Origin: a virus
Lineage: Duplodnaviria > Heunggongvirae > Uroviricota > Caudoviricetes
Virus record (IMG/VR): IMGVR_UViG_3300017987_000047
Reading direction: 5' to 3' (one strand)
Length of the DNA stretch: 64,000 bases
In this document: positions 1 through 64,000 of the stretch, piece by piece
Numbering within the stretch: position 1 is the first letter of the stretch
Layout of the letters: the number at the start of each line of letters is the position of its first letter
The notes under the pieces: model-generated
Database searches by the model: none
What the model saw: the letters and a program-made list of their open reading frames with translations, nothing else
Told to the model about the DNA's origin: nothing
Translations under genes and position numbers: made by a program

Positions 1-405
1 GAGCTACTTAACGTTGATTGGGTAAAGGAAAACGAGGAGGATGCCAAGCAGTTCGTGAAGGAATCTTCTCTTGAAGATTTCTACAAGGCGATTATCTGCG
101 TCTGGCAGACTAACGAAGACCTCGTGAAGATCTGGCTAGAAACTCCAATTCTGGTTGACGGGGATAATTTCCTCGACTCCGATTGGGTCCTAAAGCAGGA
201 GAAAAAGAAGATTCACGCTGCATTAGCTGCAGCGGAAGATGTTCTTCTTTACAAAATCGTTGCTGCCTGGAATTCTATGGGCGGGTCGGAAGAAAATTCC
301 CACACCCTTGTCGACCTTTGGAGCCAAAACTCAGATTTTGTAAATAGGATCGCGGATCTCACCACGCAACTTATGGAAGACGAAGAGGAAAAAGAAGAGG
401 AATAA
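1..405 (+). CDS. Hypothetical protein, 3' part (truncated by window start), acidic C-terminus
   Basis: Frame is open from base 1 to TAA 403-405 and is followed by a terminator hairpin. Confidence 0.75.
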   Translation, partial: ELLNVDWVKENEEDAKQFVKESSLEDFYKAIICVWQTNEDLVKIWLETPILVDGDNFLDSDWVLKQEKKKIHAALAAAEDVLLYKIVAAWNSMGGSEENSHTLVDLWSQNSDFVNRIADLTTQLMEDEEEKEEE

Positions 406-423
406 AGTCTTTTTCGGAACTTT

Positions 424-457
424 AGGATAGGGGTGGTTTTTCCACCCCTATCCTTTA
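424..457 (+). terminator. Intrinsic terminator-like hairpin
   Basis: AGGATAGGGGTGG-TTTTT-CCACCCCTATCCT, a 13-bp perfect stem after the stop codon. Confidence 0.75.
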
Positions 458-471
458 AGACAATTCATAAT

Positions 472-770
472 TGGTATTAATAAGATAGCCAACCACTAAG
501 TAATAAAATTAATTTACTTAATAATTGTTCAATCGAAGCCTAAAAAACTTTGCTAATTAAAAGAAAACCTGATCTCACATCGGTTATTTTTATGATTTTA
601 CTTTTTCTTTAATAATTGACAATCAAAGACCAAATAAGCTTGTTTAATCATGATTTAGTTCTTTCTTCCATTGATTCCCTAAATCATATAATCCTTATTT
701 GGGAGAAGGTTGAAAATCTAAAACCTTACTTAAAAATACAAAGGAATTTATGATTTAATAATGAAAATAT
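472..770. ncRNA. Conserved non-coding element, copy 1 (candidate structured RNA)
   Basis: Shares colinear identical blocks with 43406-43725; no conserved ORF. Confidence 0.5.
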
Positions 771-988
771 TTAATAAAAATATGGGTATTAATAAGGACA
801 CAAAAGCAACACAAAGGTTGTAATTATTTTACATTAGCGACAATTAGTTAATTGGCCCCCAATATTGCCCCTAAATTGGTTACCAATGTAAAATAATTTA
901 CATCGCGCGAATTTTCAGTTGGGTGAGAAGCCTTTTTTAACCACTTGGTGGTCGGTCTGGGGGGACTGTAGCTTCTCACCCAACTTTT

Positions 989-1062
989 GCGCCCGTAGCT
1001 CAGCTGGATAGAGCAGCATCCTCCTAAGGTGCAGGTCGTAGGTTCGAATCCTACCGGGCGTA
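989..1062 (+). tRNA. tRNA-Arg(CCT)
   Basis: Cloverleaf GCGCCCG/CGGGCGT, anticodon arm GCATC-CTCCTAA-GGTGC, T loop TTCGAAT; no CCA. Confidence 0.95.
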
Positions 1063-1112
1063 CTCACTTCACTAGTGCCGCTAAATAATCACTACAAAAG
1101 CACCTTTAACCA

Positions 1113-2027
1113 ATGCAAGAAACGTTAGCAGGAAAGTGGCCTTCCTTATCTGAAAAAGATAAGCAAGAGGAGCTTGAAAGGCTGCCTATAGAAACTCGTA
1201 TGTTACTGGTAGAGTTAGTTTCTTATATAAAAGTTGAGGCTCAAACACCTTCCCACCCTTATTTAGATTTCTTTGAAATTAAAGATATTCAATATACAAA
1301 AGACCTTTTCCAAGTTATATTCGGTGCTTCCATGTTGGATGTTAAAGGGGTTTGGAAAGCAAAAAACCCTTTTCAGCATTCTTTTATTGATATAAATGCT
1401 ATCGATAACTTTCTTATCGCTTGGCTTGACAAAAGCATCATATTCGACGCGATACTTTTATATAAATCAGGATTTCTAAAGGTCACCTTCAAGGAGGATA
1501 TAGAAAGACTTGATTTGTTTTTTAAAACTCCAGAAGGGAAATTCGCTTCAAAACATCTTCAATCGCTGGAAACATTAGCGCAACAAACCACTTCTCATTT
1601 TAAGGAGGTAGAATGCAAAAAGCTTGAAAGGCTTCGATTAGTTCTGAAACGCAGTAAAATAATAAGCGAGGAAGATAGGGAGGAGCTTGAAATAATTGCT
1701 TCTTTAGCCTTGGAAGGAATAGCTACTGCATATGTACCTATTAAGAATTTTGAAGCCGCCGCGTTAAAACGAGCTTTTAAGAATAAACGCCTTGCGTGGA
1801 AAACTTCAAAAGGGTTAATCTATAATTTAGAGTGTAGAAATCCAAAAACAAACCGGATCTTAAAGGGTAGTTGTATCCTTACCTTAAAGGGGTTTCGAAA
1901 GTTTAAAACTTTCTTAAGGTCTTGTTATGTTGTTGGGTGCCCTGACTGTACCCCAACGCTCACGCAGCGAGAGTGGGAAGAAGTAATCAGGGAAGAACAA
2001 AAAGAGGCTCGGGATGTTAACGGTTGA
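1113..2027 (+). CDS. Hypothetical protein with C-terminal Cys cluster
   Basis: 304-aa ORF overlapping the next gene. Confidence 0.75.
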   Translation: MQETLAGKWPSLSEKDKQEELERLPIETRMLLVELVSYIKVEAQTPSHPYLDFFEIKDIQYTKDLFQVIFGASMLDVKGVWKAKNPFQHSFIDINAIDNFLIAWLDKSIIFDAILLYKSGFLKVTFKEDIERLDLFFKTPEGKFASKHLQSLETLAQQTTSHFKEVECKKLERLRLVLKRSKIISEEDREELEIIASLALEGIATAYVPIKNFEAAALKRAFKNKRLAWKTSKGLIYNLECRNPKTNRILKGSCILTLKGFRKFKTFLRSCYVVGCPDCTPTLTQREWEEVIREEQKEARDVNG

Positions 2028-2811
2028 AACCCTTAGTTACATTGATGAAACATGCCAAAGAGTCTCCCTAGACCAATTAGAAGACGGCGACTTAGTCGTT
2101 GCTTTTAATGTCGGTTTTAGTTCGGCTTTGGTCGAGTTAGCTACCGTATCAGAAATATACCTGGAGTCAGAAAAGGCAGAAATAAGAAAAGGGTTATTTC
2201 GCTTTGCTGATTCACACCCTATTTGGGTCGGGGGAGAAACCACGCTACTTCGGATTTTCGACTCACAGCTTTTCTTTTGCGAGCCTTTTACTTTTATTAA
2301 AGAACTTTGCGAAAAGGCCAGCCTAAGATTTTTAACAGAGCCCCAGTTTAGGGACCGTAATAGGTACAAAACAACTTTCTTATATAATTTTATCTTAGCT
2401 CATTTCCGGTATGCCCAAGAACCTCTTTTTGAAGATTTGTTAGTTAAACAACTCTTGACAAGTGAAAATGCTGCCACCAGAAAATTCTCTAAGGAATACC
2501 TAAAACTTCGTTCCAAGTTTAACTCCTTTAAGGGCAAATCCTATCTAGTTAGGGATCCTGATGGTGAAAAGGTAATACTTGTATGTTTTGATAAACATGA
2601 AACAACATCCTCGGCTATATGTCTAAGAACAAACTACAATTGGCTTCCCTATAGAGACGATGATTATGTAATGAATGTGCGGATAGCGATTTTAGATGAG
2701 GATATGCTTGATAAGTATAACCGAATCTGGGAAGAAGTTTCCCTAACAACTTTTTTAACGAACAAAGATGCAAGAATTCGGAAATTTGCTAAAGAACACT
2801 TAGAAAGGTAA
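2014..2811 (+). CDS. LT-box protein (two copies of the motif)
   Basis: QLLTSENAATRKFSK internally and FLTNKDARIRKFAK at the C-terminus. Confidence 0.8.
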   Translation: MLTVETLSYIDETCQRVSLDQLEDGDLVVAFNVGFSSALVELATVSEIYLESEKAEIRKGLFRFADSHPIWVGGETTLLRIFDSQLFFCEPFTFIKELCEKASLRFLTEPQFRDRNRYKTTFLYNFILAHFRYAQEPLFEDLLVKQLLTSENAATRKFSKEYLKLRSKFNSFKGKSYLVRDPDGEKVILVCFDKHETTSSAICLRTNYNWLPYRDDDYVMNVRIAILDEDMLDKYNRIWEEVSLTTFLTNKDARIRKFAKEHLER

Positions 2812-2833
2812 TATGGTGCGATAAAAGAAAATT

Positions 2834-2860
2834 TGTAATAATCCTTTAATATTAAGATTG
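2834..2860 (+). promoter_or_regulatory. Class-B upstream motif (GTAATAATC..TTAAT..ATTG)
   Basis: Near-identical to 11851 and 63042; each copy precedes an SD and a short ORF. Confidence 0.6.
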
Positions 2861-2886
2861 TACAATAATTAAGGAGTTTTCTAAAA

Positions 2887-2940
2887 ATGTTTACATCTCA
2901 ATACAAACCAACTCCATTGTGGCACGCTTCCCAAGGATAA
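2887..2940 (+). CDS. Putative leader peptide MFTSQYKPTPLWHASQG (17 aa)
   Basis: AAGGAG SD, ATG 2887, TAA 2938-2940; contains a Trp codon and lies upstream of tRNA-Trp. Confidence 0.55.
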   Translation: MFTSQYKPTPLWHASQG

Positions 2941-2994
2941 CTCTATATTTCCTTTTCAAAAAATTTTCGTTTTGATTCCCTAGGAGATTGATTC

Positions 2995-3312
2995 ATGAAG
3001 AAGGAAGACCGCGAGAGAAAGACTATAACTGAAACTATCGTAACACCAGAATGGGGGGAAGACTTCTTTGGGGTAGCATCCGTAGTCGAAAAGGTAAAGG
3101 GTAAGTACGATTCAATTAAAATTGAAGATGATGGGTATGGCGAATACTCTGAATTAATAATCAGAGGGTATCGTAAAGAAAACGACGAAGAATATAAGAC
3201 AAGGATTGACAAAATTAAAGAAAAAGAAAAGGCAAAGCGTGAGAGGAAGAGGGCTGCTGAGATTGCTCAGCTAAAGGAATTAGCAAAGAAATACCCAAAA
3301 GAGCTTGGTTAA
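2995..3312 (+). CDS. Hypothetical protein
   Basis: AGGAG SD, 105 aa. Confidence 0.75.
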   Translation: MKKEDRERKTITETIVTPEWGEDFFGVASVVEKVKGKYDSIKIEDDGYGEYSELIIRGYRKENDEEYKTRIDKIKEKEKAKRERKRAAEIAQLKELAKKYPKELG

Positions 3313-3328
3313 TTTTAAAAGGAAAAAT

Positions 3329-3613
3329 ATGAACTTCTTCGATTACACAAACCGGGGACCGCTTCCATGGGGCATTGTTCGCACAAACCGCATTACTTTG
3401 CGAGTAGCTGACGGGTGCGTAGAATACACTCGGCAGTATCATGGTAAGAAAGGCTTATCCTCGGGGATATCACACACATTTGAGCCGTCAGCAAGCGCAG
3501 ATGAGATTGCTAAAGGTATTCACTGGGGTTGTTGTGGGTGGTCCGCTGGAGGACATGAAATCTATACACTGAGGGATAAGGTAACAGAGTTTTTGAGCAG
3601 AGAAGGTCTGTGA
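3329..3613 (+). CDS. Hypothetical protein
   Basis: AAGGA SD before ATG 3329. Confidence 0.65.
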   Translation: MNFFDYTNRGPLPWGIVRTNRITLRVADGCVEYTRQYHGKKGLSSGISHTFEPSASADEIAKGIHWGCCGWSAGGHEIYTLRDKVTEFLSREGL

Positions 3614-3656
3614 CGTAGACGCTAGAATAAACTGCGACGCTAATTTATTAGTAATT

Positions 3657-3730
3657 AGGGCACTGGCTCAATTTGGCAGAGCAGCTGATTCCAAATCAGC
3701 AGGTTGGGGGTTCGAGTCCCTCGTGCCCTG
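3657..3730 (+). tRNA. tRNA-Trp(CCA)
   Basis: AGGGCAC/GTGCCCT acceptor, GCTGA-TTCCAAA-TCAGC anticodon arm. Confidence 0.95.
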
Positions 3731-3744
3731 TTTAGGAGGTAACG

Positions 3745-4737
3745 ATGAAAATTGAAATCGTTCGAAAATTCGAATTGGATGCTAATTTATTAATCAAGGC
3801 AGTTCAAAAGATAGAAAACCGGGAAATTCATCTTTTGGAATATTGGCTTAACCCCCATCTCGTAGACTTCAACATTGATTTCAATAAAGTCAGCTCAGCT
3901 TTCGCGCCCATATTTTACCGCGTTAATGGTGGGTTATGTCGCTCGGCTCAATTTATTGTAGAGACCGCTGACATAGACGTAGATAGAATACGAGAACAAC
4001 ACCTTGGTTGGTTGGGGTCCCTTAAGAAAAAAGTTTCTTTTCATCAATTTCTTACCTCCGATGACCAAGAGTATCGCCAACTAGCAAAGTTTACACGAAC
4101 AAACGACCCAATTAGAGTTACGCCACCCAGAAGAGAATTCTATAATTTAATCGAGAAGCGAAAAAAAGCAAAAGAGATTTTTGGGGAAGACGTTAAGTTA
4201 TCTCTATATTCTTGGTGTTCCGAGACGCCGGGGGAACGGGCTAGTTTTAGATGGAAAAATATGAATTTTTCTTTTGAATGCGTTTCAATCCCTAAAGCAG
4301 CAACTGCGGAAGAATTCGAAACACAGCTAGTCGGCTATAAAAAGAAACTTGCTCCCTTTCTGCTTACCCCACCACCTCCTAATATCTCTGTATACTTCGT
4401 TTTTCATAAAGATTATTCCCGCTTTTTTTATAACGCAAACGGGAGTAGAATACTTGCTGTTTTAGACCAGCTACAGCCAGAAATGTTTGAGGACAACTCT
4501 GATTTTATAGAAGATCTATTACCATGCTATAGATATTCCATCAAAATTTATAATTTCATTAAAGGCTGGATCTCTAAAAAGCACTTTGAGGAGTTTTATC
4601 TAGGTTTCTCAGTTTTTAGCATCTCTGCTCTTAAAGATAGAATTGATTATGAGATCGGCAAAACTTGCTATTCCCAAAATTTTAACAACTTCAAAAAAAC
4701 ACTTAGAAGAAAATTTCCCAAGGGTGAGAAATGTTAA
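3745..4737 (+). CDS. LT-box protein (internal motif)
   Basis: AGGAGG SD; FLTSDDQEYRQLAK. Confidence 0.8.
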   Translation: MKIEIVRKFELDANLLIKAVQKIENREIHLLEYWLNPHLVDFNIDFNKVSSAFAPIFYRVNGGLCRSAQFIVETADIDVDRIREQHLGWLGSLKKKVSFHQFLTSDDQEYRQLAKFTRTNDPIRVTPPRREFYNLIEKRKKAKEIFGEDVKLSLYSWCSETPGERASFRWKNMNFSFECVSIPKAATAEEFETQLVGYKKKLAPFLLTPPPPNISVYFVFHKDYSRFFYNANGSRILAVLDQLQPEMFEDNSDFIEDLLPCYRYSIKIYNFIKGWISKKHFEEFYLGFSVFSISALKDRIDYEIGKTCYSQNFNNFKKTLRRKFPKGEKC

Positions 4738-5231
4738 AACGGTTTAAACTTGGTCGGGTTATGCAAATTACCCATAGAATTCCGAGCCTTCCCGAAGAAA
4801 CTTTTTCTGTTAATTCCCAGGATGGGGCATGGATAAATGCAACTAAAAAAGGAACTTCGGACACCTGGGTAAGCACTGTAAAAGACCTTTACAAATACCA
4901 CGCTCCGCGTCCTCCTGTAACTAGTGAGGCAATGAAAACTTTTCATGGAATTTTAGTTTCTTTTGATTCCCATATAGGGAAAAAGGTTTCCCTGCATTTA
5001 GTTCAGCCAGAGAAAAAAGGCGGACACATTAATTTTAAACATATTGAGGGAAAATTTGAAATAATAACAAGTCAAGAGATTTCTGTTTTTGAAATGCTTG
5101 GGAACCTTCGTCTCCGCCATTATTACGAGTTTGGAAAATCTCCTGAGCTGCTTACGAATAAGAATCTGGCTATCCGATTGTATGCCAAATTTATCCGCAA
5201 CGAGAGAAAAAGGATCAAAAACTTGTTATGA
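4731..5231 (+). CDS. LT-box protein
   Basis: LLTNKNLAIRLYAK near the C-terminus. Confidence 0.8.
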   Translation: MLKRFKLGRVMQITHRIPSLPEETFSVNSQDGAWINATKKGTSDTWVSTVKDLYKYHAPRPPVTSEAMKTFHGILVSFDSHIGKKVSLHLVQPEKKGGHINFKHIEGKFEIITSQEISVFEMLGNLRLRHYYEFGKSPELLTNKNLAIRLYAKFIRNERKRIKNLL

Positions 5232-5644
5232 ATAAAAACTTTCAAAAACTTGCGAAGAAAATGGAAGCCCTCCCAGGCATCTTTTTTGTTTCTTGTATAG
5301 ACACAGACGACCTAAAATTAATTCTTTTTAGGGTTAACGACCCACGAAGTCTTTTCTTTTTAACAAGAATTTGTGACAAGCGTTATTGGAAATATGGAGA
5401 GAAATGGTCAATCTCTTTATCTGTGGGAGATAGTAGGGAAGCACAGGCTCTCCCAATCTTCTATCATTTACAACCTACAAAAGTTCGCGAGACCTTTGAT
5501 TTAGAGGTACTTTCATTGCTAGAGAACATGCATTGGCATTTAACGCATAAAGCTTTTATTGAAAATTTTGAGTTAGAAGACTTCGTATTGGAGGCTTTTC
5601 GGGCCCGAATATATGATGACTTTAAAACTATCGTTAAACAATAG
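5228..5644 (+). CDS. Hypothetical protein
   Basis: ATGA overlap with the upstream gene. Confidence 0.75.
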   Translation: MNKNFQKLAKKMEALPGIFFVSCIDTDDLKLILFRVNDPRSLFFLTRICDKRYWKYGEKWSISLSVGDSREAQALPIFYHLQPTKVRETFDLEVLSLLENMHWHLTHKAFIENFELEDFVLEAFRARIYDDFKTIVKQ

Positions 5645-5657
5645 GTTTTCCTCATAT
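5628..5657 (+). promoter_or_regulatory. Class-A promoter motif
   Basis: CTATCGTT-N17-CATAT. Confidence 0.55.
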
Positions 5658-5709
5658 TTTAATATAAGGTTCCTCTTCGGGATAATATCCCCTTATAAGG
5701 AGTATAACT

Positions 5710-5979
5710 ATGAATTGTGAACGATGTGGCACCAAAATAGATTTAAGTTTCCGGGATGACCCACCTTACCTCTGTTGGCGTTGTGTTAAACTTTTCAACG
5801 AAGATGGGTGGCCTTCTAATTATAGTTATAATAGGATAGGAGGCTCTGATGGCTGTTACGCAAAGAAGCCTGAAGAGACTAGTTCTTCCTCAAGTTCTAG
5901 GATGTGCAGTAAATGTGGGGATTACCCCGTAAGTGGAAGCAGTTCTTATTGCACTTATTGTGATGAGGGGCAATTGTAG
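5710..5979 (+). CDS. Small zinc-ribbon protein
   Basis: Four CxxC pairs; AAGGAG SD. Confidence 0.7.
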   Translation: MNCERCGTKIDLSFRDDPPYLCWRCVKLFNEDGWPSNYSYNRIGGSDGCYAKKPEETSSSSSSRMCSKCGDYPVSGSSSYCTYCDEGQL

Positions 5980-5985
5980 GAGACC

Positions 5986-6369
5986 ATGGAAGAAAAATAT
6001 CTTAAGGTAGTGAAAAAAGAATTGGTTGGGAGAACTTTTGGGTTCTTTGAATTTGGGGATACCCTGAATTTAGTAATTCATTTCACAAAAAACCTAAGTT
6101 ATCTCTTATGCCCATGTACGGGCAACAAGATACCTAGAATACCCGATTCTTCGGGAAAACGGAAAACAGAAGACCCATTACCCCAGATCGGTATTATCCG
6201 GCAATCCTTCAAACATGGAGTTACGGGTTTGCTTGCTCGACGGATCATTTGGTCTTTTGAAAAGGAAGAAGAGGATATTAAAGAGTTATCCTTAGAAGAA
6301 CTACTAACAGCCAAGGAAAATGGTTTTAGAAAAGCGGCAAAGGCACTTCTTAAAGAGTTGCAAGGATGA
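5986..6369 (+). CDS. LT-box protein
   Basis: LLTAKENGFRKAAK at the C-terminus. Confidence 0.8.
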   Translation: MEEKYLKVVKKELVGRTFGFFEFGDTLNLVIHFTKNLSYLLCPCTGNKIPRIPDSSGKRKTEDPLPQIGIIRQSFKHGVTGLLARRIIWSFEKEEEDIKELSLEELLTAKENGFRKAAKALLKELQG

Positions 6370-6803
6370 AGAAGCTTGTGCAAACTAGGGTTGCTGCTGT
6401 TCTTAAGGTGGAAGAGCCTGGCTTCTCTCCTAGGAGAGAGAGGTCGATAGCTTTTCTCGGCTGGCAAGATTATCCAAAAAATGAAAAAGAGTTAATAGCA
6501 ATCGCTCTAACTTTTTTCGAAAGATTTCCTAACTCTACAGTTTATACGGATCTGATATTTGAGGTTCATAGCTTAACCACATTAACCTTTTATGCAAAAG
6601 CTAGCTCGTATACTAAACACTCTTGCGCAAGACAACCCAAACCAGATTTGCCCATTGCTAACTATGAAAAATATAAGGTTAAGGTTTACGATGTCCATGA
6701 AGACCTTTTGGAAGTCCCAAAACTAGAAGCGTTTATTACCTCAAAACTCCCGCTCCTTAGAGCCACAGCGAAAAAGAAAATCAATGGGAATTCGAGTACA
6801 TAA
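6366..6803 (+). CDS. LT-box protein
   Basis: FITSKLPLLRATAK at the C-terminus. Confidence 0.8.
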   Translation: MKKLVQTRVAAVLKVEEPGFSPRRERSIAFLGWQDYPKNEKELIAIALTFFERFPNSTVYTDLIFEVHSLTTLTFYAKASSYTKHSCARQPKPDLPIANYEKYKVKVYDVHEDLLEVPKLEAFITSKLPLLRATAKKKINGNSST

Positions 6804-7482
6804 AGTTCTTGGGTACGGCCTGAGTGACATTAAAGTCGAGAAATATAGTTTGGTGGACCCTCGCTTTACCTTACAAGGGGGAGCTTGGGATTATTTCTTA
6901 GAACTTTTAGCCTATGACATAAAACCAGAAGAATATATTTATTGGTTGCGTCACGATTTACTAAAACGGAATGAAGAGGAACTCGCAAGTGTCGGTATCC
7001 ACGATACTATAATGCTAAGATTATTGCTGGGGGAAAGCAAAAGGCGTAAGAAGTTTAAAAACTCTCTTAAGCTCGAAGAATGTTTAACCCACCAAAGCGA
7101 GTTCGGTTTTCCAAACGTAATGCTTTTTACTCCGCCCGATTATTTAGAAGAATGGGTCCAATGCGACTCCACCATGGACTGGGTTTCGGAAACATACGAG
7201 CATTCCCAAGAAAATAGAATTCTAGCTCTTCCAGGAATTTATCCTTACAATTCTTTACAAAATAAGGACGGCATAGTACCAAATAGTATAGAGGCGCAGG
7301 TTTTGTATGATCAAAGGCAAGCTGCCTTTGAAAAAGGGAAACTCCACGAAATAAAAGATACCTGGCCTGAAATCCCTCCCTCCGTTATAGCCTACATCCT
7401 ATTCCTTGGCATCTTTAGGGAAGATGTTTTTAGTGAAGTGGTCACCCAGCTTCGTCCTTATTTCTACGTTTATTGGTCTTAA
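6784..7482 (+). CDS. Hypothetical protein
   Basis: 232-aa ORF within the gene run. Confidence 0.75.
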   Translation: MGIRVHKVLGYGLSDIKVEKYSLVDPRFTLQGGAWDYFLELLAYDIKPEEYIYWLRHDLLKRNEEELASVGIHDTIMLRLLLGESKRRKKFKNSLKLEECLTHQSEFGFPNVMLFTPPDYLEEWVQCDSTMDWVSETYEHSQENRILALPGIYPYNSLQNKDGIVPNSIEAQVLYDQRQAAFEKGKLHEIKDTWPEIPPSVIAYILFLGIFREDVFSEVVTQLRPYFYVYWS

Positions 7483-7483
7483 A

Positions 7484-7912
7484 ATGAAATCCCCAAACGA
7501 GGATTTTTGGGTTTGGCGAACAAGCCCAAGTTTTGGTAACGGGACTTTTCATTTTCATAGCCTACCGACTCCAGAAGAAATGCTACGCGCATTTTTACTC
7601 CACGTAGAAGAGGAAAGTAATAGGAAAAATTATATCCTAACAAATATAAGAATGACGGCCACGCACTATTTTTATTCGCTGATTACTCAGCAGGCTGATG
7701 CAGATTTCTCTTATTATTTGCGATTGGGCGAATTCCTAAATTATGATCGAATCTTCCCTGATGAGTTTAATGCTCTTCCCCCTAAAGGAACCCTTCTCAC
7801 CTCTTCCCAAAACCTAGTTCGTAAAATTGGCAAAGCTTTGATCCAAGGGGATAAACAAAAACTTGTACGGCTAGGGGTTCAAGAGGAGTTTTTCAAATGG
7901 CTAAAAGAATAG
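7484..7912 (+). CDS. LT-box protein
   Basis: Start moved to ATG 7484; LLTSSQNLVRKIGK. Confidence 0.75.
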   Translation: MKSPNEDFWVWRTSPSFGNGTFHFHSLPTPEEMLRAFLLHVEEESNRKNYILTNIRMTATHYFYSLITQQADADFSYYLRLGEFLNYDRIFPDEFNALPPKGTLLTSSQNLVRKIGKALIQGDKQKLVRLGVQEEFFKWLKE

Positions 7913-8319
7913 AAAACTTTGAAGAGACCACTTTTAAAGGAATTAGCAAATACCTAACTCATAGCGATCCCCGGGTTAGGAAAATAGTAAAAGATACATT
8001 AGAGATCCCGATGACTTCTGTCGGGGTAACCCAAAAACGATTAGATTATCTTCAAAAGCACTACAAAAACGCTGGCAAAGCCTATGAGGAAATCACAGAA
8101 AACCCTTCCTCGAGAAAAGAACTCACAGAAGCTTTTAATTACCTTATGGCTGTTGGGAATCTTCTTACGGATTTTCTAATATTCGAAAAAATTCGTCTTG
8201 ATCAAGTTTCTATGGAATTTAAGGAACAAAGGTTAAAGGACGAAAAGAAGTCTAATTATTTGATCCTATTAATTACTACAATCGGTATCCTGAGCATCTT
8301 TCTACTGGAGTTACTATAA
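7897..8319 (+). CDS. LT-box protein with N-terminal motif and C-terminal TM helix
   Basis: YLTHSDPRVRKIVK; hydrophobic tail YLILLITTIGILSIFLL. Confidence 0.8.
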   Translation: MAKRIENFEETTFKGISKYLTHSDPRVRKIVKDTLEIPMTSVGVTQKRLDYLQKHYKNAGKAYEEITENPSSRKELTEAFNYLMAVGNLLTDFLIFEKIRLDQVSMEFKEQRLKDEKKSNYLILLITTIGILSIFLLELL

Positions 8320-8615
8320 TGTCAGAAAAGGTCAATAAAGAACAAATTAACAAAGCTTTTGATGCTGTTAAGACAAAACTAGAAAAGGCGATGGGAAAGT
8401 ACGGTAATAAGCCTTTTTCTAGTGTCTATTCGGCAATGGGGGTGCTCCTGGAAGAGTGGAATGAAGTACAACAGGCAATCCACGAGCATAAGGAGATTCA
8501 TCCTGAGGTCCTTTCAGAGTTTGAAGATCTATGTGTTGTTGCTCTTTGGTCTGTCGCATCTTTCCAATCGAAATTAGGTGAGAAGCAACATAGAATTGGG
8601 GACGTACTACCTTAA
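8319..8615 (+). CDS. MazG-like all-alpha NTP pyrophosphohydrolase (putative)
   Basis: Acidic pattern GVLLEEWNEV...EFEDLCVVAL. Confidence 0.5.
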   Translation: MSEKVNKEQINKAFDAVKTKLEKAMGKYGNKPFSSVYSAMGVLLEEWNEVQQAIHEHKEIHPEVLSEFEDLCVVALWSVASFQSKLGEKQHRIGDVLP

Positions 8616-9046
8616 TGTTTAACTTTAGCAAAGACAAGCTTTTCGCGAAACGCAAAAATGTTTTAGTTTGGCTTGGGAAAGAGGATTTTCCTGCAACTGA
8701 AATGATGCAGGAAGAAGCACCAAACCACACAATAACGCCTTGCAAAGCAACTGATGGGCTTTGCCGAGAAAAAGATATTCTCCTTGGTGTTCTAGGAACC
8801 CCTGCCGATACTTGGAGACTCCTGCTGCATGAAGTAGCCCATGCACGTTTGCCGCACATCCCACCACCTGGGCATACTTCCGAGTGGTTATTGGAATATG
8901 TGCGGTTAATTTGTAAATGGGGAATGGGAGTGCTCCCGTCGCATAGCGACTTAATTGCTTATGCAGTCCTTGAGGATATCCCATTGTCCTTTTCAAACAC
9001 CTTAAAGGGGTTAGTGTCTAAGAGGCCGGGGAAAGATAATGATTAA
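8615..9046 (+). CDS. HExxH zinc metallopeptidase-like (SprT-like) protein
   Basis: LLHEVAHA...PGHTSEW. Confidence 0.55.
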   Translation: MFNFSKDKLFAKRKNVLVWLGKEDFPATEMMQEEAPNHTITPCKATDGLCREKDILLGVLGTPADTWRLLLHEVAHARLPHIPPPGHTSEWLLEYVRLICKWGMGVLPSHSDLIAYAVLEDIPLSFSNTLKGLVSKRPGKDND

Positions 9047-9428
9047 AGTTCATTATGAACCTCATGGAGAAGAAGCCCCTCTTTTCTTTGATAACTCGAC
9101 CTCCCTCGGAGAAATAAAACTTTTTCTCATCGAACGGCTTAATCGAGTCGCGGCCGTGGCGGATCACCAGCCAAAGATAATACAGCTACGGGAAGCAGCG
9201 TCTTCTTCGACAGACCTCTTCAATCCATATTTCTATGATGAGCCGACGTGTGAGCGTTATATCCTGGACTACGATTATTTTGACCTGACTGTAAATGCAA
9301 GGATTAAACATAAGTTCGCTGTCGTAATCAAAAAGGTAGAGGACCCAATTAAAATTCGGGTTAAGAAATATCTCACAAATGCATGCCCAACAATTCGGGA
9401 CATAGCAAAGAAACTAATTGAAAAATGA
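9039..9428 (+). CDS. LT-box protein (paralog of the next gene)
   Basis: YLTNACPTIRDIAK; shares AVxIKKVEDPI with 9425. Confidence 0.8.
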   Translation: MIKVHYEPHGEEAPLFFDNSTSLGEIKLFLIERLNRVAAVADHQPKIIQLREAASSSTDLFNPYFYDEPTCERYILDYDYFDLTVNARIKHKFAVVIKKVEDPIKIRVKKYLTNACPTIRDIAKKLIEK

Positions 9429-9820
9429 TTAAAGTATTTTTTGAGATGATGGGGGATGACCTTTTTCTTTTCGATGATTTAACAACCCAGAAAGAAATTG
9501 AACTTTTCTTAGCAGCAACTGCAATAAAATACGTCACGGAGAAAAACATAAAACGGATGGAGCTAAGACCCGCAATGAAAATTGAGGTAGACCCTGACAT
9601 CTCTTTGTCTAATGACTTTGTGACTAACGATCCCGACCTTGAATTTTTTACGGGGGAAAACCTTGAAGATTGTTATGTTTTCGAATGCTTAAAAGCCTGC
9701 GGGGGTTGGAAGTACGCAGTTATAATCAAAAAGGTAGAGGATCCAATCGAAGTGCAGGCTGAGAAGTATCTCACACACGAATCCCCTATCATCCGGAAAA
9801 TGGCTAAGGATTTAGGATGA
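9425..9820 (+). CDS. LT-box protein
   Basis: YLTHESPIIRKMAK. Confidence 0.8.
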   Translation: MIKVFFEMMGDDLFLFDDLTTQKEIELFLAATAIKYVTEKNIKRMELRPAMKIEVDPDISLSNDFVTNDPDLEFFTGENLEDCYVFECLKACGGWKYAVIIKKVEDPIEVQAEKYLTHESPIIRKMAKDLG

Positions 9821-10314
9821 ATAAAGTTTTTGTACAAGCACAACAATTCGAGTACGACTTTTATGACAAATCCTTTGATGCCTTCCAGCCTAGGATACTT
9901 TGCCTTTCTCCAGAGGACGCAAAAAAAGAAGTAATAGCCTTGGATTGGCTGCTTATCGAAGAAGAAGAAAAGCTGTGGGTTGGTTTTTATAACCCAGAAA
10001 AGTTTAAGAAACAAGGCCGAATTACACAACCCTTCCTTAAAAAACTTATTAAATACCAGAAAAAAGAGAAAAAATTCTATATAGGAAAAGAAGTTTTTGA
10101 CCACGTTTTTCTAAGTATCGGCAGGGAGGAGGAATGGGATGGCAAGACGTCTAAGATGCAAGAATTTATTGATGCCCTGGGAATTAATTTTGACCCAGGC
10201 ATCCAAAAGGGTGTAAAAAGACCCCAAGAATATTTAACTCACAAAGACCTAACTATAAGAAGGTTTGCGAAGGAAGTAATCGGAAACTTACCAAGTATCT
10301 CAGGAGGCATTTAA
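9817..10314 (+). CDS. LT-box protein
   Basis: YLTHKDLTIRRFAK. Confidence 0.8.
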   Translation: MNKVFVQAQQFEYDFYDKSFDAFQPRILCLSPEDAKKEVIALDWLLIEEEEKLWVGFYNPEKFKKQGRITQPFLKKLIKYQKKEKKFYIGKEVFDHVFLSIGREEEWDGKTSKMQEFIDALGINFDPGIQKGVKRPQEYLTHKDLTIRRFAKEVIGNLPSISGGI

Positions 10315-10315
10315 G

Positions 10316-10654
10316 ATGAGCAACACAACAAGCCCAACAGTAACCATAACTCGTTTAATTGAGCGCGTGGATTATAACGCCGAACCCGATTTGAGAGGAT
10401 ACTACCCAGTTATCAAAGGAGAGTTTCACGAGGACCAAAAAACAGACCAACGTATGGGACACCAAACATTTAAGGACCTCCTTATTACCCTTAAAAGGGT
10501 GAATAAAGAAGCAAAGATAACACTCCGCCCAGATATTACAGAGGTAGAAGACCATACGGAGAGAATTGTTCCATGCCAAGCAGTTCAAGTAGATTATCCC
10601 CCAATAATCGGGATTGCTGAACGCCGTGTCTTCTGTATGCATCTCAAGGAATAA
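10316..10654 (+). CDS. Hypothetical protein
   Basis: AGGAGG SD. Confidence 0.75.
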   Translation: MSNTTSPTVTITRLIERVDYNAEPDLRGYYPVIKGEFHEDQKTDQRMGHQTFKDLLITLKRVNKEAKITLRPDITEVEDHTERIVPCQAVQVDYPPIIGIAERRVFCMHLKE

Positions 10655-10675
10655 CAATCGTTGCCTTCTAGTCTA

Positions 10676-10957
10676 ATGTATAAAAGTTATCTTACATCAA
10701 AAGACCCAGACCTCCGAAACCTCGCAAAAGAAATGCTGGAAGAAGAAAAGAAAGAAAAGGCTCGTAGGCTTGGACTTAGAAAAAAGAAAAACCAGGGGTT
10801 TCTTTTATTCTTTGTCGTTTGTTATGTTGCTTTAGGGCTACTAATGCTCGCGGGTAACATTTTTACGGGGATACGGGAAGGTGGGTGGTATGGCACTTTA
10901 GGTTCCATCCTATTTATTCTCCCTTGGGCTGTACTCGGATTTAAGGAAGGGCCATGA
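10676..10957 (+). CDS. LT-box membrane protein (N-terminal motif, 2 TM)
   Basis: YLTSKDPDLRNLAK followed by two hydrophobic segments. Confidence 0.75.
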   Translation: MYKSYLTSKDPDLRNLAKEMLEEEKKEKARRLGLRKKKNQGFLLFFVVCYVALGLLMLAGNIFTGIREGGWYGTLGSILFILPWAVLGFKEGP

Positions 10958-11451
10958 AACAATTAACTCCATTTCCATCCTTCGATGAAGTTGAAGAGAA
11001 CGATATCCTTTTTATTGGAGGGGAGCTGCTAGATACTTCCGTTGCCCTCTACTATTGGGCCAACTCTGAAAATAGCGAATCCCTTTCCGCCCGCACGTTT
11101 GCGGAGGATCTCTTTTTCAGTAATTGGGTCTATATCCCCAACGAAGGGATTCTAGATTATTTTTCTAAGTTCTTTGATTACCGGCAATATGTTGGGGATA
11201 GTATCTTCGCAACTTCTACTACACGCAATCCCGATGCTTTCCCAATATTTATTCAAATCGAACCTCAAGCCGACGACTACGCTATCATCTGTGTACAAAG
11301 CAAATATATGAAGACAGAGGAACGCCTGTTCCTTCCACCTAAACTAGTTAAAGAAACCGACGTATTCTTAACTCATAACGATCATGCTGTCCGTAGAGAA
11401 ATAGCAAAACTTCATACGGAGAGGATCAATGAGGCAGATGAGGAAGTCTAA
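10954..11451 (+). CDS. LT-box protein
   Basis: FLTHNDHAVRREIAK. Confidence 0.8.
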   Translation: MKQLTPFPSFDEVEENDILFIGGELLDTSVALYYWANSENSESLSARTFAEDLFFSNWVYIPNEGILDYFSKFFDYRQYVGDSIFATSTTRNPDAFPIFIQIEPQADDYAIICVQSKYMKTEERLFLPPKLVKETDVFLTHNDHAVRREIAKLHTERINEADEEV

Positions 11452-11836
11452 ACTAAAAGAAGATCTGAAGTTTGGTCTTAAAAAACGTCTTACAGACCCA
11501 GTGCCCGAAATTCGAGAAATATGCAGAATACTCCTCGCTAACCAAAATAAGTGGGATAAAGATTATATCGAACAGGTAGGAGACCTAAGAGTTAAGAAGC
11601 TAAGAAAATTGGTGGAGGATTCTGAAAAAGAGTGGGATAAGAATATAGATAAACTCAGCGAAGAAATTCTCAAAGGAATAAAGCCAAACGACGCTCTTAC
11701 CTGGGCGAAGGCAAGGACCCCCAACCTTAGTCTTCTTCGGGAGCACTTAAATAGGTGTTCTTTTTTTCAACATCTTTTGATAAGCCTTTTTAACGAAGAT
11801 TTTAGAGAGGATGAATCTTTTTTAGATTATATATAA
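11429..11836 (+). CDS. LT-box protein (N-terminal variant)
   Basis: RLTDPVPEIREICR. Confidence 0.7.
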   Translation: MRQMRKSKLKEDLKFGLKKRLTDPVPEIREICRILLANQNKWDKDYIEQVGDLRVKKLRKLVEDSEKEWDKNIDKLSEEILKGIKPNDALTWAKARTPNLSLLREHLNRCSFFQHLLISLFNEDFREDESFLDYI

Positions 11837-11850
11837 CAAAAAAGAAAAAT

Positions 11851-11877
11851 TGTAATAATCTATTAATCTAGAATTGG
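11851..11877 (+). promoter_or_regulatory. Class-B upstream motif
   Basis: TGTAATAATCTATTAATCTAGAATTGG. Confidence 0.6.
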
Positions 11878-11899
11878 TAATACATTAATGGAGGATAAA

Positions 11900-11986
11900 A
11901 TGTACGTCAGTCAGAATATCACAACCTACCCGACGACAGCCCGACCCGCAGGGGCAACCTCCGCGACACCAGCCCCACGGGGCTAA
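11900..11986 (+). CDS. Putative leader peptide MYVSQNITTYPTTARPAGATSATPAPRG (28 aa, Thr/Pro/Ala-rich)
   Basis: GGAGG SD 5 nt before ATG; 6 Thr, 4 Pro, 5 Ala. Confidence 0.65.
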   Translation: MYVSQNITTYPTTARPAGATSATPAPRG

Positions 11987-12039
11987 CATATTTTTCCACA
12001 CATACAATTTGAGTCTTCGAAAAACATTAACAAGGATTA

Positions 12040-12468
12040 ATGCCTATGTTAACGTTTCTTCCAAAAACCGAGACAAAAGAACTTCTCGGAAAAGAAACAA
12101 CCCCAGTAGTCACCTACGTAATTGGCTATAAAAGTTGGGAGAGGGATAGAAAAGAATTAATACGGTTGCAGCAAACTTATGGAAATCTGTTAGCGTGGTT
12201 TCTAAGGCATGGCTTGACAACCAGTGACACGCAAAAAGCACATATTGAGAAAATGAGTTCCCTGTTAGGAGCTTGTCCAAGCCATTCAGCAATATTAGGA
12301 AGTGACCGCTACCGGAACGCTATTTGGGGACTTAAGTGGGAAGGAAACAAAGCATTGCTTTTCCTTTCCATAAAAGGTTTTCAGCTTGAAGTCGACAAGG
12401 ATTTTGATGCAACAAAGATCGAAGAATTCCTTAATTACCTAGCAAGCCGAATTTTAGAGGATAACTAA
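12040..12468 (+). CDS. Hypothetical protein
   Basis: AAGGA SD; TAATG overlap with the next gene. Confidence 0.75.
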   Translation: MPMLTFLPKTETKELLGKETTPVVTYVIGYKSWERDRKELIRLQQTYGNLLAWFLRHGLTTSDTQKAHIEKMSSLLGACPSHSAILGSDRYRNAIWGLKWEGNKALLFLSIKGFQLEVDKDFDATKIEEFLNYLASRILEDN

Positions 12469-12884
12469 TGGATGACGCACTGTTTGAGAAACTGCTAAAA
12501 GAAACAATGGAACCCCAGTTTCGGATGAAGCATCTCGTTAATTATGCCCGGCGAGAAGATATGAGCCCAGAAGGGACCCTATCGCTGATGATGCAAGATG
12601 ATGGAGATATCATATTAGTGGCACGCGGGCAAGATCATCTAGAAACCGAGTATAGAGAAGCACAGGTTGAGTTTTGTACCTGCGGCGCCGGGGGAGGACA
12701 TTCCCCCCGCGTGAGAAAAGCATTAATCGCACTCGCATGTGCCATCACATTAGATAACCAAGAATCGCCAATTGGAAAACCAGACATTGATAGGGCATCC
12801 GAATTACATACGGGGATGCTAAAAGGAGCTTCACAAGAGACCCCAGGACCGTTCACAAAGGATCTACCCGAAAATGAAAGATAA
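12468..12884 (+). CDS. Hypothetical protein
   Basis: Translationally coupled ORF. Confidence 0.75.
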   Translation: MDDALFEKLLKETMEPQFRMKHLVNYARREDMSPEGTLSLMMQDDGDIILVARGQDHLETEYREAQVEFCTCGAGGGHSPRVRKALIALACAITLDNQESPIGKPDIDRASELHTGMLKGASQETPGPFTKDLPENER

Positions 12885-13062
12885 AAGATTAATAAAAATT
12901 GAAGAAGCCCTAAAACTTCCAATAGAAGGGATTAATAAGCAGATTGAAGTGCGAAAGCACCTCATTAACCAAATGGTTGGAACCCTTTATCCTTCGATAC
13001 TGTGGGACGAAATTGAAAAACTTGAAGATTGTCTCGAGGAGTTGAAAAATGAAAGTACTTAA
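12874..13062 (+). CDS. Hypothetical protein
   Basis: Overlapping small ORF. Confidence 0.65.
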   Translation: MKDKRLIKIEEALKLPIEGINKQIEVRKHLINQMVGTLYPSILWDEIEKLEDCLEELKNEST

Positions 13063-13723
13063 AGTAAAAAAGAATAAGAAAACAGTAGTCACCGAGAAAA
13101 TTATTCACGAAACCGATTTAGGGTTTCTGATGACCGAAACGATTATAAACGGGAAACATAAAGGGGTGACCCTATCCTGTAAAGATAAAGGTTTGGACCC
13201 CTTTGTTCTAGACCTGCCAGAAGATTGGGCCGAAAATTACGAAGATTTTTATGGCCTGCTTGGTTGTTACCAAATCAAGCCTAAAACAGTCGATGAGGTA
13301 GACGAAGATAAAATCTATTTTGTTTATTCGTCCGGGCATATGTTATTTGATAAGAATAGGCGAATTATATCGGTACCTTATCTCTTTAATTATATCGGAT
13401 CCTTACGCGAAAAAGAGCCAAACGATCCGATATATGCGAAGTTAATTAAGCTCCTAAAGAAGCATCCCTATTTTCTATCTCTTGAAGAAGAAGAGATTCC
13501 ATATTATAATTGCAGCTTTTCAGGGCAAAAAGGAATTGCAGAAGCAAAAGTACTTCTTCCTCAAGATAAGTATGAAGAGATATATGAAAAATATAAAGAC
13601 GATGAGTTTTGGTCGTGCCGGTTAACGGACCATCTATCGATGTCCCTCAACTGTGTCGGAATTTATGGGGATGAGGTTGACGCACTTCTTAAAGAGTATT
13701 GGAGGAAGAAAGAAGATTTTTAA
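13049..13723 (+). CDS. Hypothetical protein
   Basis: GAGGAG SD, 224 aa. Confidence 0.75.
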   Translation: MKVLKVKKNKKTVVTEKIIHETDLGFLMTETIINGKHKGVTLSCKDKGLDPFVLDLPEDWAENYEDFYGLLGCYQIKPKTVDEVDEDKIYFVYSSGHMLFDKNRRIISVPYLFNYIGSLREKEPNDPIYAKLIKLLKKHPYFLSLEEEEIPYYNCSFSGQKGIAEAKVLLPQDKYEEIYEKYKDDEFWSCRLTDHLSMSLNCVGIYGDEVDALLKEYWRKKEDF

Positions 13724-13744
13724 GTCGCTGGTACTATCTAGCCC

Positions 13745-14071
13745 ATGATTAAGGGATTTAATATGCAAATCAAAGCTGTTATTAACGTAAAGCACGGAGG
13801 GTTTGGAGTATCAAAAAAAGCTGTTTTACGACTACGCGAATTAGGCCACAAGGATGCTCTAAAAGAAGAAATTAGAGATGATAATTATAACAGCTACTTA
13901 TGGGACACCTGTAGAATTGATCCCCTCTTAGTTCAAGTAGTTGAAGAACTCGGAGAAGAAGCCTACGGGGCGCATGCCGAACTAGAAATAGTCGAAGGAG
14001 ACATAGGGATAGAACTTGATAACTACGACGGTTATGAAAGTAACCCTCGAATCACCGGATGGCTATGCTAA
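13745..14071 (+). CDS. Phage-type hypothetical protein
   Basis: INxxxGGFG..RxDPxLVQVVEELG..YDGxE pattern, recalled from phage orphan proteins. Confidence 0.7.
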   Translation: MIKGFNMQIKAVINVKHGGFGVSKKAVLRLRELGHKDALKEEIRDDNYNSYLWDTCRIDPLLVQVVEELGEEAYGAHAELEIVEGDIGIELDNYDGYESNPRITGWLC

Positions 14072-14418
14072 TGGAACGAAATATACTTGAGGGAGTTTGG
14101 GTCGAAATTATCGACGAAGAAGATTTCAAGTCCTATTTTAGGGATATACGAGTACAGAGAGGAAAATATCTTGGCCCCGGAAAATACTTGAAATTGTATT
14201 ATGAGCAACCTTGTCCCCGCGGTTGTTGTTATGATACCGTAATTGAATTATTGTCCAGCGAGGAAGCAAAAAAGGAAGTCCTTGAGTCCCTAGAAGAACA
14301 TCTATTTTTGTTAGAGCCCCTTTTCGGAGGAGACCTTGCTACTAAATTATTAACACACGAAGACCCGGAAGTACGTTGCTTAGCAGCAAGTCAGATTAAA
14401 GTTTTAGAGGAGTTTTAA
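14071..14418 (+). CDS. LT-box protein
   Basis: LLTHEDPEVRCLAA. Confidence 0.8.
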   Translation: MERNILEGVWVEIIDEEDFKSYFRDIRVQRGKYLGPGKYLKLYYEQPCPRGCCYDTVIELLSSEEAKKEVLESLEEHLFLLEPLFGGDLATKLLTHEDPEVRCLAASQIKVLEEF

Positions 14419-14423
14419 TTGAA

Positions 14424-14672
14424 ATGGCCACGCTAAAACAAACAGCAGCTCGAGAAAAAATGACGCCCCACGAACTATTGAAACAATGGGGAAGAGATTC
14501 CTTTGCGAATAATAAGGAATTGCCCTCTCTGCTTGCTCTCCGGTTTACCTGGAAAACAATCCATACCCTATCCCAGCTATGTGAAAAGGATTGGGAAGAT
14601 TTAACGGAAAGTGAGCGAAGTTTAGTTCTTGATGGTTTTTATGAAGCTAAGTATGCGAAAATGGAAGATTAG
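14424..14672 (+). CDS. Hypothetical protein
   Basis: GAGGAG SD. Confidence 0.7.
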   Translation: MATLKQTAAREKMTPHELLKQWGRDSFANNKELPSLLALRFTWKTIHTLSQLCEKDWEDLTESERSLVLDGFYEAKYAKMED

Positions 14673-14674
14673 TT

Positions 14675-14938
14675 GTGATGACAATACTATATCATAATAA
14701 CGGAGAAGTCTATGGGGAAGTAGAGGAAGTTGATGGGAAAACTCTTGTTACTGTCTATACAAATAAACGTCTATTGCGTGGGGATGTCGCATTTCGTTGG
14801 GTAAACGAGAAAGGACTTCCCTTAGAGATAATACGAGAAACCCTAAATAAATATGATGCTGATGTAGAACTGTTAACCTATACTCTCTCCGGAATACAAC
14901 ATATCTTAAAATCAAAAGGTTTTAAGTTTGAGCAGTAA
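14675..14938 (+). CDS. Small protein resembling an alanyl-tRNA synthetase helical segment
   Basis: LRGDVAFRWVNEKGLPLEII resembles AlaRS 'SGxxAFxLYDTYGFPLDLT'. Confidence 0.4.
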   Translation: MMTILYHNNGEVYGEVEEVDGKTLVTVYTNKRLLRGDVAFRWVNEKGLPLEIIRETLNKYDADVELLTYTLSGIQHILKSKGFKFEQ

Positions 14939-15035
14939 GTTTTGACTGTAAGTTTGAAGCAGTAAGTTTTGTGAGAGGTTTGACTGTAAGTTTGAAACAG
15001 TAAGTTTTGAAGCAGTAAGTTTTGTGAGACAATAC

Positions 15036-15107
15036 CGGGGTGTAGTCGCGGGGAGCGACGTCTGCTTCGGAAGCAGAAGGCGGCAGGTTCGACCCCTGCC
15101 ACCCCGA
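15036..15107 (+). tRNA. tRNA-Pro(CGG)
   Basis: CGGGGTG/CACCCCG, TCTGC-TTCGGAA-GCAGA, A73. Confidence 0.9.
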
Positions 15108-15145
15108 CTTGAGATAGTAAGTTTGAAACAGTAAGTTTTGTGAGA

Positions 15146-15220
15146 GGGCTCGCATGTTCCAAGGGTAGGCGATCTGGACTTGCAATCCGGATGAGGTGAG
15201 TTCGATTCTCACCGGGTCCA
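15146..15220 (+). tRNA. tRNA-Ala(TGC)
   Basis: GGGCTCG/CGGGTCC with G3:U70, CTGGA-CTTGCAA-TCCGG; atypical D arm. Confidence 0.85.
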
Positions 15221-15237
15221 TTTGAGTAAGTTTGAAG

Positions 15238-15342
15238 CAGAGCGTGGAGGAGTCTGGATGTCCTCGTCCGCCAAGGACCGTTATATAACGGACGCCACCC
15301 CTTGGACGCGGAAGAACGTGGGTTCAAATCCCACCGCTCTGA
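15238..15342 (+). tRNA. tRNA-Pro with a 29-nt insertion/intron in the anticodon loop
   Basis: CAGAGCG/CGCTCTG, C1-G72, A73; anticodon stem TCCGC/GCGGA encloses 36 nt instead of 7. Confidence 0.7.
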
Positions 15343-15353
15343 TGCAAATAAAT

Positions 15354-15683
15354 GCCAACGTAGCTCAATTAGGCAGAGCAGCTCACTTGTTTGAATACGA
15401 GCGCCTATAATGAAAGTTGTAGGATGAACCGGGTGAATTCAGGGAAGGCTAAGTCTTTTAGGATATGTTAACCCTGAGCCAAGCCAGAAGTACACTTCTG
15501 GAAGGTGCAGAGACTACTGGAGAGGTTCAGCCCTCTTAATAACCAGCTAGAGCGCCCGGCACCCTAACGAGGAAGACGAGGGTGGTGAGATAGTCCAACA
15601 CTTATTGGAAACAATAAGGAAAAAGAGAACAGTTCTCTTTTGTGGTAATGAGCAGGTTGTCAGTTCGATTCTGACCGTTGGCT
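15354..15683 (+). tRNA. tRNA-Thr(TGT), split by a group I intron (exons 15354-15388, 15645-15683)
   Basis: GCCAACG/CGTTGGC acceptor; spliced arm GCTCA-CTTGTAA-TGAGC. Confidence 0.9.
15389..15644 (+). ncRNA. Group I self-splicing intron (IC3-like, no ORF, 256 nt)
   Basis: P1 CTTGT/ACGAG with U.G at the splice site; core AATTCAGGGAA, AACCCTGAGCCAAG, GGTGCAGAGACTA, GATAGTCC; terminal G. Confidence 0.9.
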
Positions 15684-15727
15684 CTAACAAGTGCCTTTTA
15701 AGGGCCGATCCTTGGGGCCTAGCGAAG

Positions 15728-15802
15728 CGAAGCGTGGGCTAATTGGGAAGCCGCTTGCTTTGGGAGCAAGACATCATGGGAGTTCAAGTCTCTCCGCCTC
15801 GA
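15728..15802 (+). tRNA. tRNA-Pro(TGG)
   Basis: CGAAGCG/CGCCTCG (one mismatch), CTTGC-TTTGGGA-GCAAG. Confidence 0.85.
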
Positions 15803-15829
15803 TACTAATAAGTGCCTTTTCGGAGCTCT

Positions 15830-16864
15830 TTAATTATTTTCACATTGTGGGAAATGGTGTTCTCTGTGGCAGGTCGAGCACAATAAAATACATTTTTCTG
15901 CTTCTTTTAAAATTTTCTTCCACGGCCGGCATAACCCTGTTCGGGACAATGAAAAATCTTTTCCTTTTTCATGATGAAATTCTAAGCCTGTAAGATTTTT
16001 TTTATACCCACAAATAGAACATTCCCCTCCCTTCAAACCGATTAACTTTTTCCTTTTAAGAAGGTCTCTTCGTTTTGTTCGGCAGTGGCTATTTTGCTTA
16101 CTTGAAATTTTTAAGTTCCTTAGTAAGCTTTTTAATTTATCTTCATCAAAATCTTTATTATGAATTTCGTGATGGCAATTCGCACAAACTAAAATACATT
16201 TCTTTGCTTCCTCTAGAAGGGTATCCCAGTGCTTTTCAAAGGCAGCGGTATTTAAGTTAAAAGTTTTTTCTTTAACATGATGAAAATCTAGAGCTGCTAA
16301 ATTTTTAGCGTAACCACAAATAGAGCATTTTCCTCCATTAAGTTCTACTAATTTCTTTTTCCTTCTAAGAAGAGAAGCATTTCGTTTTTCTTTAGTCTTT
16401 GCATCCCGGGGAATATTTCTACTTTTCTTTTTACATCTATAGCATGTCCTTGCGTGAAGCTTTTTTCTATCTTCCGGTAGGGGATCGCCACAAACAACAC
16501 AAGTTTCCCAACTACAGTTGCCACAGACTTTAATCGCTGCTTTTTTATGCCCCTTAATTATAAACTCTTCCCCACACCGGGAACAAAGCTTTTTATATTC
16601 TTTAGGCTTCTTTCTTACGTTATTATAAGAAGCTGAACACGACTGGGAGCAAAACTTATCACTTGTTTTAGAGGTTATAATCTCTCCACAATTCAAACAA
16701 TGTTTTATATTTTTAGGATTAAGTTTACATGCTGGTTCGTGTTTAACTAGATTCGGTTTTGTAAACTCCTTACTACAAAACTTACATTTATACCTTTTGG
16801 AATTTATTTTCTTTGCATTTTCTCTACAAATTTCAATTCTTTTTTCTATTCCTGTCTTCTCCAC
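15830..16864 (-). CDS. Zinc-ribbon protein with two HNH-type endonuclease domains (free-standing homing endonuclease-like)
   Basis: Two CSICGY..L[DE]FHH..CILxCxxCHxExH repeats; GGAGG SD before GTG 16864. Confidence 0.8.
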   Translation of the reverse strand: MEKTGIEKRIEICRENAKKINSKRYKCKFCSKEFTKPNLVKHEPACKLNPKNIKHCLNCGEIITSKTSDKFCSQSCSASYNNVRKKPKEYKKLCSRCGEEFIIKGHKKAAIKVCGNCSWETCVVCGDPLPEDRKKLHARTCYRCKKKSRNIPRDAKTKEKRNASLLRRKKKLVELNGGKCSICGYAKNLAALDFHHVKEKTFNLNTAAFEKHWDTLLEEAKKCILVCANCHHEIHNKDFDEDKLKSLLRNLKISSKQNSHCRTKRRDLLKRKKLIGLKGGECSICGYKKNLTGLEFHHEKGKDFSLSRTGLCRPWKKILKEAEKCILLCSTCHREHHFPQCENN

Positions 16865-16966
16865 AGACTTACCTCCAATACTTTTTAGTATAATATACAG
16901 GTTATTTTGCGAAAAAATTGTCACATGGGGACTCATTACCCGCATTTAGAGATGGAGAGTTAAGAG
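16857..16966. repeat. Diverged ~110-nt direct repeat, copy 1
   Basis: Aligns with 21931-22039 (TTCTCCACA..CTTACCTCC..GTATAATATACA..). Confidence 0.75.
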
Positions 16967-17686
16967 ATGACGTTAAAGGGCCGGGTTATTCAAGATTTTC
17001 AAAAGTATATATCAAAAGACTTTTTAGGTAGCCTAGTCCAGCCTTATTTTGATTATGTTTTGGATCTGGACCCTTTTCCGGGATGGAAAGAAACTTGGAA
17101 AAAACTTAATAACTTAGATAATGTTACTATTTCGATGGAGATGGGCTACGCGGATTTCGAAAACCCCACCAGAAGATGCAGTCTTCTTTGTTTCGCTGTT
17201 AACCCTATTTATATTCCCATTCATAAAAAGGATATCCCTAAGAATTGGATTTTCTTTGAAGATGCTATAACACACTACGATAAAAAGATTAATAGACTGT
17301 TATGTAATATAATGGATGGGGTAAGGAGCAGGTGTAAAAAGTTTTTTACTAAACATTTTAATATTCTCTATAAAGCAGACCCGTTTCACTGGTCCTATAT
17401 GACTTACGTAAAAGAGAAAACTAAAGTGGAAGTAGAAGTAGAGGTCCCGTTGAAAAATTCTTGGCAAGACGGGACTTACGTAAGGGAAGAAATGGAAGTG
17501 GAAATGGAAGTAGAGGTCCCGTTGAAAAATTCTTGGCTATACCGAATAGCCTCCCTCTCGGATGATCTTGGATTTGATCTTTCACTATTTGAAGAAATTG
17601 AAGCAGACCTCCCCCGAGAAGCTTATCTAACATCTCAATACCCCTATTTAAGAAATCTTGCAAGAAAAGAGTTAGGATTAAAATAG
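16967..17686 (+). CDS. LT-box protein with an internal 24-aa tandem duplication
   Basis: YLTSQYPYLRNLAR; EVEVPLKNSW occurs twice (72-nt unit). Confidence 0.8.
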   Translation: MTLKGRVIQDFQKYISKDFLGSLVQPYFDYVLDLDPFPGWKETWKKLNNLDNVTISMEMGYADFENPTRRCSLLCFAVNPIYIPIHKKDIPKNWIFFEDAITHYDKKINRLLCNIMDGVRSRCKKFFTKHFNILYKADPFHWSYMTYVKEKTKVEVEVEVPLKNSWQDGTYVREEMEVEMEVEVPLKNSWLYRIASLSDDLGFDLSLFEEIEADLPREAYLTSQYPYLRNLARKELGLK

Positions 17687-17733
17687 CACATTAAAATCCC
17701 AGTTAATTACGATTCGCTATTTCTAATCCAATT

Positions 17734-17763
17734 CTTTCGTTATTCAAAATAAAATCGTTATAT
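17734..17763 (+). promoter_or_regulatory. Class-A promoter motif
   Basis: CTTTCGTT-N17-TATAT. Confidence 0.65.
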
Positions 17764-17814
17764 ATTTAGGGTTGAAGTTGCGCCAAAAGGAAATTACTTT
17801 TAGGAGAATTTGAG

Positions 17815-18759
17815 ATGATTAGGGTCTCAACAAAAACTCATTTTGTTTTATATGCCTATACTTATCCGGATAAAATCAAATTAGCAAAAGCAAATTTGAA
17901 ACTAAAGAAAAAAGAAAAAACAAAACTATCAATTAAAATTGGGGATACAATTCAAGGGGTCGATAAAAAGAAATCTGTAGAAGAATGTGCTTGGCTACGG
18001 ATGAATCAGCAGGGGGATGCTAACGAAAGCCAGAAAAAAATCTTATTTAAGGCATGGTTTATTGAAAAAACTTCGTACTTTCGTAGGGATAAAGATCTTC
18101 ATCGGGTACTTAAACAAAGAGGAATGCAACCAAAAGATGAATATGATGGCAAAGGGTGTGAATGGTTTAATATTTCTTACGACGGAACAAAAGAAAGCAG
18201 TATTAAAGAAATTGAAGAGTTTATAACAAGGGTGCAAAAGAAAAACCCAAGGGAAATTCTCAGACTCGAACCACTTCAAGAGAAAAAGTTAAACCAATGT
18301 CTGCTTCTCATAGACCAATTTATACAAGAAGGCAGAAGTTCCGAAATTTGTAATATCATTGCTAATCTCTGCCCAAGATTTGGAAAAACTCTTTGGGCTT
18401 TACGCCTATTCCAAGAACTTAATAAAAAATACGGGAATAATTTACTCCTTTTACCTGCCTATGCTCTTTCTTCCCATTCTTCTTTCGAGAAAGAAATTGA
18501 TAAATACGAAGATTTCCGTAACATAAGATTTATTGATATTTATGAGGAAAATTATGATTTGAAAATGGAAGATACCCTAAACTCTGGGGACCTAGCAGTT
18601 GTTTCAATTTCTTCTCATATTGATGAAGCTAAAATTGAAAGGTATTTAAAACCCATTAAAGATTACGATGATGATAAAAAGTTTGTTTTTATAGATGAGG
18701 GGGATCTGGGTATTTGGAAAGAACACGGACGCAAAGTCTTCAAGTATCTGTTTAAATAG
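17815..18759 (+). CDS. N-terminal part of a nuclease (GIY-YIG/T5orf172-like)-SF2 helicase; ends at an in-frame TAG
   Basis: KIGDT..DKDLHRVL..EWF; motif I CPRFGKT; motif II FIDEGD. Confidence 0.7.
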   Translation: MIRVSTKTHFVLYAYTYPDKIKLAKANLKLKKKEKTKLSIKIGDTIQGVDKKKSVEECAWLRMNQQGDANESQKKILFKAWFIEKTSYFRRDKDLHRVLKQRGMQPKDEYDGKGCEWFNISYDGTKESSIKEIEEFITRVQKKNPREILRLEPLQEKKLNQCLLLIDQFIQEGRSSEICNIIANLCPRFGKTLWALRLFQELNKKYGNNLLLLPAYALSSHSSFEKEIDKYEDFRNIRFIDIYEENYDLKMEDTLNSGDLAVVSISSHIDEAKIERYLKPIKDYDDDKKFVFIDEGDLGIWKEHGRKVFKYLFK

Positions 18760-18771
18760 AAAGCGAATTAC

Positions 18772-21375
18772 ATGCCAGCTATCCTTATTAACGCATCTGG
18801 AACAGGTCTTTCGAAATTAGCTCTGGGCCAAGAAGGAAAAACTTATGGGTTAATTGAAACTGCTTATTGCCAGATAGAAAAACTTCATAAAAATAGCGTC
18901 AAACGAGATTTTTACCAATTAAAATTAAACTCCGAAATTCCTGATTTAAAAAAATATATAGAAGACTCTGGAAATTTTAAATGGAAAAGAATGATTGAGG
19001 ACGTCAACAAGAATTCAAGAATTTGGAAAAAACTGTTTAGCGGATTTTTTGATTTAGATGATGAAGATTTTAAGGAGCTATCATTAAATAGAATCCTAGG
19101 AAAAACTCCGCATGTTATAAAAATCGATGTTGGTTTTATTAAAAACGAGGAGCTAGAAAAATTATACAATTTAACAAAGGACTGGTTAAAAAAATATATC
19201 GTTATCCAGCTCCAAGGGGAAGCTAATAACGATTTAAATACAAATAACAGAAACGCTGAAGATATTGTTAAAAATGCGGTTGAGGATGCTAGGGAGAAAG
19301 AAAAGCAGGGGGTGATAATCTTAGCCAGTAGTAGAATGGGTGTGAGAAGCTTCTCTGTTTCCGAAGTTGAAGCTGTTATCGAAATGTATGATAAAGGATC
19401 CCAAGAAGTTGCTTCGCAATTAATGCTTAGAGTTTGTACTCCAGGTACCTGTTATAATGGGGAAACCAAGAAGAGGGGCGCCATTATTACATTATCAATA
19501 GACCCTAATCGGGATGAAACTTTCTTATTAACATTATTGAATGAAGCTAAAATCGTTGCAAATGAAGAAAAAATTTCAATAGCGGACGCTTTAAAAGATT
19601 GGGTTTTAGATTCGATGAATATTTTTAGGGTAAATGAGGTGGGTTCCTATATAAAAATGGCCCCAGAAAAAGTTATCGAGACCCTATTAGAAAAAGAAAA
19701 TCTTTTAAGAATTGCAGAAGTAGCATCAATTTTAAAATTGGAAGATCCGAATCTTGATAAAACTATACTTTCTATTTTAGATAAAGTAAAGGATGAAAAA
19801 ACCAGGAGGAAGAAAAAAGAAAAAGTTTTGAAACCATGTAAAACCCATGGAAAGCCCGGAAATAAAGCTGGAAAAAAATCAGAAGCAGACGAAGACTTAT
19901 TAAAAGAGAGACGGAAAAAACTAGTATTTCTTAATAGACAAACAGGAATAACTGTTGCTGAGCTAGCAAATTGTGGAGCTGGTTATCGCAAATGTATTGA
20001 AATAATCCAAGCTGCCACCCCAATAAAAAAGTATTTCGAAAAATTAACGGGAATTTTAGTTGAAGAGATTATTCAATTAATAGACGCAGAATTTCTAAAT
20101 ACCCACTGGTTAGACCTTATTGTTGCAAAATCCTTTCAAGATTTTGAGCTAGAAAAACAAAGTGGAACAATTCCTTCTTGCGAACGAACAAAAAATAGAA
20201 TTTCTAATAAAAGTAACGCCGTTTTAGGGACTAGGGACGCGGAAAAATTATGGAAAAAAGCTTTAAAAGAAATTTCTTTAAAAAAGAAACAAATAAAGAT
20301 TTTAAATGTTGCTGCGGGGTATGGAACAGAAGCAAATTTACTCAAAAAGGAAATGGAAAAATCCGGATGGAATAATACAGAAATTCAAAACTCTCTATAT
20401 CTACTAGATAATGACCCTGGAATGGTAAAAAGACTTAAGGATCTTGAGTATAATAATATAATAGAAAAGGATTTTGAAAAATGGAAAACTTTAATGAAAT
20501 TCGATTATATTATTGGGAATCCCCCATATAAAAGGGGGCTTCATCTAAAATTTTTGAAGAAGGCAAGAAAACTTTTAAATGATGGGGGAAAAGCAATTTT
20601 TGTTCACCCCGCAACCTGGGTTTTGAACGAGATTCCGGGAAGCGATATTAAAAAATCTAGGGAAGAGATTGAGCCATATACTATAGGGTTTTACTTTTTC
20701 GATGGAAAAAAATATTTTCCTAAAGACGATGCAGATTTAGGAATGACTTTATCTATAACAACTATTCAATCTCGGCAGAGAGATTCAAAAATTAAGGTAG
20801 AATTTGAAGACTTAAAGAAGTATAGTAAATACGAAGTAAATTCTTTCGATGAAATTAATAAATATGGTAATAACCCTTTCTATAAATCCTTAAAAAAGAA
20901 AATTCTAAAAGAAGTAACTAACAAAGGATCCCTAGCTGAAAATTTGAATCGGGGAGGAAAGTATTACGTTTATATTTGCAATATAATTGGAACACAAGAA
21001 AACAACCAGTGGGGAGGAAATTCTAGATTTTTTACTTTCTTCGCAGAGGAGCTCTCAAAAAAAGCAGGAATAAAAGCGAAGGTGTATTTGAAGAAACCAG
21101 ATAAAGCATCAACAAGATATATCGGATTTGAAACTTTGGAAGAAGCTAAAAATTGTATTTCTTATCTTAAGACTTTCTTCGCAAGATTTTGCCTAAGCAT
21201 CGCTAAATTTGATAGAACAATTAATAAAATAACGTTAACTTTAATTCCCTGGCAAAATTTCAAACAGCCCTGGTCCGATGAAAAACTTTTTAATCAGTCT
21301 AATTTATCAAAAAAAGAAATTATTTTTATTAAGAATACAATTCCAAAAGCTTATAATGACGTAGAGCTAAAATGA
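18772..21375 (+). CDS. Helicase C-terminal part fused to an Eco57I-type N6-adenine DNA methyltransferase
   Basis: Same frame as the upstream ORF; ASGT (motif III-like), NVAAGYG (SAM-binding), IIGNPPY (motif IV). Confidence 0.75.
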   Translation: MPAILINASGTGLSKLALGQEGKTYGLIETAYCQIEKLHKNSVKRDFYQLKLNSEIPDLKKYIEDSGNFKWKRMIEDVNKNSRIWKKLFSGFFDLDDEDFKELSLNRILGKTPHVIKIDVGFIKNEELEKLYNLTKDWLKKYIVIQLQGEANNDLNTNNRNAEDIVKNAVEDAREKEKQGVIILASSRMGVRSFSVSEVEAVIEMYDKGSQEVASQLMLRVCTPGTCYNGETKKRGAIITLSIDPNRDETFLLTLLNEAKIVANEEKISIADALKDWVLDSMNIFRVNEVGSYIKMAPEKVIETLLEKENLLRIAEVASILKLEDPNLDKTILSILDKVKDEKTRRKKKEKVLKPCKTHGKPGNKAGKKSEADEDLLKERRKKLVFLNRQTGITVAELANCGAGYRKCIEIIQAATPIKKYFEKLTGILVEEIIQLIDAEFLNTHWLDLIVAKSFQDFELEKQSGTIPSCERTKNRISNKSNAVLGTRDAEKLWKKALKEISLKKKQIKILNVAAGYGTEANLLKKEMEKSGWNNTEIQNSLYLLDNDPGMVKRLKDLEYNNIIEKDFEKWKTLMKFDYIIGNPPYKRGLHLKFLKKARKLLNDGGKAIFVHPATWVLNEIPGSDIKKSREEIEPYTIGFYFFDGKKYFPKDDADLGMTLSITTIQSRQRDSKIKVEFEDLKKYSKYEVNSFDEINKYGNNPFYKSLKKKILKEVTNKGSLAENLNRGGKYYVYICNIIGTQENNQWGGNSRFFTFFAEELSKKAGIKAKVYLKKPDKASTRYIGFETLEEAKNCISYLKTFFARFCLSIAKFDRTINKITLTLIPWQNFKQPWSDEKLFNQSNLSKKEIIFIKNTIPKAYNDVELK

Positions 21376-21926
21376 AAACCCCAAAGAGAACACAAGAAAC
21401 CGGAGAAGTTTTTACTCCAAATACCTTAGTCCTGCAAATGTTAAAACAGGATAGTTCAAAAACTTTTCTCGACAACTCCTGTGGCAACGGTCAATTCCTT
21501 ATTCAAATTCTTAAACAAAAACTTAAATACCATAGCATTGAAGATTCTCTTTCAACAATCTATGGCGTCGACTTAATGGCAGATAATATCTGTGATACAA
21601 TTGCACGCTTAATTTTCTATAAAAACCTCCAAGAAGATATTTTTGATGAAAAAGGGCAACCTAATCCAGATTTAGATTTTGATGGGTATGATGATCACAA
21701 TTCATTTGAGATTTTGAGAGATAATAAGTTCAAGCGAAAATACGACTTCAAGAATAATACAATACTTGTCCGGAACAAAAAAAACAAGTGGTGGCTTTTA
21801 GAATATCGCTTTAATAAAGAAAGATGGCAGAATTTACCAAATATTATATGCGCAGACGCCCTAAAATACCATTATCGGTTTGACAACTCCTATCCCTACG
21901 ACGGGGAAGAAGAAGACTTGATTTAA
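21372..21926 (+). CDS. Small SAM-dependent DNA methyltransferase-like partner
   Basis: GEVFTP, FLDNSCGNGQFL, IYGVDL, NIICADAL; no NPPY. Confidence 0.75.
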   Translation: MKTPKRTQETGEVFTPNTLVLQMLKQDSSKTFLDNSCGNGQFLIQILKQKLKYHSIEDSLSTIYGVDLMADNICDTIARLIFYKNLQEDIFDEKGQPNPDLDFDGYDDHNSFEILRDNKFKRKYDFKNNTILVRNKKNKWWLLEYRFNKERWQNLPNIICADALKYHYRFDNSYPYDGEEEDLI

Positions 21927-21930
21927 ACTC

Positions 21931-22039
21931 TTCTCCACAACTTACCTCCTATGGCTTTTGTATAATATACATGCTGCTTTGCGCAAACTGCCACGCAGAG
22001 ACACATCACCCCAACTTAATAATGGAGGATTAGGAGACG
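21931..22039. repeat. Diverged ~110-nt direct repeat, copy 2 (includes HNH C-terminal remnant)
   Basis: + strand 21971-22033 reads MLLCANCHAETHHPNLIMED*. Confidence 0.75.
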
Positions 22040-23674
22040 ATGAAATTATTAAGTATCCTAAAAAATTGGCTTATTCAAAGAAAAATGAATAACCTAAAAA
22101 CTTGGATTCTAGCTATAAATTCAGCTATAGCTCAACTTGATTGTGTGCGGAGGTCAATTACAATTCAAAACTTATTCCCGGGAGAAACGAAAGAATTTTA
22201 TGAAAAATATTTTCGAGCTGAACTCTCCAATCTTTTTGGAGCTGTGCTTGAAAGCTCTACCTTAAAAAGGATAAAGCACTTAGAATTTATTGATGCTACC
22301 GCCGCTATCAACAATATTAACTTTTGGTTAAGGCATCCCAAATTAAAAGAAATTCTAGAAGAACTTTCGGAATCAGTTATTGATATTTATTTACAAGCAA
22401 AATGTAATGATTTTCTCTATCATTTAACTGGAGACCCTCAAAAGCTTTCAAAAGCAATAAATCAGTATTTAGGTTTGGCAGAAAAAGAGGAAGAAATAGA
22501 AACAAAATATGCTTCTATCTTTAGAGCTCTTAGCCTCGTTTATATTTCTCGGCTAAATCTTTTTGATCTAGATATAAGTATGCTTGAAAAGCTAAAAACC
22601 GCCCTTGAAAAAATTGACCCCGGTCGAATTAAGTCTAATTATTTTGAAGCTCTTTTTGAAGTTGAGATCAAAGACGAATGGGACGGTACTCAGAAAAAAC
22701 TCACACAAATTCAAAGAGCTAAAGACCCCAAAGAAAGGAATACAGCAGAAACTAAAGTTTTGGAAGAATGGAGCGAATGGAAAGCTAAGAAAGCAAAAGA
22801 AACTATTGATAGAGATATCGCTTTTATTGGTGATCTGATAATGCTGTTACAGCAAAAACAGAATATTTTAAAAATGTTAAAAGATAAAACATTTTTTGGG
22901 TTTCTTAAATCGGAAGAATTCCATTTATTAGAAAAGACCTTTACTGGGCCAACCGAGAAGCTCATAATATATGCTTTTATTCTTAAGATTAAAAACCAAA
23001 AGGTTCCGGAGATTTCACAGAGTCGGCTAAGTCACTTATTTCCACTAACGCAATATAAATTGGAAAATTTCTATAACTCTAAAAGACCGAATTCCCATTT
23101 AATTGAAATTTTCCTAAGAGATAGATTTTTAAATTTATCTACGTTTTCAAAAAGAACGGGAATAGCTTTTTTGCAAGGGATAGAGATAGATAGGGAAAAT
23201 CAAACCAATCCTTTGCTTGGTGCCCTAGTCGAAAAAGTTATTGAGCTGGACGCAGGCCACCCAGCATTGGAAAAGTTTTTGCGCTATACCCTATGTAAAT
23301 CGACACAGGATAGTTCCGAGAGCCCTCATATGAATAATTCTTTTACAATGTTGAAAAATATTAGAAATGTTGAAAGCCATGGTTTTGCAATTAATTTGTT
23401 TACAACAAAGCAAATTGTAGAATGGGAAGAGCATGAAATTTTTTCTGCCATAAAACTTATTTTATTTGAACTTAATAAGTTTTTTGCAGAGCAAGAAGAA
23501 GCAAAATTGGGAGAAGCAAAACGTAAAGAAATAGAAGAAATAGAAGAAACAGGAACTTTTTCAAACAGCTCAATCCTTAGTTCAGAAGAAATAGAAAGAG
23601 CTTTAGAGAAATTCTCAACAACTCTCAACAACTCTCTAACAATCTCAAAGACAAACAATCATCAAAATGAATAA
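22040..23674 (+). CDS. Hypothetical helical protein
   Basis: AGGAG SD, 544 aa, AT-rich. Confidence 0.8.
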   Translation: MKLLSILKNWLIQRKMNNLKTWILAINSAIAQLDCVRRSITIQNLFPGETKEFYEKYFRAELSNLFGAVLESSTLKRIKHLEFIDATAAINNINFWLRHPKLKEILEELSESVIDIYLQAKCNDFLYHLTGDPQKLSKAINQYLGLAEKEEEIETKYASIFRALSLVYISRLNLFDLDISMLEKLKTALEKIDPGRIKSNYFEALFEVEIKDEWDGTQKKLTQIQRAKDPKERNTAETKVLEEWSEWKAKKAKETIDRDIAFIGDLIMLLQQKQNILKMLKDKTFFGFLKSEEFHLLEKTFTGPTEKLIIYAFILKIKNQKVPEISQSRLSHLFPLTQYKLENFYNSKRPNSHLIEIFLRDRFLNLSTFSKRTGIAFLQGIEIDRENQTNPLLGALVEKVIELDAGHPALEKFLRYTLCKSTQDSSESPHMNNSFTMLKNIRNVESHGFAINLFTTKQIVEWEEHEIFSAIKLILFELNKFFAEQEEAKLGEAKRKEIEEIEETGTFSNSSILSSEEIERALEKFSTTLNNSLTISKTNNHQNE

Positions 23675-23891
23675 TACAGAATTGAAAAAATACATTGAAA
23701 AAACGAACATCAGGCTTGCCTTAGGTTACGAAGAAACTATTTTCTTTAATTATGGTTTGTTATTGGGCCTTTTCCATGCTGGGAATATTAACAAATCACA
23801 ATATAAGATGTTCAAAAAAGTCTATGCCAACGAAGAGAACGGAGATCTTAGCTATACAATTGACACTAAAGGAAAACTAATTAAGAATTAA
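23667..23891 (+). CDS. Hypothetical protein
   Basis: Overlapping ORF. Confidence 0.65.
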   Translation: MNNTELKKYIEKTNIRLALGYEETIFFNYGLLLGLFHAGNINKSQYKMFKKVYANEENGDLSYTIDTKGKLIKN

Positions 23892-23930
23892 CGTATAAAG
23901 GGTCGTGGAAACCCTCTCAAATCCCAAACC

Positions 23931-24404
23931 ATGGAAAATAGCAAAATGAAAAAGCTTAGTTTGATTCTGTTTCTGCTTCTAATTTCTTGCGGGTTTCACT
24001 ACGACTACCACCAGGAAATCCAGATCGACCAACTGTTCTTGGAGGGGGCTAACTTACGTATTGTTCATATGGAAGGGGATCTTCTCCAGACCACGCTTAT
24101 TAGTGGGTGGGGGAATGAACACCACCCCAGGATAAAGTCTGAATTTGATGCTTGCCTAGAAACTATTCCTGCTTCCGTTTTGGAGAAGTTCTCTCAACCT
24201 CCGGCATATTTCGGGTTTATTATCTTAAAGGACCTTGCTGAGGATCAAAAACCTTATGCTCTCATATTACATTTTAGTGGGGAAGGAAAACGCAACTATG
24301 CGGAGATACATCTTCGGGAGGAAGATGCTTTAGAGGGAGGGGTTGCTGGTTATGGTAAATTCGGCTGTGCTCATCTCTCTGAAATTGACCTAGGGGAACA
24401 GTAG
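23931..24404 (+). CDS. Putative lipoprotein
   Basis: MKKLSLILFLLLISC lipobox. Confidence 0.65.
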   Translation: MENSKMKKLSLILFLLLISCGFHYDYHQEIQIDQLFLEGANLRIVHMEGDLLQTTLISGWGNEHHPRIKSEFDACLETIPASVLEKFSQPPAYFGFIILKDLAEDQKPYALILHFSGEGKRNYAEIHLREEDALEGGVAGYGKFGCAHLSEIDLGEQ

Positions 24405-24431
24405 TCTCCAATAAACACGGAAGGTAAGAAA

Positions 24432-24635
24432 ATGTCTTTGAACAGGGAGAAGCGCCTACCAAAAGAGGTAGGGATAGAGGTTGTGAAAGCCTTTGTGGGT
24501 ACTGGCACAAGGTTTGAGTTTAGTGCCACTGATAGCCAAGCCATCCTTAAGTATAATTCTGGGGATGAATTGTTGTTACGCCATGCTATTGGTAAGACTG
24601 GTTATCGTGATCCTGATGATCCTTCGGATAGATAG
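24432..24635 (+). CDS. Hypothetical protein
   Basis: Small ORF within the gene run. Confidence 0.6.
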   Translation: MSLNREKRLPKEVGIEVVKAFVGTGTRFEFSATDSQAILKYNSGDELLLRHAIGKTGYRDPDDPSDR

Positions 24636-24643
24636 GGGGTAAC

Positions 24644-24904
24644 ATGCTCTCAAAAACTATCAAGCTTGACCTAGGAAACTTCTCAAAAACTTCTTTAGAC
24701 TCTCAATTCCCTAAAAGAAGAAAAATTCGCTACCTTAGGATTAATCATAATACTTATAGAAGTTTCTTGCTTTTCTTAGGGCCTGAGCTTGACCTTATAT
24801 GTTTACCTCAAAAATATAGGAGAGGGCGTGTTGCACATTATAGGGGAGCGAAGCTTCAGATCGAGAATAATCTTTCTGATGGTGAAATCAATTTCATAGT
24901 ATAA
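24644..24904 (+). CDS. Hypothetical protein
   Basis: GGGGGT SD. Confidence 0.65.
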   Translation: MLSKTIKLDLGNFSKTSLDSQFPKRRKIRYLRINHNTYRSFLLFLGPELDLICLPQKYRRGRVAHYRGAKLQIENNLSDGEINFIV

Positions 24905-24909
24905 AATTC

Positions 24910-25167
24910 ATGACAAAACTAACAAAGTGTGAAGATTCGCTAATGTTCTTTTGCCCTGGTTGTGGTTCCTACCACTCCTTTCGGGTACCACAATGGAAAT
25001 GGGATGGGGATATGGAGAAACCTACTTTCTCGCCCTCTCTGCTAATCAATAAAAACATTCCGGCGCAAAGATGCCATTTATTTATTGAGAATGGGAAGCT
25101 TCGATTTTTAGAAGATTGTTTCCATCATTTAGCGGGTCAAACTATCGATATGGAAGAAGAGGATTAA
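24910..25167 (+). CDS. DUF6527-like zinc-binding protein
   Basis: FCPGCG..H..WxWDGD.EKPTFSPSLL..RCHLFI..G..FLxDCxH. Confidence 0.7.
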   Translation: MTKLTKCEDSLMFFCPGCGSYHSFRVPQWKWDGDMEKPTFSPSLLINKNIPAQRCHLFIENGKLRFLEDCFHHLAGQTIDMEEED

Positions 25168-25169
25168 AT

Positions 25170-25376
25170 ATGTTAAACGAACTGATCGCTGGATTAATTC
25201 TTGGAGTTCTTTGCGTAGGGGTTATCCTACATTTTCTTTGGATGTTATTTTGGTCTAAGGATGCTCGAGCTCTTCGTCGTAAGGCTCAAAGAACTCGTCG
25301 GGCTGAACAACTCTTGGATGAAAAACGGTATCGCGACGCTTTGGTTGAGCTTGGGGTCCTAAACCCCCAAGATTAA
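25170..25376 (+). CDS. Small membrane protein
   Basis: N-terminal hydrophobic helix. Confidence 0.65.
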   Translation: MLNELIAGLILGVLCVGVILHFLWMLFWSKDARALRRKAQRTRRAEQLLDEKRYRDALVELGVLNPQD

Positions 25377-25393
25377 CTTTTAGGGAGTTAGCA

Positions 25394-26014
25394 ATGTTCG
25401 ACAAATCAAAAGCACATTTACATCTCGACCCTTTTCTTATTCCTACTGAAATCTGTGATTCAGATAACGAATTGATTTTCTGCAAGGCTAAGGATATCAT
25501 AGGGAGGACAAAGGATATCAAAGTTGCGGCAAACCATATTTGTGAGTGGATGCGCGAAGAGATCACATATACTTTCGATTTTTGCTCTGTTAAAGCTAGT
25601 CAAACGCTTTTGAAACGGGAAGGTATGTGTACGAATAAGGCTAACTTGCAGATAGCTTTATTAAGAAGTTTGGGTATACCTGCTGGTTATGGTATTGTTC
25701 ATATCACTAAACAAGTCTTCGAGCGGGACGTAGTGCCTGAGATATATGAAAAGATTTCAGAGCCTACTACGCATGTCTTTGCTTGTGTTTGGGATCCTGA
25801 GTTTGATCGTTTTTGCTATCATGATTCTACGGAGAGGGGAAAGGATTTTCTAGATTTCATGGTAGTTTTGCCTACGGGGGAAATTAGGTACCAGGATCGT
25901 TGGTTAAGGGGAGGTATCCACATTCACTCTAACTTAGATCATTTATTCAAAATGCCCTCGAGATGGTCTCGGGAAGAGTTTGAGAAGCAAAACATTGAAT
26001 ATCGGAAGGGGTAG
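25394..26014 (+). CDS. Transglutaminase-like (Cys-His-Asp) protein
   Basis: GMCTNKANLQIALLRSLGIPAGY..HVFACVW..HDST. Confidence 0.8.
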   Translation: MFDKSKAHLHLDPFLIPTEICDSDNELIFCKAKDIIGRTKDIKVAANHICEWMREEITYTFDFCSVKASQTLLKREGMCTNKANLQIALLRSLGIPAGYGIVHITKQVFERDVVPEIYEKISEPTTHVFACVWDPEFDRFCYHDSTERGKDFLDFMVVLPTGEIRYQDRWLRGGIHIHSNLDHLFKMPSRWSREEFEKQNIEYRKG

Positions 26015-26061
26015 TGAAAAAGATAAGTTTTTGAAAACAGAGTTGCTTTAAGGAAGGTAGA

Positions 26062-26238
26062 ATGAAGTATTATTATTTTGTAAAAGCTTACGAAACTCAT
26101 ACAGAGTGGGTTGTATCTACTCGAAGTCCTTTTTTGCTTATGGCCCAGGATAGAAACAGCAGTAAAACTCCTTATCATATTATTTTTTCTGTAGAGATAT
26201 CTAAAAAAGAATATGAAGCTCTTCGTTCTATAAGGTAG
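26062..26238 (+). CDS. Small hypothetical protein (58 aa; absent from the ORF track)
   Basis: AGGAAGG SD, ATG 26062 to TAG 26238. Confidence 0.55.
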   Translation: MKYYYFVKAYETHTEWVVSTRSPFLLMAQDRNSSKTPYHIIFSVEISKKEYEALRSIR

Positions 26239-26254
26239 GCTTCAAGGAAAATGA

Positions 26255-26839
26255 ATGGCATTTACCTGCATTAAAATAATTGATAGCCAGGTTAGAATCC
26301 AACATGGCTTTCGGATTCTTCTTTTTTACCAGAACTCCCAAGGCTGGAAGAAACTTTTCGTTAAACTTGACGAGAAAGTGCAATCTTGGGTATATTTAGA
26401 GTTTCAAGCTGGAATCTGCCAACTATTAACTCACTCCTTACCTGAAGTGCGGCAACTAGCAAAGAAGATAAACCAAAGGGGCTTTGAATATTTTGATGCC
26501 TTGTGGGATTTACGCTTTGAATTAGGCCCTCAATGCTATACTCAATTCAAAGCAAGGGGGGATACTCTTCTTTATTACGTGAGGCATAAACAGGAGAAGA
26601 TCTTTTTTGACCCATATTTAGGCCCAGCTTTGACAGGACCGACAGGACTGACAGGTTTGACAGGACCGACAGGACCGACAGGTTTGACACCAACAGGCCG
26701 TCTCAGCTCAAAAACACCTAATCTTTCTCCTCAAATTTTAAAACCCCAGAAAAAACAAAGCCCCTGTCTTCAAAACATTGGCCCTGCAGCCCCTTCACGA
26801 AGTCGGGGAATATGGCAAAAGATATTCCGGAGAAGATAG
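26255..26839 (+). CDS. LT-box protein with a short collagen-like repeat; paralog of 32605
   Basis: LLTHSLPEVRQLAK; TGP/TGL repeats from a 9-bp tandem repeat at ~26630-26700. Confidence 0.8.
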   Translation: MAFTCIKIIDSQVRIQHGFRILLFYQNSQGWKKLFVKLDEKVQSWVYLEFQAGICQLLTHSLPEVRQLAKKINQRGFEYFDALWDLRFELGPQCYTQFKARGDTLLYYVRHKQEKIFFDPYLGPALTGPTGLTGLTGPTGPTGLTPTGRLSSKTPNLSPQILKPQKKQSPCLQNIGPAAPSRSRGIWQKIFRRR

Positions 26840-26881
26840 TTTCTTGTACTTTGTATATAAAACCAAGGTGAAGCTGAAGCA

Positions 26882-27283
26882 GTGGAAAAACTGATCACGC
26901 CAACAACGATGTACTTACTAACTTTTAAACAAAGCCCCTGTCTTTCCTTGACGGGTTGGGATGAAATCCTTCACTTCTTTAAGGATTATCCGACAAAGGA
27001 CGAAATACGGATTTGTTTTCTCAAGGCATTGAAAGACTACATTCTCTATTATGATATGGATCCAAACAAGGTTGGGATTCGGGAAGATGCTTTTCGTAAT
27101 TCTTTCACTTTAATTAATAAAGACAAAACTGAGAGAGTTTCAGAAGAAGGGGAGATTGTTCTTTTCGGGGATGTTCGCTTCTCAGTTGAAAAGGTTAAAA
27201 CGGAAACATCGAGAAAGTTGGAATCATTTCTCACAGATGATTTTGCTTGTATTCGTAAATTCGTTAAGGGGCTAAAAGATTAG
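26882..27283 (+). CDS. LT-box protein
   Basis: FLTDDFACIRKFVK. Confidence 0.75.
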   Translation: MEKLITPTTMYLLTFKQSPCLSLTGWDEILHFFKDYPTKDEIRICFLKALKDYILYYDMDPNKVGIREDAFRNSFTLINKDKTERVSEEGEIVLFGDVRFSVEKVKTETSRKLESFLTDDFACIRKFVKGLKD

Positions 27284-27374
27284 TGAAGATCGAAGCAAAT
27301 GTAAAGTGTAATATAAATTAGGTTAAATGGGTTGCCTTCAAAAACCTAACACACACATACAAAAGGAAAAAATC

Positions 27375-27776
27375 ATGTCAAACTCAGGTAAAACTCCCTA
27401 CGAAATCCGCTTAGAACTACTAAAAATGTCCAAAGATCTCCTCATGGAGGAATTCTATGCTCATCGGGATATCGAAGAGAGAAATTGGACTGCCAGAATG
27501 GACGACTATCATTATTATAGGGAACATGGAGCTGAAGTAGAACGAGCAAAATACCCATTCCCGAAAGACCTTGTTATCCCGAAAGCCCCAACAGAAGCTG
27601 AGATTATCGCTAGGGCTAGGACCTTAAATGAATTTATTGGTGGGGATGGAAAAAACGTACCAAAGGATGAGAACGTAACAAGGGACGAGAATAGGGATGC
27701 TGGAAGAGGAAGAGGCGGCCAAGGGAGAGGTGGACAGGGAAGCTGTGGTCAAGGAAGATGGAGAAATCCTAGATAA
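27375..27776 (+). CDS. Phage hypothetical protein with an RGG-rich tail
   Basis: KTPYEIRLELLKM N-terminus; GRGRGGQGRGG tail. Confidence 0.7.
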   Translation: MSNSGKTPYEIRLELLKMSKDLLMEEFYAHRDIEERNWTARMDDYHYYREHGAEVERAKYPFPKDLVIPKAPTEAEIIARARTLNEFIGGDGKNVPKDENVTRDENRDAGRGRGGQGRGGQGSCGQGRWRNPR

Positions 27777-27794
27777 GCTTCAAGGAAGAGTTTT

Positions 27795-27830
27795 AAAATA
27801 ACTACCTAATCATTTGGGTAGTTATTTTTT
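27795..27830 (+). terminator. Intrinsic terminator
   Basis: AAAATAACTACCTA/TGGGTAGTTATTTT followed by a U tract. Confidence 0.8.
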
Positions 27831-27856
27831 TGCTTTCTTCTCGTAAAACTAAAAAT

Positions 27857-27886
27857 CTTTCGTTGGTCAACTTGGGTCGCTTATAT
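27857..27886 (+). promoter_or_regulatory. Class-A promoter motif
   Basis: CTTTCGTT-N17-TATAT directly after the terminator. Confidence 0.65.
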
Positions 27887-27945
27887 ATTAGGTAGGAAAA
27901 ATGCTTTTTAGGAGTCAAGGCTGAAAGGAAACACAAATAGTTCAC

Positions 27946-28494
27946 ATGAAATATAAAACAAACTATCTCATAAGATTTGAATTCCTACTATTTAACCAAA
28001 ACTTTTATTTTTCTAGGTTTCCGAAACAAAGGGATAAACTAGAAGCCGTTTTAACCTTCTGTAATTATCTATCCGGGGTATGGGATAAAAAAATACTTTC
28101 TTTTAATCTTAAGGACTCCAACTTAGAATCTTTTCTTAGCACCCCCACGGTTGGAGCTGGGAAAGTTTACCTAAGACGGCTAGTGCCACCTTTTTATAAT
28201 TATTCTACCAAGATTTCTTGGTCGTTAGAGCTTCGACAAGTTAGCACCGACTCTAGGAACCTTAATCGCCCAGCTTCCTTAAAAACTTTTTTAACCGTTG
28301 GGTCCGCTGAGCTGCGAAAACTTGTTAAATCTTGTATAAGGGGGACGACGATGAAATGTAAAGAGAACCCAAACCAAAGTTATTGGAATCTTCGGTTTAC
28401 CCAAACGAAGCCAAGAGAACAAGGTTGGGGTAAGGATAAGAAAAGTTGGGCGGCAGCCCCTATCCGTAAAAAGGTAAAAAACTTATGTACTTAA
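27946..28494 (+). CDS. LT-box protein
   Basis: FLTVGSAELRKLVK. Confidence 0.7.
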   Translation: MKYKTNYLIRFEFLLFNQNFYFSRFPKQRDKLEAVLTFCNYLSGVWDKKILSFNLKDSNLESFLSTPTVGAGKVYLRRLVPPFYNYSTKISWSLELRQVSTDSRNLNRPASLKTFLTVGSAELRKLVKSCIRGTTMKCKENPNQSYWNLRFTQTKPREQGWGKDKKSWAAAPIRKKVKNLCT

Positions 28495-28519
28495 ACACCT
28501 GTTAGAAAGGGGATAGAAA

Positions 28520-28786
28520 ATGGATCTTATTGAAGCGGTACGTTGGGCATGGGAGCATGATATTTTTCCTTTAGTGAATCGGGATCAAATGTTTGGCGAA
28601 GTTGAAGGTACTGGCAACTGCAGTATCGCTGTTAAAGTGGTGGGGTGCTCTACTGAAAACGCACATGATAAATTCGTTGAGTTTGTGCAGGAAGCCAAAC
28701 GGAGATGGGAAGAACACGAACTTCGTTACGGCAATAAACCCACACGACATCTTGTTATTGGCGACGATTTCAAGATCGGGGATTAA
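28520..28786 (+). CDS. Hypothetical protein
   Basis: AAGGGG SD. Confidence 0.7.
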   Translation: MDLIEAVRWAWEHDIFPLVNRDQMFGEVEGTGNCSIAVKVVGCSTENAHDKFVEFVQEAKRRWEEHELRYGNKPTRHLVIGDDFKIGD

Positions 28787-28797
28787 ACCAGCTTGCA

Positions 28798-29355
28798 ATG
28801 AATAAGCATCTCTCAAAATACTTAACAGCGGATAATCCTCTTTTAAGAAACTGGGTTAGGGAGAGAATTCATAGGACTGACCAGAGATACGAAGTTATCG
28901 AAGATGTTATTCATTATATTCCTAAAGAGAATCAGTATGTTTGGGGATGGGTGGATATTCAATTTTTTCGGGTTAGAGAAGAAAAAAAGCAAAAAGTTAT
29001 CTATTGTGATTTCTTGAAATGTAATAATTGTCTTTTAGCTTCTCTTCCGGCTCTTCCGGTTTGTAGGAAATTGCACTGTGATAGTAACCGGCTAACTTCC
29101 CTCCCGGAGCTTCCTGTTTGTGAGATTTTAATCTGCGACTACAACCAATTAACTCTCCTTCCGGCTCTTCCGGCTTGTAGTATTTTGCAATGTGATAGTA
29201 ACCGGCTAACTTCCCTCCCGGAGCTTCCTGTTTGTGTAGAGTTGCATTGCACGGGCAATAAATTAATGAAACTTCCAAAACTTCCCTCGATTAACGAAGA
29301 TCTCTTGTTCTATGGGAATAACCCTGGTTATGGTACTCCGGGGTTTTACAAATGA
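28798..29355 (+). CDS. Leucine-rich repeat protein with an N-terminal LT-box
   Basis: YLTADNPLLRNWVR; 20-aa LRRs LxCxxNxLxxLPxLP; 120-nt internal duplication. Confidence 0.85.
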   Translation: MNKHLSKYLTADNPLLRNWVRERIHRTDQRYEVIEDVIHYIPKENQYVWGWVDIQFFRVREEKKQKVIYCDFLKCNNCLLASLPALPVCRKLHCDSNRLTSLPELPVCEILICDYNQLTLLPALPACSILQCDSNRLTSLPELPVCVELHCTGNKLMKLPKLPSINEDLLFYGNNPGYGTPGFYK

Positions 29356-29780
29356 GCCGACATCTTTCTCTAGAAGCATTTTCTTCCTTCAACTATGGGG
29401 ATTTACTTGTTCTTAAGGGGGAATTGTCCTGGTATCCCCCGAGCATGGATTTTAAGAACATTGAAACGGAGTTGGTTTTCTTTTATTCTTCAAGTACTAA
29501 TATTAAGATAGGTAGTTACCCCACAATTTTCGTTCGTCCTTTCTATCCGCAGCAGAAACATCCGAAACATCCGGATTTAAGGTTATCTGGTTTTGCTAGT
29601 AGGCATTATTCCATAGATATGCTTTCAGAGGTGGAGCTATATGATTTTGATAGGCATCTAGAGGCTAACCAAAGCCTTAAAACCCTTCTCACACAAAATT
29701 TTAAGGAATACCTAACTCACAAACACTTTGATATCCGGAAGTTAGCAAAAAGATACGCAAAGCACGTCTCAACCACTTAA
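29352..29780 (+). CDS. LT-box protein
   Basis: YLTHKHFDIRKLAK. Confidence 0.8.
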   Translation: MSRHLSLEAFSSFNYGDLLVLKGELSWYPPSMDFKNIETELVFFYSSSTNIKIGSYPTIFVRPFYPQQKHPKHPDLRLSGFASRHYSIDMLSEVELYDFDRHLEANQSLKTLLTQNFKEYLTHKHFDIRKLAKRYAKHVSTT

Positions 29781-29791
29781 AGGAATTTAAC

Positions 29792-30442
29792 ATGAAACCG
29801 GAATACATCAAGCAAGCAAGGGAAAAGTTTGAGTTGGACCTCGAAAGCATTGAAGATTGGGAAGAGCGGCATAACGACTCTCCAGAAATCTTGAAATTTT
29901 ACAATGAAATTTTGAAATATTACTTTTGGGAGATAGATCATCCGGATGACCATGAAAGTATTGGTGCTCACATGAACACCAGTATTTATAGTCTACTTAA
30001 GAAAGCCGTTGGCCCTCGCTCTTACGAGGACCCGGCAGACTTTATTCTAGGGCTACAATCTTTTTTATCGAATTGCGTCCTGGACGACTCGTATTATAAA
30101 ATCTCTTACGAGCGTTACTATGATACTTCTAGCGAAGAATTTCGTATGCAATATCGGAAGCAATGGCTTCGCATGTTCTTTTTCAGACTTTTCGTCGCCC
30201 GTAAGCGTAAACGGCTTTGGCGTAAACATGGACCATTTATTCCATGTAAGAAAAAGGATTCTGGCGCACATCCTATCCTTGTATGGTCGCATGACATGGA
30301 CCCTGACGCTCGCAATGATATAGAAGGGTTATGGGAAGCATTTAACTTCTATATCGAAAAAGAAGCAAAGGGGGTAGAAATACATAAAACTATCAGAGAA
30401 GAAGTAACGAAAATACGGGAGGCTAAGGATGAGAATAGATAG
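29792..30442 (+). CDS. Hypothetical protein (paralog of 43761)
   Basis: Shared WEE..FY.E..QxFxSNxxLxxSYxKI. Confidence 0.75.
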   Translation: MKPEYIKQAREKFELDLESIEDWEERHNDSPEILKFYNEILKYYFWEIDHPDDHESIGAHMNTSIYSLLKKAVGPRSYEDPADFILGLQSFLSNCVLDDSYYKISYERYYDTSSEEFRMQYRKQWLRMFFFRLFVARKRKRLWRKHGPFIPCKKKDSGAHPILVWSHDMDPDARNDIEGLWEAFNFYIEKEAKGVEIHKTIREEVTKIREAKDENR

Positions 30443-30803
30443 AGAAAAGCTGAGGGAAAGGCTTCGTAAACACGATCGAACGATCTTTTTCGTTAAATAC
30501 GACTATCTCCTCGAACATCATTACTACCTCATAAGGAAGGAAAGCATCTATATACTTTGGGCTGGTTGCGATATCTTCGATGACCTTAATAGGAATCACC
30601 TTGGCTCTATTTTCCAGGAAGAACTAATAACTGGACTTGAAAAAGCAAGGTCTTCGGGTTCTTGGGAAGCCCCTAAGGACCCTAGCTATTCACACAGTAT
30701 TGAAAAACTAGAAATTCTAGATCCCAGGGCATGTCTCACAAATAAAAGCAAGGCTGTGCGTAAGGCTGCAAAATATTGCTTAGGAGAAAAAAATTATGAT
30801 TGA
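30429..30803 (+). CDS. LT-box protein
   Basis: CLTNKSKAVRKAAK. Confidence 0.8.
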   Translation: MRIDREKLRERLRKHDRTIFFVKYDYLLEHHYYLIRKESIYILWAGCDIFDDLNRNHLGSIFQEELITGLEKARSSGSWEAPKDPSYSHSIEKLEILDPRACLTNKSKAVRKAAKYCLGEKNYD

Positions 30804-31029
30804 GTTAGATGCATTGAAATGCCCAGTTTGTGGATCAAAATTTATTACCACCGCTTTGGGGGAGCCCGCAACCCCAAGTTTCGAACAAACTACATGGTCT
30901 CCTTTTCCCAAAGAGCCGGAGGCGTGCATTAAAGTTGAAAGGTTAAAAAAGCCGGCCGAGCTTCGTCCAAGTTTTGCTTGTACTTGTCAAAATTGCGCCT
31001 ATTCAGCAAGAGTCAAAGATTTTTCATAG
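30796..31029 (+). CDS. Zinc-ribbon protein
   Basis: CPVCG...CQNC. Confidence 0.65.
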   Translation: MIELDALKCPVCGSKFITTALGEPATPSFEQTTWSPFPKEPEACIKVERLKKPAELRPSFACTCQNCAYSARVKDFS

Positions 31030-31040
31030 GGGACTTTGTT

Positions 31041-31469
31041 ATGCCATCTGTAAAGACACATTCTTTTATCCAATTTACCCCGATCCAGGTGGAGGGGTTT
31101 AATTGCGCTTGCGGTCCTGTTCCCCAACCTAAAGACTTGCCCAAAGAAGTTTCAGATAATGTTTTAAGGGTTATAAATGAAGAAGTGGCTGCCTTTATGG
31201 AGTGGTCGGGAGTTGAGCGGGAGGAAATCGCGATGGATATGTTCGCGGGGCTTCCTACAGTTTTTCTTTTTTTAGCTACTCGCCAAGACATTATTTCTTC
31301 TGAGAAAGATCAAGAAACTATCGGAAACATGATAAACGAGCTTTCCTATTGTGCTAAAATGGGGGATACCGGAACTCGCCTAGCCTTTAAGGGAGATATT
31401 GAAAAACAATCCTTTAAGTCTCGGTGTCGCTGGGAGGTCCCCCTTAACGAAAGCATCTCAAAAGACTAA
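31041..31469 (+). CDS. Hypothetical protein
   Basis: AGGGG SD before ATG 31041. Confidence 0.7.
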   Translation: MPSVKTHSFIQFTPIQVEGFNCACGPVPQPKDLPKEVSDNVLRVINEEVAAFMEWSGVEREEIAMDMFAGLPTVFLFLATRQDIISSEKDQETIGNMINELSYCAKMGDTGTRLAFKGDIEKQSFKSRCRWEVPLNESISKD

Positions 31470-31473
31470 ATTT

Positions 31474-31503
31474 CTTTCGTTAATCAAAGGTATTTCAAAA
31501 TAT
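31474..31503 (+). promoter_or_regulatory. Class-A promoter motif
   Basis: CTTTCGTT-N17-AATAT. Confidence 0.6.
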
Positions 31504-31559
31504 AAAGGGGGTAGGCAAACGCCTGCTGTGCTTATTTGCTAATCCTAGAGGAAAGAGGC

Positions 31560-31754
31560 ATGACAAAAAAAGAACAGGCAAGATTAACAAAACTTTTTAA
31601 GGTTGAAGTAGTTGATCTCGGGGGTGAAGTCGACCCTGACGATGAAGAGGATTGGAAGTCCCTTACGTTAGGGTGGGTACTAGCCAAGGGAGTATCTCCA
31701 GCTGAAGCTCGAGACTTTGCTTCATATATCCGGTACGAAACTGATTTAGGCTAA
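31560..31754 (+). CDS. Hypothetical protein
   Basis: SD before ATG 31560. Confidence 0.65.
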   Translation: MTKKEQARLTKLFKVEVVDLGGEVDPDDEEDWKSLTLGWVLAKGVSPAEARDFASYIRYETDLG

Positions 31755-31821
31755 GATAAAAAGGGAAAAACGGACGGATATCTTGAAGACTTCGACGAAA
31801 ATATGACTTAAGGAGAAAAAG

Positions 31822-32142
31822 ATGGACGGTTATCTTGGATCAACAGTTGTCACAGATCTCACTGGCACCCCATACGAGGGGTATACAACAAAGGATTGGG
31901 CCGTAGAATATATTCAATATTACGGACAATATGATGGAGGACATCACCGCTTGTGGGTGCTCGACCAAGTCATGCGTATTTTGAAGGGCACTCCCGTTAT
32001 AGTAGAACTAAAAAAATGGGAAAATGGCCATGAGGAATATTGGTTTAATACTGCCGAGGAACCTAGCCAAGAGTACCTTGATTTCGTGAAAGAATTCGAA
32101 GGGAATGATGAATTTTTCTGGGGTACCGGTATTGCTCCGTAA
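31822..32142 (+). CDS. Phage hypothetical protein
   Basis: YGQYDGGHHxxWVLDQ..GIAP; AAGGAG SD. Confidence 0.75.
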   Translation: MDGYLGSTVVTDLTGTPYEGYTTKDWAVEYIQYYGQYDGGHHRLWVLDQVMRILKGTPVIVELKKWENGHEEYWFNTAEEPSQEYLDFVKEFEGNDEFFWGTGIAP

Positions 32143-32203
32143 AGCGGGGCTTTGAAGGAAATAAAAGTTTGGGAAAAGGAACAGGACCCGCCAGGGTGGA
32201 AAA

Positions 32204-32605
32204 ATGAAAATGCTTAACCAAGAAATACAAAATAAGTTTGACATGTTAAGCTTTTGGGGGGAAGAAGTTGTAAATCCTCTTATTTCTGCTCGGAGGTTGC
32301 CGCCACAACTTCTAACCCCAGATGCGAGGACAAAACATAAATTTGATTACAATAAGAAGGACAAGAAACTTATCTGTCATACTTATCGAACTCATATGTA
32401 TGATGACGGATCAGATACAATGCCAAACTCTTATGAAGAGTGGGTCTATATAACAACTAATGAAGTTGTTTTAACTGATAGCTTCGTTGTTATACATAAG
32501 AAAATCCTAAAGCAAATACATTCTGAATACGTAAATGACGATCGTGTAGTTAACTTGGGGTGTTTCTTTTTGCTTCTTCTTGCCATTTTCGTAGTTATGC
32601 TCTAA
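32204..32605 (+). CDS. Hypothetical protein with a C-terminal TM helix
   Basis: Hydrophobic tail. Confidence 0.7.
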   Translation: MKMLNQEIQNKFDMLSFWGEEVVNPLISARRLPPQLLTPDARTKHKFDYNKKDKKLICHTYRTHMYDDGSDTMPNSYEEWVYITTNEVVLTDSFVVIHKKILKQIHSEYVNDDRVVNLGCFFLLLLAIFVVML

Positions 32606-32961
32606 TGGCGTTTACAAACATTACCGTTATTGAGAATAAAATTCGTATCCAATCGGGATTTCGTATTCTCTTCCTTTATAAAGTATCCCAAACGAAAATA
32701 AGGTCGTTTTTCATTAAGAGCGAAGTTCCGATACAGGGTTGGGGTTTTTTAGAGGTTCATTCTGGAATCTCCCGGCTCCTAACTTGCCCTTCATTTAAGG
32801 TCCGGCAGCTTGCAAAAAAGATAAATGAAAGGGGCTTTGGGTATTTTGACGCCTGGTGGGATCTAAGATTTGAGTTAGGCCCGCAACACTATACTCGATT
32901 TGGGGCGGGTGGGACTGATCTTTGGTACTCAAAGGCCCAACCGGAGAAAGGTTATGCTTAG
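32605..32961 (+). CDS. LT-box protein; paralog of 26255
   Basis: MAFTNITVIENKIRIQSGFRIL; LLTCPSFKVRQLAK. Confidence 0.8.
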   Translation: MAFTNITVIENKIRIQSGFRILFLYKVSQTKIRSFFIKSEVPIQGWGFLEVHSGISRLLTCPSFKVRQLAKKINERGFGYFDAWWDLRFELGPQHYTRFGAGGTDLWYSKAQPEKGYA

Positions 32962-33541
32962 ATTACGCGACGCCAGAAGAGTGGCAGAACAGGTAGCGAA
33001 AAGAATCTCTGATAGGTACTTTAGGAATTTTCTTCTAAGGAGATACCCTTTATTCTTTAGCAGACAGGATCCCGATGAGATCATCCAATCTATGTTTTTT
33101 CATCTCATGAAACCCAAAGTCAACCCCAAGACCGGAAAAGTTTTGCCTTTATTCGGTTTTCGGCGGTATAAGAAAATCTCTAAAGTTGAATCTTGGTTTA
33201 TTGGTTGCCTAAAATGGGAAGTTCGGCATACGATTGAAAAATCAAAGCGTCAAAAAGCTAGGCAGGTGGTAAGCAATGTGCTTTTGGACCAAAATATCTC
33301 TTTCGATATCTTAACAGAACAACAACTTAAAATTCTGATTGCTGATTTTAGGAAACAGGTTAAGCTTGGAAAAGAAGAGAAAAGAGCTTTAGATTTCTAT
33401 CTCAAAGACCCAAACAAATCACCTGACTTCCCCAGAATAAATTTATGGCGGGGAAGGAAAGGGCTTAAAGAAAAGTTACTACGGTTTGTTCGCCAAAATT
33501 ACCTTTTTGATAATTACGGTTATACCTTAGCAGAAGGATAG
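32954..33541 (+). CDS. ECF-type sigma70-like factor (divergent)
   Basis: Region 2-like DPDEIIQSMFFHL..VESWFIGCLKWEVRHTIEKSKR; region 4-like LGKEEKRAL..LWRGRKGLKEKL. Confidence 0.5.
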   Translation: MLRLRDARRVAEQVAKRISDRYFRNFLLRRYPLFFSRQDPDEIIQSMFFHLMKPKVNPKTGKVLPLFGFRRYKKISKVESWFIGCLKWEVRHTIEKSKRQKARQVVSNVLLDQNISFDILTEQQLKILIADFRKQVKLGKEEKRALDFYLKDPNKSPDFPRINLWRGRKGLKEKLLRFVRQNYLFDNYGYTLAEG

Positions 33542-33549
33542 AAAGAAAC

Positions 33550-33813
33550 ATGAAATTTAGATGGTGGCCATTACGGAAGAAAAAGCAAGACCTTAAAGAA
33601 ATTGTTGAAAAACAAGATCTGCCAAACTGCTCAAGGTGCAATGATAAGAAATACGTGCCGCTAAAAGAAGGGTGGTATTGGGCTCGTCTATTCCTTTCCC
33701 CCATAGAGGGGTGTGAGAGACAAATAATGGGAGGGTTTCCAAAGGGGCCATGCCCTGCCTGTAAGCCGGACGAGGCGAAGCTTTATGGGACTGAGAAATT
33801 CGTAAAAGATTAA
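33550..33813 (+). CDS. Small zinc-binding protein
   Basis: CSRC..CPAC. Confidence 0.65.
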   Translation: MKFRWWPLRKKKQDLKEIVEKQDLPNCSRCNDKKYVPLKEGWYWARLFLSPIEGCERQIMGGFPKGPCPACKPDEAKLYGTEKFVKD

Positions 33814-33823
33814 AGGATTAACT

Positions 33824-34084
33824 ATGCCTAGAGAATACTCATTACAAGACCTTGCTTGGCTCAGTCGCTGTCTCTTCTGTGACGACTTTGAGGCGGAGTT
33901 ACTCGCTATGGGAGTTTCTCCCGAAGATGCTCGGATGTTGTGGATGCACTTAGCTGCGAACAAGAGGGACAACATCCTCAACATTTATCAAGCCTTTCTT
34001 GGGGCTCCTAGTATCGTTAAGATCCTTGATCAATACTGTTACCAATGGATACAGAAACAGAAGAAGAAGGGTAAGGTAGACTAA
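33824..34084 (+). CDS. Hypothetical protein
   Basis: Coupled ORF. Confidence 0.7.
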   Translation: MPREYSLQDLAWLSRCLFCDDFEAELLAMGVSPEDARMLWMHLAANKRDNILNIYQAFLGAPSIVKILDQYCYQWIQKQKKKGKVD

Positions 34085-34356
34085 TGTTTGGGTCCCGCAA
34101 AAGAAGCGCAATTCGGTATGCAAAGCAAACCTTTTTTCGGTTAGCAGAGCTACAAATCTTAAGCGTCGGCCGCTTAGATACCGCTCAATTAATGTCGTTA
34201 ATAGATGCTGTAGCTGCAGCAAGAATGACCTTGGAGACATTAACTAAAAAGGAATTCGATATAAATGAACTACTAAAGGAACTAGGCCCTCTAGTTCGAG
34301 CGAAAGACGAGATGGGGATAAAACGATTTCATGAGAAATTCGTTGGAAAGTTTTAA
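34084..34356 (+). CDS. Hypothetical protein
   Basis: TAATG overlap. Confidence 0.7.
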   Translation: MFGSRKRSAIRYAKQTFFRLAELQILSVGRLDTAQLMSLIDAVAAARMTLETLTKKEFDINELLKELGPLVRAKDEMGIKRFHEKFVGKF

Positions 34357-34803
34357 ATGCTACCTTCTAAAGGGCTAGAGGAATCCCATAATATTTTTGA
34401 ATGCCTCTTATCCCCGGCAGAGCAAAAACAAGTAATGTCCCAAAAAGGAAAGCTGACGGGGCTTCATCCAACATATATGGAGAAAGGTTGGGTTTCCCAC
34501 GGTTTTCTTTTCGGAATGTCCTGGAGAAAGAGTTTGGCCTCCGCCTTGGCCTTTGACGAAAAACATTTTCTTTTCCTAGCCTGGGGCCCCTTAGCACTAG
34601 ACCCAACAAGGTTTAAACTAACGATCGAGACCCGGAGTTCTTTGATCCACGAAGAATATGTTGTTGATAAAAAGGACATATTAGACCACGCTAAAAAAAT
34701 CGGTCTGAATAAAGCAACGTTTGCTTCTTTTCTCACCGGCAAAGATCCCCTAGCGCGGCATCTCGTTAAAAAATATTGCATTCCTCTTTTTGATTTAATA
34801 TGA
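34357..34803 (+). CDS. LT-box protein
   Basis: FLTGKDPLARHLVK. Confidence 0.8.
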   Translation: MLPSKGLEESHNIFECLLSPAEQKQVMSQKGKLTGLHPTYMEKGWVSHGFLFGMSWRKSLASALAFDEKHFLFLAWGPLALDPTRFKLTIETRSSLIHEEYVVDKKDILDHAKKIGLNKATFASFLTGKDPLARHLVKKYCIPLFDLI

Positions 34804-35120
34804 AATATACTTTCTTCAAAATAGTGAAGGAAATCCCTCGGGCATTAGCATCACAACCTTTTTCTGGTTCCCCTCTTATGGCTGTTCGGGTTACCGAAGA
34901 CAGCGTTCTAATTTTAGATAGAGTATTAGTTTGGAATAAGACGCCGTATGGCCCAGGCTATACGTGGAATACCTTAGATAATAAGTTGATTATCAAACCC
35001 CATTGGGAGGAAGTTCCCTTAGAGGCTTTTCTAACTTCTCGGCATTCTAGAGTAAGGGCCGTAGCGAAAAAAGCGTTTGAAGTTGGATTCGACTCTGTTT
35101 TTCTCCCCCTGGAGTTCTAA
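34800..35120 (+). CDS. LT-box protein
   Basis: FLTSRHSRVRAVAK. Confidence 0.8.
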   Translation: MKYTFFKIVKEIPRALASQPFSGSPLMAVRVTEDSVLILDRVLVWNKTPYGPGYTWNTLDNKLIIKPHWEEVPLEAFLTSRHSRVRAVAKKAFEVGFDSVFLPLEF

Positions 35121-35238
35121 CACCTTTCTTCCCAAGAAGAAAAAAATCGTAAAAAAGAATTGGAGAGGTGTGGGCCTAATTATGGCAAGTAGAAATAGTC
35201 GGCTGAAAGTTCTAAACCCTGTGAATTGGAGACTTGAG

Positions 35239-35640
35239 ATGAATACCAATAAACCACGCCTCGTTAAATTAGCCACTGGATCAACTGAATCGAGAGTTGA
35301 TCCAGCGTACGAAGTTGTAATTGAAGTTTTGACAAAGCGAGGTGGGCCAAGAGGTGGCTTTGGCGGGGACGAGCTAGCGGAAATTCGCAAATTCCTTGAC
35401 AGGTCGGGTATCCGGTATGGGTCAAAGCGCATGCCTAGCCATAATGGTCATATTCTCCTTGTCTGGGCGGGCAACGAGGAGGATATTCGCCGTCTGGTAA
35501 ATTTGGTGGATACTAATCCGAAGGCGAGGGAAAAATGGAGCGTGTCGACCGAGATAGGGAAAACGTCCCCTGAAAATGTTAAAGGGTATCAGGACAGAGA
35601 CGACGAATGGGAAGATGCGTCGAAGTATAACAAATTTTAA
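35239..35640 (+). CDS. Hypothetical protein
   Basis: GGAG SD before ATG 35239; start uncertain. Confidence 0.6.
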   Translation: MNTNKPRLVKLATGSTESRVDPAYEVVIEVLTKRGGPRGGFGGDELAEIRKFLDRSGIRYGSKRMPSHNGHILLVWAGNEEDIRRLVNLVDTNPKAREKWSVSTEIGKTSPENVKGYQDRDDEWEDASKYNKF

Positions 35641-35656
35641 GGAATTAAGGAACAGA

Positions 35657-36520
35657 ATGAAACTTAAAAGAATCGTAAAGTCTAAAGAAGATAGCACAAA
35701 GAAGTATATCTTTTATACTGATGATAATTTAATCATTGAATTTTCTTACATTAATAAAGATGATGGGAAGGATATTATTTGTGTTCCTTCCCAAACTATG
35801 TGTAATATTGGCTGTAAGTTTTGCCATACTACCGATTATATCGGAAAAATAAAGACGCGAAATCTTACCGAAAAAGAAATCGCTGATGGGGTCGCTTATG
35901 TTTATTCTGATTTAGAATTAGCTAAGACCCCAAGAACTTTATTGATCTCTTATATGGGGTGTGGCGAGCCAATCTTAAATAACGATGGTGTAGTTGGCTC
36001 TATGCAATTAATCAAAAATAGCTATGAGGTCTACACTCGATTCGCCGTAGCGACTTCACTACCTAAAAACCATTACCCCGAATTCTTTGAATTTACTAAA
36101 AGAATTGGGAAGCTTCCTGTAAAACTACACCTCTCTTTGCATTATACTAACGACTTCCAACGTAAGGAGTGGATGCCCAGAGCTTTAGAGATTAAACCCT
36201 CAATATTAGCCGCTTATTTTTTCCGGATGCAATCAGGAAATCCTGTAGAGATTCATTATGCTCTCTTAGAAGGGGTTAACGACTCTGAAGAAGATGCCCA
36301 AGCTCTAGCTATTCTGCTGAAAGATAAGGATTTTAATGTGAAGTTCCTCTTCTATAATGAAAAGGATTCCCTTGTTAATAAACCATCCCCGAGGGTGAGG
36401 CTTAAGTCCTTTAGGAAAGCTTTAGATGAAATTGAAGTCGAGCATGAATATTACATCCCCCCAGGACTTTCGATTGGGGCTTCCTGTGGTCAATTCTTGA
36501 TGGAAGAATACCTTACGTAA
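35657..36520 (+). CDS. RlmN/Cfr-like radical SAM RNA methyltransferase (short form)
   Basis: CVPSQTMCNIGCKFC, MGCGEP, LSLH, C-terminal ASCGQ. Confidence 0.85.
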   Translation: MKLKRIVKSKEDSTKKYIFYTDDNLIIEFSYINKDDGKDIICVPSQTMCNIGCKFCHTTDYIGKIKTRNLTEKEIADGVAYVYSDLELAKTPRTLLISYMGCGEPILNNDGVVGSMQLIKNSYEVYTRFAVATSLPKNHYPEFFEFTKRIGKLPVKLHLSLHYTNDFQRKEWMPRALEIKPSILAAYFFRMQSGNPVEIHYALLEGVNDSEEDAQALAILLKDKDFNVKFLFYNEKDSLVNKPSPRVRLKSFRKALDEIEVEHEYYIPPGLSIGASCGQFLMEEYLT

Positions 36521-36529
36521 GGAAACAAA

Positions 36530-36793
36530 ATGAATACAGCAACAGCTATCTTTGCCGTTCTAGTCGTCTTAGTCTCCTTTGTTTTTCTTCTCAAAGTTTT
36601 AGAACATTATAAAAGGAAACAAGAAGAGAAGAAAATGGTAGTAATGATTAAAAAACGATTTAGGAACGAACCCTCACGTCAAGTTCTACAAGAATATCTT
36701 GTCTGGATATGCTCTTGGGAACGTTTGACCGAAGATTTCGTAGATTTCTACTTTAAGCGTAAAGCGGTAAAAGAAAATGGAATTTCAAAATAA
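36530..36793 (+). CDS. Small membrane protein
   Basis: N-terminal TM segment. Confidence 0.7.
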   Translation: MNTATAIFAVLVVLVSFVFLLKVLEHYKRKQEEKKMVVMIKKRFRNEPSRQVLQEYLVWICSWERLTEDFVDFYFKRKAVKENGISK

Positions 36794-37124
36794 TATCCGA
36801 AGCCTTTTAACTAAGCTTGAAGAGTGGTTAGGGGATGAAGGGAAAGCTCATTTCCAGGAATACTACGATAAATACCAAACAGTCTCCCCTGTAATAAGCG
36901 GCAAAATCCCTCATCCTGTTCATTTTCGGGAAGGGATGCAAATCCGAAATTACTTGAGAAAACAAAAAGAGTGTGAAGAATGGGATGACCCCACTTTAGA
37001 TGATAGCTGGGTGATTCTCATTGAAGCAGTTGTTCTGGGGCATCATAAAGACCCAGAGGCCTTAACGCACGAAATTCCTTTAATTCGGGCAATTTCCAAA
37101 GCATGGAACCCATGTATAAAATAA
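36777..37124 (+). CDS. LT-box protein
   Basis: ALTHEIPLIRAISK; PHPVHFREGMQIRN. Confidence 0.8.
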   Translation: MEFQNNIRSLLTKLEEWLGDEGKAHFQEYYDKYQTVSPVISGKIPHPVHFREGMQIRNYLRKQKECEEWDDPTLDDSWVILIEAVVLGHHKDPEALTHEIPLIRAISKAWNPCIK

Positions 37125-37462
37125 CCTTTTCGAGAAGAGGAATTGGGGAAGAGCAAGTTTATCTTCTTGAAAATTTTCCATCTCGAAAACAAATTGCGGC
37201 CCTGTTTTTACGGTACTTAAAATTTGCTAGGACAGGATGGCAGACGCTTATCAGCTCCGAATATTCTGCAGACTCTGAACTTTCTGGTGGGTTCTTTTGT
37301 CGTTTTGCTTCTGACGGCGGCATTGCGGCCTGTGAAATTATGTATTGGATTGAATTGGCAAAAGGCGAGAGCCCTAACCTTGAACTGTACCTCACTCACG
37401 AACGGGAAGCTACCCGAAAAGCTGCTAAAATCATTTTAAAAGGATTAACGCCCAAATGTTAA
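37103..37462 (+). CDS. LT-box protein
   Basis: YLTHEREATRKAAK. Confidence 0.8.
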   Translation: MEPMYKITFSRRGIGEEQVYLLENFPSRKQIAALFLRYLKFARTGWQTLISSEYSADSELSGGFFCRFASDGGIAACEIMYWIELAKGESPNLELYLTHEREATRKAAKIILKGLTPKC

Positions 37463-38361
37463 GTTTATTTAAGAGACATCATAAAGAGCTTGATCGAGTT
37501 AGTATTACATACGAACCCCGTATTCGCTTCGATCAAAAGTATGAGCTTGCTTTAGCAAAATTTGATATCCCGAAAGACCTATTACTTAATTTCCCCGGCT
37601 TCCCCTTTGGGGGTTTTGTTCGAGATACTTTTCATTCAGACACTCCAAAGGACTTAGATCTCTTTTTCATTAGCGCAGTAAATATTAGGGCAGTTGCAAA
37701 GTTTCTGAAACAGAAGGGTTGGGTGTCTCAAGAATCGCGGCGGATAGATTCATGGAAATGGGGAAGCTATAGTGAAATAATTAGGAGGAAGTCGGGGTAT
37801 GTAAAATGTTTTACTAAGCATGGGCAAAAAATCGACTTATTCTTTAAGTACGATATGATTTCTGCCAAGGAAGAGCTAGTCTTACTAGCACAGGCATATG
37901 CCTGGGACTTAAGCCTTGACCGCTTCTTCCTATGGGCAGACCCAGTATCCGAAGGTCGCCCGAGCTGGAAAGAAGACCATTTACAAGATACGGAAGACTC
38001 TGTTTTGAAGCAGCTCTCTTCTAAAAAACTTTAACTTAACCGGGAATACGCGAGTTGGTTAACAATAAAGGATACTGAGGCTATAAGGATTCAGTCTGAA
38101 TATCTTAAGGAAAAGATTCAATCTCTTCTTCAAAAAGGTTGGGACCTTGAACTTGGGAAAAGTAATATTTTTGGAAATCGCTTGCTACTCCCAAAGGCAA
38201 AGGTTGAAATCATTAAGATGCTCCCAGAAAAAACAGTTCGGGCGCATCTTTCAACCTATTTGACCCACGCGTCGCCTAAGACGCGACTAAAAATAAAAGA
38301 CATTCTGCGAGACTACCATCCGGAAATCGTTGCGAACTTCCTACATAAGAGGAATGCTTAA
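37456..38361 (+). pseudogene. CCA-adding/poly(A) polymerase-like nucleotidyltransferase with a C-terminal LT-box, interrupted by in-frame TAA 38032-38034
   Basis: GGFVRD..PKDLDLF head motif; frame stays open 108 codons past the TAA and includes YLTHASPKTRLKIK. Confidence 0.65.
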
Positions 38362-38365
38362 AGGC

Positions 38366-38851
38366 ATGAAAATTCTTTTCAAGGATGACCTTACTCCTTA
38401 TTCGGTAATTGATTTTTTGCGGGGCCCTCGCTTGTGGGTAGCTCCCAGCTCCTATCCCGATTTTAATGATTGGCTTGAGAGAATAGAGCCAGAGCTAGCT
38501 GGGGGTACGAAGCGTCACCTTGCTTGTTATTGGAACAATGAGTTTGCAGGGATTGTTATTTGGCAACGTCATAAGACCCACCAGTCCTATGTTGAAATTA
38601 AAAATCTAACAGTCCATCCACGGGTACGAGGGCGGTTAGTTGGTTCTTTTTTGCTTCGACAGGCAGAGCTTGAAGGGCGGAATGAGCTTACAGCAAACCA
38701 AGCTGTTTGTGACGCCAAGCGTGCTCATGCTGGGATACTTTCATTCTTACTAGCTCGGGGCTACAAGTGCCTTGGGGCACAAGACCTTTATGGGTTAGGT
38801 GGTGGAGAAGATATTGTTCTAGGCCGCCCCATTAAACAAATGCCACCCTAA
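38366..38851 (+). CDS. GNAT acetyltransferase
   Basis: IKNLTVHPRVRGRLVGSFLL motif A; FLLARGY. Confidence 0.8.
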   Translation: MKILFKDDLTPYSVIDFLRGPRLWVAPSSYPDFNDWLERIEPELAGGTKRHLACYWNNEFAGIVIWQRHKTHQSYVEIKNLTVHPRVRGRLVGSFLLRQAELEGRNELTANQAVCDAKRAHAGILSFLLARGYKCLGAQDLYGLGGGEDIVLGRPIKQMPP

Positions 38852-38871
38852 TAAAGAAAGGGGAAGGGATT

Positions 38872-39504
38872 ATGCTAAAAATAAGATATTTCTTAATTAG
38901 TCTCATTCTTATTTTAATGTTAAGCTGTGATTATAACCCTATAGTTATAACATCCCCATATATAGAACTTCAATTAGAAGAAATAGAGTATATCCCTGCA
39001 GCAGTCCTTGGGAAATTTTATAGTGTTCAGTTACAGGCTATTGGCGGGTTCCAGCCCTATGAATTTGATGTCATTGGGGGTGAATTTCCCCCAGGGTTAC
39101 AATGCAATTCCTCCGGCCTGATTTATGGAGTCCCAACAAAAGAGGGAAGATTTGAATTTTATGGTTTTGTGTCTGATAGCGGCGAAAACTATAATCAAGA
39201 ACATTACGACGCAGGAAAATGTGTTATTGTTGTTTCTGGGACGATTCCCTTAACGATCACAACCACCTCGCTTCCTAATGCCCAAACAGGGATTCAATAT
39301 AATACAAGGGTTAACGTTATTGGGGGTACCCCACCTTACTCCTATTCCTGTCAAGGACTTCCCTTGGGTTTATATCTTACTTCTCCTGGAAATACTATTA
39401 TTGGATACGCACAACAAGTCGGCACTTTCCAAATAACATTTTGTGTTGAAGACCATAAAACTGCAACGGATATAGCACCTTTCACCCTAACAGTTTTACC
39501 CTAA
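38872..39504 (+). CDS. Lipoprotein with two putative Ig-like (He_PIG-type) domains
   Basis: LMLSC lipobox; GGxxPY..PxGL..G repeated. Confidence 0.75.
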   Translation: MLKIRYFLISLILILMLSCDYNPIVITSPYIELQLEEIEYIPAAVLGKFYSVQLQAIGGFQPYEFDVIGGEFPPGLQCNSSGLIYGVPTKEGRFEFYGFVSDSGENYNQEHYDAGKCVIVVSGTIPLTITTTSLPNAQTGIQYNTRVNVIGGTPPYSYSCQGLPLGLYLTSPGNTIIGYAQQVGTFQITFCVEDHKTATDIAPFTLTVLP

Positions 39505-39521
39505 ACAGGTACCTAAAGACG

Positions 39522-39701
39522 ATGAAAATTAAACTTAAAGAAGAACATAGTATTGACCTTGACCGACTCTTCCTTGTGATCCCGGCAGGGGAGGAACTTG
39601 AGGTAGTTGAAACAACAAATAAGCAATACTATGTTAGCTGGACTCTCCCGGGGACCCAAGTAAGGTTCGAATTCCTGCTCAAGAAGGAGAAAGTGGTCTA
39701 A
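39522..39701 (+). CDS. Small hypothetical protein (59 aa; absent from the ORF track)
   Basis: ATG 39522 to TAA overlapping the next ATG. Confidence 0.55.
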   Translation: MKIKLKEEHSIDLDRLFLVIPAGEELEVVETTNKQYYVSWTLPGTQVRFEFLLKKEKVV

Positions 39702-40099
39702 TGAAGGTCTTTGAAGCAAAGACAATTAAAACCCACCCCCACCGGGATAGCCCTTTCTGCTGGGAAACACCCTTAGCATATAAAGCATTAAGTGACGAAG
39801 AGTTTATCTTCTTGGGCTTACTAAAGTCCATAGAAAAACTTGGGGAAGAAGACAGTATAATATCCTATAAAATCTGTACTGCACATAATAATCAAGGGAG
39901 TTTAACTATCGTAGAGACTATTATTGAGGGCCGCTACAAATTCGGATATTCGTTTTGGATTCAATCCTGGATAACCTATAGACCTAAGTCTATTTTTACC
40001 CCAACGCCCGTTGAGGATGCCCCTAACCTTCAGCAAGGTTTAACATCCAAATACCCCTTAATTCGGCAATACGTAAAAATGAGATTAAAGAATGATTAA
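39701..40099 (+). CDS. LT-box protein
   Basis: GLTSKYPLIRQYVK. Confidence 0.8.
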   Translation: MKVFEAKTIKTHPHRDSPFCWETPLAYKALSDEEFIFLGLLKSIEKLGEEDSIISYKICTAHNNQGSLTIVETIIEGRYKFGYSFWIQSWITYRPKSIFTPTPVEDAPNLQQGLTSKYPLIRQYVKMRLKND

Positions 40100-40913
40100 G
40101 CTCATAAAAGCAAAGATCGTGACAAAAGTTGACCATAACCAAGAATTAATCCGCCTTTGGGTTAAACCCGAAGCTCCTGTTGAATTTAAACCTGGGCAAT
40201 ATATAACACTTTCATGGGGGAAAACAAAGCGGGCTTATTCCGTTGCTTCTGCCCCACACGAAGAATTAATTGAGCTATTTATCGCACGAGTCCCGGACAA
40301 ACTTAAAACAGAAGAATCCTTAACCCCTCCATTATGGGAGATGAAGGTTGGGGAGGAATTAGAGATGAAACCCACCGCAAAGGGAAAGTTTCTTTTAGAC
40401 CCAGAATTTAAAACTCATGTCTTTGTAGCAACAACTACCGGCATTGCTCCTTTTGTTTCGATGATAAAAGCCTATGCCCATCGAACATTTGAGAAACCAG
40501 AAGGGTATTATAAAAAGAAATTCGAAAATATCTATATCTTCCAAGGGGCTAGCTACGAAGACGAATTTGGATACGACCAAGAATTGCTTGCGCTAGATGA
40601 GACATACCCTGAAATTACTTACCGTAACACGGTAAGCCAAATTCCGGGGCTTGAAAAACACCCAGGCCGCAACAAAAATTGGTTGGCAGATGACCAGCAA
40701 CACGATATTATGCGGGTTAATCGTAATCTCCTCTGGTATTTTGGCCAGTATGGAATTAGACCAGAGGATACAGTAGTTTATGTTTGTGGCAATGAAAAAA
40801 TGATTGATGATTTATCTTATGGGTCTACTGCAATAGAGCAACGTCGAAAAAAGCGGCCTTTCGGGCAACTAGTTAACCTAGGGTACGAGGTAAGAAAAGA
40901 AGTTTATTTTTAA
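40092..40913 (+). CDS. fpr: Ferredoxin/flavodoxin-NADP+ reductase
   Basis: FKPGQY, RAYSVAS, TGIAPFVSM, YVCG..M, C-terminal ExYF. Confidence 0.85.
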   Translation: MIKLIKAKIVTKVDHNQELIRLWVKPEAPVEFKPGQYITLSWGKTKRAYSVASAPHEELIELFIARVPDKLKTEESLTPPLWEMKVGEELEMKPTAKGKFLLDPEFKTHVFVATTTGIAPFVSMIKAYAHRTFEKPEGYYKKKFENIYIFQGASYEDEFGYDQELLALDETYPEITYRNTVSQIPGLEKHPGRNKNWLADDQQHDIMRVNRNLLWYFGQYGIRPEDTVVYVCGNEKMIDDLSYGSTAIEQRRKKRPFGQLVNLGYEVRKEVYF

Positions 40914-40949
40914 GATGCAAAATTTGACCCCTAAACTAAAAGGTATAGA

Positions 40950-41324
40950 ATGTTAGAACAACAAAAGAAAAATATCAAAAATTTAATTGAATACACGAAC
41001 GACCAAGTAGAGCTTCAACTTTGTGAAGCTGCTGCCACTATTCGCAAAGCAGCAGTGAAGCCATTTTGCGATGAGCATGGTTTAATTTTTAAGCAAGGGA
41101 TGGGAGCTTTCATCTTTATGTTTAAGGATGAAGCAAAGAAACATATTAAGCTATGCTGCTCATCGACTGCTTTTGGGGGGACTTCGACTATTTCGGACAA
41201 AGACGCCGAACTTTTAGGAGAAGGCTTCATTGAAGAGCTAGAAGAAGTCTCAGACACTATTTACGAGGACCTAGGGGGACGGCCCAATTTCCAATATATG
41301 GAGGATTACCCAAATGGCGACTGA
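40950..41324 (+). CDS. Hypothetical protein
   Basis: ORF within the gene run. Confidence 0.7.
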   Translation: MLEQQKKNIKNLIEYTNDQVELQLCEAAATIRKAAVKPFCDEHGLIFKQGMGAFIFMFKDEAKKHIKLCCSSTAFGGTSTISDKDAELLGEGFIEELEEVSDTIYEDLGGRPNFQYMEDYPNGD

Positions 41325-41526
41325 AGAAATCGTTGTAACTTTAGCAGAGCAGAAAAATAGATGGGTTGGGGGTATTGTTCTTATTGGAACCCCGGACTCG
41401 GAGAATGAGTATCTTCTATTTTTACATGAGGATGGCGAGTTTTACCCCGATAGGCCTAACGCGAAAGTTTTTAGGTCTGCTAAAAAAGCCTGGTATGCTG
41501 TTGCCAAGGAACTTGAGAATAGATAA
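41314..41526 (+). CDS. Hypothetical protein
   Basis: GGAGG SD. Confidence 0.7.
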   Translation: MATEEIVVTLAEQKNRWVGGIVLIGTPDSENEYLLFLHEDGEFYPDRPNAKVFRSAKKAWYAVAKELENR

Positions 41527-41945
41527 TGTTTGCATCGTCCCAAAAAACTCTTAGGCTAACACAAAGTTTCCCCTTTAAAACGAAAATTATTGCCCAACTT
41601 TGGGGCCATTCTTATAATAATTTAGTTTATGAGCAACCCCTGAATAAGATTCCTTATCGAAAGGACTTAGCCCCTCTTATTCTTGCTATTTTGGAAGTTT
41701 ATAAATCCTCCAAGGACTTGGAAAAGCTAGTTAACATAGAATTAAAAACTTCCGTTCTCCTACAAGCCGAAATTATACTTGACTATGGGGTTGATTCAGA
41801 GTACTATACCTTAAATATAGTAAAAATAAAAGAAGAAGAGGTTCTCCCGCTTCCCCGGATAGAAAATTACTTAACAAATAAACTTCCCATTTTTCGTCGG
41901 GTAGCAAAACAAGTTATTAAAAAGAGGGATAGCGAGTATAGTTAG
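41526..41945 (+). CDS. LT-box protein
   Basis: YLTNKLPIFRRVAK. Confidence 0.8.
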   Translation: MFASSQKTLRLTQSFPFKTKIIAQLWGHSYNNLVYEQPLNKIPYRKDLAPLILAILEVYKSSKDLEKLVNIELKTSVLLQAEIILDYGVDSEYYTLNIVKIKEEEVLPLPRIENYLTNKLPIFRRVAKQVIKKRDSEYS

Positions 41946-42010
41946 ACGTTACCTAAAGAAAAAGAATATTCTTTTTCGAAATTTCGTAAAAGGATTATAG
42001 TGAAGCTCTA

Positions 42011-42376
42011 ATGTTTGAACAGTATATCACACACAAAGATCCTAAAATTAGGGGGCTGGTAAAAAAGGTTAACCGTCTTTTAGAAAAAGGGGAATTCAAG
42101 CATGCGGCTGGTTTCGTCCAAAAAGAGCGAGAGGAGCTTTCAAGAATGATTAAGGCCCCCGTGAGGCCCATAACAACTAACGCCCAGTATAGGGCTGAAA
42201 TTGAATTAGATAAAAGGATCGAAGAGTATCAAAGTATTATCTACCCACTTGAATTAGCAGTTACAAAAAAATATTATCGAAGTTTAAGAGAAAGACGAGA
42301 AAAAACACATCGAAAGTTATTGTGGTTATACGTTGCAGTTATTGTAGCCTACATGCTATTACAAATTTTTGGATAA
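42011..42376 (+). CDS. LT-box protein with N-terminal motif and C-terminal TM helix
   Basis: YITHKDPKIRGLVK; LLWLYVAVIVAYMLL. Confidence 0.8.
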   Translation: MFEQYITHKDPKIRGLVKKVNRLLEKGEFKHAAGFVQKEREELSRMIKAPVRPITTNAQYRAEIELDKRIEEYQSIIYPLELAVTKKYYRSLRERREKTHRKLLWLYVAVIVAYMLLQIFG

Positions 42377-42560
42377 GGAGAAACTAATGCTAGTAACAAA
42401 ATGGACAGAAACTAAGGAAGAATGGCTTGTGTTATCTGGGTCTCTAGAAGAAACGGGGGAACTCGCTTCTCAATATTTCGACGCCGGCGCTAAAATTCAG
42501 GGGGAAGAAACGGAAATGCCCGAAAACGAGTTTAGGGCTCTTTCAGAATTTGGAGGATAA
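42369..42560 (+). CDS. Hypothetical protein
   Basis: Likely start ATG 42387 after AAGGAG. Confidence 0.6.
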   Translation: MDKEKLMLVTKWTETKEEWLVLSGSLEETGELASQYFDAGAKIQGEETEMPENEFRALSEFGG

Positions 42561-42563
42561 AAA

Positions 42564-42809
42564 ATGCCAGACAGCGGAAAAACCCTAGCCGAAGCAACCC
42601 GAGAGGAGTTAATGGAAGAACTTGTTCAAAGATGCCAGTCGATTGTTATGGCGGCGGTGTGGAGAGACCCAGACGAGCTTTCAAAAGAGGAGATTACGAG
42701 AAAGCGAATTTGTATGGGGAATGGGCTAGAATGTCTCGGGTTGGTCCGTCTCCTAGATGACTATGCCTTAAAACTCTATTATGGAACAAGTAAACGCTAT
42801 GACAACTGA
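42564..42809 (+). CDS. Hypothetical protein
   Basis: GGAGG SD. Confidence 0.7.
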   Translation: MPDSGKTLAEATREELMEELVQRCQSIVMAAVWRDPDELSKEEITRKRICMGNGLECLGLVRLLDDYALKLYYGTSKRYDN

Positions 42810-43296
42810 AATTATTGAAATCGTAACAGAGTTGAGTTTTGGTTCTCTTACTATTGGCGTGTCCTCTTTTGACATTCCAACTCTTTGTCGTAGAATAATA
42901 GAGGAGGATAAACTAACTTTAGAGTTTACTTACTTTACCACAACTAAAGAGTCCTTAAAGAAGAAAAAATACGGATCGGGGATTCGAGTATACAGAGGAA
43001 AGAACTCAGGACGAATCCATAAAATTCAAATTCTAAACCTGAGTCTTCTAAAGGATGAAACGTGGCACGAGTTTATTGTAGATAGTATTTTATCAAGCAT
43101 CTCGAGCTATGTCTATGGAAAATCCTGGCACGAACATATTATAAAGCAAGCGGTTCGGGAAGTTCTTAAACCCTTTCGGAATAAGGCAGGGTTGCCTACT
43201 GTTGGGACAAGTCAGTTAAGGGTTGTAGGCCCCGCACCAAAAAACCTTGAAGAACCTGTCCAAAATTATTTTCCAGAAACTAAAGTTCTCGGCTAG
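42799..43296 (+). CDS. Hypothetical protein
   Basis: Overlapping ORF before a terminator. Confidence 0.7.
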   Translation: MTTEIIEIVTELSFGSLTIGVSSFDIPTLCRRIIEEDKLTLEFTYFTTTKESLKKKKYGSGIRVYRGKNSGRIHKIQILNLSLLKDETWHEFIVDSILSSISSYVYGKSWHEHIIKQAVREVLKPFRNKAGLPTVGTSQLRVVGPAPKNLEEPVQNYFPETKVLG

Positions 43297-43315
43297 TTCC
43301 TCTACATAATAATTT

Positions 43316-43344
43316 GACCCTGGCACTTGCCAGGGTTTTCTTTT
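43316..43344 (+). terminator. Intrinsic terminator
   Basis: ACCCTGGCA-CT-TGCCAGGGT followed by TTTCTTTT. Confidence 0.8.
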
Positions 43345-43350
43345 GGTGTT

Positions 43351-43380
43351 CTTTCGTTAGTCAAAAGGGAAACATTATAT
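43351..43380 (+). promoter_or_regulatory. Class-A promoter motif
   Basis: CTTTCGTT-N17-TATAT. Confidence 0.65.
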
Positions 43381-43405
43381 AAAGGAGGACCCAAAAAGGG
43401 ATATC

Positions 43406-43725
43406 TGGCATTAAAATAGCCAATCATTAAGTTATCATAGAAGATTATTTATCTTCGGCTTATTGATTGTTCAATCGAGCCTTAAAAACTTCCATAATTG
43501 AAAGAAAACCTTATTTCAGATCGATTTTTTTATGATTTTACTTTTTCATTATTGGTTTACAATCAAAGACCCTTAAAGCCTCTATTAAGGTGTAATTCCC
43601 GATTTAACTCTTCCTTCCATTGGTTTGTTATAATCTTCACCGGCTTATTGGGATGCAAGGTTGAAAATCTAAAACCTGATTCAATATTACAAAGGAATTT
43701 ACAAAGTTTAATATGTAAAATACCT
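43406..43725. ncRNA. Conserved non-coding element, copy 2 (candidate structured RNA)
   Basis: Colinear homology to 472-770; lies directly downstream of a class-A promoter motif. Confidence 0.5.
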
Positions 43726-43760
43726 TTTTAAAGAATTTGTTTTTAATAAATAGGATTCAA

Positions 43761-44294
43761 ATGAAATATCGAACCGAGTTTGAAGGGCAGCTTCAAGAGG
43801 AATTCGATCGGAGAGTTCAAAGAATCAGCAGATGGGAAGAGACTGCATCCGTTCTGGTTGGGAAATTCCGGGAATTCTACCGAGAACAGATTCTACTAAG
43901 CTTTTTTGCCCAGAACCCCAACGAGGAGCGGACAGATTATAATCAAACCTTATGCCAGGGTTGGAGAGCTTTTTGGAGTGAGATTGTTTCTATCGATCCT
44001 TTCTCCCTTACCTTTATCGAAACCTTCCAAAAGTTTATTTCAAATGTAATCCTGACCAATTCTTATTTCAAAATCGTTAAGGTACAATTCTCCCTCGAAG
44101 ATTATAAATATGTCATTGTTGATAATCCCCCTTGGGGTAGTAGAGTTCACATTCAAGTCCGCTACGCAGAACCTGAGGAGGAAAAGGCTACTCAAAGTTC
44201 CGACACGCTGATCGAAGGCTGGAAACAACAACTCCGCTGCGTCCGACAAAATTGCATAATTGGTTGGAAACTAGAAGAAGATGGAGACTATTAA
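43761..44294 (+). CDS. Hypothetical protein (paralog of 29792)
   Basis: AGGA SD; shared motifs. Confidence 0.75.
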   Translation: MKYRTEFEGQLQEEFDRRVQRISRWEETASVLVGKFREFYREQILLSFFAQNPNEERTDYNQTLCQGWRAFWSEIVSIDPFSLTFIETFQKFISNVILTNSYFKIVKVQFSLEDYKYVIVDNPPWGSRVHIQVRYAEPEEEKATQSSDTLIEGWKQQLRCVRQNCIIGWKLEEDGDY

Positions 44295-44297
44295 TCC

Positions 44298-44786
44298 ATG
44301 AAAAACACCACAACGCTAGTCATCGTTGATGTTCAACCTGGATTTGAGACAGCAAAACATGCCGTTGCTGGAGTTTTACATCAAATTAAATTAGCAAAAA
44401 GACGCAAAGCAGGTATTATCGTAGTTGAATATGATATCGGGGAATATGGGGCCTCGCTACCGGAAGTAAGAAAAGAAATAGGGTCTTATAGAAATGTTGT
44501 TTATACTGAAAAATGTAATGATGATGGATCGATGGAGATTATAGATGCCGGAGAAACAGCACGGTTTAATTTAAGAAAAATTCGTTTTTGTGGGGTTAAC
44601 GCTCTTTATTGTGTACATGACTCAATTTTTGGTTTTCTTAGAATGCAAAAAGAATCCAAGGTTGAAGTTGCTTTCGACGCATGTTTTTGTGATTCCGCCA
44701 TAGGCAAAAAGAACTTTAGAAAAGTAAAAGAAATGTGGAAACGGATCTATGAACAAAACGAAGGAAACTTAAAAATCATAGACTAA
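44298..44786 (+). CDS. Isochorismatase/cysteine hydrolase family protein
   Basis: LVIVDVQ, K, CGVNALYCV catalytic pattern. Confidence 0.8.
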   Translation: MKNTTTLVIVDVQPGFETAKHAVAGVLHQIKLAKRRKAGIIVVEYDIGEYGASLPEVRKEIGSYRNVVYTEKCNDDGSMEIIDAGETARFNLRKIRFCGVNALYCVHDSIFGFLRMQKESKVEVAFDACFCDSAIGKKNFRKVKEMWKRIYEQNEGNLKIID

Positions 44787-44840
44787 AACGGGCAAAATTA
44801 GATGTGTTAAAAGGTGCCGAGAAGCATGAAAAGGAAACAA

Positions 44841-45440
44841 ATGAAACCCATTGTAATTGGCCTCTATGGTGGGGTAGGTGCCGGAAAAGACCTTGTCGCC
44901 AATGAATTTCGTTACTTGGGGGCGGAAATTTTAGACGCGGATGCCGAAGTTACAAAATTATATACAAAAGCTTCTATCCGCAATGCCGTGGCGAAAAAAT
45001 TCGGCGCTGATATTGTGGTAGGGAATAGGGTTGACCGAAAAGCTTTAGCAAAAATGATCTTCACAAATCCCACTGCGCGTCATGACCTTGAGGCCATTCT
45101 TCATCCCCCAATTCATGAACGATTTCAGCAATATATTGCATCCGCTGATGCCCCAGAGGTAATCATATTAAATGTCCCTCTGTTGTTTGGTTCCCAGATG
45201 GAATCGCTGGTAACTGTCGGGGTGTTTATTGACGCGAGCGAAGAAATTCGGGAAGAGCGAGTGATTAAATATCGTGGGTGGCAACCAGGGGAATTAGCTC
45301 GCCGGGACGCAGCACAACCAACACTTCCTGAAAAACGGAAACGATGCACACATATTGTTGATAATAATAAAACACAAGCAGAGGTTAAACACCAGGTACG
45401 AGGTATCTGGGAAAAATTATTCCAGAAGTCCGTAACTTAG
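44841..45440 (+). CDS. coaE: Dephospho-CoA kinase
   Basis: IGLYGGVGAGK, DAD, DRKALA, LEAILHP, VPLLF. Confidence 0.9.
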   Translation: MKPIVIGLYGGVGAGKDLVANEFRYLGAEILDADAEVTKLYTKASIRNAVAKKFGADIVVGNRVDRKALAKMIFTNPTARHDLEAILHPPIHERFQQYIASADAPEVIILNVPLLFGSQMESLVTVGVFIDASEEIREERVIKYRGWQPGELARRDAAQPTLPEKRKRCTHIVDNNKTQAEVKHQVRGIWEKLFQKSVT

Positions 45441-45461
45441 CAAAAGACTGCTTAGCCTAAG

Positions 45462-45803
45462 ATGTTCAATAATAAGGATCCACGATGGAGTTCAATGATA
45501 CCGGAACCTGGTATCTATGATATAACAGAGGGGCACCACGTTTTTATTAGGTATAGCGGGCAATCCCCGATATTTGTTTTTATAAAAACAAAAGCCTTAG
45601 AACAATTCAAACAAGGGGAACCCGCTGTTAGTCTATTATTTGTAACACCAAGCAGATATTCAGAAATGTTTTGTAACTTAGGGGCAGCAGGAACGATTTT
45701 CCATGTTATTATAGAGGAGAAGTTTAATTCTAAGTCAGTAAGCCCCACTCAATTTCTCACGCATCCTTCCCCACAGATTCGGCAAGCTGCGAAAGACTTC
45801 TAA
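45462..45803 (+). CDS. LT-box protein
   Basis: FLTHPSPQIRQAAK. Confidence 0.8.
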   Translation: MFNNKDPRWSSMIPEPGIYDITEGHHVFIRYSGQSPIFVFIKTKALEQFKQGEPAVSLLFVTPSRYSEMFCNLGAAGTIFHVIIEEKFNSKSVSPTQFLTHPSPQIRQAAKDF

Positions 45804-45804
45804 A

Positions 45805-46152
45805 ATGTTTGAAAAACCTCCATACTGTGTTATTTTTAACTCTATTGAAATATATAAGCAGGAAATTTATTGGCTCCCAGATAAGCCAGACGACTTAACT
45901 ATTAAATCGCTTGTTATTTCTTATCTCCATAAATATGAAAAATCTTTAGTGAATCAGGTGTTGAAGATTCAGATTAAAGAACCCTCGTCGACGAATTGGA
46001 GAAAAGAAATTCTTGTCTTTCTCCGGCATGCTACGATGCATATTCAATTCATTGAAGGTTTCCCTCAACTTGATTTTCCTTGTATGGAAGAAATGCTAAC
46101 ACACGAAAATGCTTATATTCGTAAAATAGCAAAAATGAAACTTGAGGAATAG
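45805..46152 (+). CDS. LT-box protein
   Basis: MLTHENAYIRKIAK. Confidence 0.8.
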   Translation: MFEKPPYCVIFNSIEIYKQEIYWLPDKPDDLTIKSLVISYLHKYEKSLVNQVLKIQIKEPSSTNWRKEILVFLRHATMHIQFIEGFPQLDFPCMEEMLTHENAYIRKIAKMKLEE

Positions 46153-46154
46153 TT

Positions 46155-46448
46155 ATGTTTGAGAAGAAACTTTTCGAAGTCCAGTTAACAAAGCAGGTTT
46201 ATCTTTATTTCGAAGATAATGTTTTGCATATTATCACCCCTAATGGGTATCGAAAAGTTCCCAGGATAAGTAGGGTTTATGTTTACTGGGAAGGTGCATT
46301 ACAAAAGCATTTCACCCTAAATTATTCTGTTGCATCAATGGTAGAACAGCCTCTCTCAATTCTTCTCACACACCCAGATCCTGGAGCGCGAGATTGGGCA
46401 AAAGAAAAGCTTAGAGTTGCGCTAATTTCACAAAATAATAATTTTTAG
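46155..46448 (+). CDS. LT-box protein
   Basis: LLTHPDPGARDWAK. Confidence 0.8.
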   Translation: MFEKKLFEVQLTKQVYLYFEDNVLHIITPNGYRKVPRISRVYVYWEGALQKHFTLNYSVASMVEQPLSILLTHPDPGARDWAKEKLRVALISQNNNF

Positions 46449-46538
46449 GGTTACCAGAATCTTAAGATCCCGTTTATACTATTAAAGGGGAAATGAAACT
46501 TTAGAAGAAAATGTGTTTAACTGTACAAGGAGTAAAAA

Positions 46539-46730
46539 ATGGGTGCCGACTCTACCTTGACCGTTAGCCGTGCTGCTGCCCTTCAAAAGCTTTTTGAGCA
46601 ACTCGGCGCAGCAACAAACAAACAGCTAGAGGATATGCTTTACCATTTATGGGGAGCGGAAAACCTCCACAACTTTATTGTTCTCGATACCCCGACAGAG
46701 CCAGATGATGAGAAAATAAGACACTGCTAA
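46539..46730 (+). CDS. Hypothetical protein
   Basis: AAGGAG SD. Confidence 0.65.
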   Translation: MGADSTLTVSRAAALQKLFEQLGAATNKQLEDMLYHLWGAENLHNFIVLDTPTEPDDEKIRHC

Positions 46731-46817
46731 GTAGCTAGGTTAACCAGATAAGATTTAACCAACCTTATTCAGTATAAGGATTAAGAGGTTTTTGGTTGTC
46801 ACCTCCGGAGGTTATCC

Positions 46818-47813
46818 ATGTTCCCAATCACTGCGAACCTTGCACCCACAAAAATTCAAGTAGACGCAAAAGTAAAGGATATCCTCCTAAATGAGGCAGC
46901 AAGAAAAGCTTGCATCTATAAGGCAGCCACAGTCTCTGAGGTACTTGACTTAGAGATATTCCCACACCAACTTGGTACTTGTGCCCTTGATTGGTTAAAA
47001 GACCACGAAGACATTTATTGGTTTCAGGACGAAGTAATCAACGCAGTAAAAGAGCACATTAACTTCGATTTATTTGAAAGCCACCTATCACAATTAGTAC
47101 AAGTTTCTGAAATAAAACACGCCCGTCAGGATGATCTTGATATTGGCCTTTATCATAGAAGCTTTATGAGTGCCCCTATATTTGATAATTTCGAAGCTAT
47201 GAGTTTCTACAAGTTTAATCTTCTTTTAGCCTTAACTCCTGTTGCGGGGGTGCCTAAACCGTCTACCGAAAGGTATCAGTTTTTTAATGGGGGCACTACG
47301 GATTTACAAGTTTCTTTTTTATTACGCGAGGAAAACCACCATTTAGGCCATCTGGTTAGAATGTCTCCTTCTTATGCTAGTCTTTATAAATACTTTTTTA
47401 GACTTCTCCGGGAGCGGAGGTTTGTGGGGGGTTGTATATCACCACCCTTTGGTTGCATAGATATGCAGCCAGCTGAAATCTTAAATGAGCTTAAAGGCTT
47501 CGACCTACGACCGGCGTTAAGAAAAGTAAAAAAGTTCACGCAAGGATGGAAAAAAGTAGCAATTCGAGAAGAAATCACCCACGAGAATTTAACAAGCAAA
47601 GGCGCGGAAATAAGAAAAAAGGAGAAAAGGGAGCTTATTAAAATAAACCTCCATTTTAATAAGTTTCTGCCAAAATTCGCAGAAAAGTTAATTAAGGAAA
47701 TAGATAAAACTAATAACGATTTGTCCCAGGTCAACTTTCAGAAACTTTCAGAAACTTTCCGGAAGAGAGTGGTTATCCCAGCCCTAAAGAAAGAAGGAAT
47801 CAATGAACATTGA
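46818..47813 (+). CDS. Hypothetical protein with an LT-box variant (paralog of 53480)
   Basis: ENLTSKGAEIRKKEK; shared VVIPALK C-terminus. Confidence 0.8.
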   Translation: MFPITANLAPTKIQVDAKVKDILLNEAARKACIYKAATVSEVLDLEIFPHQLGTCALDWLKDHEDIYWFQDEVINAVKEHINFDLFESHLSQLVQVSEIKHARQDDLDIGLYHRSFMSAPIFDNFEAMSFYKFNLLLALTPVAGVPKPSTERYQFFNGGTTDLQVSFLLREENHHLGHLVRMSPSYASLYKYFFRLLRERRFVGGCISPPFGCIDMQPAEILNELKGFDLRPALRKVKKFTQGWKKVAIREEITHENLTSKGAEIRKKEKRELIKINLHFNKFLPKFAEKLIKEIDKTNNDLSQVNFQKLSETFRKRVVIPALKKEGINEH

Positions 47814-48135
47814 ATTTATCCCATCCGCTTATAATATTCATATTCCAGACTCCATCAAAGATTTTATCAAGCTTGAAGACGGAACACACGAAATGCTTGA
47901 TAAAAGAAGGCCTCTTCGGATTGAGCGAAGAGACTACCATAAGGATGTGTGGTGTATTCACGATGGTTTTGGATGTATGAACCGTCAATTCAAATTCGAC
48001 TATGAATCGCTTCCCTCGAACCGAGAGGATGAGTGGTTAGCAGATCACAGATTCTCGTTGGAAGAAGCAAAAAAACTAGTTACGCAGCTTTTCTCCCTAT
48101 GGGAAAAAAATGGCGTGGAGGACCCCCGAAAATGA
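47803..48135 (+). CDS. Phage hypothetical protein
   Basis: YExLPSNREDEWL..RFSLEEA. Confidence 0.7.
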   Translation: MNIEFIPSAYNIHIPDSIKDFIKLEDGTHEMLDKRRPLRIERRDYHKDVWCIHDGFGCMNRQFKFDYESLPSNREDEWLADHRFSLEEAKKLVTQLFSLWEKNGVEDPRK

Positions 48136-48440
48136 TAGATTCCTACGACATCCGAGACTGGTTTGAAGAACACACAAAGGGCCTGCTAATCCTTATTCCA
48201 ATTATTATCCTTCTCATCTATGGAATCATCGCCCTATTTGAATACGAGGCTGTTCAAAAAAAAGAAATTGAAATTACAAAATCGGGAAGTGGCCAAATAG
48301 TTATGCTAGAGGGTCGGGACAAAGAATTAATGCTAGCAAAGTTTGAAAGCGATTATGCAGAGGGATACGAATTTATTTCAATTGGCAAAGATGCAGATGG
48401 AGAGTATATTTTTGTAATCTCCCAACGGGAGGAGAATTAA
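48132..48440 (+). CDS. Membrane protein
   Basis: TM segment GLLILIPIIILLIYGIIALF. Confidence 0.7.
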   Translation: MIDSYDIRDWFEEHTKGLLILIPIIILLIYGIIALFEYEAVQKKEIEITKSGSGQIVMLEGRDKELMLAKFESDYAEGYEFISIGKDADGEYIFVISQREEN

Positions 48441-48441
48441 A

Positions 48442-48936
48442 ATGTTGGAACGCAAAATACCAGCAATTAAATATCTGGGGCTTTTTCTTTCCTATGGTTT
48501 GGTTGCTTGGGTTATTATCTTTTGCTCGATACAGCTCGCACAAATAAGTGCCTGGTTTCTTTTCTTCTGGTTAGCTCTGTTTTTGCTCGGGTTTTTCGTT
48601 GCAAGATTAGCAGAATCTATCAAAAATTTTGGGGAGCTGGAACATCGACGGATTTATATTGTAGAACGAGAAGACGCTTTGGGAAAAGTTAACGTCCTTA
48701 TTTGTTTTTGCACCCTTTTCAAAATAAAGATTTACGCGAGCGAGTATTTTTGTAAGAAAAATAGCAATATCAAAGCCGGAGAAATTATAACGGTATCCAG
48801 ACTTAATCCTAAAACCTATCAGGCAATTGATTTTATACACCTTTATTACTACAAAGTAGGGGTAACCGAGCTACTAACGTATCCTTACCCAAGCGCAAGG
48901 AAATTTGCGAAACTAGTTCTAAACAAGAAAATATGA
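48442..48936 (+). CDS. LT-box membrane protein (2 N-terminal TM)
   Basis: LLTYPYPSARKFAK. Confidence 0.8.
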   Translation: MLERKIPAIKYLGLFLSYGLVAWVIIFCSIQLAQISAWFLFFWLALFLLGFFVARLAESIKNFGELEHRRIYIVEREDALGKVNVLICFCTLFKIKIYASEYFCKKNSNIKAGEIITVSRLNPKTYQAIDFIHLYYYKVGVTELLTYPYPSARKFAKLVLNKKI

Positions 48937-48944
48937 AATATAGA

Positions 48945-50279
48945 GTGAACTACTCCCACGTAAACGTAGGAGCTTCTTTCCTAATTAATAACCGTTGGAC
49001 TTACCACCTTAGGTGGGTCCTTTGGTAATAGAAAAGCATGATTTTGGGCAGTCCCTGCCCTACGTAATAATTGTCCTTTTTTCTTAATAACTAAAGCTGC
49101 GTTAATGTCTCTATCATGATGAGTTTTGCAACTTAAACAAGTCCATTCCCTATCTTTGAGCTTCAAATCCTTATTCACCCAATCACAGGCATGACATGTT
49201 TTTGAAGTGTTTCTTGGGGGGACGAGAACTAGTTCTCGTCCATACCAGGAGGCTTTATATTCAATCATAGATTTCAGCATAGAAATAGCAGTGTTAGATG
49301 CAGCAAATGCTAGGTTTCTATTCTTAATCATAAATTGGACTGTTAAATCTTCTAGATAAATTGCTTGGTTTTCGTCAATTATCTTTTTTGAGATTTTATC
49401 TAATTTATCTTTTCTAACATTTTTAACTTTTTCATGACATCTCGCAACTTTTAGTTTTTGTTTTTTATAGTTGTTTGATCCTCTCTTCTTCTTTGAAAGT
49501 TTTCTTTGATTTTTTCTCAATTTCTTATGATATTTATCTAAATTCTGATGCTTATCATGCTTCTCACCATTATCTTCAATCAAAGCATTTTTGATTCCAA
49601 AATCTAGTCCGACTTCATTCTTAGTTCTTTTTAACTTCTTCTGCTTTTGATCATGAAAACAAAGAGAAGCAAAATATTTATTAGTTGAAGTCTTTTTGAT
49701 AGTGCAAAAAGAAATCTTTCCATTAATTTCTCTATGCCTTTTGATTCTAATTCCTTCAAGGAATGCAGGCATTTTAAGGAGATTTTCTTCAATTTTGATT
49801 CCTTGAGGGATTCTAAAAGACTTTTCAGAGAAATTTCTCTTTTTGAATTTAGGAGGTCCTGCTTTTAATTTTGGACTGAAGAAGTTTTTATATGCTTGGT
49901 GAAGGTCTCTAAGAGCAGCTTGACAGGCTTGAGAATGAATGGTTTTCATCCATTCTAAGGACTTCCTTAATTGGGTTAAAGTTGCTTGGTCTTCCTTATA
50001 AAAAGAAAATTTCAATCCATTTTTATGATGCTCCTTTTTGAGGGCTAAAAAATGATTATAGATAAATCTACGAGCACCAAAAAACTGATCAAATTTCTTG
50101 ATTTGATCTTTTGATGGATAGATTCTAAACTTGTATAATTTAGTGATGGTTGATCTTTTAGACTTTCTAACCATGGTATAAAATTATACATGTTAGAGGA
50201 TTATAACGTAAGGCAAAATTGCTTTTTTGACACAATTCATCCTCGCGCGTGAACGCGGAGGACTTTTTGCGTAGGCACA
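48945..50279 (-). mobile_element. IS200/IS605-family (IS1341-type, TnpB-only) element
   Basis: Subterminal hairpins at ~48952-48976 and ~50240-50263; no tnpA; ends approximate. Confidence 0.75.
48981..50174 (-). CDS. tnpB: RNA-guided endonuclease TnpB
   Basis: YKFRIYP HTH; RuvC GLDFG / LEDL / DRDINAA; zinc ribbon CHAC..CLSC. Confidence 0.95.
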   Translation of the reverse strand: MVRKSKRSTITKLYKFRIYPSKDQIKKFDQFFGARRFIYNHFLALKKEHHKNGLKFSFYKEDQATLTQLRKSLEWMKTIHSQACQAALRDLHQAYKNFFSPKLKAGPPKFKKRNFSEKSFRIPQGIKIEENLLKMPAFLEGIRIKRHREINGKISFCTIKKTSTNKYFASLCFHDQKQKKLKRTKNEVGLDFGIKNALIEDNGEKHDKHQNLDKYHKKLRKNQRKLSKKKRGSNNYKKQKLKVARCHEKVKNVRKDKLDKISKKIIDENQAIYLEDLTVQFMIKNRNLAFAASNTAISMLKSMIEYKASWYGRELVLVPPRNTSKTCHACDWVNKDLKLKDREWTCLSCKTHHDRDINAALVIKKKGQLLRRAGTAQNHAFLLPKDPPKVVSPTVIN

Positions 50280-50347
50280 TTAAAACTTAACGGATGCAAA
50301 CAAAGGGCTGCGAAAACTCGCAAAAGAAATTTATGAAGGAAATCCAG

Positions 50348-50689
50348 ATGAATCTCAGGAAAATAGCAAGTAGTCTTATTGAAACAGTATTACAGAATGT
50401 TTATAAAAGCTCTGGGGAAACAGAAAAAAAGGTAGAGGAAATCCTTGCCGCCTTGCTAAAAGAAGGAATGCCCCAATTGGTTGAAAAAATAACTGAGCAG
50501 GAAAAAGAAATCAAAAACCTGCGAGCAGCTTTAGGCTATACGTATAACCCGGATTCTGAAGAATACTTATCTTTTGACGAACATTCTCGGACTCTTTGGA
50601 ATGCAGGTAGCCGACCCCCAGACGAAGACGAGTATTGGGCAGACGTCGCTTTAATGCACTATGAGGCGTCAAAAAGAAGAGGAAGTTAG
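50348..50689 (+). CDS. Hypothetical protein
   Basis: AAGGA SD before ATG 50348. Confidence 0.7.
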   Translation: MNLRKIASSLIETVLQNVYKSSGETEKKVEEILAALLKEGMPQLVEKITEQEKEIKNLRAALGYTYNPDSEEYLSFDEHSRTLWNAGSRPPDEDEYWADVALMHYEASKRRGS

Positions 50690-50691
50690 GA

Positions 50692-51216
50692 ATGAAGGCA
50701 ATATCACTTTTCAAGACGATTGGCGCGGCAAGTCAGCAGGGCGAATTACACTGGGCTTGGAATGTTTTCACAAAGGACAAAATAACAGAAGATTTTGTTC
50801 GGAAGATATTACTCGACTATCTTATTTATATTGAAGAAGGCAACCTTAGAACAGACATTGATACCGACAATCCTATCTATTTGACAAAGGTATCTGCTTT
50901 TAGAAATTATAACCTTTTTAAGGTTCTCGGGATTAAGAAACAGAAGCTTTGTTATTCGAAAAACTTTTTTTATGAAAAACTTATTCCAGAGGTTAAACGC
51001 CAATGGAAATTGTTAGGCTTTCTCCCGACCGGATTTTATCCGATTATTTATCACAGAAGACCGAGTATAAAGGATAGCGTTCGACTCGGGGCTAAACTTT
51101 TTGTTACATCAGAGTTAAAAGAAACCCACACAAAAAAACCAAGCATGCAATTTCTCACCCATAAACATAAGGTAATAAGGGACATCACAAAATGCTTAGA
51201 AAACTCGTCTTTATAA
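50692..51216 (+). CDS. LT-box protein
   Basis: FLTHKHKVIRDITK. Confidence 0.8.
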   Translation: MKAISLFKTIGAASQQGELHWAWNVFTKDKITEDFVRKILLDYLIYIEEGNLRTDIDTDNPIYLTKVSAFRNYNLFKVLGIKKQKLCYSKNFFYEKLIPEVKRQWKLLGFLPTGFYPIIYHRRPSIKDSVRLGAKLFVTSELKETHTKKPSMQFLTHKHKVIRDITKCLENSSL

Positions 51217-51557
51217 TCGGCTTACTGTTAATCCCGTTAACTGATGTTGGTGAAACCCGAGATGTCTTTCACGGAGATTTACGGCAATACCAAAATGGAG
51301 CCGTTGTTGATATACATGCTGCCTTTGCGGCAATAACAGAATACCAAGAAATAGAAAACCGGGGGCTAACTCCGGAAGATGCCGATTATTATGTTTTACT
51401 CGCACGAGCAAATGAAAGATTTTATGCCGCAATCCGTGTCGTCGCAAGACAGGGAAATTATGATATGATTGCCAGAAAAAATTCGGTAGGGGTACAGAAC
51501 TTAGACCTTCCCGATATAACGGAAGCGGTCGTGTCCGAACTAACCGCTGATAAATAA
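51192..51557 (+). CDS. Secreted protein, possibly OmpH/Skp-like
   Basis: Signal peptide; VVD..AI..VA...YDMI..DITEAV pattern. Confidence 0.45.
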   Translation: MLRKLVFIIGLLLIPLTDVGETRDVFHGDLRQYQNGAVVDIHAAFAAITEYQEIENRGLTPEDADYYVLLARANERFYAAIRVVARQGNYDMIARKNSVGVQNLDLPDITEAVVSELTADK

Positions 51558-51558
51558 A

Positions 51559-51933
51559 ATGGATTATCCAATTCGACATGTCGAATTCCTGAGAAGCAAG
51601 ACTAGGCTTGTTGTGCGGGTCACAGCCGATTTTTATCTTGATTTAGACCAACCGGATGAGTTTGTAAGACAGACGATTTACTTTTCAGAAAAATTTGTAC
51701 CAGGGACGCCATATAAATACCCGATTGAAAATAAGTATGTTATTTTTGGAAAATCTGTTCTCTGTCCCTCTTCCCGGGGCCTTGAAGAGGTTGAAGCCGC
51801 AGAACTACTAACTCACGATTCTCCAGAAGTGAGAAAAGCTATAAAACTATACCTTAGCTCTTCCCTAAGAGAATTTGAAGAATTTTGCATGCGGCTGAAT
51901 TGTGAAAATATAACATCGGAGGCGTGCCCTTGA
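51559..51933 (+). CDS. LT-box protein
   Basis: LLTHDSPEVRKAIK. Confidence 0.8.
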   Translation: MDYPIRHVEFLRSKTRLVVRVTADFYLDLDQPDEFVRQTIYFSEKFVPGTPYKYPIENKYVIFGKSVLCPSSRGLEEVEAAELLTHDSPEVRKAIKLYLSSSLREFEEFCMRLNCENITSEACP

Positions 51934-51961
51934 ATTTGGTGAACATTTAAAAGGAAGGATT

Positions 51962-52261
51962 ATGGCCTCTAAAACAAAACAAATCCGCTGGCAACTTTTA
52001 GGTCTTGTTCTGACCCTAAGTTTATTCCCATGTGCTCTTCTGTTGATGCTTTTCATGCTTCTCGGGGCGCTCTCTTTTGCCTATGGTATAGCATGCCTCA
52101 TTAGGGTTCCCGGAAATTGGGAATCTGATATACTTTTAATGGCGTTTGGGGTTTTCCTCGTTTTCACGGGCTTCTATTCCCGTAATATACTTAGGTTTTT
52201 ATTGGATAGGATACGCGACACATTTTTTCCGGAGAAGGATTATGACTTTTTACGTAGATGA
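51962..52261 (+). CDS. Membrane protein
   Basis: Two to three hydrophobic segments. Confidence 0.7.
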   Translation: MASKTKQIRWQLLGLVLTLSLFPCALLLMLFMLLGALSFAYGIACLIRVPGNWESDILLMAFGVFLVFTGFYSRNILRFLLDRIRDTFFPEKDYDFLRR

Positions 52262-52928
52262 AAAAACGGTTGAGTGTCTTTCTGAAGTCCAAGAAAAAAT
52301 GAGGAAGTTTGGGGTTTCAGACAAGAAGGTTAGTTGCTTAAGCAACGCAAATACTGCGGAAGAGCGGTTAAAAGCACTTGCGGATGCCGCTAACTCAGTT
52401 GAACTTAGTATCAACGGGTATATTGCAAAAATTGACGCTGATTCCGAGGATAAAGACCAACGACATTTCATTCGAGTTCAGATGGGGTACCAGAGAGCTT
52501 TCAATTGCACCTGGAGACCCAACTATTTTTGGTATCATAATGAGAGTCTCCTGTGTCCCGACCCACTGGTTAGTTCTGTATTAGAGGCCCTTAGGTATAT
52601 AGAAACAGAGGTTGAACCATTCCACTACCTTATTATTCACACGGATTATGGGGATGGGAAACCCCCACGGGTTTCGGTAGAGAAACTAGGAGTTGGTTTC
52701 GATTCTACCCTTGCGGACTCAAAGAAGCATGCTAATCGATACGCAGGGTACCTAGCTCCTCCCACTACCTGGACAATACCCAAGGTTGAAATCGCAAGCA
52801 TATCCGGAGTTTCAGATGTAACTGAAGCCTTTAACGAAATTGTAGAAAGAACTTTGAGAAGACGGTACTGGTTTAAGACTTTTATAAATAAGATTGCTTC
52901 GCTCTTTAGAAAGAAACAAAATGGATAA
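52242..52928 (+). CDS. Hypothetical protein
   Basis: GAAGGA SD before ATG 52242. Confidence 0.7.
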   Translation: MTFYVDEKTVECLSEVQEKMRKFGVSDKKVSCLSNANTAEERLKALADAANSVELSINGYIAKIDADSEDKDQRHFIRVQMGYQRAFNCTWRPNYFWYHNESLLCPDPLVSSVLEALRYIETEVEPFHYLIIHTDYGDGKPPRVSVEKLGVGFDSTLADSKKHANRYAGYLAPPTTWTIPKVEIASISGVSDVTEAFNEIVERTLRRRYWFKTFINKIASLFRKKQNG

Positions 52929-53409
52929 TCTTCCTAGTTACGAAGAATTAAAGGCCCACTCTGAAAGCCTTTTTGAAAAATTCGCAGAGGTTTTTGGCAA
53001 ATCGAAGGCTTTCGAAGTCACCGAAAAACAACAGGTTCGCAAAGACCCTATTATTGACCTCCAAAACAGAAGGCTATATGAAAAATTTACCGAGCTAGGT
53101 TTTCCAATTCGCTCTTTCGGCGATCTTTCTCATATTATCAAATTAATTCAAACCAAAGAAGAATATCAAAAATTGCTGGAGGAAGAAAGCGAGCTTGTCC
53201 GGGAGGAAGTTGAAAAAGAATTTGCGGATTTAGTTAAGTCTTTCCCAGATCAGGACCCGATGTTAGTCGAAGTCATAAACCAGCAAATTTGCGAGTCTTT
53301 TGCTAGCGTCTCAGCAATAGCAAAGTTTCTCAAAATCAAGGTAACCCCACAAAATATCAAACACGCCGTAGCCCGGGTGTTGAAAGTAACAAAGGAACTG
53401 GAAGATTAA
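52921..53409 (+). CDS. Hypothetical protein
   Basis: Overlapping ORF. Confidence 0.7.
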   Translation: MDNLPSYEELKAHSESLFEKFAEVFGKSKAFEVTEKQQVRKDPIIDLQNRRLYEKFTELGFPIRSFGDLSHIIKLIQTKEEYQKLLEEESELVREEVEKEFADLVKSFPDQDPMLVEVINQQICESFASVSAIAKFLKIKVTPQNIKHAVARVLKVTKELED

Positions 53410-53414
53410 AAAAT

Positions 53415-53444
53415 CTTGCGTTACTCCTTAGGAAGTCGTTATAT
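53415..53444 (+). promoter_or_regulatory. Class-A promoter motif
   Basis: CTTGCGTT-N17-TATAT. Confidence 0.6.
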
Positions 53445-53479
53445 TTTTAAATATAGCTGGTTTAACCTTGGAGGAAAAA

Positions 53480-54322
53480 ATGTTTCAGATTTGCGACGCC
53501 CAAACCCTTTCGGACCTTTTAGTCCGCCTTAACGATACAACGAAAGATCGTTTACGAAGTGAAGTCGCTGCACAAACTTATTGTGAATTTTTTCTCTCCA
53601 GTAATGCTAAATTTAGAAAAAGGATTCTAAAAGAGGCGGGGGAGGAAGAAAAAGAAATGGCCGACCCGCATAAGGTTATTTCTGTCTTAAAAAATTACGT
53701 ATCTCTAGATTATTACGACTCCACCCTCTATAATGACTCCCCAAGTCTGTGCCTTTTAATTAGAGCTTTTGTAAGCCTAAAAGAGCTTAACTTTGAAGGG
53801 TGTGGAGAAGTTAGGCTTCCTTTAGATTTTATGCTTTCCCCGCAGGGATTGGAGCTTAGTTTTAGGGAAACAACCTTTTGTAGAAAAATTAAGTATGACC
53901 TTATTTCCTACGAAGATATGGCATCTCGGATAACGCAGATGTTTCGCCGAGAAGAGTTTTTGGCAGAGGCCGAAGCAACTTCAATGTATCCGGCTTTCTT
54001 TGCCGAGTGGGAAGTAATTTGTCGTGTTAAAGAGTATGATTTCCGCCCGCTTCTCAAAGGTATTCTGGAAAAATTGCCCGAATGGAAAAAAGAATTGCCC
54101 TATGAAAATCTCACTCAAGAGAGCTCTAGGGAACGAAAATATCAAAAGCGAAAATTGCGTATCCAAATGCTTCATTACGACAAACTAATCCCGGATTTTA
54201 TTAAGAAGTGGCTTGCCGTCTTAGATTCGGTTGACGGCGATGTCCTGGACTCCCATTTCTTTGAGTTAGTCCTCAAATACCAACGGGAAGTTGTTATTCC
54301 AGCATTAAAAGAAATTAACTAG
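53480..54322 (+). CDS. Paralog of 46818 with an LT-box variant
   Basis: ENLTQESSRERKYQK; GGAGG SD. Confidence 0.8.
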   Translation: MFQICDAQTLSDLLVRLNDTTKDRLRSEVAAQTYCEFFLSSNAKFRKRILKEAGEEEKEMADPHKVISVLKNYVSLDYYDSTLYNDSPSLCLLIRAFVSLKELNFEGCGEVRLPLDFMLSPQGLELSFRETTFCRKIKYDLISYEDMASRITQMFRREEFLAEAEATSMYPAFFAEWEVICRVKEYDFRPLLKGILEKLPEWKKELPYENLTQESSRERKYQKRKLRIQMLHYDKLIPDFIKKWLAVLDSVDGDVLDSHFFELVLKYQREVVIPALKEIN

Positions 54323-54331
54323 GAGGTTGTT

Positions 54332-55042
54332 GTGGGTTTATTCAAATCTAAGGATGAGAAAATAAGGGAAGCCGCTATCCAACAGGAGAAACGAGAAATT
54401 GAGCAAGTTCTCCCAAATTCATATACAATAAATGAGGCCGCAAACTTTCTTGCTCGCCTTTTGGGGAAGTTTAATCCTCTTTTCAGCACTGATTTCCCTT
54501 CCCCTATGTTAATCCGCCCTTATAAAAAGGGAGTGTCATTAATTTGGAATAGCCCGAATAGCCCTAATGGGATTCTTAAAATAGATTTTGAGAATTATTT
54601 ACCCGGCCTTGTAATTAGGGAGCCAGATGACTCCCCGTTCACTTATACAACTCTAACAAAACCTATCCGGCGGCGGCACTGTCCGTATACTTGGGTCAAG
54701 GAAGAGTTGACTAAATTCACATTGGTCTTTAAAGGCAACTCTGGTGAATTTCAAGCAAACCTAATACATTCGGGGTTACGCAAAAAATTACATTCCGAGG
54801 GTGCTAATAAAGGGGTAGAGGCAAGCAGAAAAGAATTTAAGGAGGTTACTCTTTCAAAGATTAAGCAAGCCCTACAAAAACAAGCTATTGCATTGGAATG
54901 GTTCTCAGCTAACAAAGCGAAGTTGCCTTTCCCTGAAAAAGAACTACTTTCTTTTAAGATTGAGCGGGGGTATTTCCAAAGCAAAGACCCCAACCCAAAA
55001 CTAAAATTCAACGAGCTTACTGGCGAATATATTTACGATTAA
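54332..55042 (+). CDS. Hypothetical protein
   Basis: AGGAGG SD, GTG start. Confidence 0.75.
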   Translation: MGLFKSKDEKIREAAIQQEKREIEQVLPNSYTINEAANFLARLLGKFNPLFSTDFPSPMLIRPYKKGVSLIWNSPNSPNGILKIDFENYLPGLVIREPDDSPFTYTTLTKPIRRRHCPYTWVKEELTKFTLVFKGNSGEFQANLIHSGLRKKLHSEGANKGVEASRKEFKEVTLSKIKQALQKQAIALEWFSANKAKLPFPEKELLSFKIERGYFQSKDPNPKLKFNELTGEYIYD

Positions 55043-55054
55043 GGAGAAGGTTCC

Positions 55055-55573
55055 TTGGAAAAAGTCATCTTCCTAGATATGGATGGTGTTCTGGCCTTTG
55101 GTCGTTGGGTAAAAATTGACGACAAAACATACGAAGCAATCATCGAAGAAACCCAGCTTCAAAGATTTGCGGAGCTTATAGAGGCAACTAAAGCAACCGT
55201 TATTCTAAGTTCTGCCTGGAGACGATGTAAGTCAGATAGAAAGCAAATCAGCGAAGCTTTAGAGTCTGTCGGGGTAGCTTGGGACCCTGAAAATCGGACT
55301 CCAGACACAAAAAACGGAAATAGGGCTGATGAAATCCAGGCTTGGCTAGATAAGCACCCAGAAGTTAAAAAATTCGCTGTTTTAGATGATGACGCAACTG
55401 CGGCAGTCTTTGGAGAGAACTATTTCCAAACGTACTGGCCCGAGGTTTCTAACGAAGAAGTTAAGGCAGACCCAAACTGGGAAACTACTTTTAAGGGTCG
55501 TTTCGAAGTTGCTGGTTTAACCACGGAAGTTGTCAGTAGTGTAGTTGAACATTTAGGAGGTACCAATGAGTAG
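55055..55573 (+). CDS. HAD phosphatase (Swiss-Army-knife RNA repair HAD type)
   Basis: FLDMDGVL, ILSSAWR, RADEIQAWL, AVLDDD. Confidence 0.8.
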   Translation: MEKVIFLDMDGVLAFGRWVKIDDKTYEAIIEETQLQRFAELIEATKATVILSSAWRRCKSDRKQISEALESVGVAWDPENRTPDTKNGNRADEIQAWLDKHPEVKKFAVLDDDATAAVFGENYFQTYWPEVSNEEVKADPNWETTFKGRFEVAGLTTEVVSSVVEHLGGTNE

Positions 55574-55775
55574 TAGAATCACCATTCCAAAACATATTCT
55601 CGAAGATGGCAAAGAGGAAATCCTGAAATGGTTAAAGGATGCCCCCAATGGACCATATACGTTTAGCGTATGCTTGGGGTGTGGAGGCTATTACGTTCAC
55701 CCGGAGACTCCGGAAGACGTAGAGATCGAGTTCACAAAAGAATGTAAAAATTGTTTTATTCCTGAAAAAGTGTAG
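55566..55775 (+). CDS. Small Cys-containing protein
   Basis: CLGC..CKNC; AGGAGG SD. Confidence 0.65.
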   Translation: MSSRITIPKHILEDGKEEILKWLKDAPNGPYTFSVCLGCGGYYVHPETPEDVEIEFTKECKNCFIPEKV

Positions 55776-55781
55776 GGTTCA

Positions 55782-56051
55782 ATGGAACATCAATTCCCTT
55801 TCACCATAAAAACAATTACATAAACATGCTGTTTCTGTCCTTCGCAATGGGAGGGGTATACAACTTGTGGGAAAGGTTTCTATATTAGATACCGGGGTGG
55901 TTTCTTGTCGGCGTCCATTGGGGCTACGACCGACGGCGCGGTTATGGGAGAAGTAATTTTTGCTAAACAAATTGGGGATGCCTTCGACGGCTTTATGGAG
56001 GAAGAAGAGCTATTTAAGCATCTCCAAGACGTTCTTAAGCACCCCTCTTAA
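55782..56051 (+). pseudogene. Small phage protein interrupted by in-frame TAA 55821-55823
   Basis: MEHQFPFTIKTIT*TCCFCPSQWEG..FYIRYRGG.. frame continues 75 codons. Confidence 0.6.
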
Positions 56052-56109
56052 AAAATTTTTCAAAAAATGATAATTTTTCGAGAAAATCTTTAAATTCAGG
56101 TGTATAAAT

Positions 56110-56237
56110 AATTGCTTGACACGGATTCGTAATGATACCTTTTTTAGTCTTGAGGGGGACCGGGGAAGCGTGTGTCAACAAATTACGAATCGTTAAGTGT
56201 AAGAGGGCTTGGTATTCACCCAAGCCCTCTTTTTTTG
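56110..56237 (+). ncRNA. Candidate small RNA with crossing stems and a terminator
   Basis: TTGACAC/GTGTCAA and GATTCGTAAT/ATTACGAATC in crossing order. Confidence 0.35.
56201..56237 (+). terminator. Intrinsic terminator
   Basis: AAGAGGGCTTGG/CCAAGCCCTCTT followed by a U tract. Confidence 0.85.
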
Positions 56238-56258
56238 TTTAAGCCTCCCACCCCAAAT

Positions 56259-56288
56259 CTTACGTAGTACAAAAAAAATTCACCATAT
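56259..56288 (+). promoter_or_regulatory. Class-A promoter motif (variant)
   Basis: CTTACGTA-N17-CATAT after the terminator. Confidence 0.5.
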
Positions 56289-56332
56289 TTTTTAAATATA
56301 ACCTAATTGTACTGCCAGGATAAAGCACCCCA

Positions 56333-56584
56333 ATGAAAATTCCAATTGAGAAGCAGCATAGATTATTTAAAAATGTAGGCTCTATCCCATATCTCTATTT
56401 TTCAAAATCCAGAGTCTATTCAATTGGAAAATCAGAACATGCTACCATATATCCGGCAAGGACGGCAACGGAGTACAAGGTAATGAAGGCCGAAGAAGAA
56501 GTCCCCCTAACTACTCTATTAACTCATCCAAGCCCAAAAATAAGGAAGTGGGCGAAGAGGGTCACTAACCAAAAAACCTCTTAG
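56333..56584 (+). CDS. LT-box protein
   Basis: LLTHPSPKIRKWAK. Confidence 0.8.
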   Translation: MKIPIEKQHRLFKNVGSIPYLYFSKSRVYSIGKSEHATIYPARTATEYKVMKAEEEVPLTTLLTHPSPKIRKWAKRVTNQKTS

Positions 56585-56596
56585 GATTAAGTTGAA

Positions 56597-57181
56597 ATGC
56601 GTATTACAGAAGCTTGTTTTAGTTTCTTTGGTGGCCTTCAAAAAGTAAGGATTCTGCCGAAGTCCCGAAGAACAATTATTATTGGCCATAACGGGTCAGG
56701 CAAAACAACTTTGCTAAAAACTTTATATACATATTTTAAAGGAGACCATATCTTACAGGAAGAAGAGGCGGTTAAAACTGACTTAGAGTTTTCTCGCCTT
56801 GCTTTTGTTTGGGCAGCAGTTGGAGAACAAATAGGGGACGATACAATAAAGGCTCCTATCCTTGGGAATCATAATGATCATTTTGATACCCATGATATTT
56901 TGAAAAAGGTAATTTCAGAATTTGACCTGGACCCAAACAAACTAAAGAAAAGTAAGGCAGGGGGCCATTTAAGACTTTACGCGATGCTTGAAGCTGCGGC
57001 GAAAATTTCGCCGGATGGGATTTTACTTGTTGATGAACTTGGGAGACATTTACAAATTGAGACCCAATATTTATTAGTCAAAGCATTAACAAGCATTCTA
57101 CCTGAAGGGCATCTTATTGGGACAACCCATTCTCCATGTGTTCTTTCTAACCGCGATGATGATGAAATCATAACACTTTAA
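56597..57181 (+). CDS. ABC-type/AAA ATPase (AAA_15/AAA_21-like)
   Basis: Walker A GHNGSGKT, Walker B LLVDE, H-loop TTHSP. Confidence 0.8.
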   Translation: MRITEACFSFFGGLQKVRILPKSRRTIIIGHNGSGKTTLLKTLYTYFKGDHILQEEEAVKTDLEFSRLAFVWAAVGEQIGDDTIKAPILGNHNDHFDTHDILKKVISEFDLDPNKLKKSKAGGHLRLYAMLEAAAKISPDGILLVDELGRHLQIETQYLLVKALTSILPEGHLIGTTHSPCVLSNRDDDEIITL

Positions 57182-57183
57182 AA

Positions 57184-57558
57184 ATGTTTGAACCATATAC
57201 ATTAGTGAAAATAAAGTTTATCCCTTCCTCCCCATACTCGGTTCAAAGAAAAGAAGAAGAGGAAATCGCCTTTGGAATTTTTAAAAGAATAGCGTACGGA
57301 AAACACCGTAAAAGTAAAATGTCAAAAATGTATTTTGAAGTTGACACTATTATCCCTACCGAAAACTGTTGGAATTTTGGGGACTCCCCAGAATTTCTTG
57401 ACGATGCCCACCTTTCCCTTTCTAACTGTGACTTCGAGCAGCTTTCTTTTGACGCCGCTCCCGATTTTATTAAAGAACTTTTACTCTCCCCTACTGCACT
57501 AACACATAAATGCTCGGGTATTAGAGTTTTGGCGAGAAGATTGCAAAATGCTATCTAG
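57184..57558 (+). CDS. LT-box protein
   Basis: ALTHKCSGIRVLAR. Confidence 0.8.
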   Translation: MFEPYTLVKIKFIPSSPYSVQRKEEEEIAFGIFKRIAYGKHRKSKMSKMYFEVDTIIPTENCWNFGDSPEFLDDAHLSLSNCDFEQLSFDAAPDFIKELLLSPTALTHKCSGIRVLARRLQNAI

Positions 57559-57946
57559 ATTTCAAAGAAGAAAGGGAAATAGCGCCTGGTATAACTATAT
57601 CCGGTTTAAGTCCTACCTTGCCATTCCTATCTTCCCAATACTATTAATATTAACTGGAATTTTTGTTCTTGTAACTTTTAGTTGTTTATACTTGGGTCGG
57701 CTATACGAAAAAGTTAGGGGGTGTAATTGTTCTGGAAGTTGGTTTTTCTCATGGCCGTCACACAAGGATTATAACTACAACAACAAATGTCCTTACCATT
57801 ACGGGGTACTCCGAGCGAAAGAAGAGTTCGAGATATCTCTGGGGGAGGGGACAGACCCACGGGCCCTATTAACATCCCAAAATAAGTATATACGTAAATA
57901 TGCTAAAAGGCACTTAAAGAAATGCGCACGTCAATCAGTGAAATAA
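57548..57946 (+). CDS. LT-box membrane protein with a CxC..CPYH domain
   Basis: TM segment; LLTSQNKYIRKYAK; paralog of the next gene. Confidence 0.8.
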   Translation: MLSRFQRRKGNSAWYNYIRFKSYLAIPIFPILLILTGIFVLVTFSCLYLGRLYEKVRGCNCSGSWFFSWPSHKDYNYNNKCPYHYGVLRAKEEFEISLGEGTDPRALLTSQNKYIRKYAKRHLKKCARQSVK

Positions 57947-58272
57947 TTGGGTTTGCTATTTCGGTTATCCTTTCTGGCCTTTTTCCACAATATATTCTGG
58001 TCATTATCCCCCTTGTGTTTGGTTCAATGATTCTTTATCAAAAATCCCACGGCTGTACTTGCTTTTCTTGGAATGCCTCCCTACCTGACCGGCGGGATAT
58101 CCCATGTCCTTATCATAGCCAGCTCTACGCAAAGGAAGAGGTTAAGAATGCAGCAAAATCAGGGAGGGGTGCCATTACTTCTCTCCTAACATCCAAGAAT
58201 AAGTATTTCAGGTCTGCCGCAAGAGAGTTTCTTAAGAAACACCCCTTAACCAAAGGAAAAGACAATGAGTGA
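57922..58272 (+). CDS. LT-box membrane protein with a CxC..CPYH domain
   Basis: TM segment; LLTSKNKYFRSAAR. Confidence 0.8.
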   Translation: MRTSISEIIGFAISVILSGLFPQYILVIIPLVFGSMILYQKSHGCTCFSWNASLPDRRDIPCPYHSQLYAKEEVKNAAKSGRGAITSLLTSKNKYFRSAAREFLKKHPLTKGKDNE

Positions 58273-59209
58273 AATTATCGTAATCGTTGGGTACCCCGCC
58301 GCCGGAAAATCCTCTCTCTGCAAGGAGTTTGAGGATCAGGGTTATATGCGGGTTAACCGTGATACCTTGGGCGGAACTCTAAAAGACCTTGCTGAATACG
58401 CAAAGAAGCTTATTAGCGAAGGGAAAAAGAAACTTGTTCTCGACAACACTTATGGCACGATTGAAAGCCGTAAGGTTGTAATTGAGCTTGGGAAAGAAAC
58501 AAACATCCCTGTTCGTTGTGTTTGGCTTGATACCAGTATTGAAGATTCCCAATTCAATGCCTGCATGAGGATGATGCAACGGTTTGGGAAGGTTCTAGCC
58601 CCAGACGAGATTAAGAAAAAGAAAGACCCTAACACTTTCCCGGCGGCAGTACAATTCAAGTATCGGAAGGCTTTTGAAAAACCAAAGAAAGAGGAAGGGT
58701 TTACGTCTATAGAGAAAAGGAAGTTTGAGCGAGTCCTAGATCCGGAGTATTGTAACTCTGCTTTGATTCTTGACTACGATGGGTGTCTCAGAGAAACAAA
58801 AAGCGATAAAAAATACCCCACCAGCCCAGATGATATCCGAATTCTTCCGGGAAGGGGGGAGAAGCTTAAGAAGCTACTTAAAGATGATCCCTCGCTATTA
58901 TTGTTGGGGGCTTCAAATCAAAGTGGAATCGCAAAGGGTGTTTTATCGGAAGAAGACGCCCGAGCTTGCTTCGATTTCACGAATAAGGAGCTCGGGGTTG
59001 ATATCGAATATCGTTTCTGCCCCCATAAGGTCCCACCAATTTCTTGCTTCTGCCGGAAACCGATGCCTGGGATTGGCGTTTATTTTGTCGAAAAGTACAA
59101 ACTGAATCCTGAAAAGGTAACAATGGTTGGGGATATGAAATCAGATGAGACTTTCGCTAAACGGTGTGGGTTTAAGTTTATTCATTCTGACGATTTTTTC
59201 AAGGTATAA
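58265..59209 (+). CDS. Polynucleotide kinase / HAD-IIIA phosphatase fusion (PNKP-like)
   Basis: GYPAAGKS, VLDNT kinase domain; LDYDG, SNQSG, RKP.PG, VGD..SD phosphatase domain. Confidence 0.8.
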   Translation: MSEIIVIVGYPAAGKSSLCKEFEDQGYMRVNRDTLGGTLKDLAEYAKKLISEGKKKLVLDNTYGTIESRKVVIELGKETNIPVRCVWLDTSIEDSQFNACMRMMQRFGKVLAPDEIKKKKDPNTFPAAVQFKYRKAFEKPKKEEGFTSIEKRKFERVLDPEYCNSALILDYDGCLRETKSDKKYPTSPDDIRILPGRGEKLKKLLKDDPSLLLLGASNQSGIAKGVLSEEDARACFDFTNKELGVDIEYRFCPHKVPPISCFCRKPMPGIGVYFVEKYKLNPEKVTMVGDMKSDETFAKRCGFKFIHSDDFFKV

Positions 59210-59253
59210 AATTCTGTAGATTGCCGTAGGCCTAAGCAACAGAAAGGCAACTG

Positions 59254-60333
59254 ATGGACAGCAAGGAAATAAAACCAGGGTTCTACTGGTGTGAATGGAA
59301 TCATGGGCCTATCCAAAAAGTTGTAGGATACTACGTCGAAGATAGGTTATATTTCTCAGCGTGGGGAGGTCATCCGGGTGGCTGGTGGGCTGAGTATATC
59401 GCAAAACGAGCGAAACGGCTTATTCCAATCCCGGATAAACCGCCGAAGCAAGGGGTATCGGCGAAAGAGGACACAATGTCTCATACCCCTAAGTGGTTAG
59501 TTGTTTATTCGGGTAGTAAATTCGCACAGGATGCTGCTAATAAAATTTGTGGCTTGCTACAAAAACGCAGGATCGATTTTGAAAAATGTTCTGTTTTCGA
59601 AATTTCAAAGAAAATACCGCTCGAAATTCAACAAACTTTCAACCTAGCTATTGTCTGTGGTGGAGACGGTACAATTCTTGGAACTCAACGGCAGCTTAAA
59701 GTCGAAAATCTCCCCCTAGTTGGAGTCAACCTGGGCCGATTGGGCTTTCTTGCTGAATTTGAATTTTCAAAATTCGAAGAAAAGATTGACCAGTTAGCCG
59801 AAAAATTCGAATTACGCAACCGGTTAAGGTTAAGAACAACTCTTTCTCGGAATAATAAAGTTATCTTCGAAGAAATTGCATTAAACGAAGCAGCGATAAC
59901 CCAATCAGGGATTTCCCGTATGGTTGGGGTAAACGTTTTCATAAACAATCAATTTTGTGGAAATATTCAAGGAGATGGGTTATTGATCGCAACCCCATCT
60001 GGGTCTACTGCCTACTCCTTAGCAGCAGGAGGATCTCTAGCACACCCGGAATTAGAGACAATTCTATTAACGCCCATTTGTTCCCATTCCTTAACAGTAC
60101 GTCCTATTATCTTGCCGCCGGATCGAAATATAAAAGTGAAACTGATGGATGACAGAAAAGCCGCAACCGTTGTTACGGTTGATGGGCAGGTTTCAGTCGA
60201 GATGCAAGTGGGCGACGAGTTACTTGTTTCTAGAGCTCCAGATTTATTGACTGTTAAATCCACAACACATAACTTCTTCGATGCCTTGCAAACAAAACTA
60301 AATTGGTCTGGGCATGCAAACCTCCCACAATAA
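59254..60333 (+). CDS. nadK: NAD+ kinase with a 74-aa N-terminal extension (internal start likely at 59476)
   Basis: GGDGT, GVNLGRLGFL, LNE, GDGLLIATPSGSTAYSLAAGG. Confidence 0.9.
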   Translation: MDSKEIKPGFYWCEWNHGPIQKVVGYYVEDRLYFSAWGGHPGGWWAEYIAKRAKRLIPIPDKPPKQGVSAKEDTMSHTPKWLVVYSGSKFAQDAANKICGLLQKRRIDFEKCSVFEISKKIPLEIQQTFNLAIVCGGDGTILGTQRQLKVENLPLVGVNLGRLGFLAEFEFSKFEEKIDQLAEKFELRNRLRLRTTLSRNNKVIFEEIALNEAAITQSGISRMVGVNVFINNQFCGNIQGDGLLIATPSGSTAYSLAAGGSLAHPELETILLTPICSHSLTVRPIILPPDRNIKVKLMDDRKAATVVTVDGQVSVEMQVGDELLVSRAPDLLTVKSTTHNFFDALQTKLNWSGHANLPQ

Positions 60334-60395
60334 TCTTTTAATCTTTAGGCCAAAAATTAGTATAAAGGAGGAAGAACTCTATTAGAAAGGCCAGA

Positions 60396-60965
60396 ATGAT
60401 TGAGAGACAAACAAAGGCAGGGATTATTCAAACTTCCTCCGGATTGAAATTTGATATTTGCAATCCAAATCCCGAGCTAATAAATATTGAAGATATTGCG
60501 GATGCGCTTTCAAAACTTTGCCGGTTTGGAGGCCATACGACATCGTTCTATAGTGTAGCGCAACATTGTTGCCTTGTTGCCTTACAACTCCCCCTTGACC
60601 TAGCCATGTGGGGTTTATTGCACGACGCATCGGAGGCTTACTTAGTTGACATTCCATCCCCGATTAAAAAGTTACTTCCGACTTATATTGAGTTTGAAGA
60701 AGGGTTACACCAAGCAGTTGCGAAGAAGTTTGACCTTTCTTGGCCTATGCCAGAGGCTGTGAAATGGGCCGATGAAATTGCGCTGGCAACGGAAGCCCGA
60801 GACCTTATGGGAAGCGTTGGGAAAAAACGATGGGGAAGCCTTAAAGGCATTCCAATGCTTCAAGATAAAGTTGTCCCCGTTACGTCAGATGTTGCGTATC
60901 GGGATTTTCTCAAACACTATGAGATTTTAAGTAATTTCATAGAACACCAAAAGGAAGCTTCTTAG
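60396..60965 (+). CDS. HD-domain 5'-deoxynucleotidase-like (YfdR/YfbR type)
   Basis: CRFGGH..FYSVAQH..LLHDASEAY..DIPSP.K. Confidence 0.85.
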   Translation: MIERQTKAGIIQTSSGLKFDICNPNPELINIEDIADALSKLCRFGGHTTSFYSVAQHCCLVALQLPLDLAMWGLLHDASEAYLVDIPSPIKKLLPTYIEFEEGLHQAVAKKFDLSWPMPEAVKWADEIALATEARDLMGSVGKKRWGSLKGIPMLQDKVVPVTSDVAYRDFLKHYEILSNFIEHQKEAS

Positions 60966-61336
60966 GTGGGCAGGTAACCGCGGCAGCAATGTCGAGGAAA
61001 GTCCGGACTCCCCAGAGCAAGAAAGTCGCTAACAGCGACCGGGCGCGAGCCTAGGGAAAGTGCCACAGAAAATAAACCGCCGATGGCCCTCTTTGGGCAC
61101 AGGTGACGATGAAAAGGTGGGGTAAGAGCCCACCGCCGTTTCTGGCGACAGAGCGGGCATGGTAAACCCTTTCTGGAGCAAGCTCAAACAGACTGGAGGT
61201 GTTGCTCGCACCATTTGACAGTCGGGTAGAGTGCAGGAGGCAAAAGCCCCTACTCAGGTCGCGCCAGGACCCAAAAAATAGCCTGAGTAAGATGAATGGT
61301 TACCCAACGACAGAATCCGGCTTATTCCTACCTAAG
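60961..61336 (+). ncRNA. rnpB: RNase P RNA, bacterial type A
   Basis: GAGGAAAGTCCGGACTC, AGTGCCACAGAAA, GGTAAACCC..GAGCAAG, AGATGAATG, ACAGAATCCGGCTTA; P1 CTTAGGTGGG/CCTACCTAAG. Confidence 0.95.
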
Positions 61337-61372
61337 CAAGTTTTCCCTTCCCTCAGCCAACGGAAAAAATTA

Positions 61373-61636
61373 ATGGCTACTCCAAAAGCACACCTTGTCC
61401 CTGGAAACAAAGTTGTTGTTACTAATAAAGGAAAAGGCATTAACACTCCGGTAATATTAACGGCTAAACCCGGGTCCGCTTTAAGTGGGTTTTGCGAGCC
61501 CCCTATTGGGACAATTCTTAAGATTCTCGGCCCTCCTAGAAGGACTGAAGGAATTAACACCATTAAGGTAGAGTGTGGAGAACAGATTTTTGAAGCCTAC
61601 TACTGTACGATAAGGTATAGTACGGAACCTGTCTAA
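61373..61636 (+). CDS. Hypothetical protein
   Basis: Start moved downstream of rnpB. Confidence 0.6.
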   Translation: MATPKAHLVPGNKVVVTNKGKGINTPVILTAKPGSALSGFCEPPIGTILKILGPPRRTEGINTIKVECGEQIFEAYYCTIRYSTEPV

Positions 61637-61667
61637 CCATTTCTAACCTCGAGCAAGGAGAAAGCCG

Positions 61668-62225
61668 ATGATCGTAAATGTTATCAACCCAGAGGCCTAT
61701 AATCCCTTCACCCGAACCCAAGAAGAACTTCAAATGGGGTTTAGAGAAGACCAAGAATCTGCAAGGGAGGTTTTTGAAGAATGGAATAAGGATATTGACT
61801 TTCCAGATTTTTCCCTACCCCCCAAACAATGGGTTGCACAAATCCCCGATAAATTTAAGTTCAAGGTTCCGAAAGGCACAAAAATTCTATTTGCCACCTA
61901 CGGGGAAGAGGATGAAACTGAAGGGGATTTTAAAGGAACTGCGCTAGAAAAAGATAGCAGCGGCCTTGTTGGTTTAAATGGGGACTGGTCCACTCTTCCA
62001 GAGTTTGAGCTTATTGTAGATGACGACGAAACTTTTGTTATTAACGTTGATCTTGCTCGTTATGGTGACGATATTTTCACAAATGACCAGGTAGTTTGGA
62101 TGGTTGATAAGGCAGGTAATCTTTATCAGCTAGGGGGTGAACCGGCAGGATGTACAAAAAAAGACCCCGATTCTATTAATCCTTCTCTTTTTAATCTTTA
62201 TGATTATGTTGTAAAACACCAATAA
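61668..62225 (+). CDS. Hypothetical acidic protein
   Basis: AAGGAG SD. Confidence 0.75.
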   Translation: MIVNVINPEAYNPFTRTQEELQMGFREDQESAREVFEEWNKDIDFPDFSLPPKQWVAQIPDKFKFKVPKGTKILFATYGEEDETEGDFKGTALEKDSSGLVGLNGDWSTLPEFELIVDDDETFVINVDLARYGDDIFTNDQVVWMVDKAGNLYQLGGEPAGCTKKDPDSINPSLFNLYDYVVKHQ

Positions 62226-62226
62226 T

Positions 62227-62256
62227 CTATCGTTTAACTTAAGATCTTCCTTATAT
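62227..62256 (+). promoter_or_regulatory. Class-A promoter motif
   Basis: CTATCGTT-N17-TATAT. Confidence 0.6.
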
Positions 62257-62335
62257 AATTGCTATAGAGGATTATACAAAGCAGTTAACCCAATTCCGGG
62301 ATTTACGTTTTAGAAAAGGAAACCGGGGATTAAAG

Positions 62336-63046
62336 ATGGATAAAACATCACTAGGCGATCGAATGAAACGTTTCGAGGGGATTACTAATCCAGTTGTTGT
62401 CCCCCGAATGCCCATTATTTTGCGGGTTGATGGAAAAGCTTTCCACAACTGGGTAAAGAAAATTAATGCCGAAAAGCCCTTTGACCAGCGGCTACTTGAC
62501 GCAATGGGCGATACAGCAATTGAGCTTTGCCAAGAGATTCAGGGGGCTGTTTTTGCTTATCAGCAATCCGACGAAATCTCAATCTTGATTCACCCTTACC
62601 AGAATCTTGAAAGCCAGCCGTGGTTTGGCGGTAAATTACAAAAGATGGTTTCAATCTCTGCCGCAACTGCGAGTTCCTTTATGTCCCTGCGGTTTGGCAT
62701 TAAAACTATCTTCGATTCAAGGGTTTTTGTTCTCCCAGAAAATGAGGTTATTAACTATTTCATCTGGCGCCAACAGGATGCCTCCCGAAACTCTGTCCAG
62801 ATGGTGGCAAGAAGCAAGTTTTCACACAAGGCTTGCAACAATAAGTCCTGTAATGAGTTGCAAGAGATGCTTTGGCAAGAACATAACCTTAACTGGAACG
62901 ATCTGCCTCCCGTTCAGAAGCGTGGGCTTGGTATTCTCCGGAGAGACGGGAAATGGGATAAGGATTTTGATATCCCAATCTTTACTCAGGATAGGGATTA
63001 CATTAAAAACTTATTTTTCCAGAAAACTGAGGAAGTAAAAGAGTAA
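62336..63046 (+). CDS. thg1: tRNA(His) guanylyltransferase / Thg1-like protein
   Basis: RVDGKAFH, QSDEIS, FDSRV, YFIWRQQD..RNS, KRG. Confidence 0.95.
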   Translation: MDKTSLGDRMKRFEGITNPVVVPRMPIILRVDGKAFHNWVKKINAEKPFDQRLLDAMGDTAIELCQEIQGAVFAYQQSDEISILIHPYQNLESQPWFGGKLQKMVSISAATASSFMSLRFGIKTIFDSRVFVLPENEVINYFIWRQQDASRNSVQMVARSKFSHKACNNKSCNELQEMLWQEHNLNWNDLPPVQKRGLGILRRDGKWDKDFDIPIFTQDRDYIKNLFFQKTEEVKE

Positions 63047-63069
63047 TAATCTATTAATATAAGGATTGG
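63042..63069 (+). promoter_or_regulatory. Class-B upstream motif
   Basis: GTAATAATCTATTAATATAAGGATTGG. Confidence 0.6.
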
Positions 63070-63108
63070 CCTTCAAACGCTGATCTATTTCATAGGAGGT
63101 CAAAGGCA

Positions 63109-63207
63109 ATGGAACAAAACTATATCCACATCCGCCACTCACATCTGAGGCACTCCTATCTTCATCGCCCTGGTACGGGCCTACGACTTAAGCGAAAACA
63201 TAGCTAA
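63109..63207 (+). CDS. Putative leader peptide MEQNYIHIRHSHLRHSYLHRPGTGLRLKRKHS (32 aa, His-rich)
   Basis: AGGAGGT SD 8 nt before ATG; 6 His, 5 Arg, 4 Leu, 2 Lys, 2 Gly. Confidence 0.65.
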   Translation: MEQNYIHIRHSHLRHSYLHRPGTGLRLKRKHS

Positions 63208-63300
63208 GACTTCACATTAAAAATTCGTCTGGGATGGCAGCTACCACAATAGGATATCTTTCTAGTGGTAGGGGAAAATTGGGGTTTAATCGTGTATTTT

Positions 63301-63373
63301 GGGTCCATAGCTCAGCAGGCAGAGCAGCGGCCTTTTAAGCCGATGGTCGGGGGTTCGATTCCCTCTGGACCCA
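63301..63373 (+). tRNA. tRNA-Lys(TTT)
   Basis: GGGTCCA/TGGACCC, loop CTTTTAA. Confidence 0.95.
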
Positions 63374-63379
63374 TAGAAA

Positions 63380-63450
63380 GCGATGCTAGCATAATGGGAA
63401 TGCACCGGATTGCCGGTCCGGGTATACGAGTTCGATTCTCGTGCGTCGCT
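63380..63450 (+). tRNA. tRNA-Gly(GCC)
   Basis: GCGATGC/GCGTCGC, CCGGA-TTGCCGG-TCCGG, U73. Confidence 0.9.
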
Positions 63451-63454
63451 TAAA

Positions 63455-63530
63455 AGTCCTGTGGGCAAGTTGGCAAAGCCGCCTGAATGAGGTTCAGGAG
63501 ATTTTGAGGGTTCGACCCCCTCCAGGACTA
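63455..63530 (+). tRNA. tRNA-Leu(GAG), short variable region
   Basis: AGTCCTG/CAGGACT, CCTGA-ATGAGGT-TCAGG, A73. Confidence 0.85.
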
Positions 63531-63573
63531 TGTGACGTTGTTCGGTTTCTCTACTTTTATGGAGAAGATTGAA

Positions 63574-63825
63574 ATGCGGAATATCAAGGTATTCAAGTTT
63601 AGCGAGTTGCCAAAGGCCTATGCGGCAACGGTTCTAGAAGATGCCCCATCAATGAATGCCGATGGAAGGTATTGGTTCAAGTTTGTAGGTAATGTGGTTG
63701 AGGATGCGGCAGTTGACCCAAAAGGATTTGACCCTGAATATGTTGAGATTTATCGGGAAGCAGATGTATTCTTCTATGAAAGTGGGTGCGAAAACGGGGA
63801 ATCAATCCTAATTGAACAAGATTAA
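63574..63825 (+). CDS. Hypothetical protein inside the tRNA cluster
   Basis: GGAG SD before ATG 63574. Confidence 0.65.
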   Translation: MRNIKVFKFSELPKAYAATVLEDAPSMNADGRYWFKFVGNVVEDAAVDPKGFDPEYVEIYREADVFFYESGCENGESILIEQD

Positions 63826-63830
63826 CTGCT

Positions 63831-63903
63831 GGGAGTGTAGCTCAATTGGAAGAGCTCCAACCTCTTAAGTTGGATGTTTGGGGTTCAAGTCCCCACACTC
63901 CCA
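63831..63903 (+). tRNA. tRNA-Lys(CTT)
   Basis: GGGAGTG/CACTCCC, CCAAC-CTCTTAA-GTTGG. Confidence 0.95.
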
Positions 63904-63908
63904 TATAT

Positions 63909-63993
63909 GGTGGGTATGGCGGAATTGGTATACGCGCAAGACTGTGGATCTTGTGGGCAATAGCCCTTGTGGGTTCGAACCCCACTATCCACC
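63909..63993 (+). tRNA. tRNA-His(GTG) with genomic G-1:C73 and a long variable arm
   Basis: G-GTGGGTA/TATCCAC-C, CAAGA-CTGTGGA-TCTTG, V arm GGGC-AATA-GCCC. Confidence 0.9.
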
Positions 63994-64000
63994 CTTTCAG

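Follow-up and report, generated by a model that had tools for sequence, protein, structure and literature searches.

A 22-residue helical hairpin common to many small proteins of an uncultivated jumbo phage resembles a single HEAT-type repeat

The recurrent hairpin and its placement

A window of 64,000 nucleotides (the whole stretch under study) belongs to the 335-kb genome of an uncultivated jumbo phage. In this window, about 30% of the genes encode small, otherwise unrelated proteins with a common helical hairpin of 22 residues (Table 1). The block, referred to hereafter as the tag, has the consensus hydrophobic-L-T-[HSN]-x2-P-x-[IVL]-R-K-x-A-K-x2-L over ~22 residues. An HMM seeded with 23 regex matches was used to scan the window in six frames. 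It gave ~38 matches of at least 9 bits, every one in a long plus-strand open reading frame (ORF), and 40 copies were located in 39 of the 132 called plus-strand genes, 37 of them scoring at least 9 bits. Conservation spans positions -7 to +15 around the tag Thr and ends abruptly beyond the block; upstream of -7, the aligned carriers showed no conservation signal. Thr, Arg, Lys and a small residue at +10 are near-invariant, and on the tag helix a basic face adjoins a hydrophobic face.

The core regex matched 26 times, against a mean of 0.27 and a maximum of 4 in 500 residue shuffles. No HMM match reached 9 bits in 20 shuffled proteomes, in the reversed proteome or on the minus strand in the six-frame scan (best 8.3 bits), and no score exceeded 5 bits in ~109 kb of unrelated phage contigs (L002-L007). 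A pattern confined to the second half of the block, [IVL..]-R-x2-[AV..]-[KR], matched 52 times, with the expected upstream T in 37 cases and L in 36, which rules out the choice of seeds as the source of T/L invariance. At the invariant positions Arg is encoded by all six codons (CGG, AGA, CGA, CGT, AGG and CGC), Thr by all four and Leu by five. This free variation of synonymous codons at invariant residues indicates that selection acts on the peptide and not on the DNA. The initial annotation had described a recurrent motif conserved as protein rather than as a DNA repeat, and both statements withstood these controls, including the comparison with unrelated phage DNA. Of the 42 ORFs that it listed, 39 are robust; the one at 10954 has a variant tag in which a single residue is inserted, and those at 46818 and 53480 are only degenerate look-alikes. 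The tag that it placed after an internal stop at 37456 does lie in an ORF that follows an in-frame TAA.

The terminal bias that it reported was also borne out. Among the 37 strong tags, 25 end 0-12 residues from the C-terminus, as compared with 4.5 expected from uniform placement (maximum 13 in 10,000 trials), and of the others seven are internal and five N-terminal. The N-terminal set includes three tags on tail-anchored membrane proteins and one on an IpaH-type leucine-rich repeat (LRR) protein. In the three tail-anchored carriers the C-terminus is embedded in the membrane, which fits a module needing a free end. Many tags adjoin gene ends, where the signals of the next gene sit.

Table 1. 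Copies of the tag, in window coordinates
Gene	Tag copy and carrier	Coordinates	Strand	HMM score (bits) and other basis
2014-2811 (265 aa)	Internal, first copy; two domain+tag modules	2437..2505	+	13.8
2014-2811	C-terminal, second copy	2737..2805	+	29.2
3745-4737 (330 aa)	Internal, weak	4033..4101	+	7.9
4731-5231	C-terminal	5133..5201	+	22.0
5986-6369	C-terminal	6286..6354	+	13.1
6366-6803	C-terminal	6717..6785	+	12.9
7406-7912	21 aa before end	7778..7846	+	21.0
7897-8319	N-terminal; tail-anchored membrane protein (TM aa 122-140)	7936..8004	+	29.7
9039-9428	C-terminal; paralog of 9425	9354..9422	+	30.2
9425-9820	C-terminal	9752..9817	+	21.4
9817-10314	C-terminal	10216..10284	+	27.7
10661-10957	N-terminal; membrane protein, tag then TM segments	10673..10741	+	30.1
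10954-11451	Variant with one-residue insertion, near C-terminus	11351..11410 (approximate)	+	4.5; from translation
11429-11836	N-terminal; all-helical protein	11471..11539	+	21.9; weak Pfam Cnd1, E 6e-4
14059-14418	C-terminal	14332..14400	+	26.8; Pfam HEAT E 0.016, below cut-off
16967-17686 (239 aa)	C-terminal	17609..17677	+	23.8
26255-26839	Internal; paralog of 32560	26408..26476	+	28.6
26882-27283	C-terminal, weak	27212..27280	+	7.0
27946-28494	Internal	28273..28341	+	21.4
28798-29355	N-terminal, then ~5 IpaH-type LRRs	28804..28872	+	23.7
29352-29780	C-terminal	29694..29762	+	31.2
30429-30803	C-terminal	30717..30785	+	25.2
32560-32961	Internal	32761..32829	+	25.9
34357-34803	C-terminal, weak	34714..34782	+	7.2
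34800-35120	C-terminal	35013..35081	+	21.7
36777-37124	C-terminal	37044..37112	+	25.2
37103-37462	C-terminal	37373..37441	+	10.8
37456-38034	In ORF continuing the frame of this nucleotidyltransferase gene past TAA 38032-38034	38242..38310	+	10.7
39701-40099	C-terminal	40022..40090	+	27.3
41526-41945	C-terminal	41853..41921	+	9.9
42011-42376	N-terminal; tail-anchored membrane protein (TM aa 103-121)	42011..42076	+	18.6
45462-45803	C-terminal	45738..45800	+	21.7
45805-46152	C-terminal	46078..46146	+	30.9; L040 ortholog
46155-46448	C-terminal	46347..46415	+	17.9
48442-48936	C-terminal; two N-terminal TM segments	48856..48924	+	9.3
	Tag-like peptide, 29-codon frame without start codon, overlapping start of gene 50294-50689; adjoins TnpB gene, probably a relic	50284..50370	+	17.3
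50692-51216	C-terminal	51136..51204	+	11.2
51559-51933	24 aa before end	51790..51858	+	15.5
56333-56584 (83 aa)	C-terminal; highest-scoring copy	56501..56569	+	33.0
57184-57558	C-terminal	57481..57549	+	24.4
57548-57946	C-terminal; membrane protein with GCxC...CPYH motif	57851..57919	+	28.1
57922-58272	C-terminal; paralog of 57548	58168..58236	+	11.3

Carrier proteins and their relatives

None of the 39 carriers has a Pfam match at E<1e-5, as compared with ~12 of 74 non-carriers (Fisher p=0.008), among them CoaE, NadK, Thg1, Fpr-like, radical SAM, PNK and methylase proteins. The tag is absent from the recognisable enzymes of the window, in agreement with the earlier remark that host-like enzymes lack it. 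Carriers are basic (median pI 9.1 versus 6.5 in non-carriers) and short (median 132 aa), and they often occur in tandem runs of similar length. Such side-by-side carriers of like length mean that spread was partly by duplication rather than by movement of the module. With the tag removed, mean similarity was Z 0.19 between carriers and 0.07 between carriers and non-carriers, and BLAST linked three pairs only; the paralog clusters are 9039/9425/37103/45805, 57548/57922, 26255/32560 and 34800/51559.

Carrier architectures comprise a predicted alpha/beta domain, an LRR solenoid, tail-anchored and N-anchored membrane proteins and a two-module protein. In the AF2 model of gene 45805-46152 (pLDDT 80), an alpha/beta domain is followed by a lower-confidence linker and then by helices 94-98 and 103-114, which are the tag. 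The structures nearest to the Atlas model of gene 29352-29780 are beta-rich and WYL/RimP-like, at TM<0.5, and IpaH-type LPxLP repeats are visible in the translation of gene 28798-29355 (Pfam LRR_4, E 0.029). The variety of carriers claimed in the initial annotation thus holds for the LRR and membrane proteins, whereas an in-frame stop codon separates the nucleotidyltransferase from the tag that follows it. Carriers are mostly unrelated to one another, as claimed, but most are orphans without a known domain and a few form small paralog clusters.

Six pairs of orthologs from this and a related metagenomic phage gave 69% identity in the tag and 47% in the rest of the protein (p=4e-6); between gene 46155-46448 and its L040 ortholog, 22 of 23 tag residues are identical, as against 35% for the rest. 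The tag is also retained in the L023 ortholog of gene 7897-8319 and, for gene 9425-9820, in relative P0007. Four further carriers lie upstream of the window and seven downstream, and related contigs have 3-4 carriers per 2-3 kb. In the head-gene module of a relative, tagged genes are found at the edges only and none inside. A low-GC phage lineage has its own variant consensus, ending Y-D, and its carriers, which have a weak N-terminal motif in common besides the tag, look for that reason like one family. We conclude that the tag is a module under selection at the protein level, more constrained than its carriers, biased to protein ends and present on different kinds of protein.

Likeness to known repeats and tags

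Judged by sequence, the block looks like a single HEAT/PBS-lyase-type repeat. These repeats (PF02985, PF03130, PF13646) likewise have the end of helix A, a Pro turn and [IV]-R-x2-A-x3-L in helix B. Consistent with the resemblance proposed earlier, bacterial matches to the exact pattern are the last repeats of true HEAT_2/HEAT_PBS arrays, and profile matches in the PDB are designed helical-repeat proteins; the PDB search also matched the RNA-contacting helix of the U1-C zinc finger, the first half being nearly the same. HEAT repeats, however, form tandem arrays, whereas the phage tag is one copy at a protein end; it has Thr-[His/Ser/Asn] in place of the canonical x-Asp, and its carriers fall below the Pfam cut-off and are otherwise not solenoids.

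The F-box and poxvirus PRANC are short helical boxes common to proteins with otherwise variable domains, and F-box-LRR proteins combine box and LRR domain as one phage carrier does. The tag has no sequence relation to either, however; no Skp1-like hub is known here, most carriers are without a recognisable binding domain, and the setting is bacterial. Oomycete RXLR effectors also display a short conserved motif on a parasite's large, fast-evolving repertoire of unrelated small proteins, but RXLR lies at the N-terminus behind a signal peptide and serves secretion or processing, whereas the phage tag is a helical hairpin found mostly at the C-terminus. In the T4 capsid-targeting sequence, the P22 scaffolding helix-turn-helix and encapsulin peptides, a terminal peptide or hairpin suffices to address unrelated cargo to a shell. 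Those serve a handful of cargos encoded near shell genes, whereas the phage tag is on ~30% of genes, its carriers include membrane proteins and none lies inside the relative's head module. SspB-type adaptors are comparable in that their C-terminal peptide, set off by a linker, docks on ClpX and so ties a variable substrate-binding body to a single machine. SspB, however, is one protein whose tail is short and unstructured, whereas the tag is a helical module found across the proteome; the DNA read revealed no Clp component.

A possible docking role and its alternatives

The proximity of many tags to sites of next-gene signals would suit a translated DNA or RNA element (a promoter, ribosome-binding region or repeat), but every synonymous codon is used at the invariant Arg and Thr, the tag stands at no fixed distance from the stop codon, and some copies are internal or N-terminal. 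Such an element, or an effect of chance or composition, has next to no probability, being refuted by codon usage together with the empty shuffled, reversed and minus-strand HMM controls (at least 9 bits). It is unlikely, at an appreciable remaining chance, that the carriers are one very large, very diverged family, produced by repeated duplication from a small ancestor, with the hairpin a private stabilising C-terminal cap that has no partner. Large viruses commonly show lineage-specific expansion of families that bear a motif, and the carriers' similar size, their tandem occurrence, their several detectable small paralog clusters and the N-terminal motif that accompanies the tag in low-GC carriers are all consistent with such a history. 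Tag-stripped carriers nevertheless have no excess similarity, conservation stops at -7, and a private structural cap needs no invariant exposed Thr, Arg and Lys. The tag is, moreover, N-terminal in five proteins and is found on LRR, alpha/beta and membrane proteins of two topologies; divergence alone would not carry a motif from one terminus to the other.

A virion-packaging or ejection signal, by which the hairpin would dock cargo to the procapsid interior or scaffold and tagged proteins would be injected with the DNA, appears improbable. In its favour, a basic helical hairpin sits at the end of small, basic proteins of otherwise unrelated sequence, and capsid docking by the P22 scaffolding C-terminal helix-turn-helix, the T4 capsid-targeting sequence and encapsulin cargo peptides offers an analogy; but packaging would have to extend to ~30% of the genes in 78 kb, the carriers include several integral membrane proteins, which make unlikely capsid cargo, and carriers lie in small-gene arrays and not among head genes, the relative's head module being tagged at its edges only. 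We give little credence to a degron through which a protease or unfoldase, encoded by host or phage, would clear an entire class of early proteins at a set time. In bacteria, degrons and adaptor tails commonly lie at the C-terminus, and the C-terminal bias, the restriction to small accessory proteins and the untagged enzymes fit a class-wide stability signal. The tag, though, seldom occupies the extreme terminal residues (it ends 0-12 aa from the C-terminus) and also occurs in N-terminal and internal positions; it is a 22-residue hairpin, unlike the short, unstructured degrons known from bacteria, and no gene for a protease was noticed in the DNA that was read. Equally doubtful is a generic binder, in which a Thr-capped Arg/Lys amphipathic helix would tether carriers to DNA, RNA or acidic lipids rather than to protein. 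The juxtaposed basic and hydrophobic faces and the U1-C match point this way, and HEAT-like repeats of AlkD-type glycosylases bind the DNA backbone, but the near-invariance of Thr, Arg, Lys and the small +10 residue contrasts with the wide sequence tolerance of such binders, and the membrane carriers possess their own anchors.

We tentatively favour, at somewhat less than even confidence, a portable single-repeat docking module read by one common partner; both partner and role are inferred, as are the adaptor-box, packaging and compartment-targeting roles put forward in the initial annotation. It counts against such a module that HEAT repeats normally function in arrays and that a hairpin on its own may fail to fold. 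Also counted against it are the seven internal tags, the small paralog clusters, the partial spread by duplication and the extra common motif of the low-GC carriers. No common partner was found in the ~78 kb of the 335-kb genome that was read. No comparable tag was found in IMG/VR, GenBank phages or the literature searched, nor was any description found of one HEAT repeat serving as a common docking tag in a phage. As a docking module, the ~22 residues would fold into a short helix joined by a Thr-capped turn to a second helix, basic and amphipathic, placed at the free end of many unrelated, fast-evolving small phage proteins. A single partner of phage or host, probably in the cytoplasm of the infected cell, would recognise the hairpin, in which the invariant Thr, Arg and Lys border the hydrophobic face, and a large, variable set of effector or adaptor domains may thereby be brought to the same machine or place.

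Reality of the tag and the level of its conservation

The initial annotation had noted a short motif in about 42 ORFs. A loose core regex (L-T, five residues, [IVLM]-R, two residues, a small residue) matched 28 times in the plus-strand frames and three times in the minus-strand frames. An HMM of the tag, a helical hairpin of ~22 residues, was built from 23 seeds found with this regex and scored in bits, matches of at least 9 bits being taken as strong. About 38 matches reached this level, every one of them in a long plus-strand ORF; the top minus-strand match scored 8.3 bits. The tag is present in 39 of the 132 called genes, in 40 copies. The list was essentially right, with 39 robust entries; in a further one (10954) the motif varies by an insertion of one residue, and two (46818 and 53480) are degenerate look-alikes only. 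Genes with the tag (carriers) are named here by their start coordinates.

Residue shuffles gave a mean of 0.27 regex matches, as compared with 26 observed. The HMM scan with shuffled and unrelated-phage controls that had been proposed as a check gave no match of at least 9 bits in 20 shuffled proteomes or in the reversed proteome, and no score above 5 bits in ~109 kb of unrelated phage contigs. The residue shuffles, shuffled proteomes and reversed proteome rule out chance or a compositional effect as the source of the tag. Since the HMM descends from a regex demanding L-T and R, circularity was checked with the second half of the tag alone, which gave 52 matches; Thr was found at the expected upstream position in 37 and Leu in 36 of them.

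When 37 copies were anchored on Thr, information content exceeded background only between about -7 and +15; the sequence upstream was not conserved. The order of the block is hydrophobic/Pro, x, Leu, x, x, aromatic/Leu, Leu, Thr, His/Ser/Asn, x, x, Pro, x, Ile/Val/Leu, Arg, Lys, hydrophobic, Ala, Lys, x, hydrophobic, Leu. When the second helix is drawn as a wheel, its hydrophobic residues fall on one face, with Arg and Lys flanking that face. All six codons are in use at the invariant Arg (10, 8, 7, 7, 7 and 1 times), all four at the invariant Thr and five at the preceding Leu. Because synonymous codons vary at these positions, selection on the tag acts at the level of protein, not DNA, as had been read from the sequence at the outset. 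A DNA or RNA signal cannot yield such codon variety, which rules out translation of a promoter, a ribosome-binding site or a DNA repeat.

The tag ended 12 residues or fewer from the C-terminus in 25 of the 37 strong copies, where uniform placement would give 4.5; five copies were N-terminal and seven internal. Three of the five N-terminal tags are on membrane proteins, two of them tail-anchored (7897 and 42011) and one with transmembrane segments after the tag (10661). Because the C-terminus of the tail-anchored proteins sits in the membrane, this suggests that the tag has to be at a free end, probably a cytoplasmic one. Of the 39 carriers, 38 have a single copy; carrier 2014 has two, 100 residues apart.

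The carriers and their genome

In the window ~132 plus-strand genes lie close together; it also has 10 tRNA genes and a GC content of about 0.39-0.41. A 335,479-bp ENA metagenome contig (ERZ27256770, k141_416325) encodes one of the window's proteins without a single difference, and the window represents roughly 106.9-170.9 kb of this contig. A contig of 384 kb encoding another carrier is also on record, and an HK97-type capsid gene is present on related metagenomic contigs. On these grounds we take the source to be an uncultivated jumbo phage. No close relative was found among GenBank phages, where blastn and tblastn with carriers found none and the radical-SAM gene had only distant matches, or in IMG/VR, where a search with one carrier gave no match. 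Contigs in IMG/VR with the radical-SAM gene at 55-59% identity carried no tags, and matches there to three degenerate DNA patterns of the tag were at chance level only. A search of 5.8 billion proteins gave no relative of carrier 2014-2811 other than the carrier itself.

With the tag masked, BLAST linked only three carrier pairs. Shuffle-normalised Smith-Waterman comparison of tag-stripped carriers gave a mean Z of 0.19, with 3.2% of pairs above 3, as compared with 0.07 and 1.9% for carrier-non-carrier pairs and 0.12 and 2.0% for pairs of non-carriers; few of the 666 tag-stripped carrier pairs exceeded a Z of 5. There are small paralog clusters (57548/57922; 9039/9425 with 37103 and 45805; 34800/51559; 26255/32560), and a profile of one of them found only its own members and one relative among 1.84 billion proteins. 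Neither the whole-protein similarity expected of a single paralogous family nor a constant motif position in one fold was observed: C-terminal, N-terminal and internal tags occur on leucine-rich repeat (LRR), membrane and alpha/beta carriers. As far as sequence can tell, the carriers are mostly not one family. Apart from the small clusters this upholds the diversity claimed in the initial annotation, which would have yielded had all carriers been full-length homologs.

None of the 39 carriers had a confident Pfam or PHROG match. Confident Pfam domains were found in about 12 of the 74 non-carriers of at least 70 aa, as compared with none of the carriers (Fisher p=0.008); they include CoaE, NAD kinase, Thg1, Fpr-like NAD-binding, radical SAM, polynucleotide kinase/phosphatase, DNA methylase, transglutaminase-like and other proteins, in agreement with the reported absence of the tag from host-like enzymes. 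Carriers are basic, with a median pI of 9.1 versus 6.5 for non-carriers. The LRR and membrane proteins listed among the carriers at the outset were both recovered: six of the 39 have transmembrane segments, and the IpaH-type repeats of 28798 are of the class familiar from the IpaH/SspH type III effectors. The N-terminal part of the 45805 family, a small paralog cluster, is predicted to be an alpha/beta domain, and Foldseek found no significant fold match to its model in the PDB. These carriers and neighbouring features are listed in the table.

Carriers and other features of the window and of a related locus
Position	Feature	Tag	Remarks
2014	Two domain-plus-tag units in a row		
45805 family (9039, 9425, 37103, 45805)	Strand-strand-helix-strand-strand-strand, lower-confidence stretch, two helices	Under the two helices	AF2, mean pLDDT 80
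28798-29355	About five short LPxLP-type leucine-rich repeats after the tag	N-terminal	
48442, 57548, 57922	N-terminal transmembrane segments	C-terminal	
57548-58272	Adjacent paralogs with hydrophobic N-terminal segments and a GCxC...CPYH cysteine/histidine motif	C-terminal	Topology ambiguous; motif a possible metal site
26255-26839, 32560-32961	Paralogs	Internal	The longer, 26255-26839, runs on into collagen-like G-P-T-G-L-T repeats, giving weak PHROG tail-fibre matches
16967-17686	Internal tandem duplication		Acidic VEVEVEVPLKNSW-type segment present twice
37456-38361	Nucleotidyltransferase gene (GGFVRD...DLD motif) with TAA at 38032-38034	In the 108 codons by which the same frame continues	Candidate explanations: split gene, pseudogene, read-through of the stop codon
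50284-50370	Tag-like peptide (17 bits) in a 29-codon frame without start codon; gene 50294-50689, in a different frame, overlaps it with its start		Directly adjoins an IS605-type TnpB gene (48981-50174, minus strand); another strain (L009) has a 113-aa gene in place of the 131-aa gene here; looks like a relic of an N-terminal tag lost via frameshift or insertion
15830-23674	Low-GC island (0.33): minus-strand HNH/zinc-ribbon protein, 867-aa Eco57I-type methylase, 544-aa orphan	Only in 16967-17686, near the left edge	Weak T5orf172-like match (E 0.008, under cut-off); probably a mobile or restriction-modification-like insertion
L026 (locus of a related phage), 7335-9940	LAGLIDADG homing endonuclease gene with several helix-turn-helix domains		Directly after the capsid-like gene

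Known modules and occurrence beyond the window

The block logo fits the HEAT unit consensus L..LL.D.D..VR..A..aL, except for T-[HSN] in place of x-D, and the AF2 model of the 45805 family covers the block with helices 94-98 and 103-114. A DNA pattern for the tag, applied to bacterial genomes, matched the last repeat of HEAT_2/HEAT_PBS arrays (Pfam), and a profile of the 37 copies matched designed armadillo/helical-repeat proteins among PDB sequences; it also matched the helix of the U1-C zinc finger, which we take as chance or convergent. No carrier reached the Pfam HEAT gathering score. The best was a HEAT match in 14059 (E 0.016, 15.9 bits versus a cut-off of 23.5), 11429 had a Cnd1 match under the cut-off (E 6e-4), and the other 37 had no HEAT match. 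The AF2 model of 11429-11836, a possible mini HEAT array, had a pLDDT of 52 and is usable only as 'helical'. The three or more tandem units of a HEAT solenoid were not found, given the single copies, the lack of conservation upstream and the predicted alpha/beta fold in the 45805 family. The original description of the motif as half of a HEAT repeat therefore stands for the unit, as judged by the logo, the bacterial arrays and the PDB matches, but does not extend to the family: the tag shares the helix-turn-helix unit of HEAT/PBS-lyase repeats, whereas the tandem array that defines them is absent from the carriers, none of which passed a Pfam HEAT threshold.

A box joined to a variable target-binding domain, as in F-box/PRANC adaptors, has one clear case, the LRR carrier 28798, the other carriers being orphans; no carrier matched an F-box or PRANC profile in Pfam. 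Like capsid or shell cargo peptides, the tag is short, terminal-biased and borne by proteins unrelated outside it. However, such cargo proteins are few and soluble and their genes adjoin shell genes, whereas there are 39 carriers in 64 kb, six with transmembrane segments, and no tagged gene lies inside the head module of the related locus L026.

Four more carriers were found in the 8 kb upstream of the window and seven in the 6 kb downstream. A degenerate DNA pattern for the commonest form of the tag matched 32 metagenome loci, of which 12 belong to a single JGI sample series (Ga0180431-34, GC about 0.38). In this series short contigs had two to four carriers each, and some of them were syntenic with the window, the proteins being 40-85% identical. 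Identity over six ortholog pairs was 69% in the tag as compared with 47% in the remainder (p=4e-6); in one pair 22 of 23 tag residues were identical, versus 35% elsewhere. In L026 and L020 (20 kb, same series) the run of large genes around a capsid-like gene was without tags; tagged genes were limited to one where L026 begins and two immediately following the run.

In a lineage of low GC (0.28; loci L028 and L012), a C-terminal variant of the tag was found in 10-12 of 27 small ORFs, with Thr often replaced by Val or Ala and the helix ending in aromatic-Asp. A BLAST search for genes shared between the low-GC contig and the window genome gave tag-level matches only. BLAST found no similarity among the variant-tag carriers of L028, a 14-kb locus; they have in common a weak N-terminal motif, roughly L-x-R-L-aromatic-x-[IV]-Y, and look like one paralog family within that lineage. 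The lineage-wide shift in consensus would fit co-evolution with a lineage-specific reader, but because these carriers share the weak motif, common descent can explain it instead.

Candidate roles of the tag

A portable docking module fits these observations best: the tag is a discrete block under stronger constraint than the proteins that bear it, follows a linker at a free end of proteins of different kinds, has invariant polar residues beside a hydrophobic face, and is kept off housekeeping-type enzymes and off the head genes seen in the relative. We tentatively propose that it may serve as a docking tag for a shared partner. The LRR carrier 28798 suggests an adaptor or recruitment role, with a variable domain and a common box, and we do not rank this against localisation. 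A proteome-scale address code of the phage is a possible, more speculative extension. A single HEAT-type repeat outside any array would tag a quarter or more of the accessory proteins, and one receptor, perhaps with an open HEAT-like surface that the tag complements as a repeat, would gather fast-evolving effectors at one machine or compartment. Tag and receptor would then co-evolve as a pair, which would account for the different consensus of the low-GC lineage.

The main rival is a huge, diverged family in which the hairpin is a private structural cap. It draws on the tandem runs, the similar lengths and the small paralog clusters, but sits poorly with the N-terminal placements and the different architectures, and we consider it unlikely. 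Packaging of tagged proteins into the virion is improbable, as the carriers are so numerous and include membrane proteins. Still less probable are a degron, which is at odds with the size of the module and its varying distance from the end, and, to the same degree, generic binding of nucleic acid or lipid, for which near-invariant key residues would not be expected.

Searches of the full-text literature, Pfam and PHROGs, and of GenBank phages and IMG/VR, found nothing like this tag. Systems in which variable proteins share a box are known, as is the HEAT fold; the use of one HEAT-type unit as a terminal tag by about 30% of a phage's accessory genes would differ from the known forms of both. 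Were the carriers related by descent, they would form an unusually large, diverged phage gene family defined by a 22-residue signature that annotation pipelines have overlooked (no Pfam or PHROG matches). Most genes of large phages are small orphans without a handle for study, and here about 40 of them in the window, or at least 50 over the 78 kb read, have one conserved module in common. If one partner reads the tag, a single pull-down would connect dozens of uncharacterised proteins with a shared machine or location. Phages would then have an organising principle resembling RXLR and F-box/PRANC, which to our knowledge has so far been found in eukaryotic parasites and viruses and not in phages, and the HEAT-type repeat would be a stand-alone docking unit, providing a short tag of natural origin with which cargo could be addressed in infected cells.

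Follow-up and report, generated by a model that had tools for sequence, protein, structure and literature searches.

In enterobacteria, leader peptides act as transcription attenuators of amino-acid operons (trpL, hisL, thrL, leuL and pheL) and also of pheST (pheM). T-box riboswitches sense the status of tRNAs by direct RNA-tRNA pairing, without translation, and control translation-related genes. We know of essentially no account of how phages control the output of their tRNA genes, and a full-text literature search found no description of leader-type control of phage tRNA output. A further type of leader-peptide or uORF switch is Rho-dependent: at tnaC-tnaAB (PMC8429421) and toiL-topAI (PMC12121999) a ribosome stalled on the uORF averts premature termination (for a review of Rho, see PMC12360218). 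Passages in PMC10264068 and PMC11555353 describe that phage tRNA genes counter host defences, which cleave or deplete tRNAs; these passages concern the tRNAs themselves, and they provide a motive for a phage to adjust its tRNA output.

In this report we analyse a stretch of 64 kb (termed the window) from the approximately 335-kb genome of an uncultured phage, and describe three short leader ORFs (a, b and c) located upstream of tRNA genes. The codons of leaders a and b match the tRNA arrays that follow them, which suggests that the phage monitors how well it is supplied with tRNAs of its own. Close relatives are absent from every collection searched, the nearest showing 62% identity, in Thg1, while further copies of the same phage are identical across the aligned 1.1 kb.

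Each leader lies behind a copy of a class-B promoter-like motif, GTAATAATCYWTTAAT...ATTG, which occurs exactly three times in the window. All copies are on the + strand and span positions 2832-2860 (core 2835-2850, ATTG 2857-2860), 11849-11876 (core 11852-11867, ATTG 11873-11876) and 63043-63068 (core 63043-63058, ATTG 63065-63068). The original prediction of three shared sites is thus borne out, with the true starts (2835, 11852 and 63043) shifted rightward by one base from the earlier coordinates. The third copy overlaps the stop codon of the Thg1 gene (62336-63046), which together with the genes for RNase P RNA and polynucleotide kinase-phosphatase forms a group of tRNA metabolism genes near the leader cassettes. 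A degenerate copy with two mismatches (60327-60342, + strand) is followed by AAGGAGG, by no short ORF, and further downstream by a 189-aa gene and the RNase P RNA gene. Including this copy, the window holds four matches (three exact, one with two mismatches) versus 0.47 expected, a number reached by none of 100 shuffles. The motif is also found in another huge phage, of which a 65-kb fragment carries four exact and about 11 near copies on a single strand, 39-99 nt upstream of the start codons of ordinary genes; a control pattern yields no match there. No protein similarity was found between that huge phage and the phage studied here. A third contig contains three copies. The motif therefore recurs before gene starts, oriented with the genes and in more than one genome, as is the case for a phage promoter class. 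Since its copies precede ordinary genes in an unrelated huge phage, the motif is, as judged from its sequence context, a general promoter-like element without tRNA specificity.

As in the trpL, hisL and thrL type, a short ORF lies directly behind a promoter-like motif in the phage leaders and has a strong ribosome-binding site. Leader ORF c (2887-2940, + strand) has 17 codons and is preceded by AAGGAG (2871-2876); leader ORF a (11900-11986, + strand) has 28 codons and GGAGG at 11890-11894; and leader ORF b (63109-63207, + strand) has 32 codons and GGAGG at 63095-63099. In all three cases the ATG is situated 32-50 nt past the motif, and the AAGGAG or GGAGG lies 5-10 nt ahead of it, an arrangement of motif and spacing shared by only 10 of the 87 long genes and by 3.3% of the ATGs that the window contains. 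The strong Shine-Dalgarno sequence and short ORF reported earlier behind each motif copy are thus present at 2887, 11900 and 63109. Because these ribosome-binding sites surpass those of most genes of the phage, all three ORFs are probably translated; the GGAGG of leader b is able to pair within a 9-bp hairpin. Leaders a and c begin alike (Met, an aromatic residue, a variable position, Ser, Gln), and each has Gly as its last residue.

The genes located downstream distinguish the phage leaders from the amino-acid operon attenuators, as they encode tRNAs and proteins of unknown function rather than biosynthetic enzymes. The tRNA genes were called by ARAGORN, which recovered all the tRNA identities given earlier for the three sites. 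Leader c is followed after about 0.7 kb and two small genes by tRNA-Trp(CCA) (3656-3731, + strand). Array A (15036-15802, + strand) consists of Pro(CGG) (15036-15108), Ala(TGC) (15146-15220), a second Pro gene, Pro(TGG), which carries an insert of 29 nt (15238-15342), Thr(TGT) (15354-15684) and a last Pro(TGG) (15728-15802); the Thr gene is split by a group I intron (15389-15644) and is recognised only after the intron has been taken out. In a further departure from the amino-acid operons, this array lies 3 kb from leader a, with about eight to nine protein genes in between; the interval contains no + strand terminator-like site and neither a class-A nor another recognised promoter. Array B (63300-63994, + strand) directly follows leader b and comprises Lys(TTT), Gly(GCC), Leu(GAG), an 88-aa ORF, Lys(CTT) and His(GTG). 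Its gene run does not stop at the end of the window: Leu(TAG), Arg(ACG) and Arg(TCT) follow 2-4 kb past it. The codons of leader b had led to the expectation of Arg, Ser, Tyr and Ile tRNA genes past position 64000, and of these only Arg genes are present, no Ser, Tyr or Ile gene being found within 9 kb. The Leu(TAG) gene was present though not predicted. For these three tRNAs past the window, as well as for tRNA-Arg(CCT) at position 989, no leader ORF of their own was found.

Like trpL and hisL, leaders a and b are rich in codons for amino acids related to their operon, while leader c is not; thrL and ilvL resemble them in that the codons relate to more than one amino acid. Thr, Ala and Pro account for 15 of 27 residues in leader a (and for 15 of the last 21 codons, including ACA three times, CCA twice, CCG, and GCA twice, as noted before); they are its three commonest residues and exactly the amino acids of array A. 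Leader b contains 6 His, 5 Arg, 4 Leu, 2 Lys and 2 Gly, and its CTT (twice), AAA, AAG, GGT and GGC codons are likewise as first counted. His, Leu, Lys and Gly make up 14 of its 31 residues and match the adjacent array B, whose tRNAs read 12 of the 31 codons; the downstream Leu and Arg tRNAs raise this number to 19 of 31, a match reached by none of 20000 shuffles. In dinucleotide-preserving shuffles the p-values are 0.006 (amino acid) and 0.011-0.012 (codon) for leader a, and 0.006-0.01 (amino acid) and 0.001 (codon) for leader b, yet the true chance level is above these raw values, since peptides rich in Pro, Ala and Thr or in His belong to the common kinds of low-complexity sequence, and their codons are favoured in C-rich RNA. 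The single TGG of leader c is confirmed, but its match to tRNA-Trp is not significant by the same procedure (p = 0.29). The claim that the leader codons correspond to the tRNAs of their own operons consequently stands for a and b, where the match is unusual and frame-specific, and fails for c. In the true frame leader a has 10 matching codons versus 3 and 2 in the other two frames, and leader b has 12 versus 3 and 5. Moreover, a search of all + strand frames of the 64 kb for 15 or more Pro, Ala or Thr among 27 codons finds leader a alone, and 6 or more His within 31 codons occur nowhere on the + strand except in leader b. In contrast to the amino-acid operon attenuators, the matched codons are scattered rather than arranged in long tandem runs, with two consecutive ones at most, and no classical terminator/antiterminator pair was found.

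The lack of such a pair in the leader regions, already stated in the original prediction, renders a classical trp/his-type attenuator with a hidden intrinsic terminator and antiterminator highly improbable. Leader a does contain short GGGG and CCCC blocks with the potential for alternative pairings, as well as a weak 5-bp GC hairpin (11971-11984, + strand) near a T run. Yet, this hairpin lies inside the last codons of the ORF and the T run starts 6 nt past the stem, so that it is unconvincing as an intrinsic terminator; between leaders b and c and their first downstream genes there is no GC hairpin plus U tract, and the fold energies of the leaders are no better than those of shuffled sequences (z = -0.66, +0.20 and +0.80). 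The Rfam families, including the T-box covariance model, gave no match in the three leaders; what the T-box riboswitches would share with them is the sensing of tRNA status. The leaders are conspicuous in base composition: C amounts to 0.28-0.39 and G to 0.13-0.23, compared to window averages of 0.18 and 0.21, respectively. When 78-nt windows are ranked by their excess of C over G, all three leaders, the unmatched leader c among them, come within the top 0.1-0.6%, and leader a holds a 60-nt stretch whose C-over-G skew ties for the highest in the window, while the regions behind class-A promoters are not among the top windows. This composition, together with the absence of stop codons from each of the three frames in the GC-rich part of leader a, speaks for an untranslated C-rich, G-poor 5' leader RNA as the functional element, e.g., a Rho loading or protein-binding site, with the ORFs and the amino acids they encode as by-products. 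We consider this explanation rather improbable, as a strong ribosome-binding site and an ATG are found at three of three leaders, and the in-frame match is reached by only 0.1-1% of composition-keeping shuffles, the other frames scoring far lower.

The cassettes might instead drive genes for micro-peptides without any role for tRNAs, which happen to be low-complexity sequences rich in Pro, Thr and Ala or in His and Arg, the likeness to the tRNA arrays being coincidental. This possibility appears unlikely, but it carries more weight than the two preceding ones. Leaders a and c resemble each other at the start and in the terminal Gly, with the shared Ser encoded by different codon families; leader c lacks a tRNA match, an RNA switch was not found in the leaders, 3 kb separate leader a from array A, and Pro/Ala/Thr-rich linkers are common. 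On the other hand, two independent cassettes each fit their own array and not the other's (15 versus 2 residues for leader a, 14 versus 2 for leader b). Given the composition of leader a, only 1 of 1140 random amino-acid triples equals its match (p = 0.0009), and for leader b the corresponding figure is 78 of 4845 random four-amino-acid sets (p = 0.016). Furthermore, homologues of the leader peptides are not on record in the protein collection searched.

We regard it as an even call whether leaders a and b report the decoding speed of the codons of their own tRNAs and thereby tune read-through into the operon. The wider proposal is more tentative: the phage may control its tRNA blocks and the co-transcribed genes through codon-matched leaders and a switch without a terminator, either Rho-type or dependent on coupling, providing feedback on tRNA supply under starvation of the host or cleavage of tRNAs by it. 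According to this model, the short leader ORF behind each copy of the promoter-like motif, set in C-rich, G-poor RNA, would be translated efficiently, and leader a would report the decoding of Pro, Ala and Thr codons and leader b that of His, Leu, Lys and Gly codons and, further on, of Arg codons. A ribosome lingering on the C-rich leader would hide a Rho loading site or maintain transcription-translation coupling, and RNA polymerase would proceed into the tRNA genes, whereas quick decoding would free the leader and lead to an early stop of transcription. The leaders offer the C-rich, G-poor and weakly structured RNA of a Rho-dependent uORF switch, and like tnaC and toiL the phage ORFs lie in or beside such RNA without an intrinsic terminator. 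Because all three leaders have this composition and no intrinsic terminator is present, a Rho-type or translation-coupled switch similar to tna/toiL is our best guess. While tnaC and toiL sense free tryptophan or antibiotics, the phage leaders are proposed, from their sequence, to sense the supply of a set of tRNAs. We infer the translation of the ORFs, the sign of control and the involvement of Rho; that stalling would switch on the tRNA genes is purely conjectural.

If the proposal is true, classic attenuation would be extended from amino-acid supply to tRNA supply. A leader that reports decoding speed would also explain why the tRNA genes of giant phages are grouped by amino acid. The form described here would operate without an intrinsic terminator and, if real, would mean that the same principle can be combined with more than one mechanism of termination.

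The motif GTAATAATCYWTTAAT (class B) occurs in exactly three copies in the window, which start at 2835, 11852 and 63043 on the + strand, and a degenerate fourth copy lies at 60327. Shuffled sequence is expected to yield 0.47 matches, and four matches were reached in none of 100 shuffles. ATTG follows each of the three copies after 5-6 nt, and copies 1 and 2 additionally have AAAAGAAAA(T/A)TT before the motif in common. These are the shared sites of the original prediction, which had set each of them one base too far to the left. Behind every copy there is, as had also been claimed, a strong Shine-Dalgarno sequence, either AAGGAG or GGAGG, and 5-10 nt further on an ATG that opens a short + strand ORF: leader c (2887-2940, 17 codons), leader a (11900-11986, 28 codons) and leader b (63109-63207, 32 codons). 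Equally strong ribosome-binding sites are found at 10 of 87 long genes and at 3.3% of all ATGs in the window. Leaders a and c are alike at their start and share Gly as the last residue, a likeness that fits paralogous cassettes, the ORFs of which would have been kept open.

Leader a precedes array A (15036-15802), composed of tRNA-Pro(CGG), Ala(TGC), Pro(TGG), Thr(TGT) and Pro(TGG), with some eight to nine closely spaced + strand genes of no known family in between. The interval holds neither a terminator-like site on the + strand nor a class-A promoter, and the gene run that includes the array stops at a convergent gene (15830-16945); as far as can be judged from the sequence, a single transcript from 11852 through the array A tRNAs is plausible. 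Leader b ends 92 nt before tRNA-Lys(TTT), which opens array B (63300-63994) and is followed by Gly(GCC), Leu(GAG), an 88-aa ORF, Lys(CTT) and His(GTG). Leader c precedes tRNA-Trp(CCA). ARAGORN, Rfam and codon counting bear out all codon counts and tRNA lists on which the proposed match had been built.

An overlapping locus of the same phage (L110, 100% identity over 1.1 kb of aligned overlap) prolongs the sequence to window coordinate 73046. The co-oriented run continues beyond 64000 with five protein genes, tRNA-Leu(TAG) at approximately 66012, two further protein genes, and tRNA-Arg(ACG) and Arg(TCT) at approximately 67437-67611. The composition of leader b had been taken to predict Arg, Ser, Tyr and Ile tRNAs in this region; the Arg tRNAs are present, and Ser, Tyr and Ile tRNAs are absent from the 9 kb searched beyond 64000. 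The Leu and Arg tRNAs beyond 64000, as well as tRNA-Arg(CCT) at 989, lie among protein genes and have no leader of their own.

Two tRNA genes of array A are interrupted. tRNA-Thr(TGT) (15354-15684, +) is split by a group I intron recognized by Rfam (15389-15644), which separates anticodon positions 34 and 35 and leaves a clean canonical 75-nt tRNA upon excision. One tRNA-Pro(TGG) (15238-15342, +) has 29 extra nt in its anticodon loop, an insert read as an intron by the intron option of ARAGORN and below the size of a group I intron. The spacers ahead of the first three array A tRNAs are occupied by a unit of approximately 13 nt (TAAGTTTGAAGCAG / CAGTAAGTTTTG), tandem and dispersed on the + strand (14923-15029, 15110-15145 and 15222-15236), which could be a processing or promoter signal.

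Measured against the phage's own coding sequence, 15 of the 27 codons of leader a specify Pro, Ala or Thr (background 14%, binomial p = 7e-7), and 14 of 31 in leader b specify Lys, Gly, Leu or His (27%, p = 0.02), His alone accounting for 6 of 31 (2%, p = 4e-5). Leader a matches its own array with 15 codons vs 2 for the other array, and leader b with 14 vs 2. No other segment in any + strand frame of the 64 kb reaches the 15 Pro/Ala/Thr codons in 27 of leader a, and none elsewhere on the + strand contains 6 or more His in 31 codons, as leader b does. When each leader was held fixed and the amino-acid sets were drawn at random, 1 of 1140 triples equalled leader a and 78 of 4845 quadruples equalled leader b. 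The raw p-values overstate the case, since low-complexity peptides are commonly rich in Pro/Ala/Thr or in His.

Because C-richness, as in leaders a and b, is enough to raise the share of Pro, Thr, Ala and His codons, each leader ORF was subjected to dinucleotide-preserving shuffles. For leader a the in-frame match was reached by 0.6% of shuffles at the amino-acid level and by 1.1% at the codon level, for leader b by 0.6-1.0% and 0.1%, respectively. The shuffles uphold the match for a and b (1.1% of shuffles or fewer), but not for leader c, where a single Trp codon (background 1.5%, binomial p = 0.22) is matched by 29% of shuffles; leader c had rightly been singled out as the weakest case. Matching codons number 10 in the native frame of leader a vs 3 and 2 in the other two frames, and 12 vs 3 and 5 in leader b. 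Taken together, the shuffles and the deficit in the other frames bind the match to the frame that the ATG opens, which is the best available argument that ribosomes may read the leader ORFs. With the tRNAs beyond 64000 counted, the phage tRNAs downstream can read 19 of the 31 codons in leader b (equalled by 0 of 20000 shuffles), a post hoc extension devised after the data had been seen.

The class-B motif itself is not specific to tRNA operons. Its exact 16-mer has 109 single matches in IMG/VR and multiple copies on two contigs only. One of these (G001) is 64.9 kb long and belongs to a different huge phage; the fragment is estimated to be 14% complete, has a G+C content of 39.5% and contains neither tRNA genes nor proteins with detectable similarity to the window phage. 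It carries four exact and about eleven near copies of TAATAATCnnTTAAT, every one on the gene strand and followed after 39-99 nt by an ordinary gene's ribosome-binding site and ATG; a reversed control pattern gave 0 copies. One G001 copy differs from window copy 2 by a single base in the first 25 nt and then runs into TAGAAT. The other contig (L040) has three copies, two of them before genes for 100- and 157-residue proteins and one before a gene truncated at the locus end. Because the copies precede genes in this manner, the motif appears to behave as a promoter, or a promoter plus operator, common to several phages. The extended motif found just unrelated single matches in metagenome contigs, and motif copies with tRNAs downstream in other loci proved to be chance matches within genes.

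A second promoter-like class (class A, CG-N5-CAA-N11-TATA / TTTCGTTAnTCAA-N11-TATA) is found on the + strand at 17738, 27861 and 43355, with a variant near 31477. The former three sites run straight into long genes, and therefore, in this phage, short leader ORFs go with class-B copies rather than with promoters generally. A G-rich AGGAGG-like run often stands immediately after class-A sites; such runs at 43380 and 60363 have no start codon behind them. Two intergenic stretches approximately 43 kb apart (455-575 and 43385-43505, +), one of which comes after a class-A promoter, show 78% identity across about 100 nt, TTGTTCAATCGAGCCT-AAAAACTT included.

The window is a fragment of an uncultured phage of huge size: one of its proteins is present on eight assembled contigs, the longest shown measuring 335,479 bp (ENA ERZ27256770, k141_416325), and a second record of the phage reaches 384 kb. 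Almost all genes are on the + strand, G+C is approximately 40%, and 12 tRNA genes stand beside protein genes that include Thg1, polynucleotide kinase-phosphatase, NAD kinase and TnpB. The Thg1-family tRNA-His guanylyltransferase gene (62336-63046, +) has its 3' end inside motif copy 3, lies directly 5' of the His-rich leader b and is about 0.9 kb from tRNA-His(GTG), which at 85 nt (ARAGORN) is unusually long for a tRNA-His. Between Thg1 and a gene for 189 aa, shortly upstream of array B, the phage encodes a bacterial class A RNase P RNA of full length (60962-61339, +; Rfam, 243 bits, E = 6e-78). TnpB (OrfB_IS605 and Cas12f1-like TNB domains; 48981-50174) is on the minority - strand and has no close homologue among the GTDB species genomes searched; searches with TnpB and NAD kinase for a bacterial host gave no close bacterial matches.

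Searches of IMG/VR with the flanking proteins returned no relatives, the leader peptides are absent from the protein collection searched, and no homologue of the 88-aa ORF was found. Thg1 relatives share at most 62% identity, and in the majority no tRNA array follows Thg1; L129 and L130, two distant phages that do have Thg1 and arrays, lack a leader. The nearest Thg1 relatives with 59% identity, on other very large phage-like contigs (L133, NCBI GCA_004196255.1, 619 kb; and L134), keep the NAD kinase ... Thg1 gene order and have no tRNAs after Thg1.

No classical switch was found in the leaders. Consensus scans and our own hairpin-plus-U search yielded no convincing intrinsic terminator, in agreement with the original prediction, and Rfam, at gathering and E-value thresholds, no structured RNA or riboswitch. 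The last codons of leader a hold a 5-bp GC hairpin (11971-11984), which is unconvincing as an intrinsic terminator: the T run begins 6 nt later, and the hairpin would be melted by a terminating ribosome because it lies inside the ORF. A second box, AAATT..CGTYT, after the stop codons is no more alike than in shuffled spacers. That a classical attenuator is merely hidden is accordingly very improbable, given that both searches found no GC hairpin with U tract after leaders b or c and that fold-energy z-scores are ordinary (-0.66, +0.20 and +0.80 for a, b and c).

Chance is an unlikely explanation for a and b jointly, and a functional link between leader translation and the downstream tRNAs is the main alternative to it. 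Counting against such a link are the lack of a switch, a third cassette with no match, the 3 kb that separate leader a from its tRNAs and a prediction borne out only in part; that the ORFs encode micro-peptides unrelated to the tRNAs is a minority reading with perhaps half the weight of the link. All three leaders are rich in C (0.28-0.39; window average 0.18) and mostly poor in G (0.13-0.23; 0.21), their C excess falling within the top 0.1-0.6% of 78-nt windows, and stretches behind class-A promoters show an average C excess. Leader c is as C-rich as the others without a tRNA match, and hence composition may serve a purpose of its own, which speaks for an untranslated C-rich leader; yet the match in a and b is confined to the frame set by the ATG, and we consider this explanation rather improbable, more so than unrelated micro-peptides.

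Rho loads on C-rich, G-poor, weakly folded RNA, and is missing from some bacterial groups. In the tna operon and toiL-topAI, a ribosome held on a short ORF blocks premature Rho-dependent termination (PMC8429421, PMC12121999, PMC12360218), and the leaders likewise combine C-rich, G-poor, weakly folded RNA with a short ORF. By this analogy we infer a possible Rho-type mechanism, in which matched codons would be decoded slowly, ribosomes would stay on the leader, and polymerase would proceed into the operon. Our full-text literature search found no description of tRNA genes, phage-borne or other, under the control of a leader peptide. There is, in our estimate, an even chance that leaders a and b sense the decoding of their matched codons and link it to the downstream tRNAs, which would make them a possible tRNA-sensing control of phage tRNA supply.

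What the first reader, a model, noticed from the sequence alone, without database searches (positions are those of the whole stretch)
15238..15342. tRNA-Pro with a 29-nt intron-like insertion and bulge-helix geometry; two alternative Pro anticodons
Seen: the anticodon stem TCCGC/GCGGA encloses CAAGGAC-CGTTATATAACGGACGCCACCC-CTTGGAC. CAAG pairs with CTTG as a 4-bp helix, leaving a 3-nt GAC bulge on the 3' strand, and CCGTTA-TA-TAACGG forms a hairpin. Established: this resembles the archaeal/eukaryal bulge-helix-loop splice substrate at 37/38, which bacteria normally lack. Inference: canonical 37/38 excision gives loop CAAGGAC (anticodon AGG, Pro, atypical A33), while removing the 5' 29 nt gives CTTGGAC (TGG, Pro). 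Both fit the Pro body (C1-G72, A73). It may be a masked tRNA activated by cleavage and ligation, or a nuclease decoy. PNKP-like and HAD enzymes are in the window, but no ligase or splicing endonuclease is.
Basis: partly seen in the sequence, partly recalled or inferred. Interest (0 to 1): 0.72.

Follow-up and report, generated by a model that had tools for sequence, protein, structure and literature searches.

The report
Phage proline tRNA with 29-base insert
A giant phage carries an otherwise perfect proline tRNA gene with a small structured 29-base insert in its anticodon loop; it is either a dead gene or one of the unexplained short introns of large-phage tRNAs.

Summary
By my reading all 21 stem pairs are Watson-Crick. 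The fold keeps the cloverleaf and pairs the insert's start with the anticodon.

The insert is not random sequence. Its perfect 14-nt palindrome appears in 36 of 100,000 shuffles.

The archaeal bulge-helix-loop reading is weak:
- The same register arises in 2.2-7.6% of shuffles.
- It would give an A33/A34 loop.
- The context is bacterial (RNase P RNA type A).
- No EndA, RtcB or RNA ligase was seen among 105 ORFs.

UGG is the likely true anticodon.

I found no relative carrying this tRNA cluster and no RNA data, so splicing is untested.

- Best guess (0.4): a short, non-self-splicing insert of the kind called "enigmatic" in Lak megaphages (PMC6784885), removed by protein cutting and ligation.
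- Close rival (0.3): a recently inactivated, redundant tRNA gene.

The scan noted similar short inserts before on other phage DNA, and this same stretch in two other windows.

The parts
15238..15342 (+). Whole interrupted tRNA-Pro gene (105 nt; 76 nt without the insert; no encoded CCA)
   Evidence: ARAGORN with introns allowed; fold; sequence
15238..15272 (+). 5' part: acceptor 5' strand, D arm, anticodon stem 5' strand (15267-15271) and C32 (15272)
15273..15301 (+). 29-nt insert as placed by ARAGORN (15272-15300 gives the same product); 16 of 29 bases are G or C by my count, in a window of about 40% GC
   Evidence: composition; count read
15272..15276 (+). CAAGG, the 5' strand of the helix that masks the anticodon; it holds the alternative AGG triplet (15274-15276)
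   Evidence: fold; 545 of 100,000 shuffles give at least 5 Watson-Crick pairs in this register
15278..15291 (+). Perfect 14-nt palindrome; as RNA it forms a 5-bp hairpin with an AUAU loop
   Evidence: a palindrome of 14 nt or more in 36 of 100,000 shuffles
15276..15297 (+). Possible 7-pair mini-helix (one A.A mismatch) followed by GCCA; cutting at its ends would leave a 14-nt loop, so it does not define the splice sites
   Evidence: read; reasoning in the report
15300..15304 (+). CCUUG, the 3' strand of the masking helix (last two insert bases plus U33, U34, G35)
15303..15305 (+). UGG, the anticodon of the likely mature or ancestral tRNA (loop CUUGGAC with U33)
   Evidence: the same 7-nt loop occurs uninterrupted in a Verrucomicrobiota tRNA-Pro and in one contig of run X5 (table 7)
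15305..15307 (+). GAC, a 3-nt bulge next to the anticodon stem in the unspliced fold (G36, A37, C38)
15302..15342 (+). 3' part: U33 to A73, including the anticodon stem 3' strand (15308-15312), the T arm and the acceptor 3' strand
15036..15108 (+). Context: tRNA-Pro(CGG), first gene of the cluster
   Evidence: 50.8 bits
15146..15220 (+). Context: tRNA-Ala(UGC), below the Rfam tRNA threshold, with a D stem rich in G-U pairs
15354..15684 (+). Context: tRNA-Thr(UGU) with a 256-nt group I intron, 11 nt downstream
   Evidence: (RF00028, 92.8 bits)
15728..15802 (+). Context: uninterrupted second tRNA-Pro(UGG), with one A.C mismatch in the acceptor stem; it makes the interrupted copy redundant
   Evidence: (49.7 bits); 61.6% identity to the interrupted gene with the insert removed
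15830..16945 (-). Context: free-standing HNH endonuclease gene converging on the cluster
   Evidence: PHROGs, phrog_2255 at E 1.8e-36
58265..59209 (+). Candidate end-healing enzyme: polynucleotide kinase plus 3'-phosphatase
   Evidence: Pfam AAA_33 and PNK3P; phrog_505
55055..55573 (+). HAD domain of the RNA-repair ('Swiss Army Knife') type
   Evidence: Pfam PF18143, E 1.9e-21
60962..61339 (+). Phage-encoded RNase P RNA, bacterial class A (5' maturation of the tRNA transcripts)
   Evidence: Rfam RF00010, 243.3 bits

Best explanation
This is a tRNA-Pro(UGG) gene of an uncultured giant phage of bacteria. A short, structured, non-self-splicing insert interrupts it between C32 and U33. The insert belongs to the same loose class as the 'enigmatic' short introns reported in Lak megaphage tRNAs.

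Proposed route (all steps inferred, none shown):
1. The gene is transcribed with its four neighbours. The spacers are 17 and 11 nt.
2. RNase P and a 3' nuclease release a 105-nt precursor.
3. The insert folds back on the anticodon. CAAGG pairs with CCUUG and stacks on the anticodon stem, next to a 5-bp hairpin. The precursor therefore cannot decode and is probably not recognised by ProRS through G35/G36.
4. A protein endonuclease, still unidentified, cuts on both sides of the 29 nt.
5. The ends are healed if needed. The phage PNK/3'-phosphatase at 58265-59209 could do this.
6. An RNA ligase seals the ends. None is present in this window, so it would be a phage ligase elsewhere in the genome or a host RtcB.
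7. The result is a normal loop, CUUGGAC.

Only the anatomy is shown.
For: - The tRNA body is flawless. ARAGORN draws a cloverleaf with a 29-nt intron. By my reading, all 21 stem pairs are Watson-Crick and C1-G72 and A73 are present. Without the insert the sequence folds as a cloverleaf at -31.9 kcal/mol.
- The insert lies in the 7-nt anticodon loop, where all known tRNA intron types sit.
- The insert is not random (000 shuffles): a palindrome of 14 nt or more in 36; at least 5 Watson-Crick pairs masking the anticodon in 545; three GGAC copies in 366.
- 16 of its 29 bases are G or C, in a window of about 40% GC.
- The real insert keeps the cloverleaf intact. Only 713 of 2000 shuffled inserts do.
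- The phage invests in tRNA processing and repair: RNase P RNA, PNK/3'-phosphatase, an RNA-repair HAD domain and a Thg1-like enzyme.
- Precedent: Lak megaphage tRNAs carry introns that are conserved, often identical across cohorts, and were called enigmatic (PMC6784885; abstract and passages read).
- RNA ligases and RtcB are common in jumbo phages (PMC7824862; passages read).
- Earlier notes of this scan list many short hairpin inserts in other phage tRNAs. They are unchecked leads, not evidence.
- CCA is the commonest proline codon in 71 ORFs (176 of 570), so a UGG tRNA is useful to the phage.
Against: - No enzyme that removes such inserts is known in bacteria or their phages.
- No RNA ligase, RtcB, EndA or RNase III was seen among 105 ORFs of the window. 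Only 25 of the 37 families found were listed. Neighbouring ORFs gave none either.
- An uninterrupted tRNA-Pro(UGG) lies 386 nt downstream, so this copy is dispensable.
- The cluster also holds a sub-threshold tRNA-Ala, which fits a decaying cluster.
- Folding energy of the insert is ordinary: 320 of 2000 shuffles are as stable, and 1404 of 2000 also pair U34 and G35.
- The cut geometry fits neither RNase III (it gives 5' overhangs, not 3') nor a strict bulge-helix-bulge motif.
- Conservation could not be tested. I recovered no relative with this cluster.
- Any insertion can be 'removed' on paper to restore the loop, so the exact restoration is not evidence.
Confidence: 0.4

Rival explanations
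1. Dead gene. A small palindromic piece of DNA was inserted recently into the anticodon loop of a redundant tRNA-Pro(UGG) copy, for example during repair of a break made by a homing endonuclease. The RNA is still cut out of the cluster transcript, but it is useless and will decay.
For: - An intact tRNA-Pro(UGG) lies 386 nt downstream.
- tRNA-Ala in the same cluster scores below the Rfam tRNA threshold.
- A free-standing HNH endonuclease gene is adjacent.
- No removal machinery is known, and none was seen in the window.
- Folding energy is ordinary.
- tRNA arrays do contain pseudogenes: 3 of 26 genes in the Anabaena array were not detected as RNA (PMC8421152; passages read).
- An earlier unchecked note reports another interrupted, apparently broken tRNA in this genome (e1-5676263).
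Against: - All 21 stem pairs are Watson-Crick, which is better than the 'intact' copy with its A.C mismatch. So no decay is visible yet.
- The insert is structured and GC-rich, unlike the AT-rich non-coding DNA of this phage.
- Random insertion would hit the 7-nt loop in only about 1 of 10 cases.
Confidence: 0.3
2. Functional unspliced RNA. The 105-nt tRNA look-alike works as it is. It could be a decoy or sponge for a host nuclease that cuts tRNA-Pro anticodon loops, since it shows two Pro-type heptamers. Or it could be a masked reserve tRNA or a sensor.
For: - Two near-identical heptamers (CAAGGAC and CUUGGAC) and three GGAC copies are present. Three GGAC copies occur in 366 of 100,000 shuffles.
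- The acceptor, D and T arms are intact.
- Sponge roles for array tRNAs have been proposed (PMC8421152; discussion passage read).
- Phages carry tRNAs against tRNA-cutting defences. I saw only the search listing and abstract of PMC13096335.
Against: - No nuclease specific for tRNA-Pro is known to me (recalled).
- No family of such RNAs was found: Rfam at E<=10 gives only chance-level hits, and no relatives turned up.
- Both heptamers are largely base-paired to each other, so they are not displayed as loops.
Confidence: 0.12
3. DNA-level element. The 14-bp perfect palindrome is a protein-binding site, or the insert protects this genome from the neighbouring HNH endonuclease by breaking its target site. 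The effect on the tRNA is incidental or is tolerated through splicing.
For: - A perfect palindrome through its centre is more than an RNA hairpin needs (36 of 100,000 shuffles).
- The HNH gene is 488 nt downstream.
- An ORF-less group I intron sits in the next tRNA. That is the layout of collaborative homing (recalled from the literature on free-standing homing endonucleases).
Against: - The palindrome occurs once in the window. The only other matches, at up to 3 mismatches, are at chance level.
- The window has 12 palindromes of 14 nt or more by my count, against 2-8 in 30 shuffles, and none is related to this one.
- The endonuclease target is unknown.
Confidence: 0.1
4. Archaeal-type splicing. 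A bulge-helix-loop substrate is cut at 37/38 by an EndA-like endonuclease and ligated by RtcB, giving tRNA-Pro(AGG).
For: The 4-bp helix (CAAG with CUUG) lies next to the anticodon stem, followed by the 3-nt GAC bulge. This places both formal cut sites as in a canonical 37/38 intron (the geometry rules are recalled).
Against: - There is no closing helix on the 5' side, and the fold prefers 5 bp.
- The register arises in 2.2% (Watson-Crick only) to 7.6% (with G-U) of shuffles, because two of its elements come from the tRNA loop itself.
- The product would have A33 instead of the near-universal U33, and an A34 that bacteria use only in tRNA-Arg (recalled).
- The context is bacterial: class A RNase P RNA, C1-G72 and A73.
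- No EndA or RtcB family appears among the listed hits.
Confidence: 0.03

Closest known systems
'Enigmatic' introns in tRNAs of Lak megaphages (Devoto et al. 2019, PMC6784885; abstract and passages read)
   Same: Both are short insertions in tRNA genes of very large phages of bacteria. Both are found only when intron-aware tRNA finders are used, cannot be classified with Rfam, and have no known removal route.
   Different: The Lak case shown in that paper's Fig. 4 legend is itself tRNA-shaped, and its conservation across cohorts was demonstrated. Here the insert is a 29-nt anticodon-masking segment with a small palindromic hairpin, and conservation could not be tested. The Lak intron table (Table S6) is a supplement that I could not see.
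Archaeal/eukaryal bulge-helix-bulge or bulge-helix-loop tRNA introns, cut by EndA and joined by RtcB
   Same: The insert is in the anticodon loop and pairs with the anticodon. A 3-nt bulge lies next to the anticodon stem, after a 4-5 bp helix.
   Different: There is no second bulge closed by a helix. The product of that register has A33/A34. The host context is bacterial, and no EndA or RtcB was seen in the window.
Group I introns in bacterial and phage tRNA anticodon loops (the neighbouring tRNA-Thr is an example; RF00028)
   Same: Same site class (anticodon loop), same gene cluster, and next to a free-standing HNH endonuclease gene.
   Different: 29 nt cannot hold a ribozyme core. There is no U at any possible end of the 5' part, and no Rfam match.
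Phage T4 tRNA restriction-repair: PrrC cut, Pnk healing, Rnl1 sealing (recalled; the general theme is in PMC7824862)
   Same: It shows that an anticodon-loop break in a tRNA can be healed and sealed by phage enzymes. This phage has a Pnk-like kinase/phosphatase.
   Different: That pathway repairs one cut and removes nothing. Here two cuts 29 nt apart would be needed, and no ligase was found in the window.
Pseudo-tRNAs in tRNA gene arrays (Anabaena array, PMC8421152; passages read)
   Same: A redundant copy in a dense array of partly aberrant tRNA genes.
   Different: Those pseudogenes were defined by absence of the RNA. Here the body is intact, and the only defect is one structured insertion.

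Membership tests
Bulge-helix-bulge (strict) tRNA intron | Two 3-nt bulges on opposite strands, separated by a 4-bp helix and closed by helices on both sides | tested here: not met
   The 3' bulge (GAC) is present. The 5' side is an asymmetric internal loop (1 nt against 8 nt) with no closing helix, and the central helix is 5 bp in the MFE fold.
Bulge-helix-loop (relaxed) tRNA intron | A 3-nt bulge at the 3' site, a 4-bp helix, and the 5' site in a loop | tested here: inconclusive
   The geometry can be drawn. It also arises in 2212 (Watson-Crick only) to 7609 (with G-U) of 100,000 shuffled inserts.
Bulge-helix-bulge/loop tRNA intron | Splicing gives a canonical 7-nt anticodon loop | tested here: not met
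   The 37/38 register gives CAAGGAC, with A33 and A34 (read). ARAGORN prefers the UGG product.
Bulge-helix-bulge/loop tRNA intron | A splicing endonuclease (EndA) and a ligase are available in the virus or host | tested here: inconclusive
   None appears among the 25 of 37 Pfam families listed for 105 ORFs, nor. Only 64 kb of a genome of about 335-384 kb could be read, and the host is unknown.
Group I intron | A catalytic core (P3-P9) that matches RF00028 | tested here: not met
   The insert is 29 nt. There is no RF00028 match at E<=10 on 15200-15380. The neighbour's intron scores 92.8 bits.
Group I intron | U as the last base of the 5' exon and G as the last base of the intron | tested here: not met
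   The possible last bases of the 5' part are C, A, A, G, G, A and C. None is U (read).
RNase III-type hairpin mini-introns (earlier notes of this scan, unpublished) | The insert itself is a long hairpin, with both junctions at its base offset as a 2-nt 3' overhang | tested here: not met
   The hairpin has only 5 bp, or 7 with an A.A mismatch. The two junctions lie 2 bp apart in the masking helix with 5' overhang polarity (my reading of the structure).
tRNA-shaped, CCA-ended mini-introns (Lak Fig. 4 type; earlier notes) | The insert runs exactly from the first base of an acceptor-like helix to a CCA end | tested here: not met
   A mini-helix plus GCCA exists at 15276-15297. However, 3 nt before it and 4 nt after it also belong to the insert, so cutting at its ends leaves a 14-nt loop (read).
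Lak-type 'enigmatic' phage tRNA introns (PMC6784885) | An insertion in a tRNA gene of a large phage that cannot be classified with Rfam | tested here: met
   the phage nature of the window rests
Lak-type 'enigmatic' phage tRNA introns (PMC6784885) | The same insert is conserved in the same tRNA of related phages | not testable with these tools
Functional bacterial-type tRNA-Pro | A cloverleaf with C1-G72, A73, G35 and G36 (ProRS identity elements, recalled) | tested here: met
   and the sequence, once the 29 nt are set aside
Functional bacterial-type tRNA-Pro | A 7-nt anticodon loop in the gene as encoded, and a score above the RF00005 threshold | tested here: not met
   There are 36 nt between the strands of the anticodon stem. 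The gene is not reported at gathering threshold. The best clan hit is 16.7 bits.

The most novel reading that the evidence does not exclude
Bacteriophages, or their bacterial hosts, have a protein-dependent tRNA splicing pathway: an endonuclease, end healing by the phage kinase/phosphatase, and an RNA ligase. This pathway removes short anticodon-masking inserts such as this one. That would keep a phage tRNA-Pro(UGG) silent until it is processed. Splicing of non-ribozyme introns would then not be confined to archaea and eukaryotes.
Probability: 0.35. Interest if true: 0.85.

Novelty: new variant of a known kind. Interest (0 to 1): 0.45.

Why it matters
Textbooks hold that bacterial and phage tRNA introns are self-splicing ribozymes, and that protein-catalysed tRNA splicing belongs to archaea and eukaryotes. 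A 29-nt insert cannot splice itself.

If this tRNA matures, bacteria or their viruses must have an undescribed cut-and-rejoin route. It is probably tied to the RNA repair genes that large phages carry. It would also give phages a way to hold a tRNA in a masked state.

If it does not mature, the locus is an example of how phage tRNA arrays decay next to homing endonucleases. It is also a warning that intron-aware tRNA finders will call such wrecks 'intron-containing tRNAs'.

Tried and rejected
**1. Relatives**
- An exact 26-mer across the 5' junction in viral contigs found 0.
- A gapped pattern of the arm in viral contigs found 27 loci. All are GC-rich stretches with no tRNA shape around the match.
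- A gapped pattern allowing 7-37 nt between the stem strands found 0 in metagenome contigs.
- The 3' half of the tRNA found 0 in viral contigs.
- A 21-mer of the insert found 0 in genome contigs.
- The spacer repeat found 0 in viral contigs.
- A 'masked Pro' design pattern found 5 loci in viral contigs, none with an interrupted anticodon loop.
- blastn against 50,697 phage records gave only generic tRNA or intron pieces: 28 records for the 1-kb cluster and 54 for the tRNA, with none covering 80%.
- tblastn of two neighbouring proteins found no match.
- The upstream 224-aa protein has 4 clear relatives (42-63% identity) and 2 weak ones, besides itself (7 proteins with E<=0.001 among 170 candidates).
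- None of these relatives is in viral contigs: 132 pattern matches, 0 confirmed.
- Four short metagenome contigs were fetched (202 pattern matches, 4 confirmed). All 4 hold no tRNA.

**2. Expression**
- No RNA holder was listed by the look-up of sequencing runs. It listed 8 runs, and 4 DNA runs hold 98-99% of the words.

**3. Variants**
- Laying contigs of X5-X8 at 80% likeness gave only pieces of unrelated tRNAs and group I introns, and nothing across the insert.
- The single joint (15335 to 15744, side 20) is the kind the tool warns against.

**4. Splicing by the neighbouring group I ribozyme in trans**
- Rejected, because there is no U at any possible 5' junction.

**5. RNase P/RNase Z excision of the mini-helix plus GCCA**
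- Rejected, because it leaves a 14-nt loop.

**6. RNase III**
- Rejected, because the hairpin is too short and the overhang polarity is wrong.

**7. Small self-cleaving ribozymes**
- There is no Rfam match at E<=10.

**8. The insert as a repeated mobile element**
- It has no other copy in the window.

**9. A hidden ligase next to the HAD gene**
- Pfam at E<=1, PHROGs and the ESM Atlas gave nothing usable.

**10. Literature**
- Five searches found no paper on short non-ribozyme inserts in phage tRNAs other than PMC6784885.

**11. Host clue**
- A loop plus T-arm pattern hit one Verrucomicrobiota MAG tRNA-Pro. It has a different body, so it says nothing about the host.
Full report
**What is there**

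The window looks like part of a large phage. Almost all ORFs are small and lie on the + strand. GC is about 40%. PHROG hits include HNH endonucleases and a transposase. ARAGORN finds many tRNAs.

Earlier notes call it an uncultured 335-kb phage. The longest contig that holds one of its proteins is 384,251 bp.

Five tRNA genes lie at 15036-15802, with short spacers:
- tRNA-Pro(CGG), 15036-15108
- tRNA-Ala(UGC), 15146-15220
- the gene in question, 15238-15342
- tRNA-Thr(UGU) with a 256-nt group I intron, 15354-15684 (RF00028, 92.8 bits)
- an uninterrupted tRNA-Pro(UGG), 15728-15802

A free-standing HNH endonuclease gene converges on the cluster at 15830-16945 on the minus strand.

Default ARAGORN misses the gene (10 genes). 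With introns allowed it reports tRNA-Pro(tgg) with a 29-nt intron at 15273-15301, between C32 and U33 (12 genes).

By my reading:
- All 21 stem pairs are Watson-Crick.
- The acceptor stem starts C1-G72 and ends in A73. This is the bacterial proline pattern (recalled).
- No CCA is encoded.

The MFE fold has these features:
- It keeps the cloverleaf.
- It pairs CAAGG (15272-15276) with CCUUG (15300-15304).
- It leaves G36, A37 and C38 as a 3-nt bulge.
- It forms a 5-bp hairpin with an AUAU loop within the perfect 14-nt palindrome at 15278-15291.

Removing the 29 nt in different registers gives CUUGGAC (UGG), CAUGGAC or CAAGGAC (AGG).

**Chance**

I shuffled only the insert.

Energy is ordinary:
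- The arm folds at -14.3 kcal/mol, against a mean of -11.9 (sd 2.4). 320 of 2000 shuffles are as stable.
- The whole RNA is matched or beaten by 685 of 2000 shuffles.
- U34 and G35 are both paired in 1404 of 2000 shuffles.
- The cloverleaf body survives in only 713 of 2000 shuffles.

Specific features are rare in 100,000 shuffles:
- A palindrome of 14 nt or more: 36.
- At least 5 Watson-Crick pairs in the masking register: 545.
- Three GGAC copies: 366.
- A hairpin stem of 5 bp or more: 4755.

These tests were chosen after seeing the sequence, and they overlap. Even so, the insert is clearly structured rather than random. 16 of its 29 bases are G or C, in a genome of about 40% GC.

**The bulge-helix-loop idea**

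Drawn with a 4-bp helix, the two formal cut sites fall as in a canonical 37/38 intron. Five points weigh against this reading:
- No helix closes the 5' side, so the strict motif fails.
- Two elements of the geometry, the C32-G35 pair and the GAC bulge, belong to the tRNA's own loop. The register therefore appears in 2.2% (Watson-Crick only) to 7.6% (with G-U) of shuffles.
- The product would have A33 and A34.
- The context is bacterial. RNase P RNA of class A scores 243 bits at 60962-61339, and tRNA-His encodes G-1 opposite C73.
- No EndA or RtcB appears in the Pfam scan of 105 ORFs, although only 25 of 37 families were listed.

The UGG loop CUUGGAC is a natural one. It occurs uninterrupted with the same T arm in a Verrucomicrobiota MAG tRNA-Pro and in one contig of run X5 (table 7).

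**Other known routes**

- *Group I.* 29 nt cannot hold a ribozyme core. There is no Rfam hit at E<=10. No possible 5' junction ends in U, so the neighbouring ribozyme cannot use it either.
- *RNase III.* The hairpin has 5 bp, or 7 with an A.A mismatch. The two junctions sit 2 bp apart with 5' overhang polarity.
- *tRNA-shaped, CCA-ended inserts.* A mini-helix plus GCCA lies at 15276-15297, but cutting at its ends leaves a 14-nt loop.

**Context that bears on mechanism**

The window encodes several tRNA processing and repair functions:
- a PNK plus 3'-phosphatase, 58265-59209
- an RNA-repair-type HAD domain, 55055-55573
- a Thg1-like enzyme, 62336-63046
- RNase P RNA

I found no ligase. The rest of the genome could not be read, because no whole genome is held.

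Jumbo phages often carry RtcB, Rnl1 or Rnl2 (PMC7824862; passages read).

The three proline tRNAs are 56-62% identical, so they are not recent duplicates. CCA is the commonest proline codon, at 176 of 570 proline codons in 71 ORFs.

**Relatives and expression**

I could not recover any relative that carries this cluster. The calls are listed under Tried and rejected. The lineage is absent from IMG/VR and from 50,697 deposited phage records.

**Precedent**

Devoto et al. 2019 (PMC6784885; abstract and passages read) report introns in Lak megaphage tRNAs. The introns are conserved, often identical across cohorts, not classifiable, and called enigmatic. Five literature searches found nothing further.

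Earlier notes of this scan describe many short hairpin or tRNA-shaped inserts in other phage tRNAs, and this same stretch in two other windows. I treated them as leads. I tested two of their models on this insert, and neither fits.

**Verdict**

The insert is real and structured. It sits in a perfect tRNA-Pro(UGG) body and masks the anticodon.

| Reading | Probability |
|---|---|
| Short protein-spliced insert of the Lak 'enigmatic' kind, healed by the phage PNK and sealed by a ligase not yet seen | 0.4 |
| Recently inactivated redundant gene | 0.3 |
| Unspliced decoy or sensor | 0.12 |
| DNA-level element tied to the HNH gene | 0.1 |
| Archaeal-type splicing to AGG | 0.03 |

Only the anatomy is shown. 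Every enzymatic step is inferred.

Noticed in passing
window 60962-61339 (+): A complete bacterial class A RNase P RNA (243.3 bits, model 1-367) is encoded in what looks like a phage genome. A PNK/phosphatase, a Thg1-like gene and a tRNA array lie nearby.
   Followed up: partly
window 15354-15684 (+): tRNA-Thr(UGU) is interrupted after U34 by a 256-nt ORF-less group I intron (RF00028, 92.8 bits). It lies 11 nt downstream of the finding and close to a free-standing HNH gene.
   Followed up: partly
window 14935-15235 (+): Nine copies of GTAAGTTTKR lie in front of and between the first three tRNA genes. The whole window has 11 copies, against 0.93 expected. This may be a promoter, operator or processing signal of the cluster. 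No sigma-70-like promoter was found there.
   Followed up: partly
window 63910-63994 (+): tRNA-His(GUG) has a long variable arm with its own hairpin (a class II-like body) and an encoded G-1 opposite C73. It lies just downstream of a Thg1-like gene at 62336-63046.
   Followed up: partly
window 15146-15220 (+): tRNA-Ala(UGC) keeps G3.U70, but its D stem is mostly G-U pairs and it falls below the Rfam tRNA threshold. The best clan hit is 24.8 bits.
   Followed up: partly
L033 7402-7484 (also L032, L035, L036; IMG/VR phage contigs): A tRNA-Pro(UGG)-like gene sits in tRNA arrays and is not called by ARAGORN. It has C1-G72 and A73, an anticodon arm with loop CUUGGAA, and six extra bases (CCAAGG) before the D stem that are complementary to its own anticodon loop. 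It was found with a pattern that demanded this complementarity, so it may be chance.
   Followed up: partly
window 48981-50174 (-): A TnpB/IS605 OrfB-type gene (phrog_506, E 1.4e-115; Pfam OrfB_IS605 and Cas12f1-like TNB among the window's families) is one of the few minus-strand genes.
   Followed up: no
window, whole: By my count the window has 12 perfect palindromes of 14 nt or more, against 2-8 in 30 block shuffles. Examples are a 22-mer at 49220-49241 and 20-mers at 41958-41977 and 45573-45592.
   Followed up: no
window 59254-60333 and another ORF I did not locate: The phage encodes an NAD kinase (PF20143 and PF01513). Somewhere in the window it also encodes a dephospho-CoA kinase (CoaE, E 5.4e-36).
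   Followed up: no
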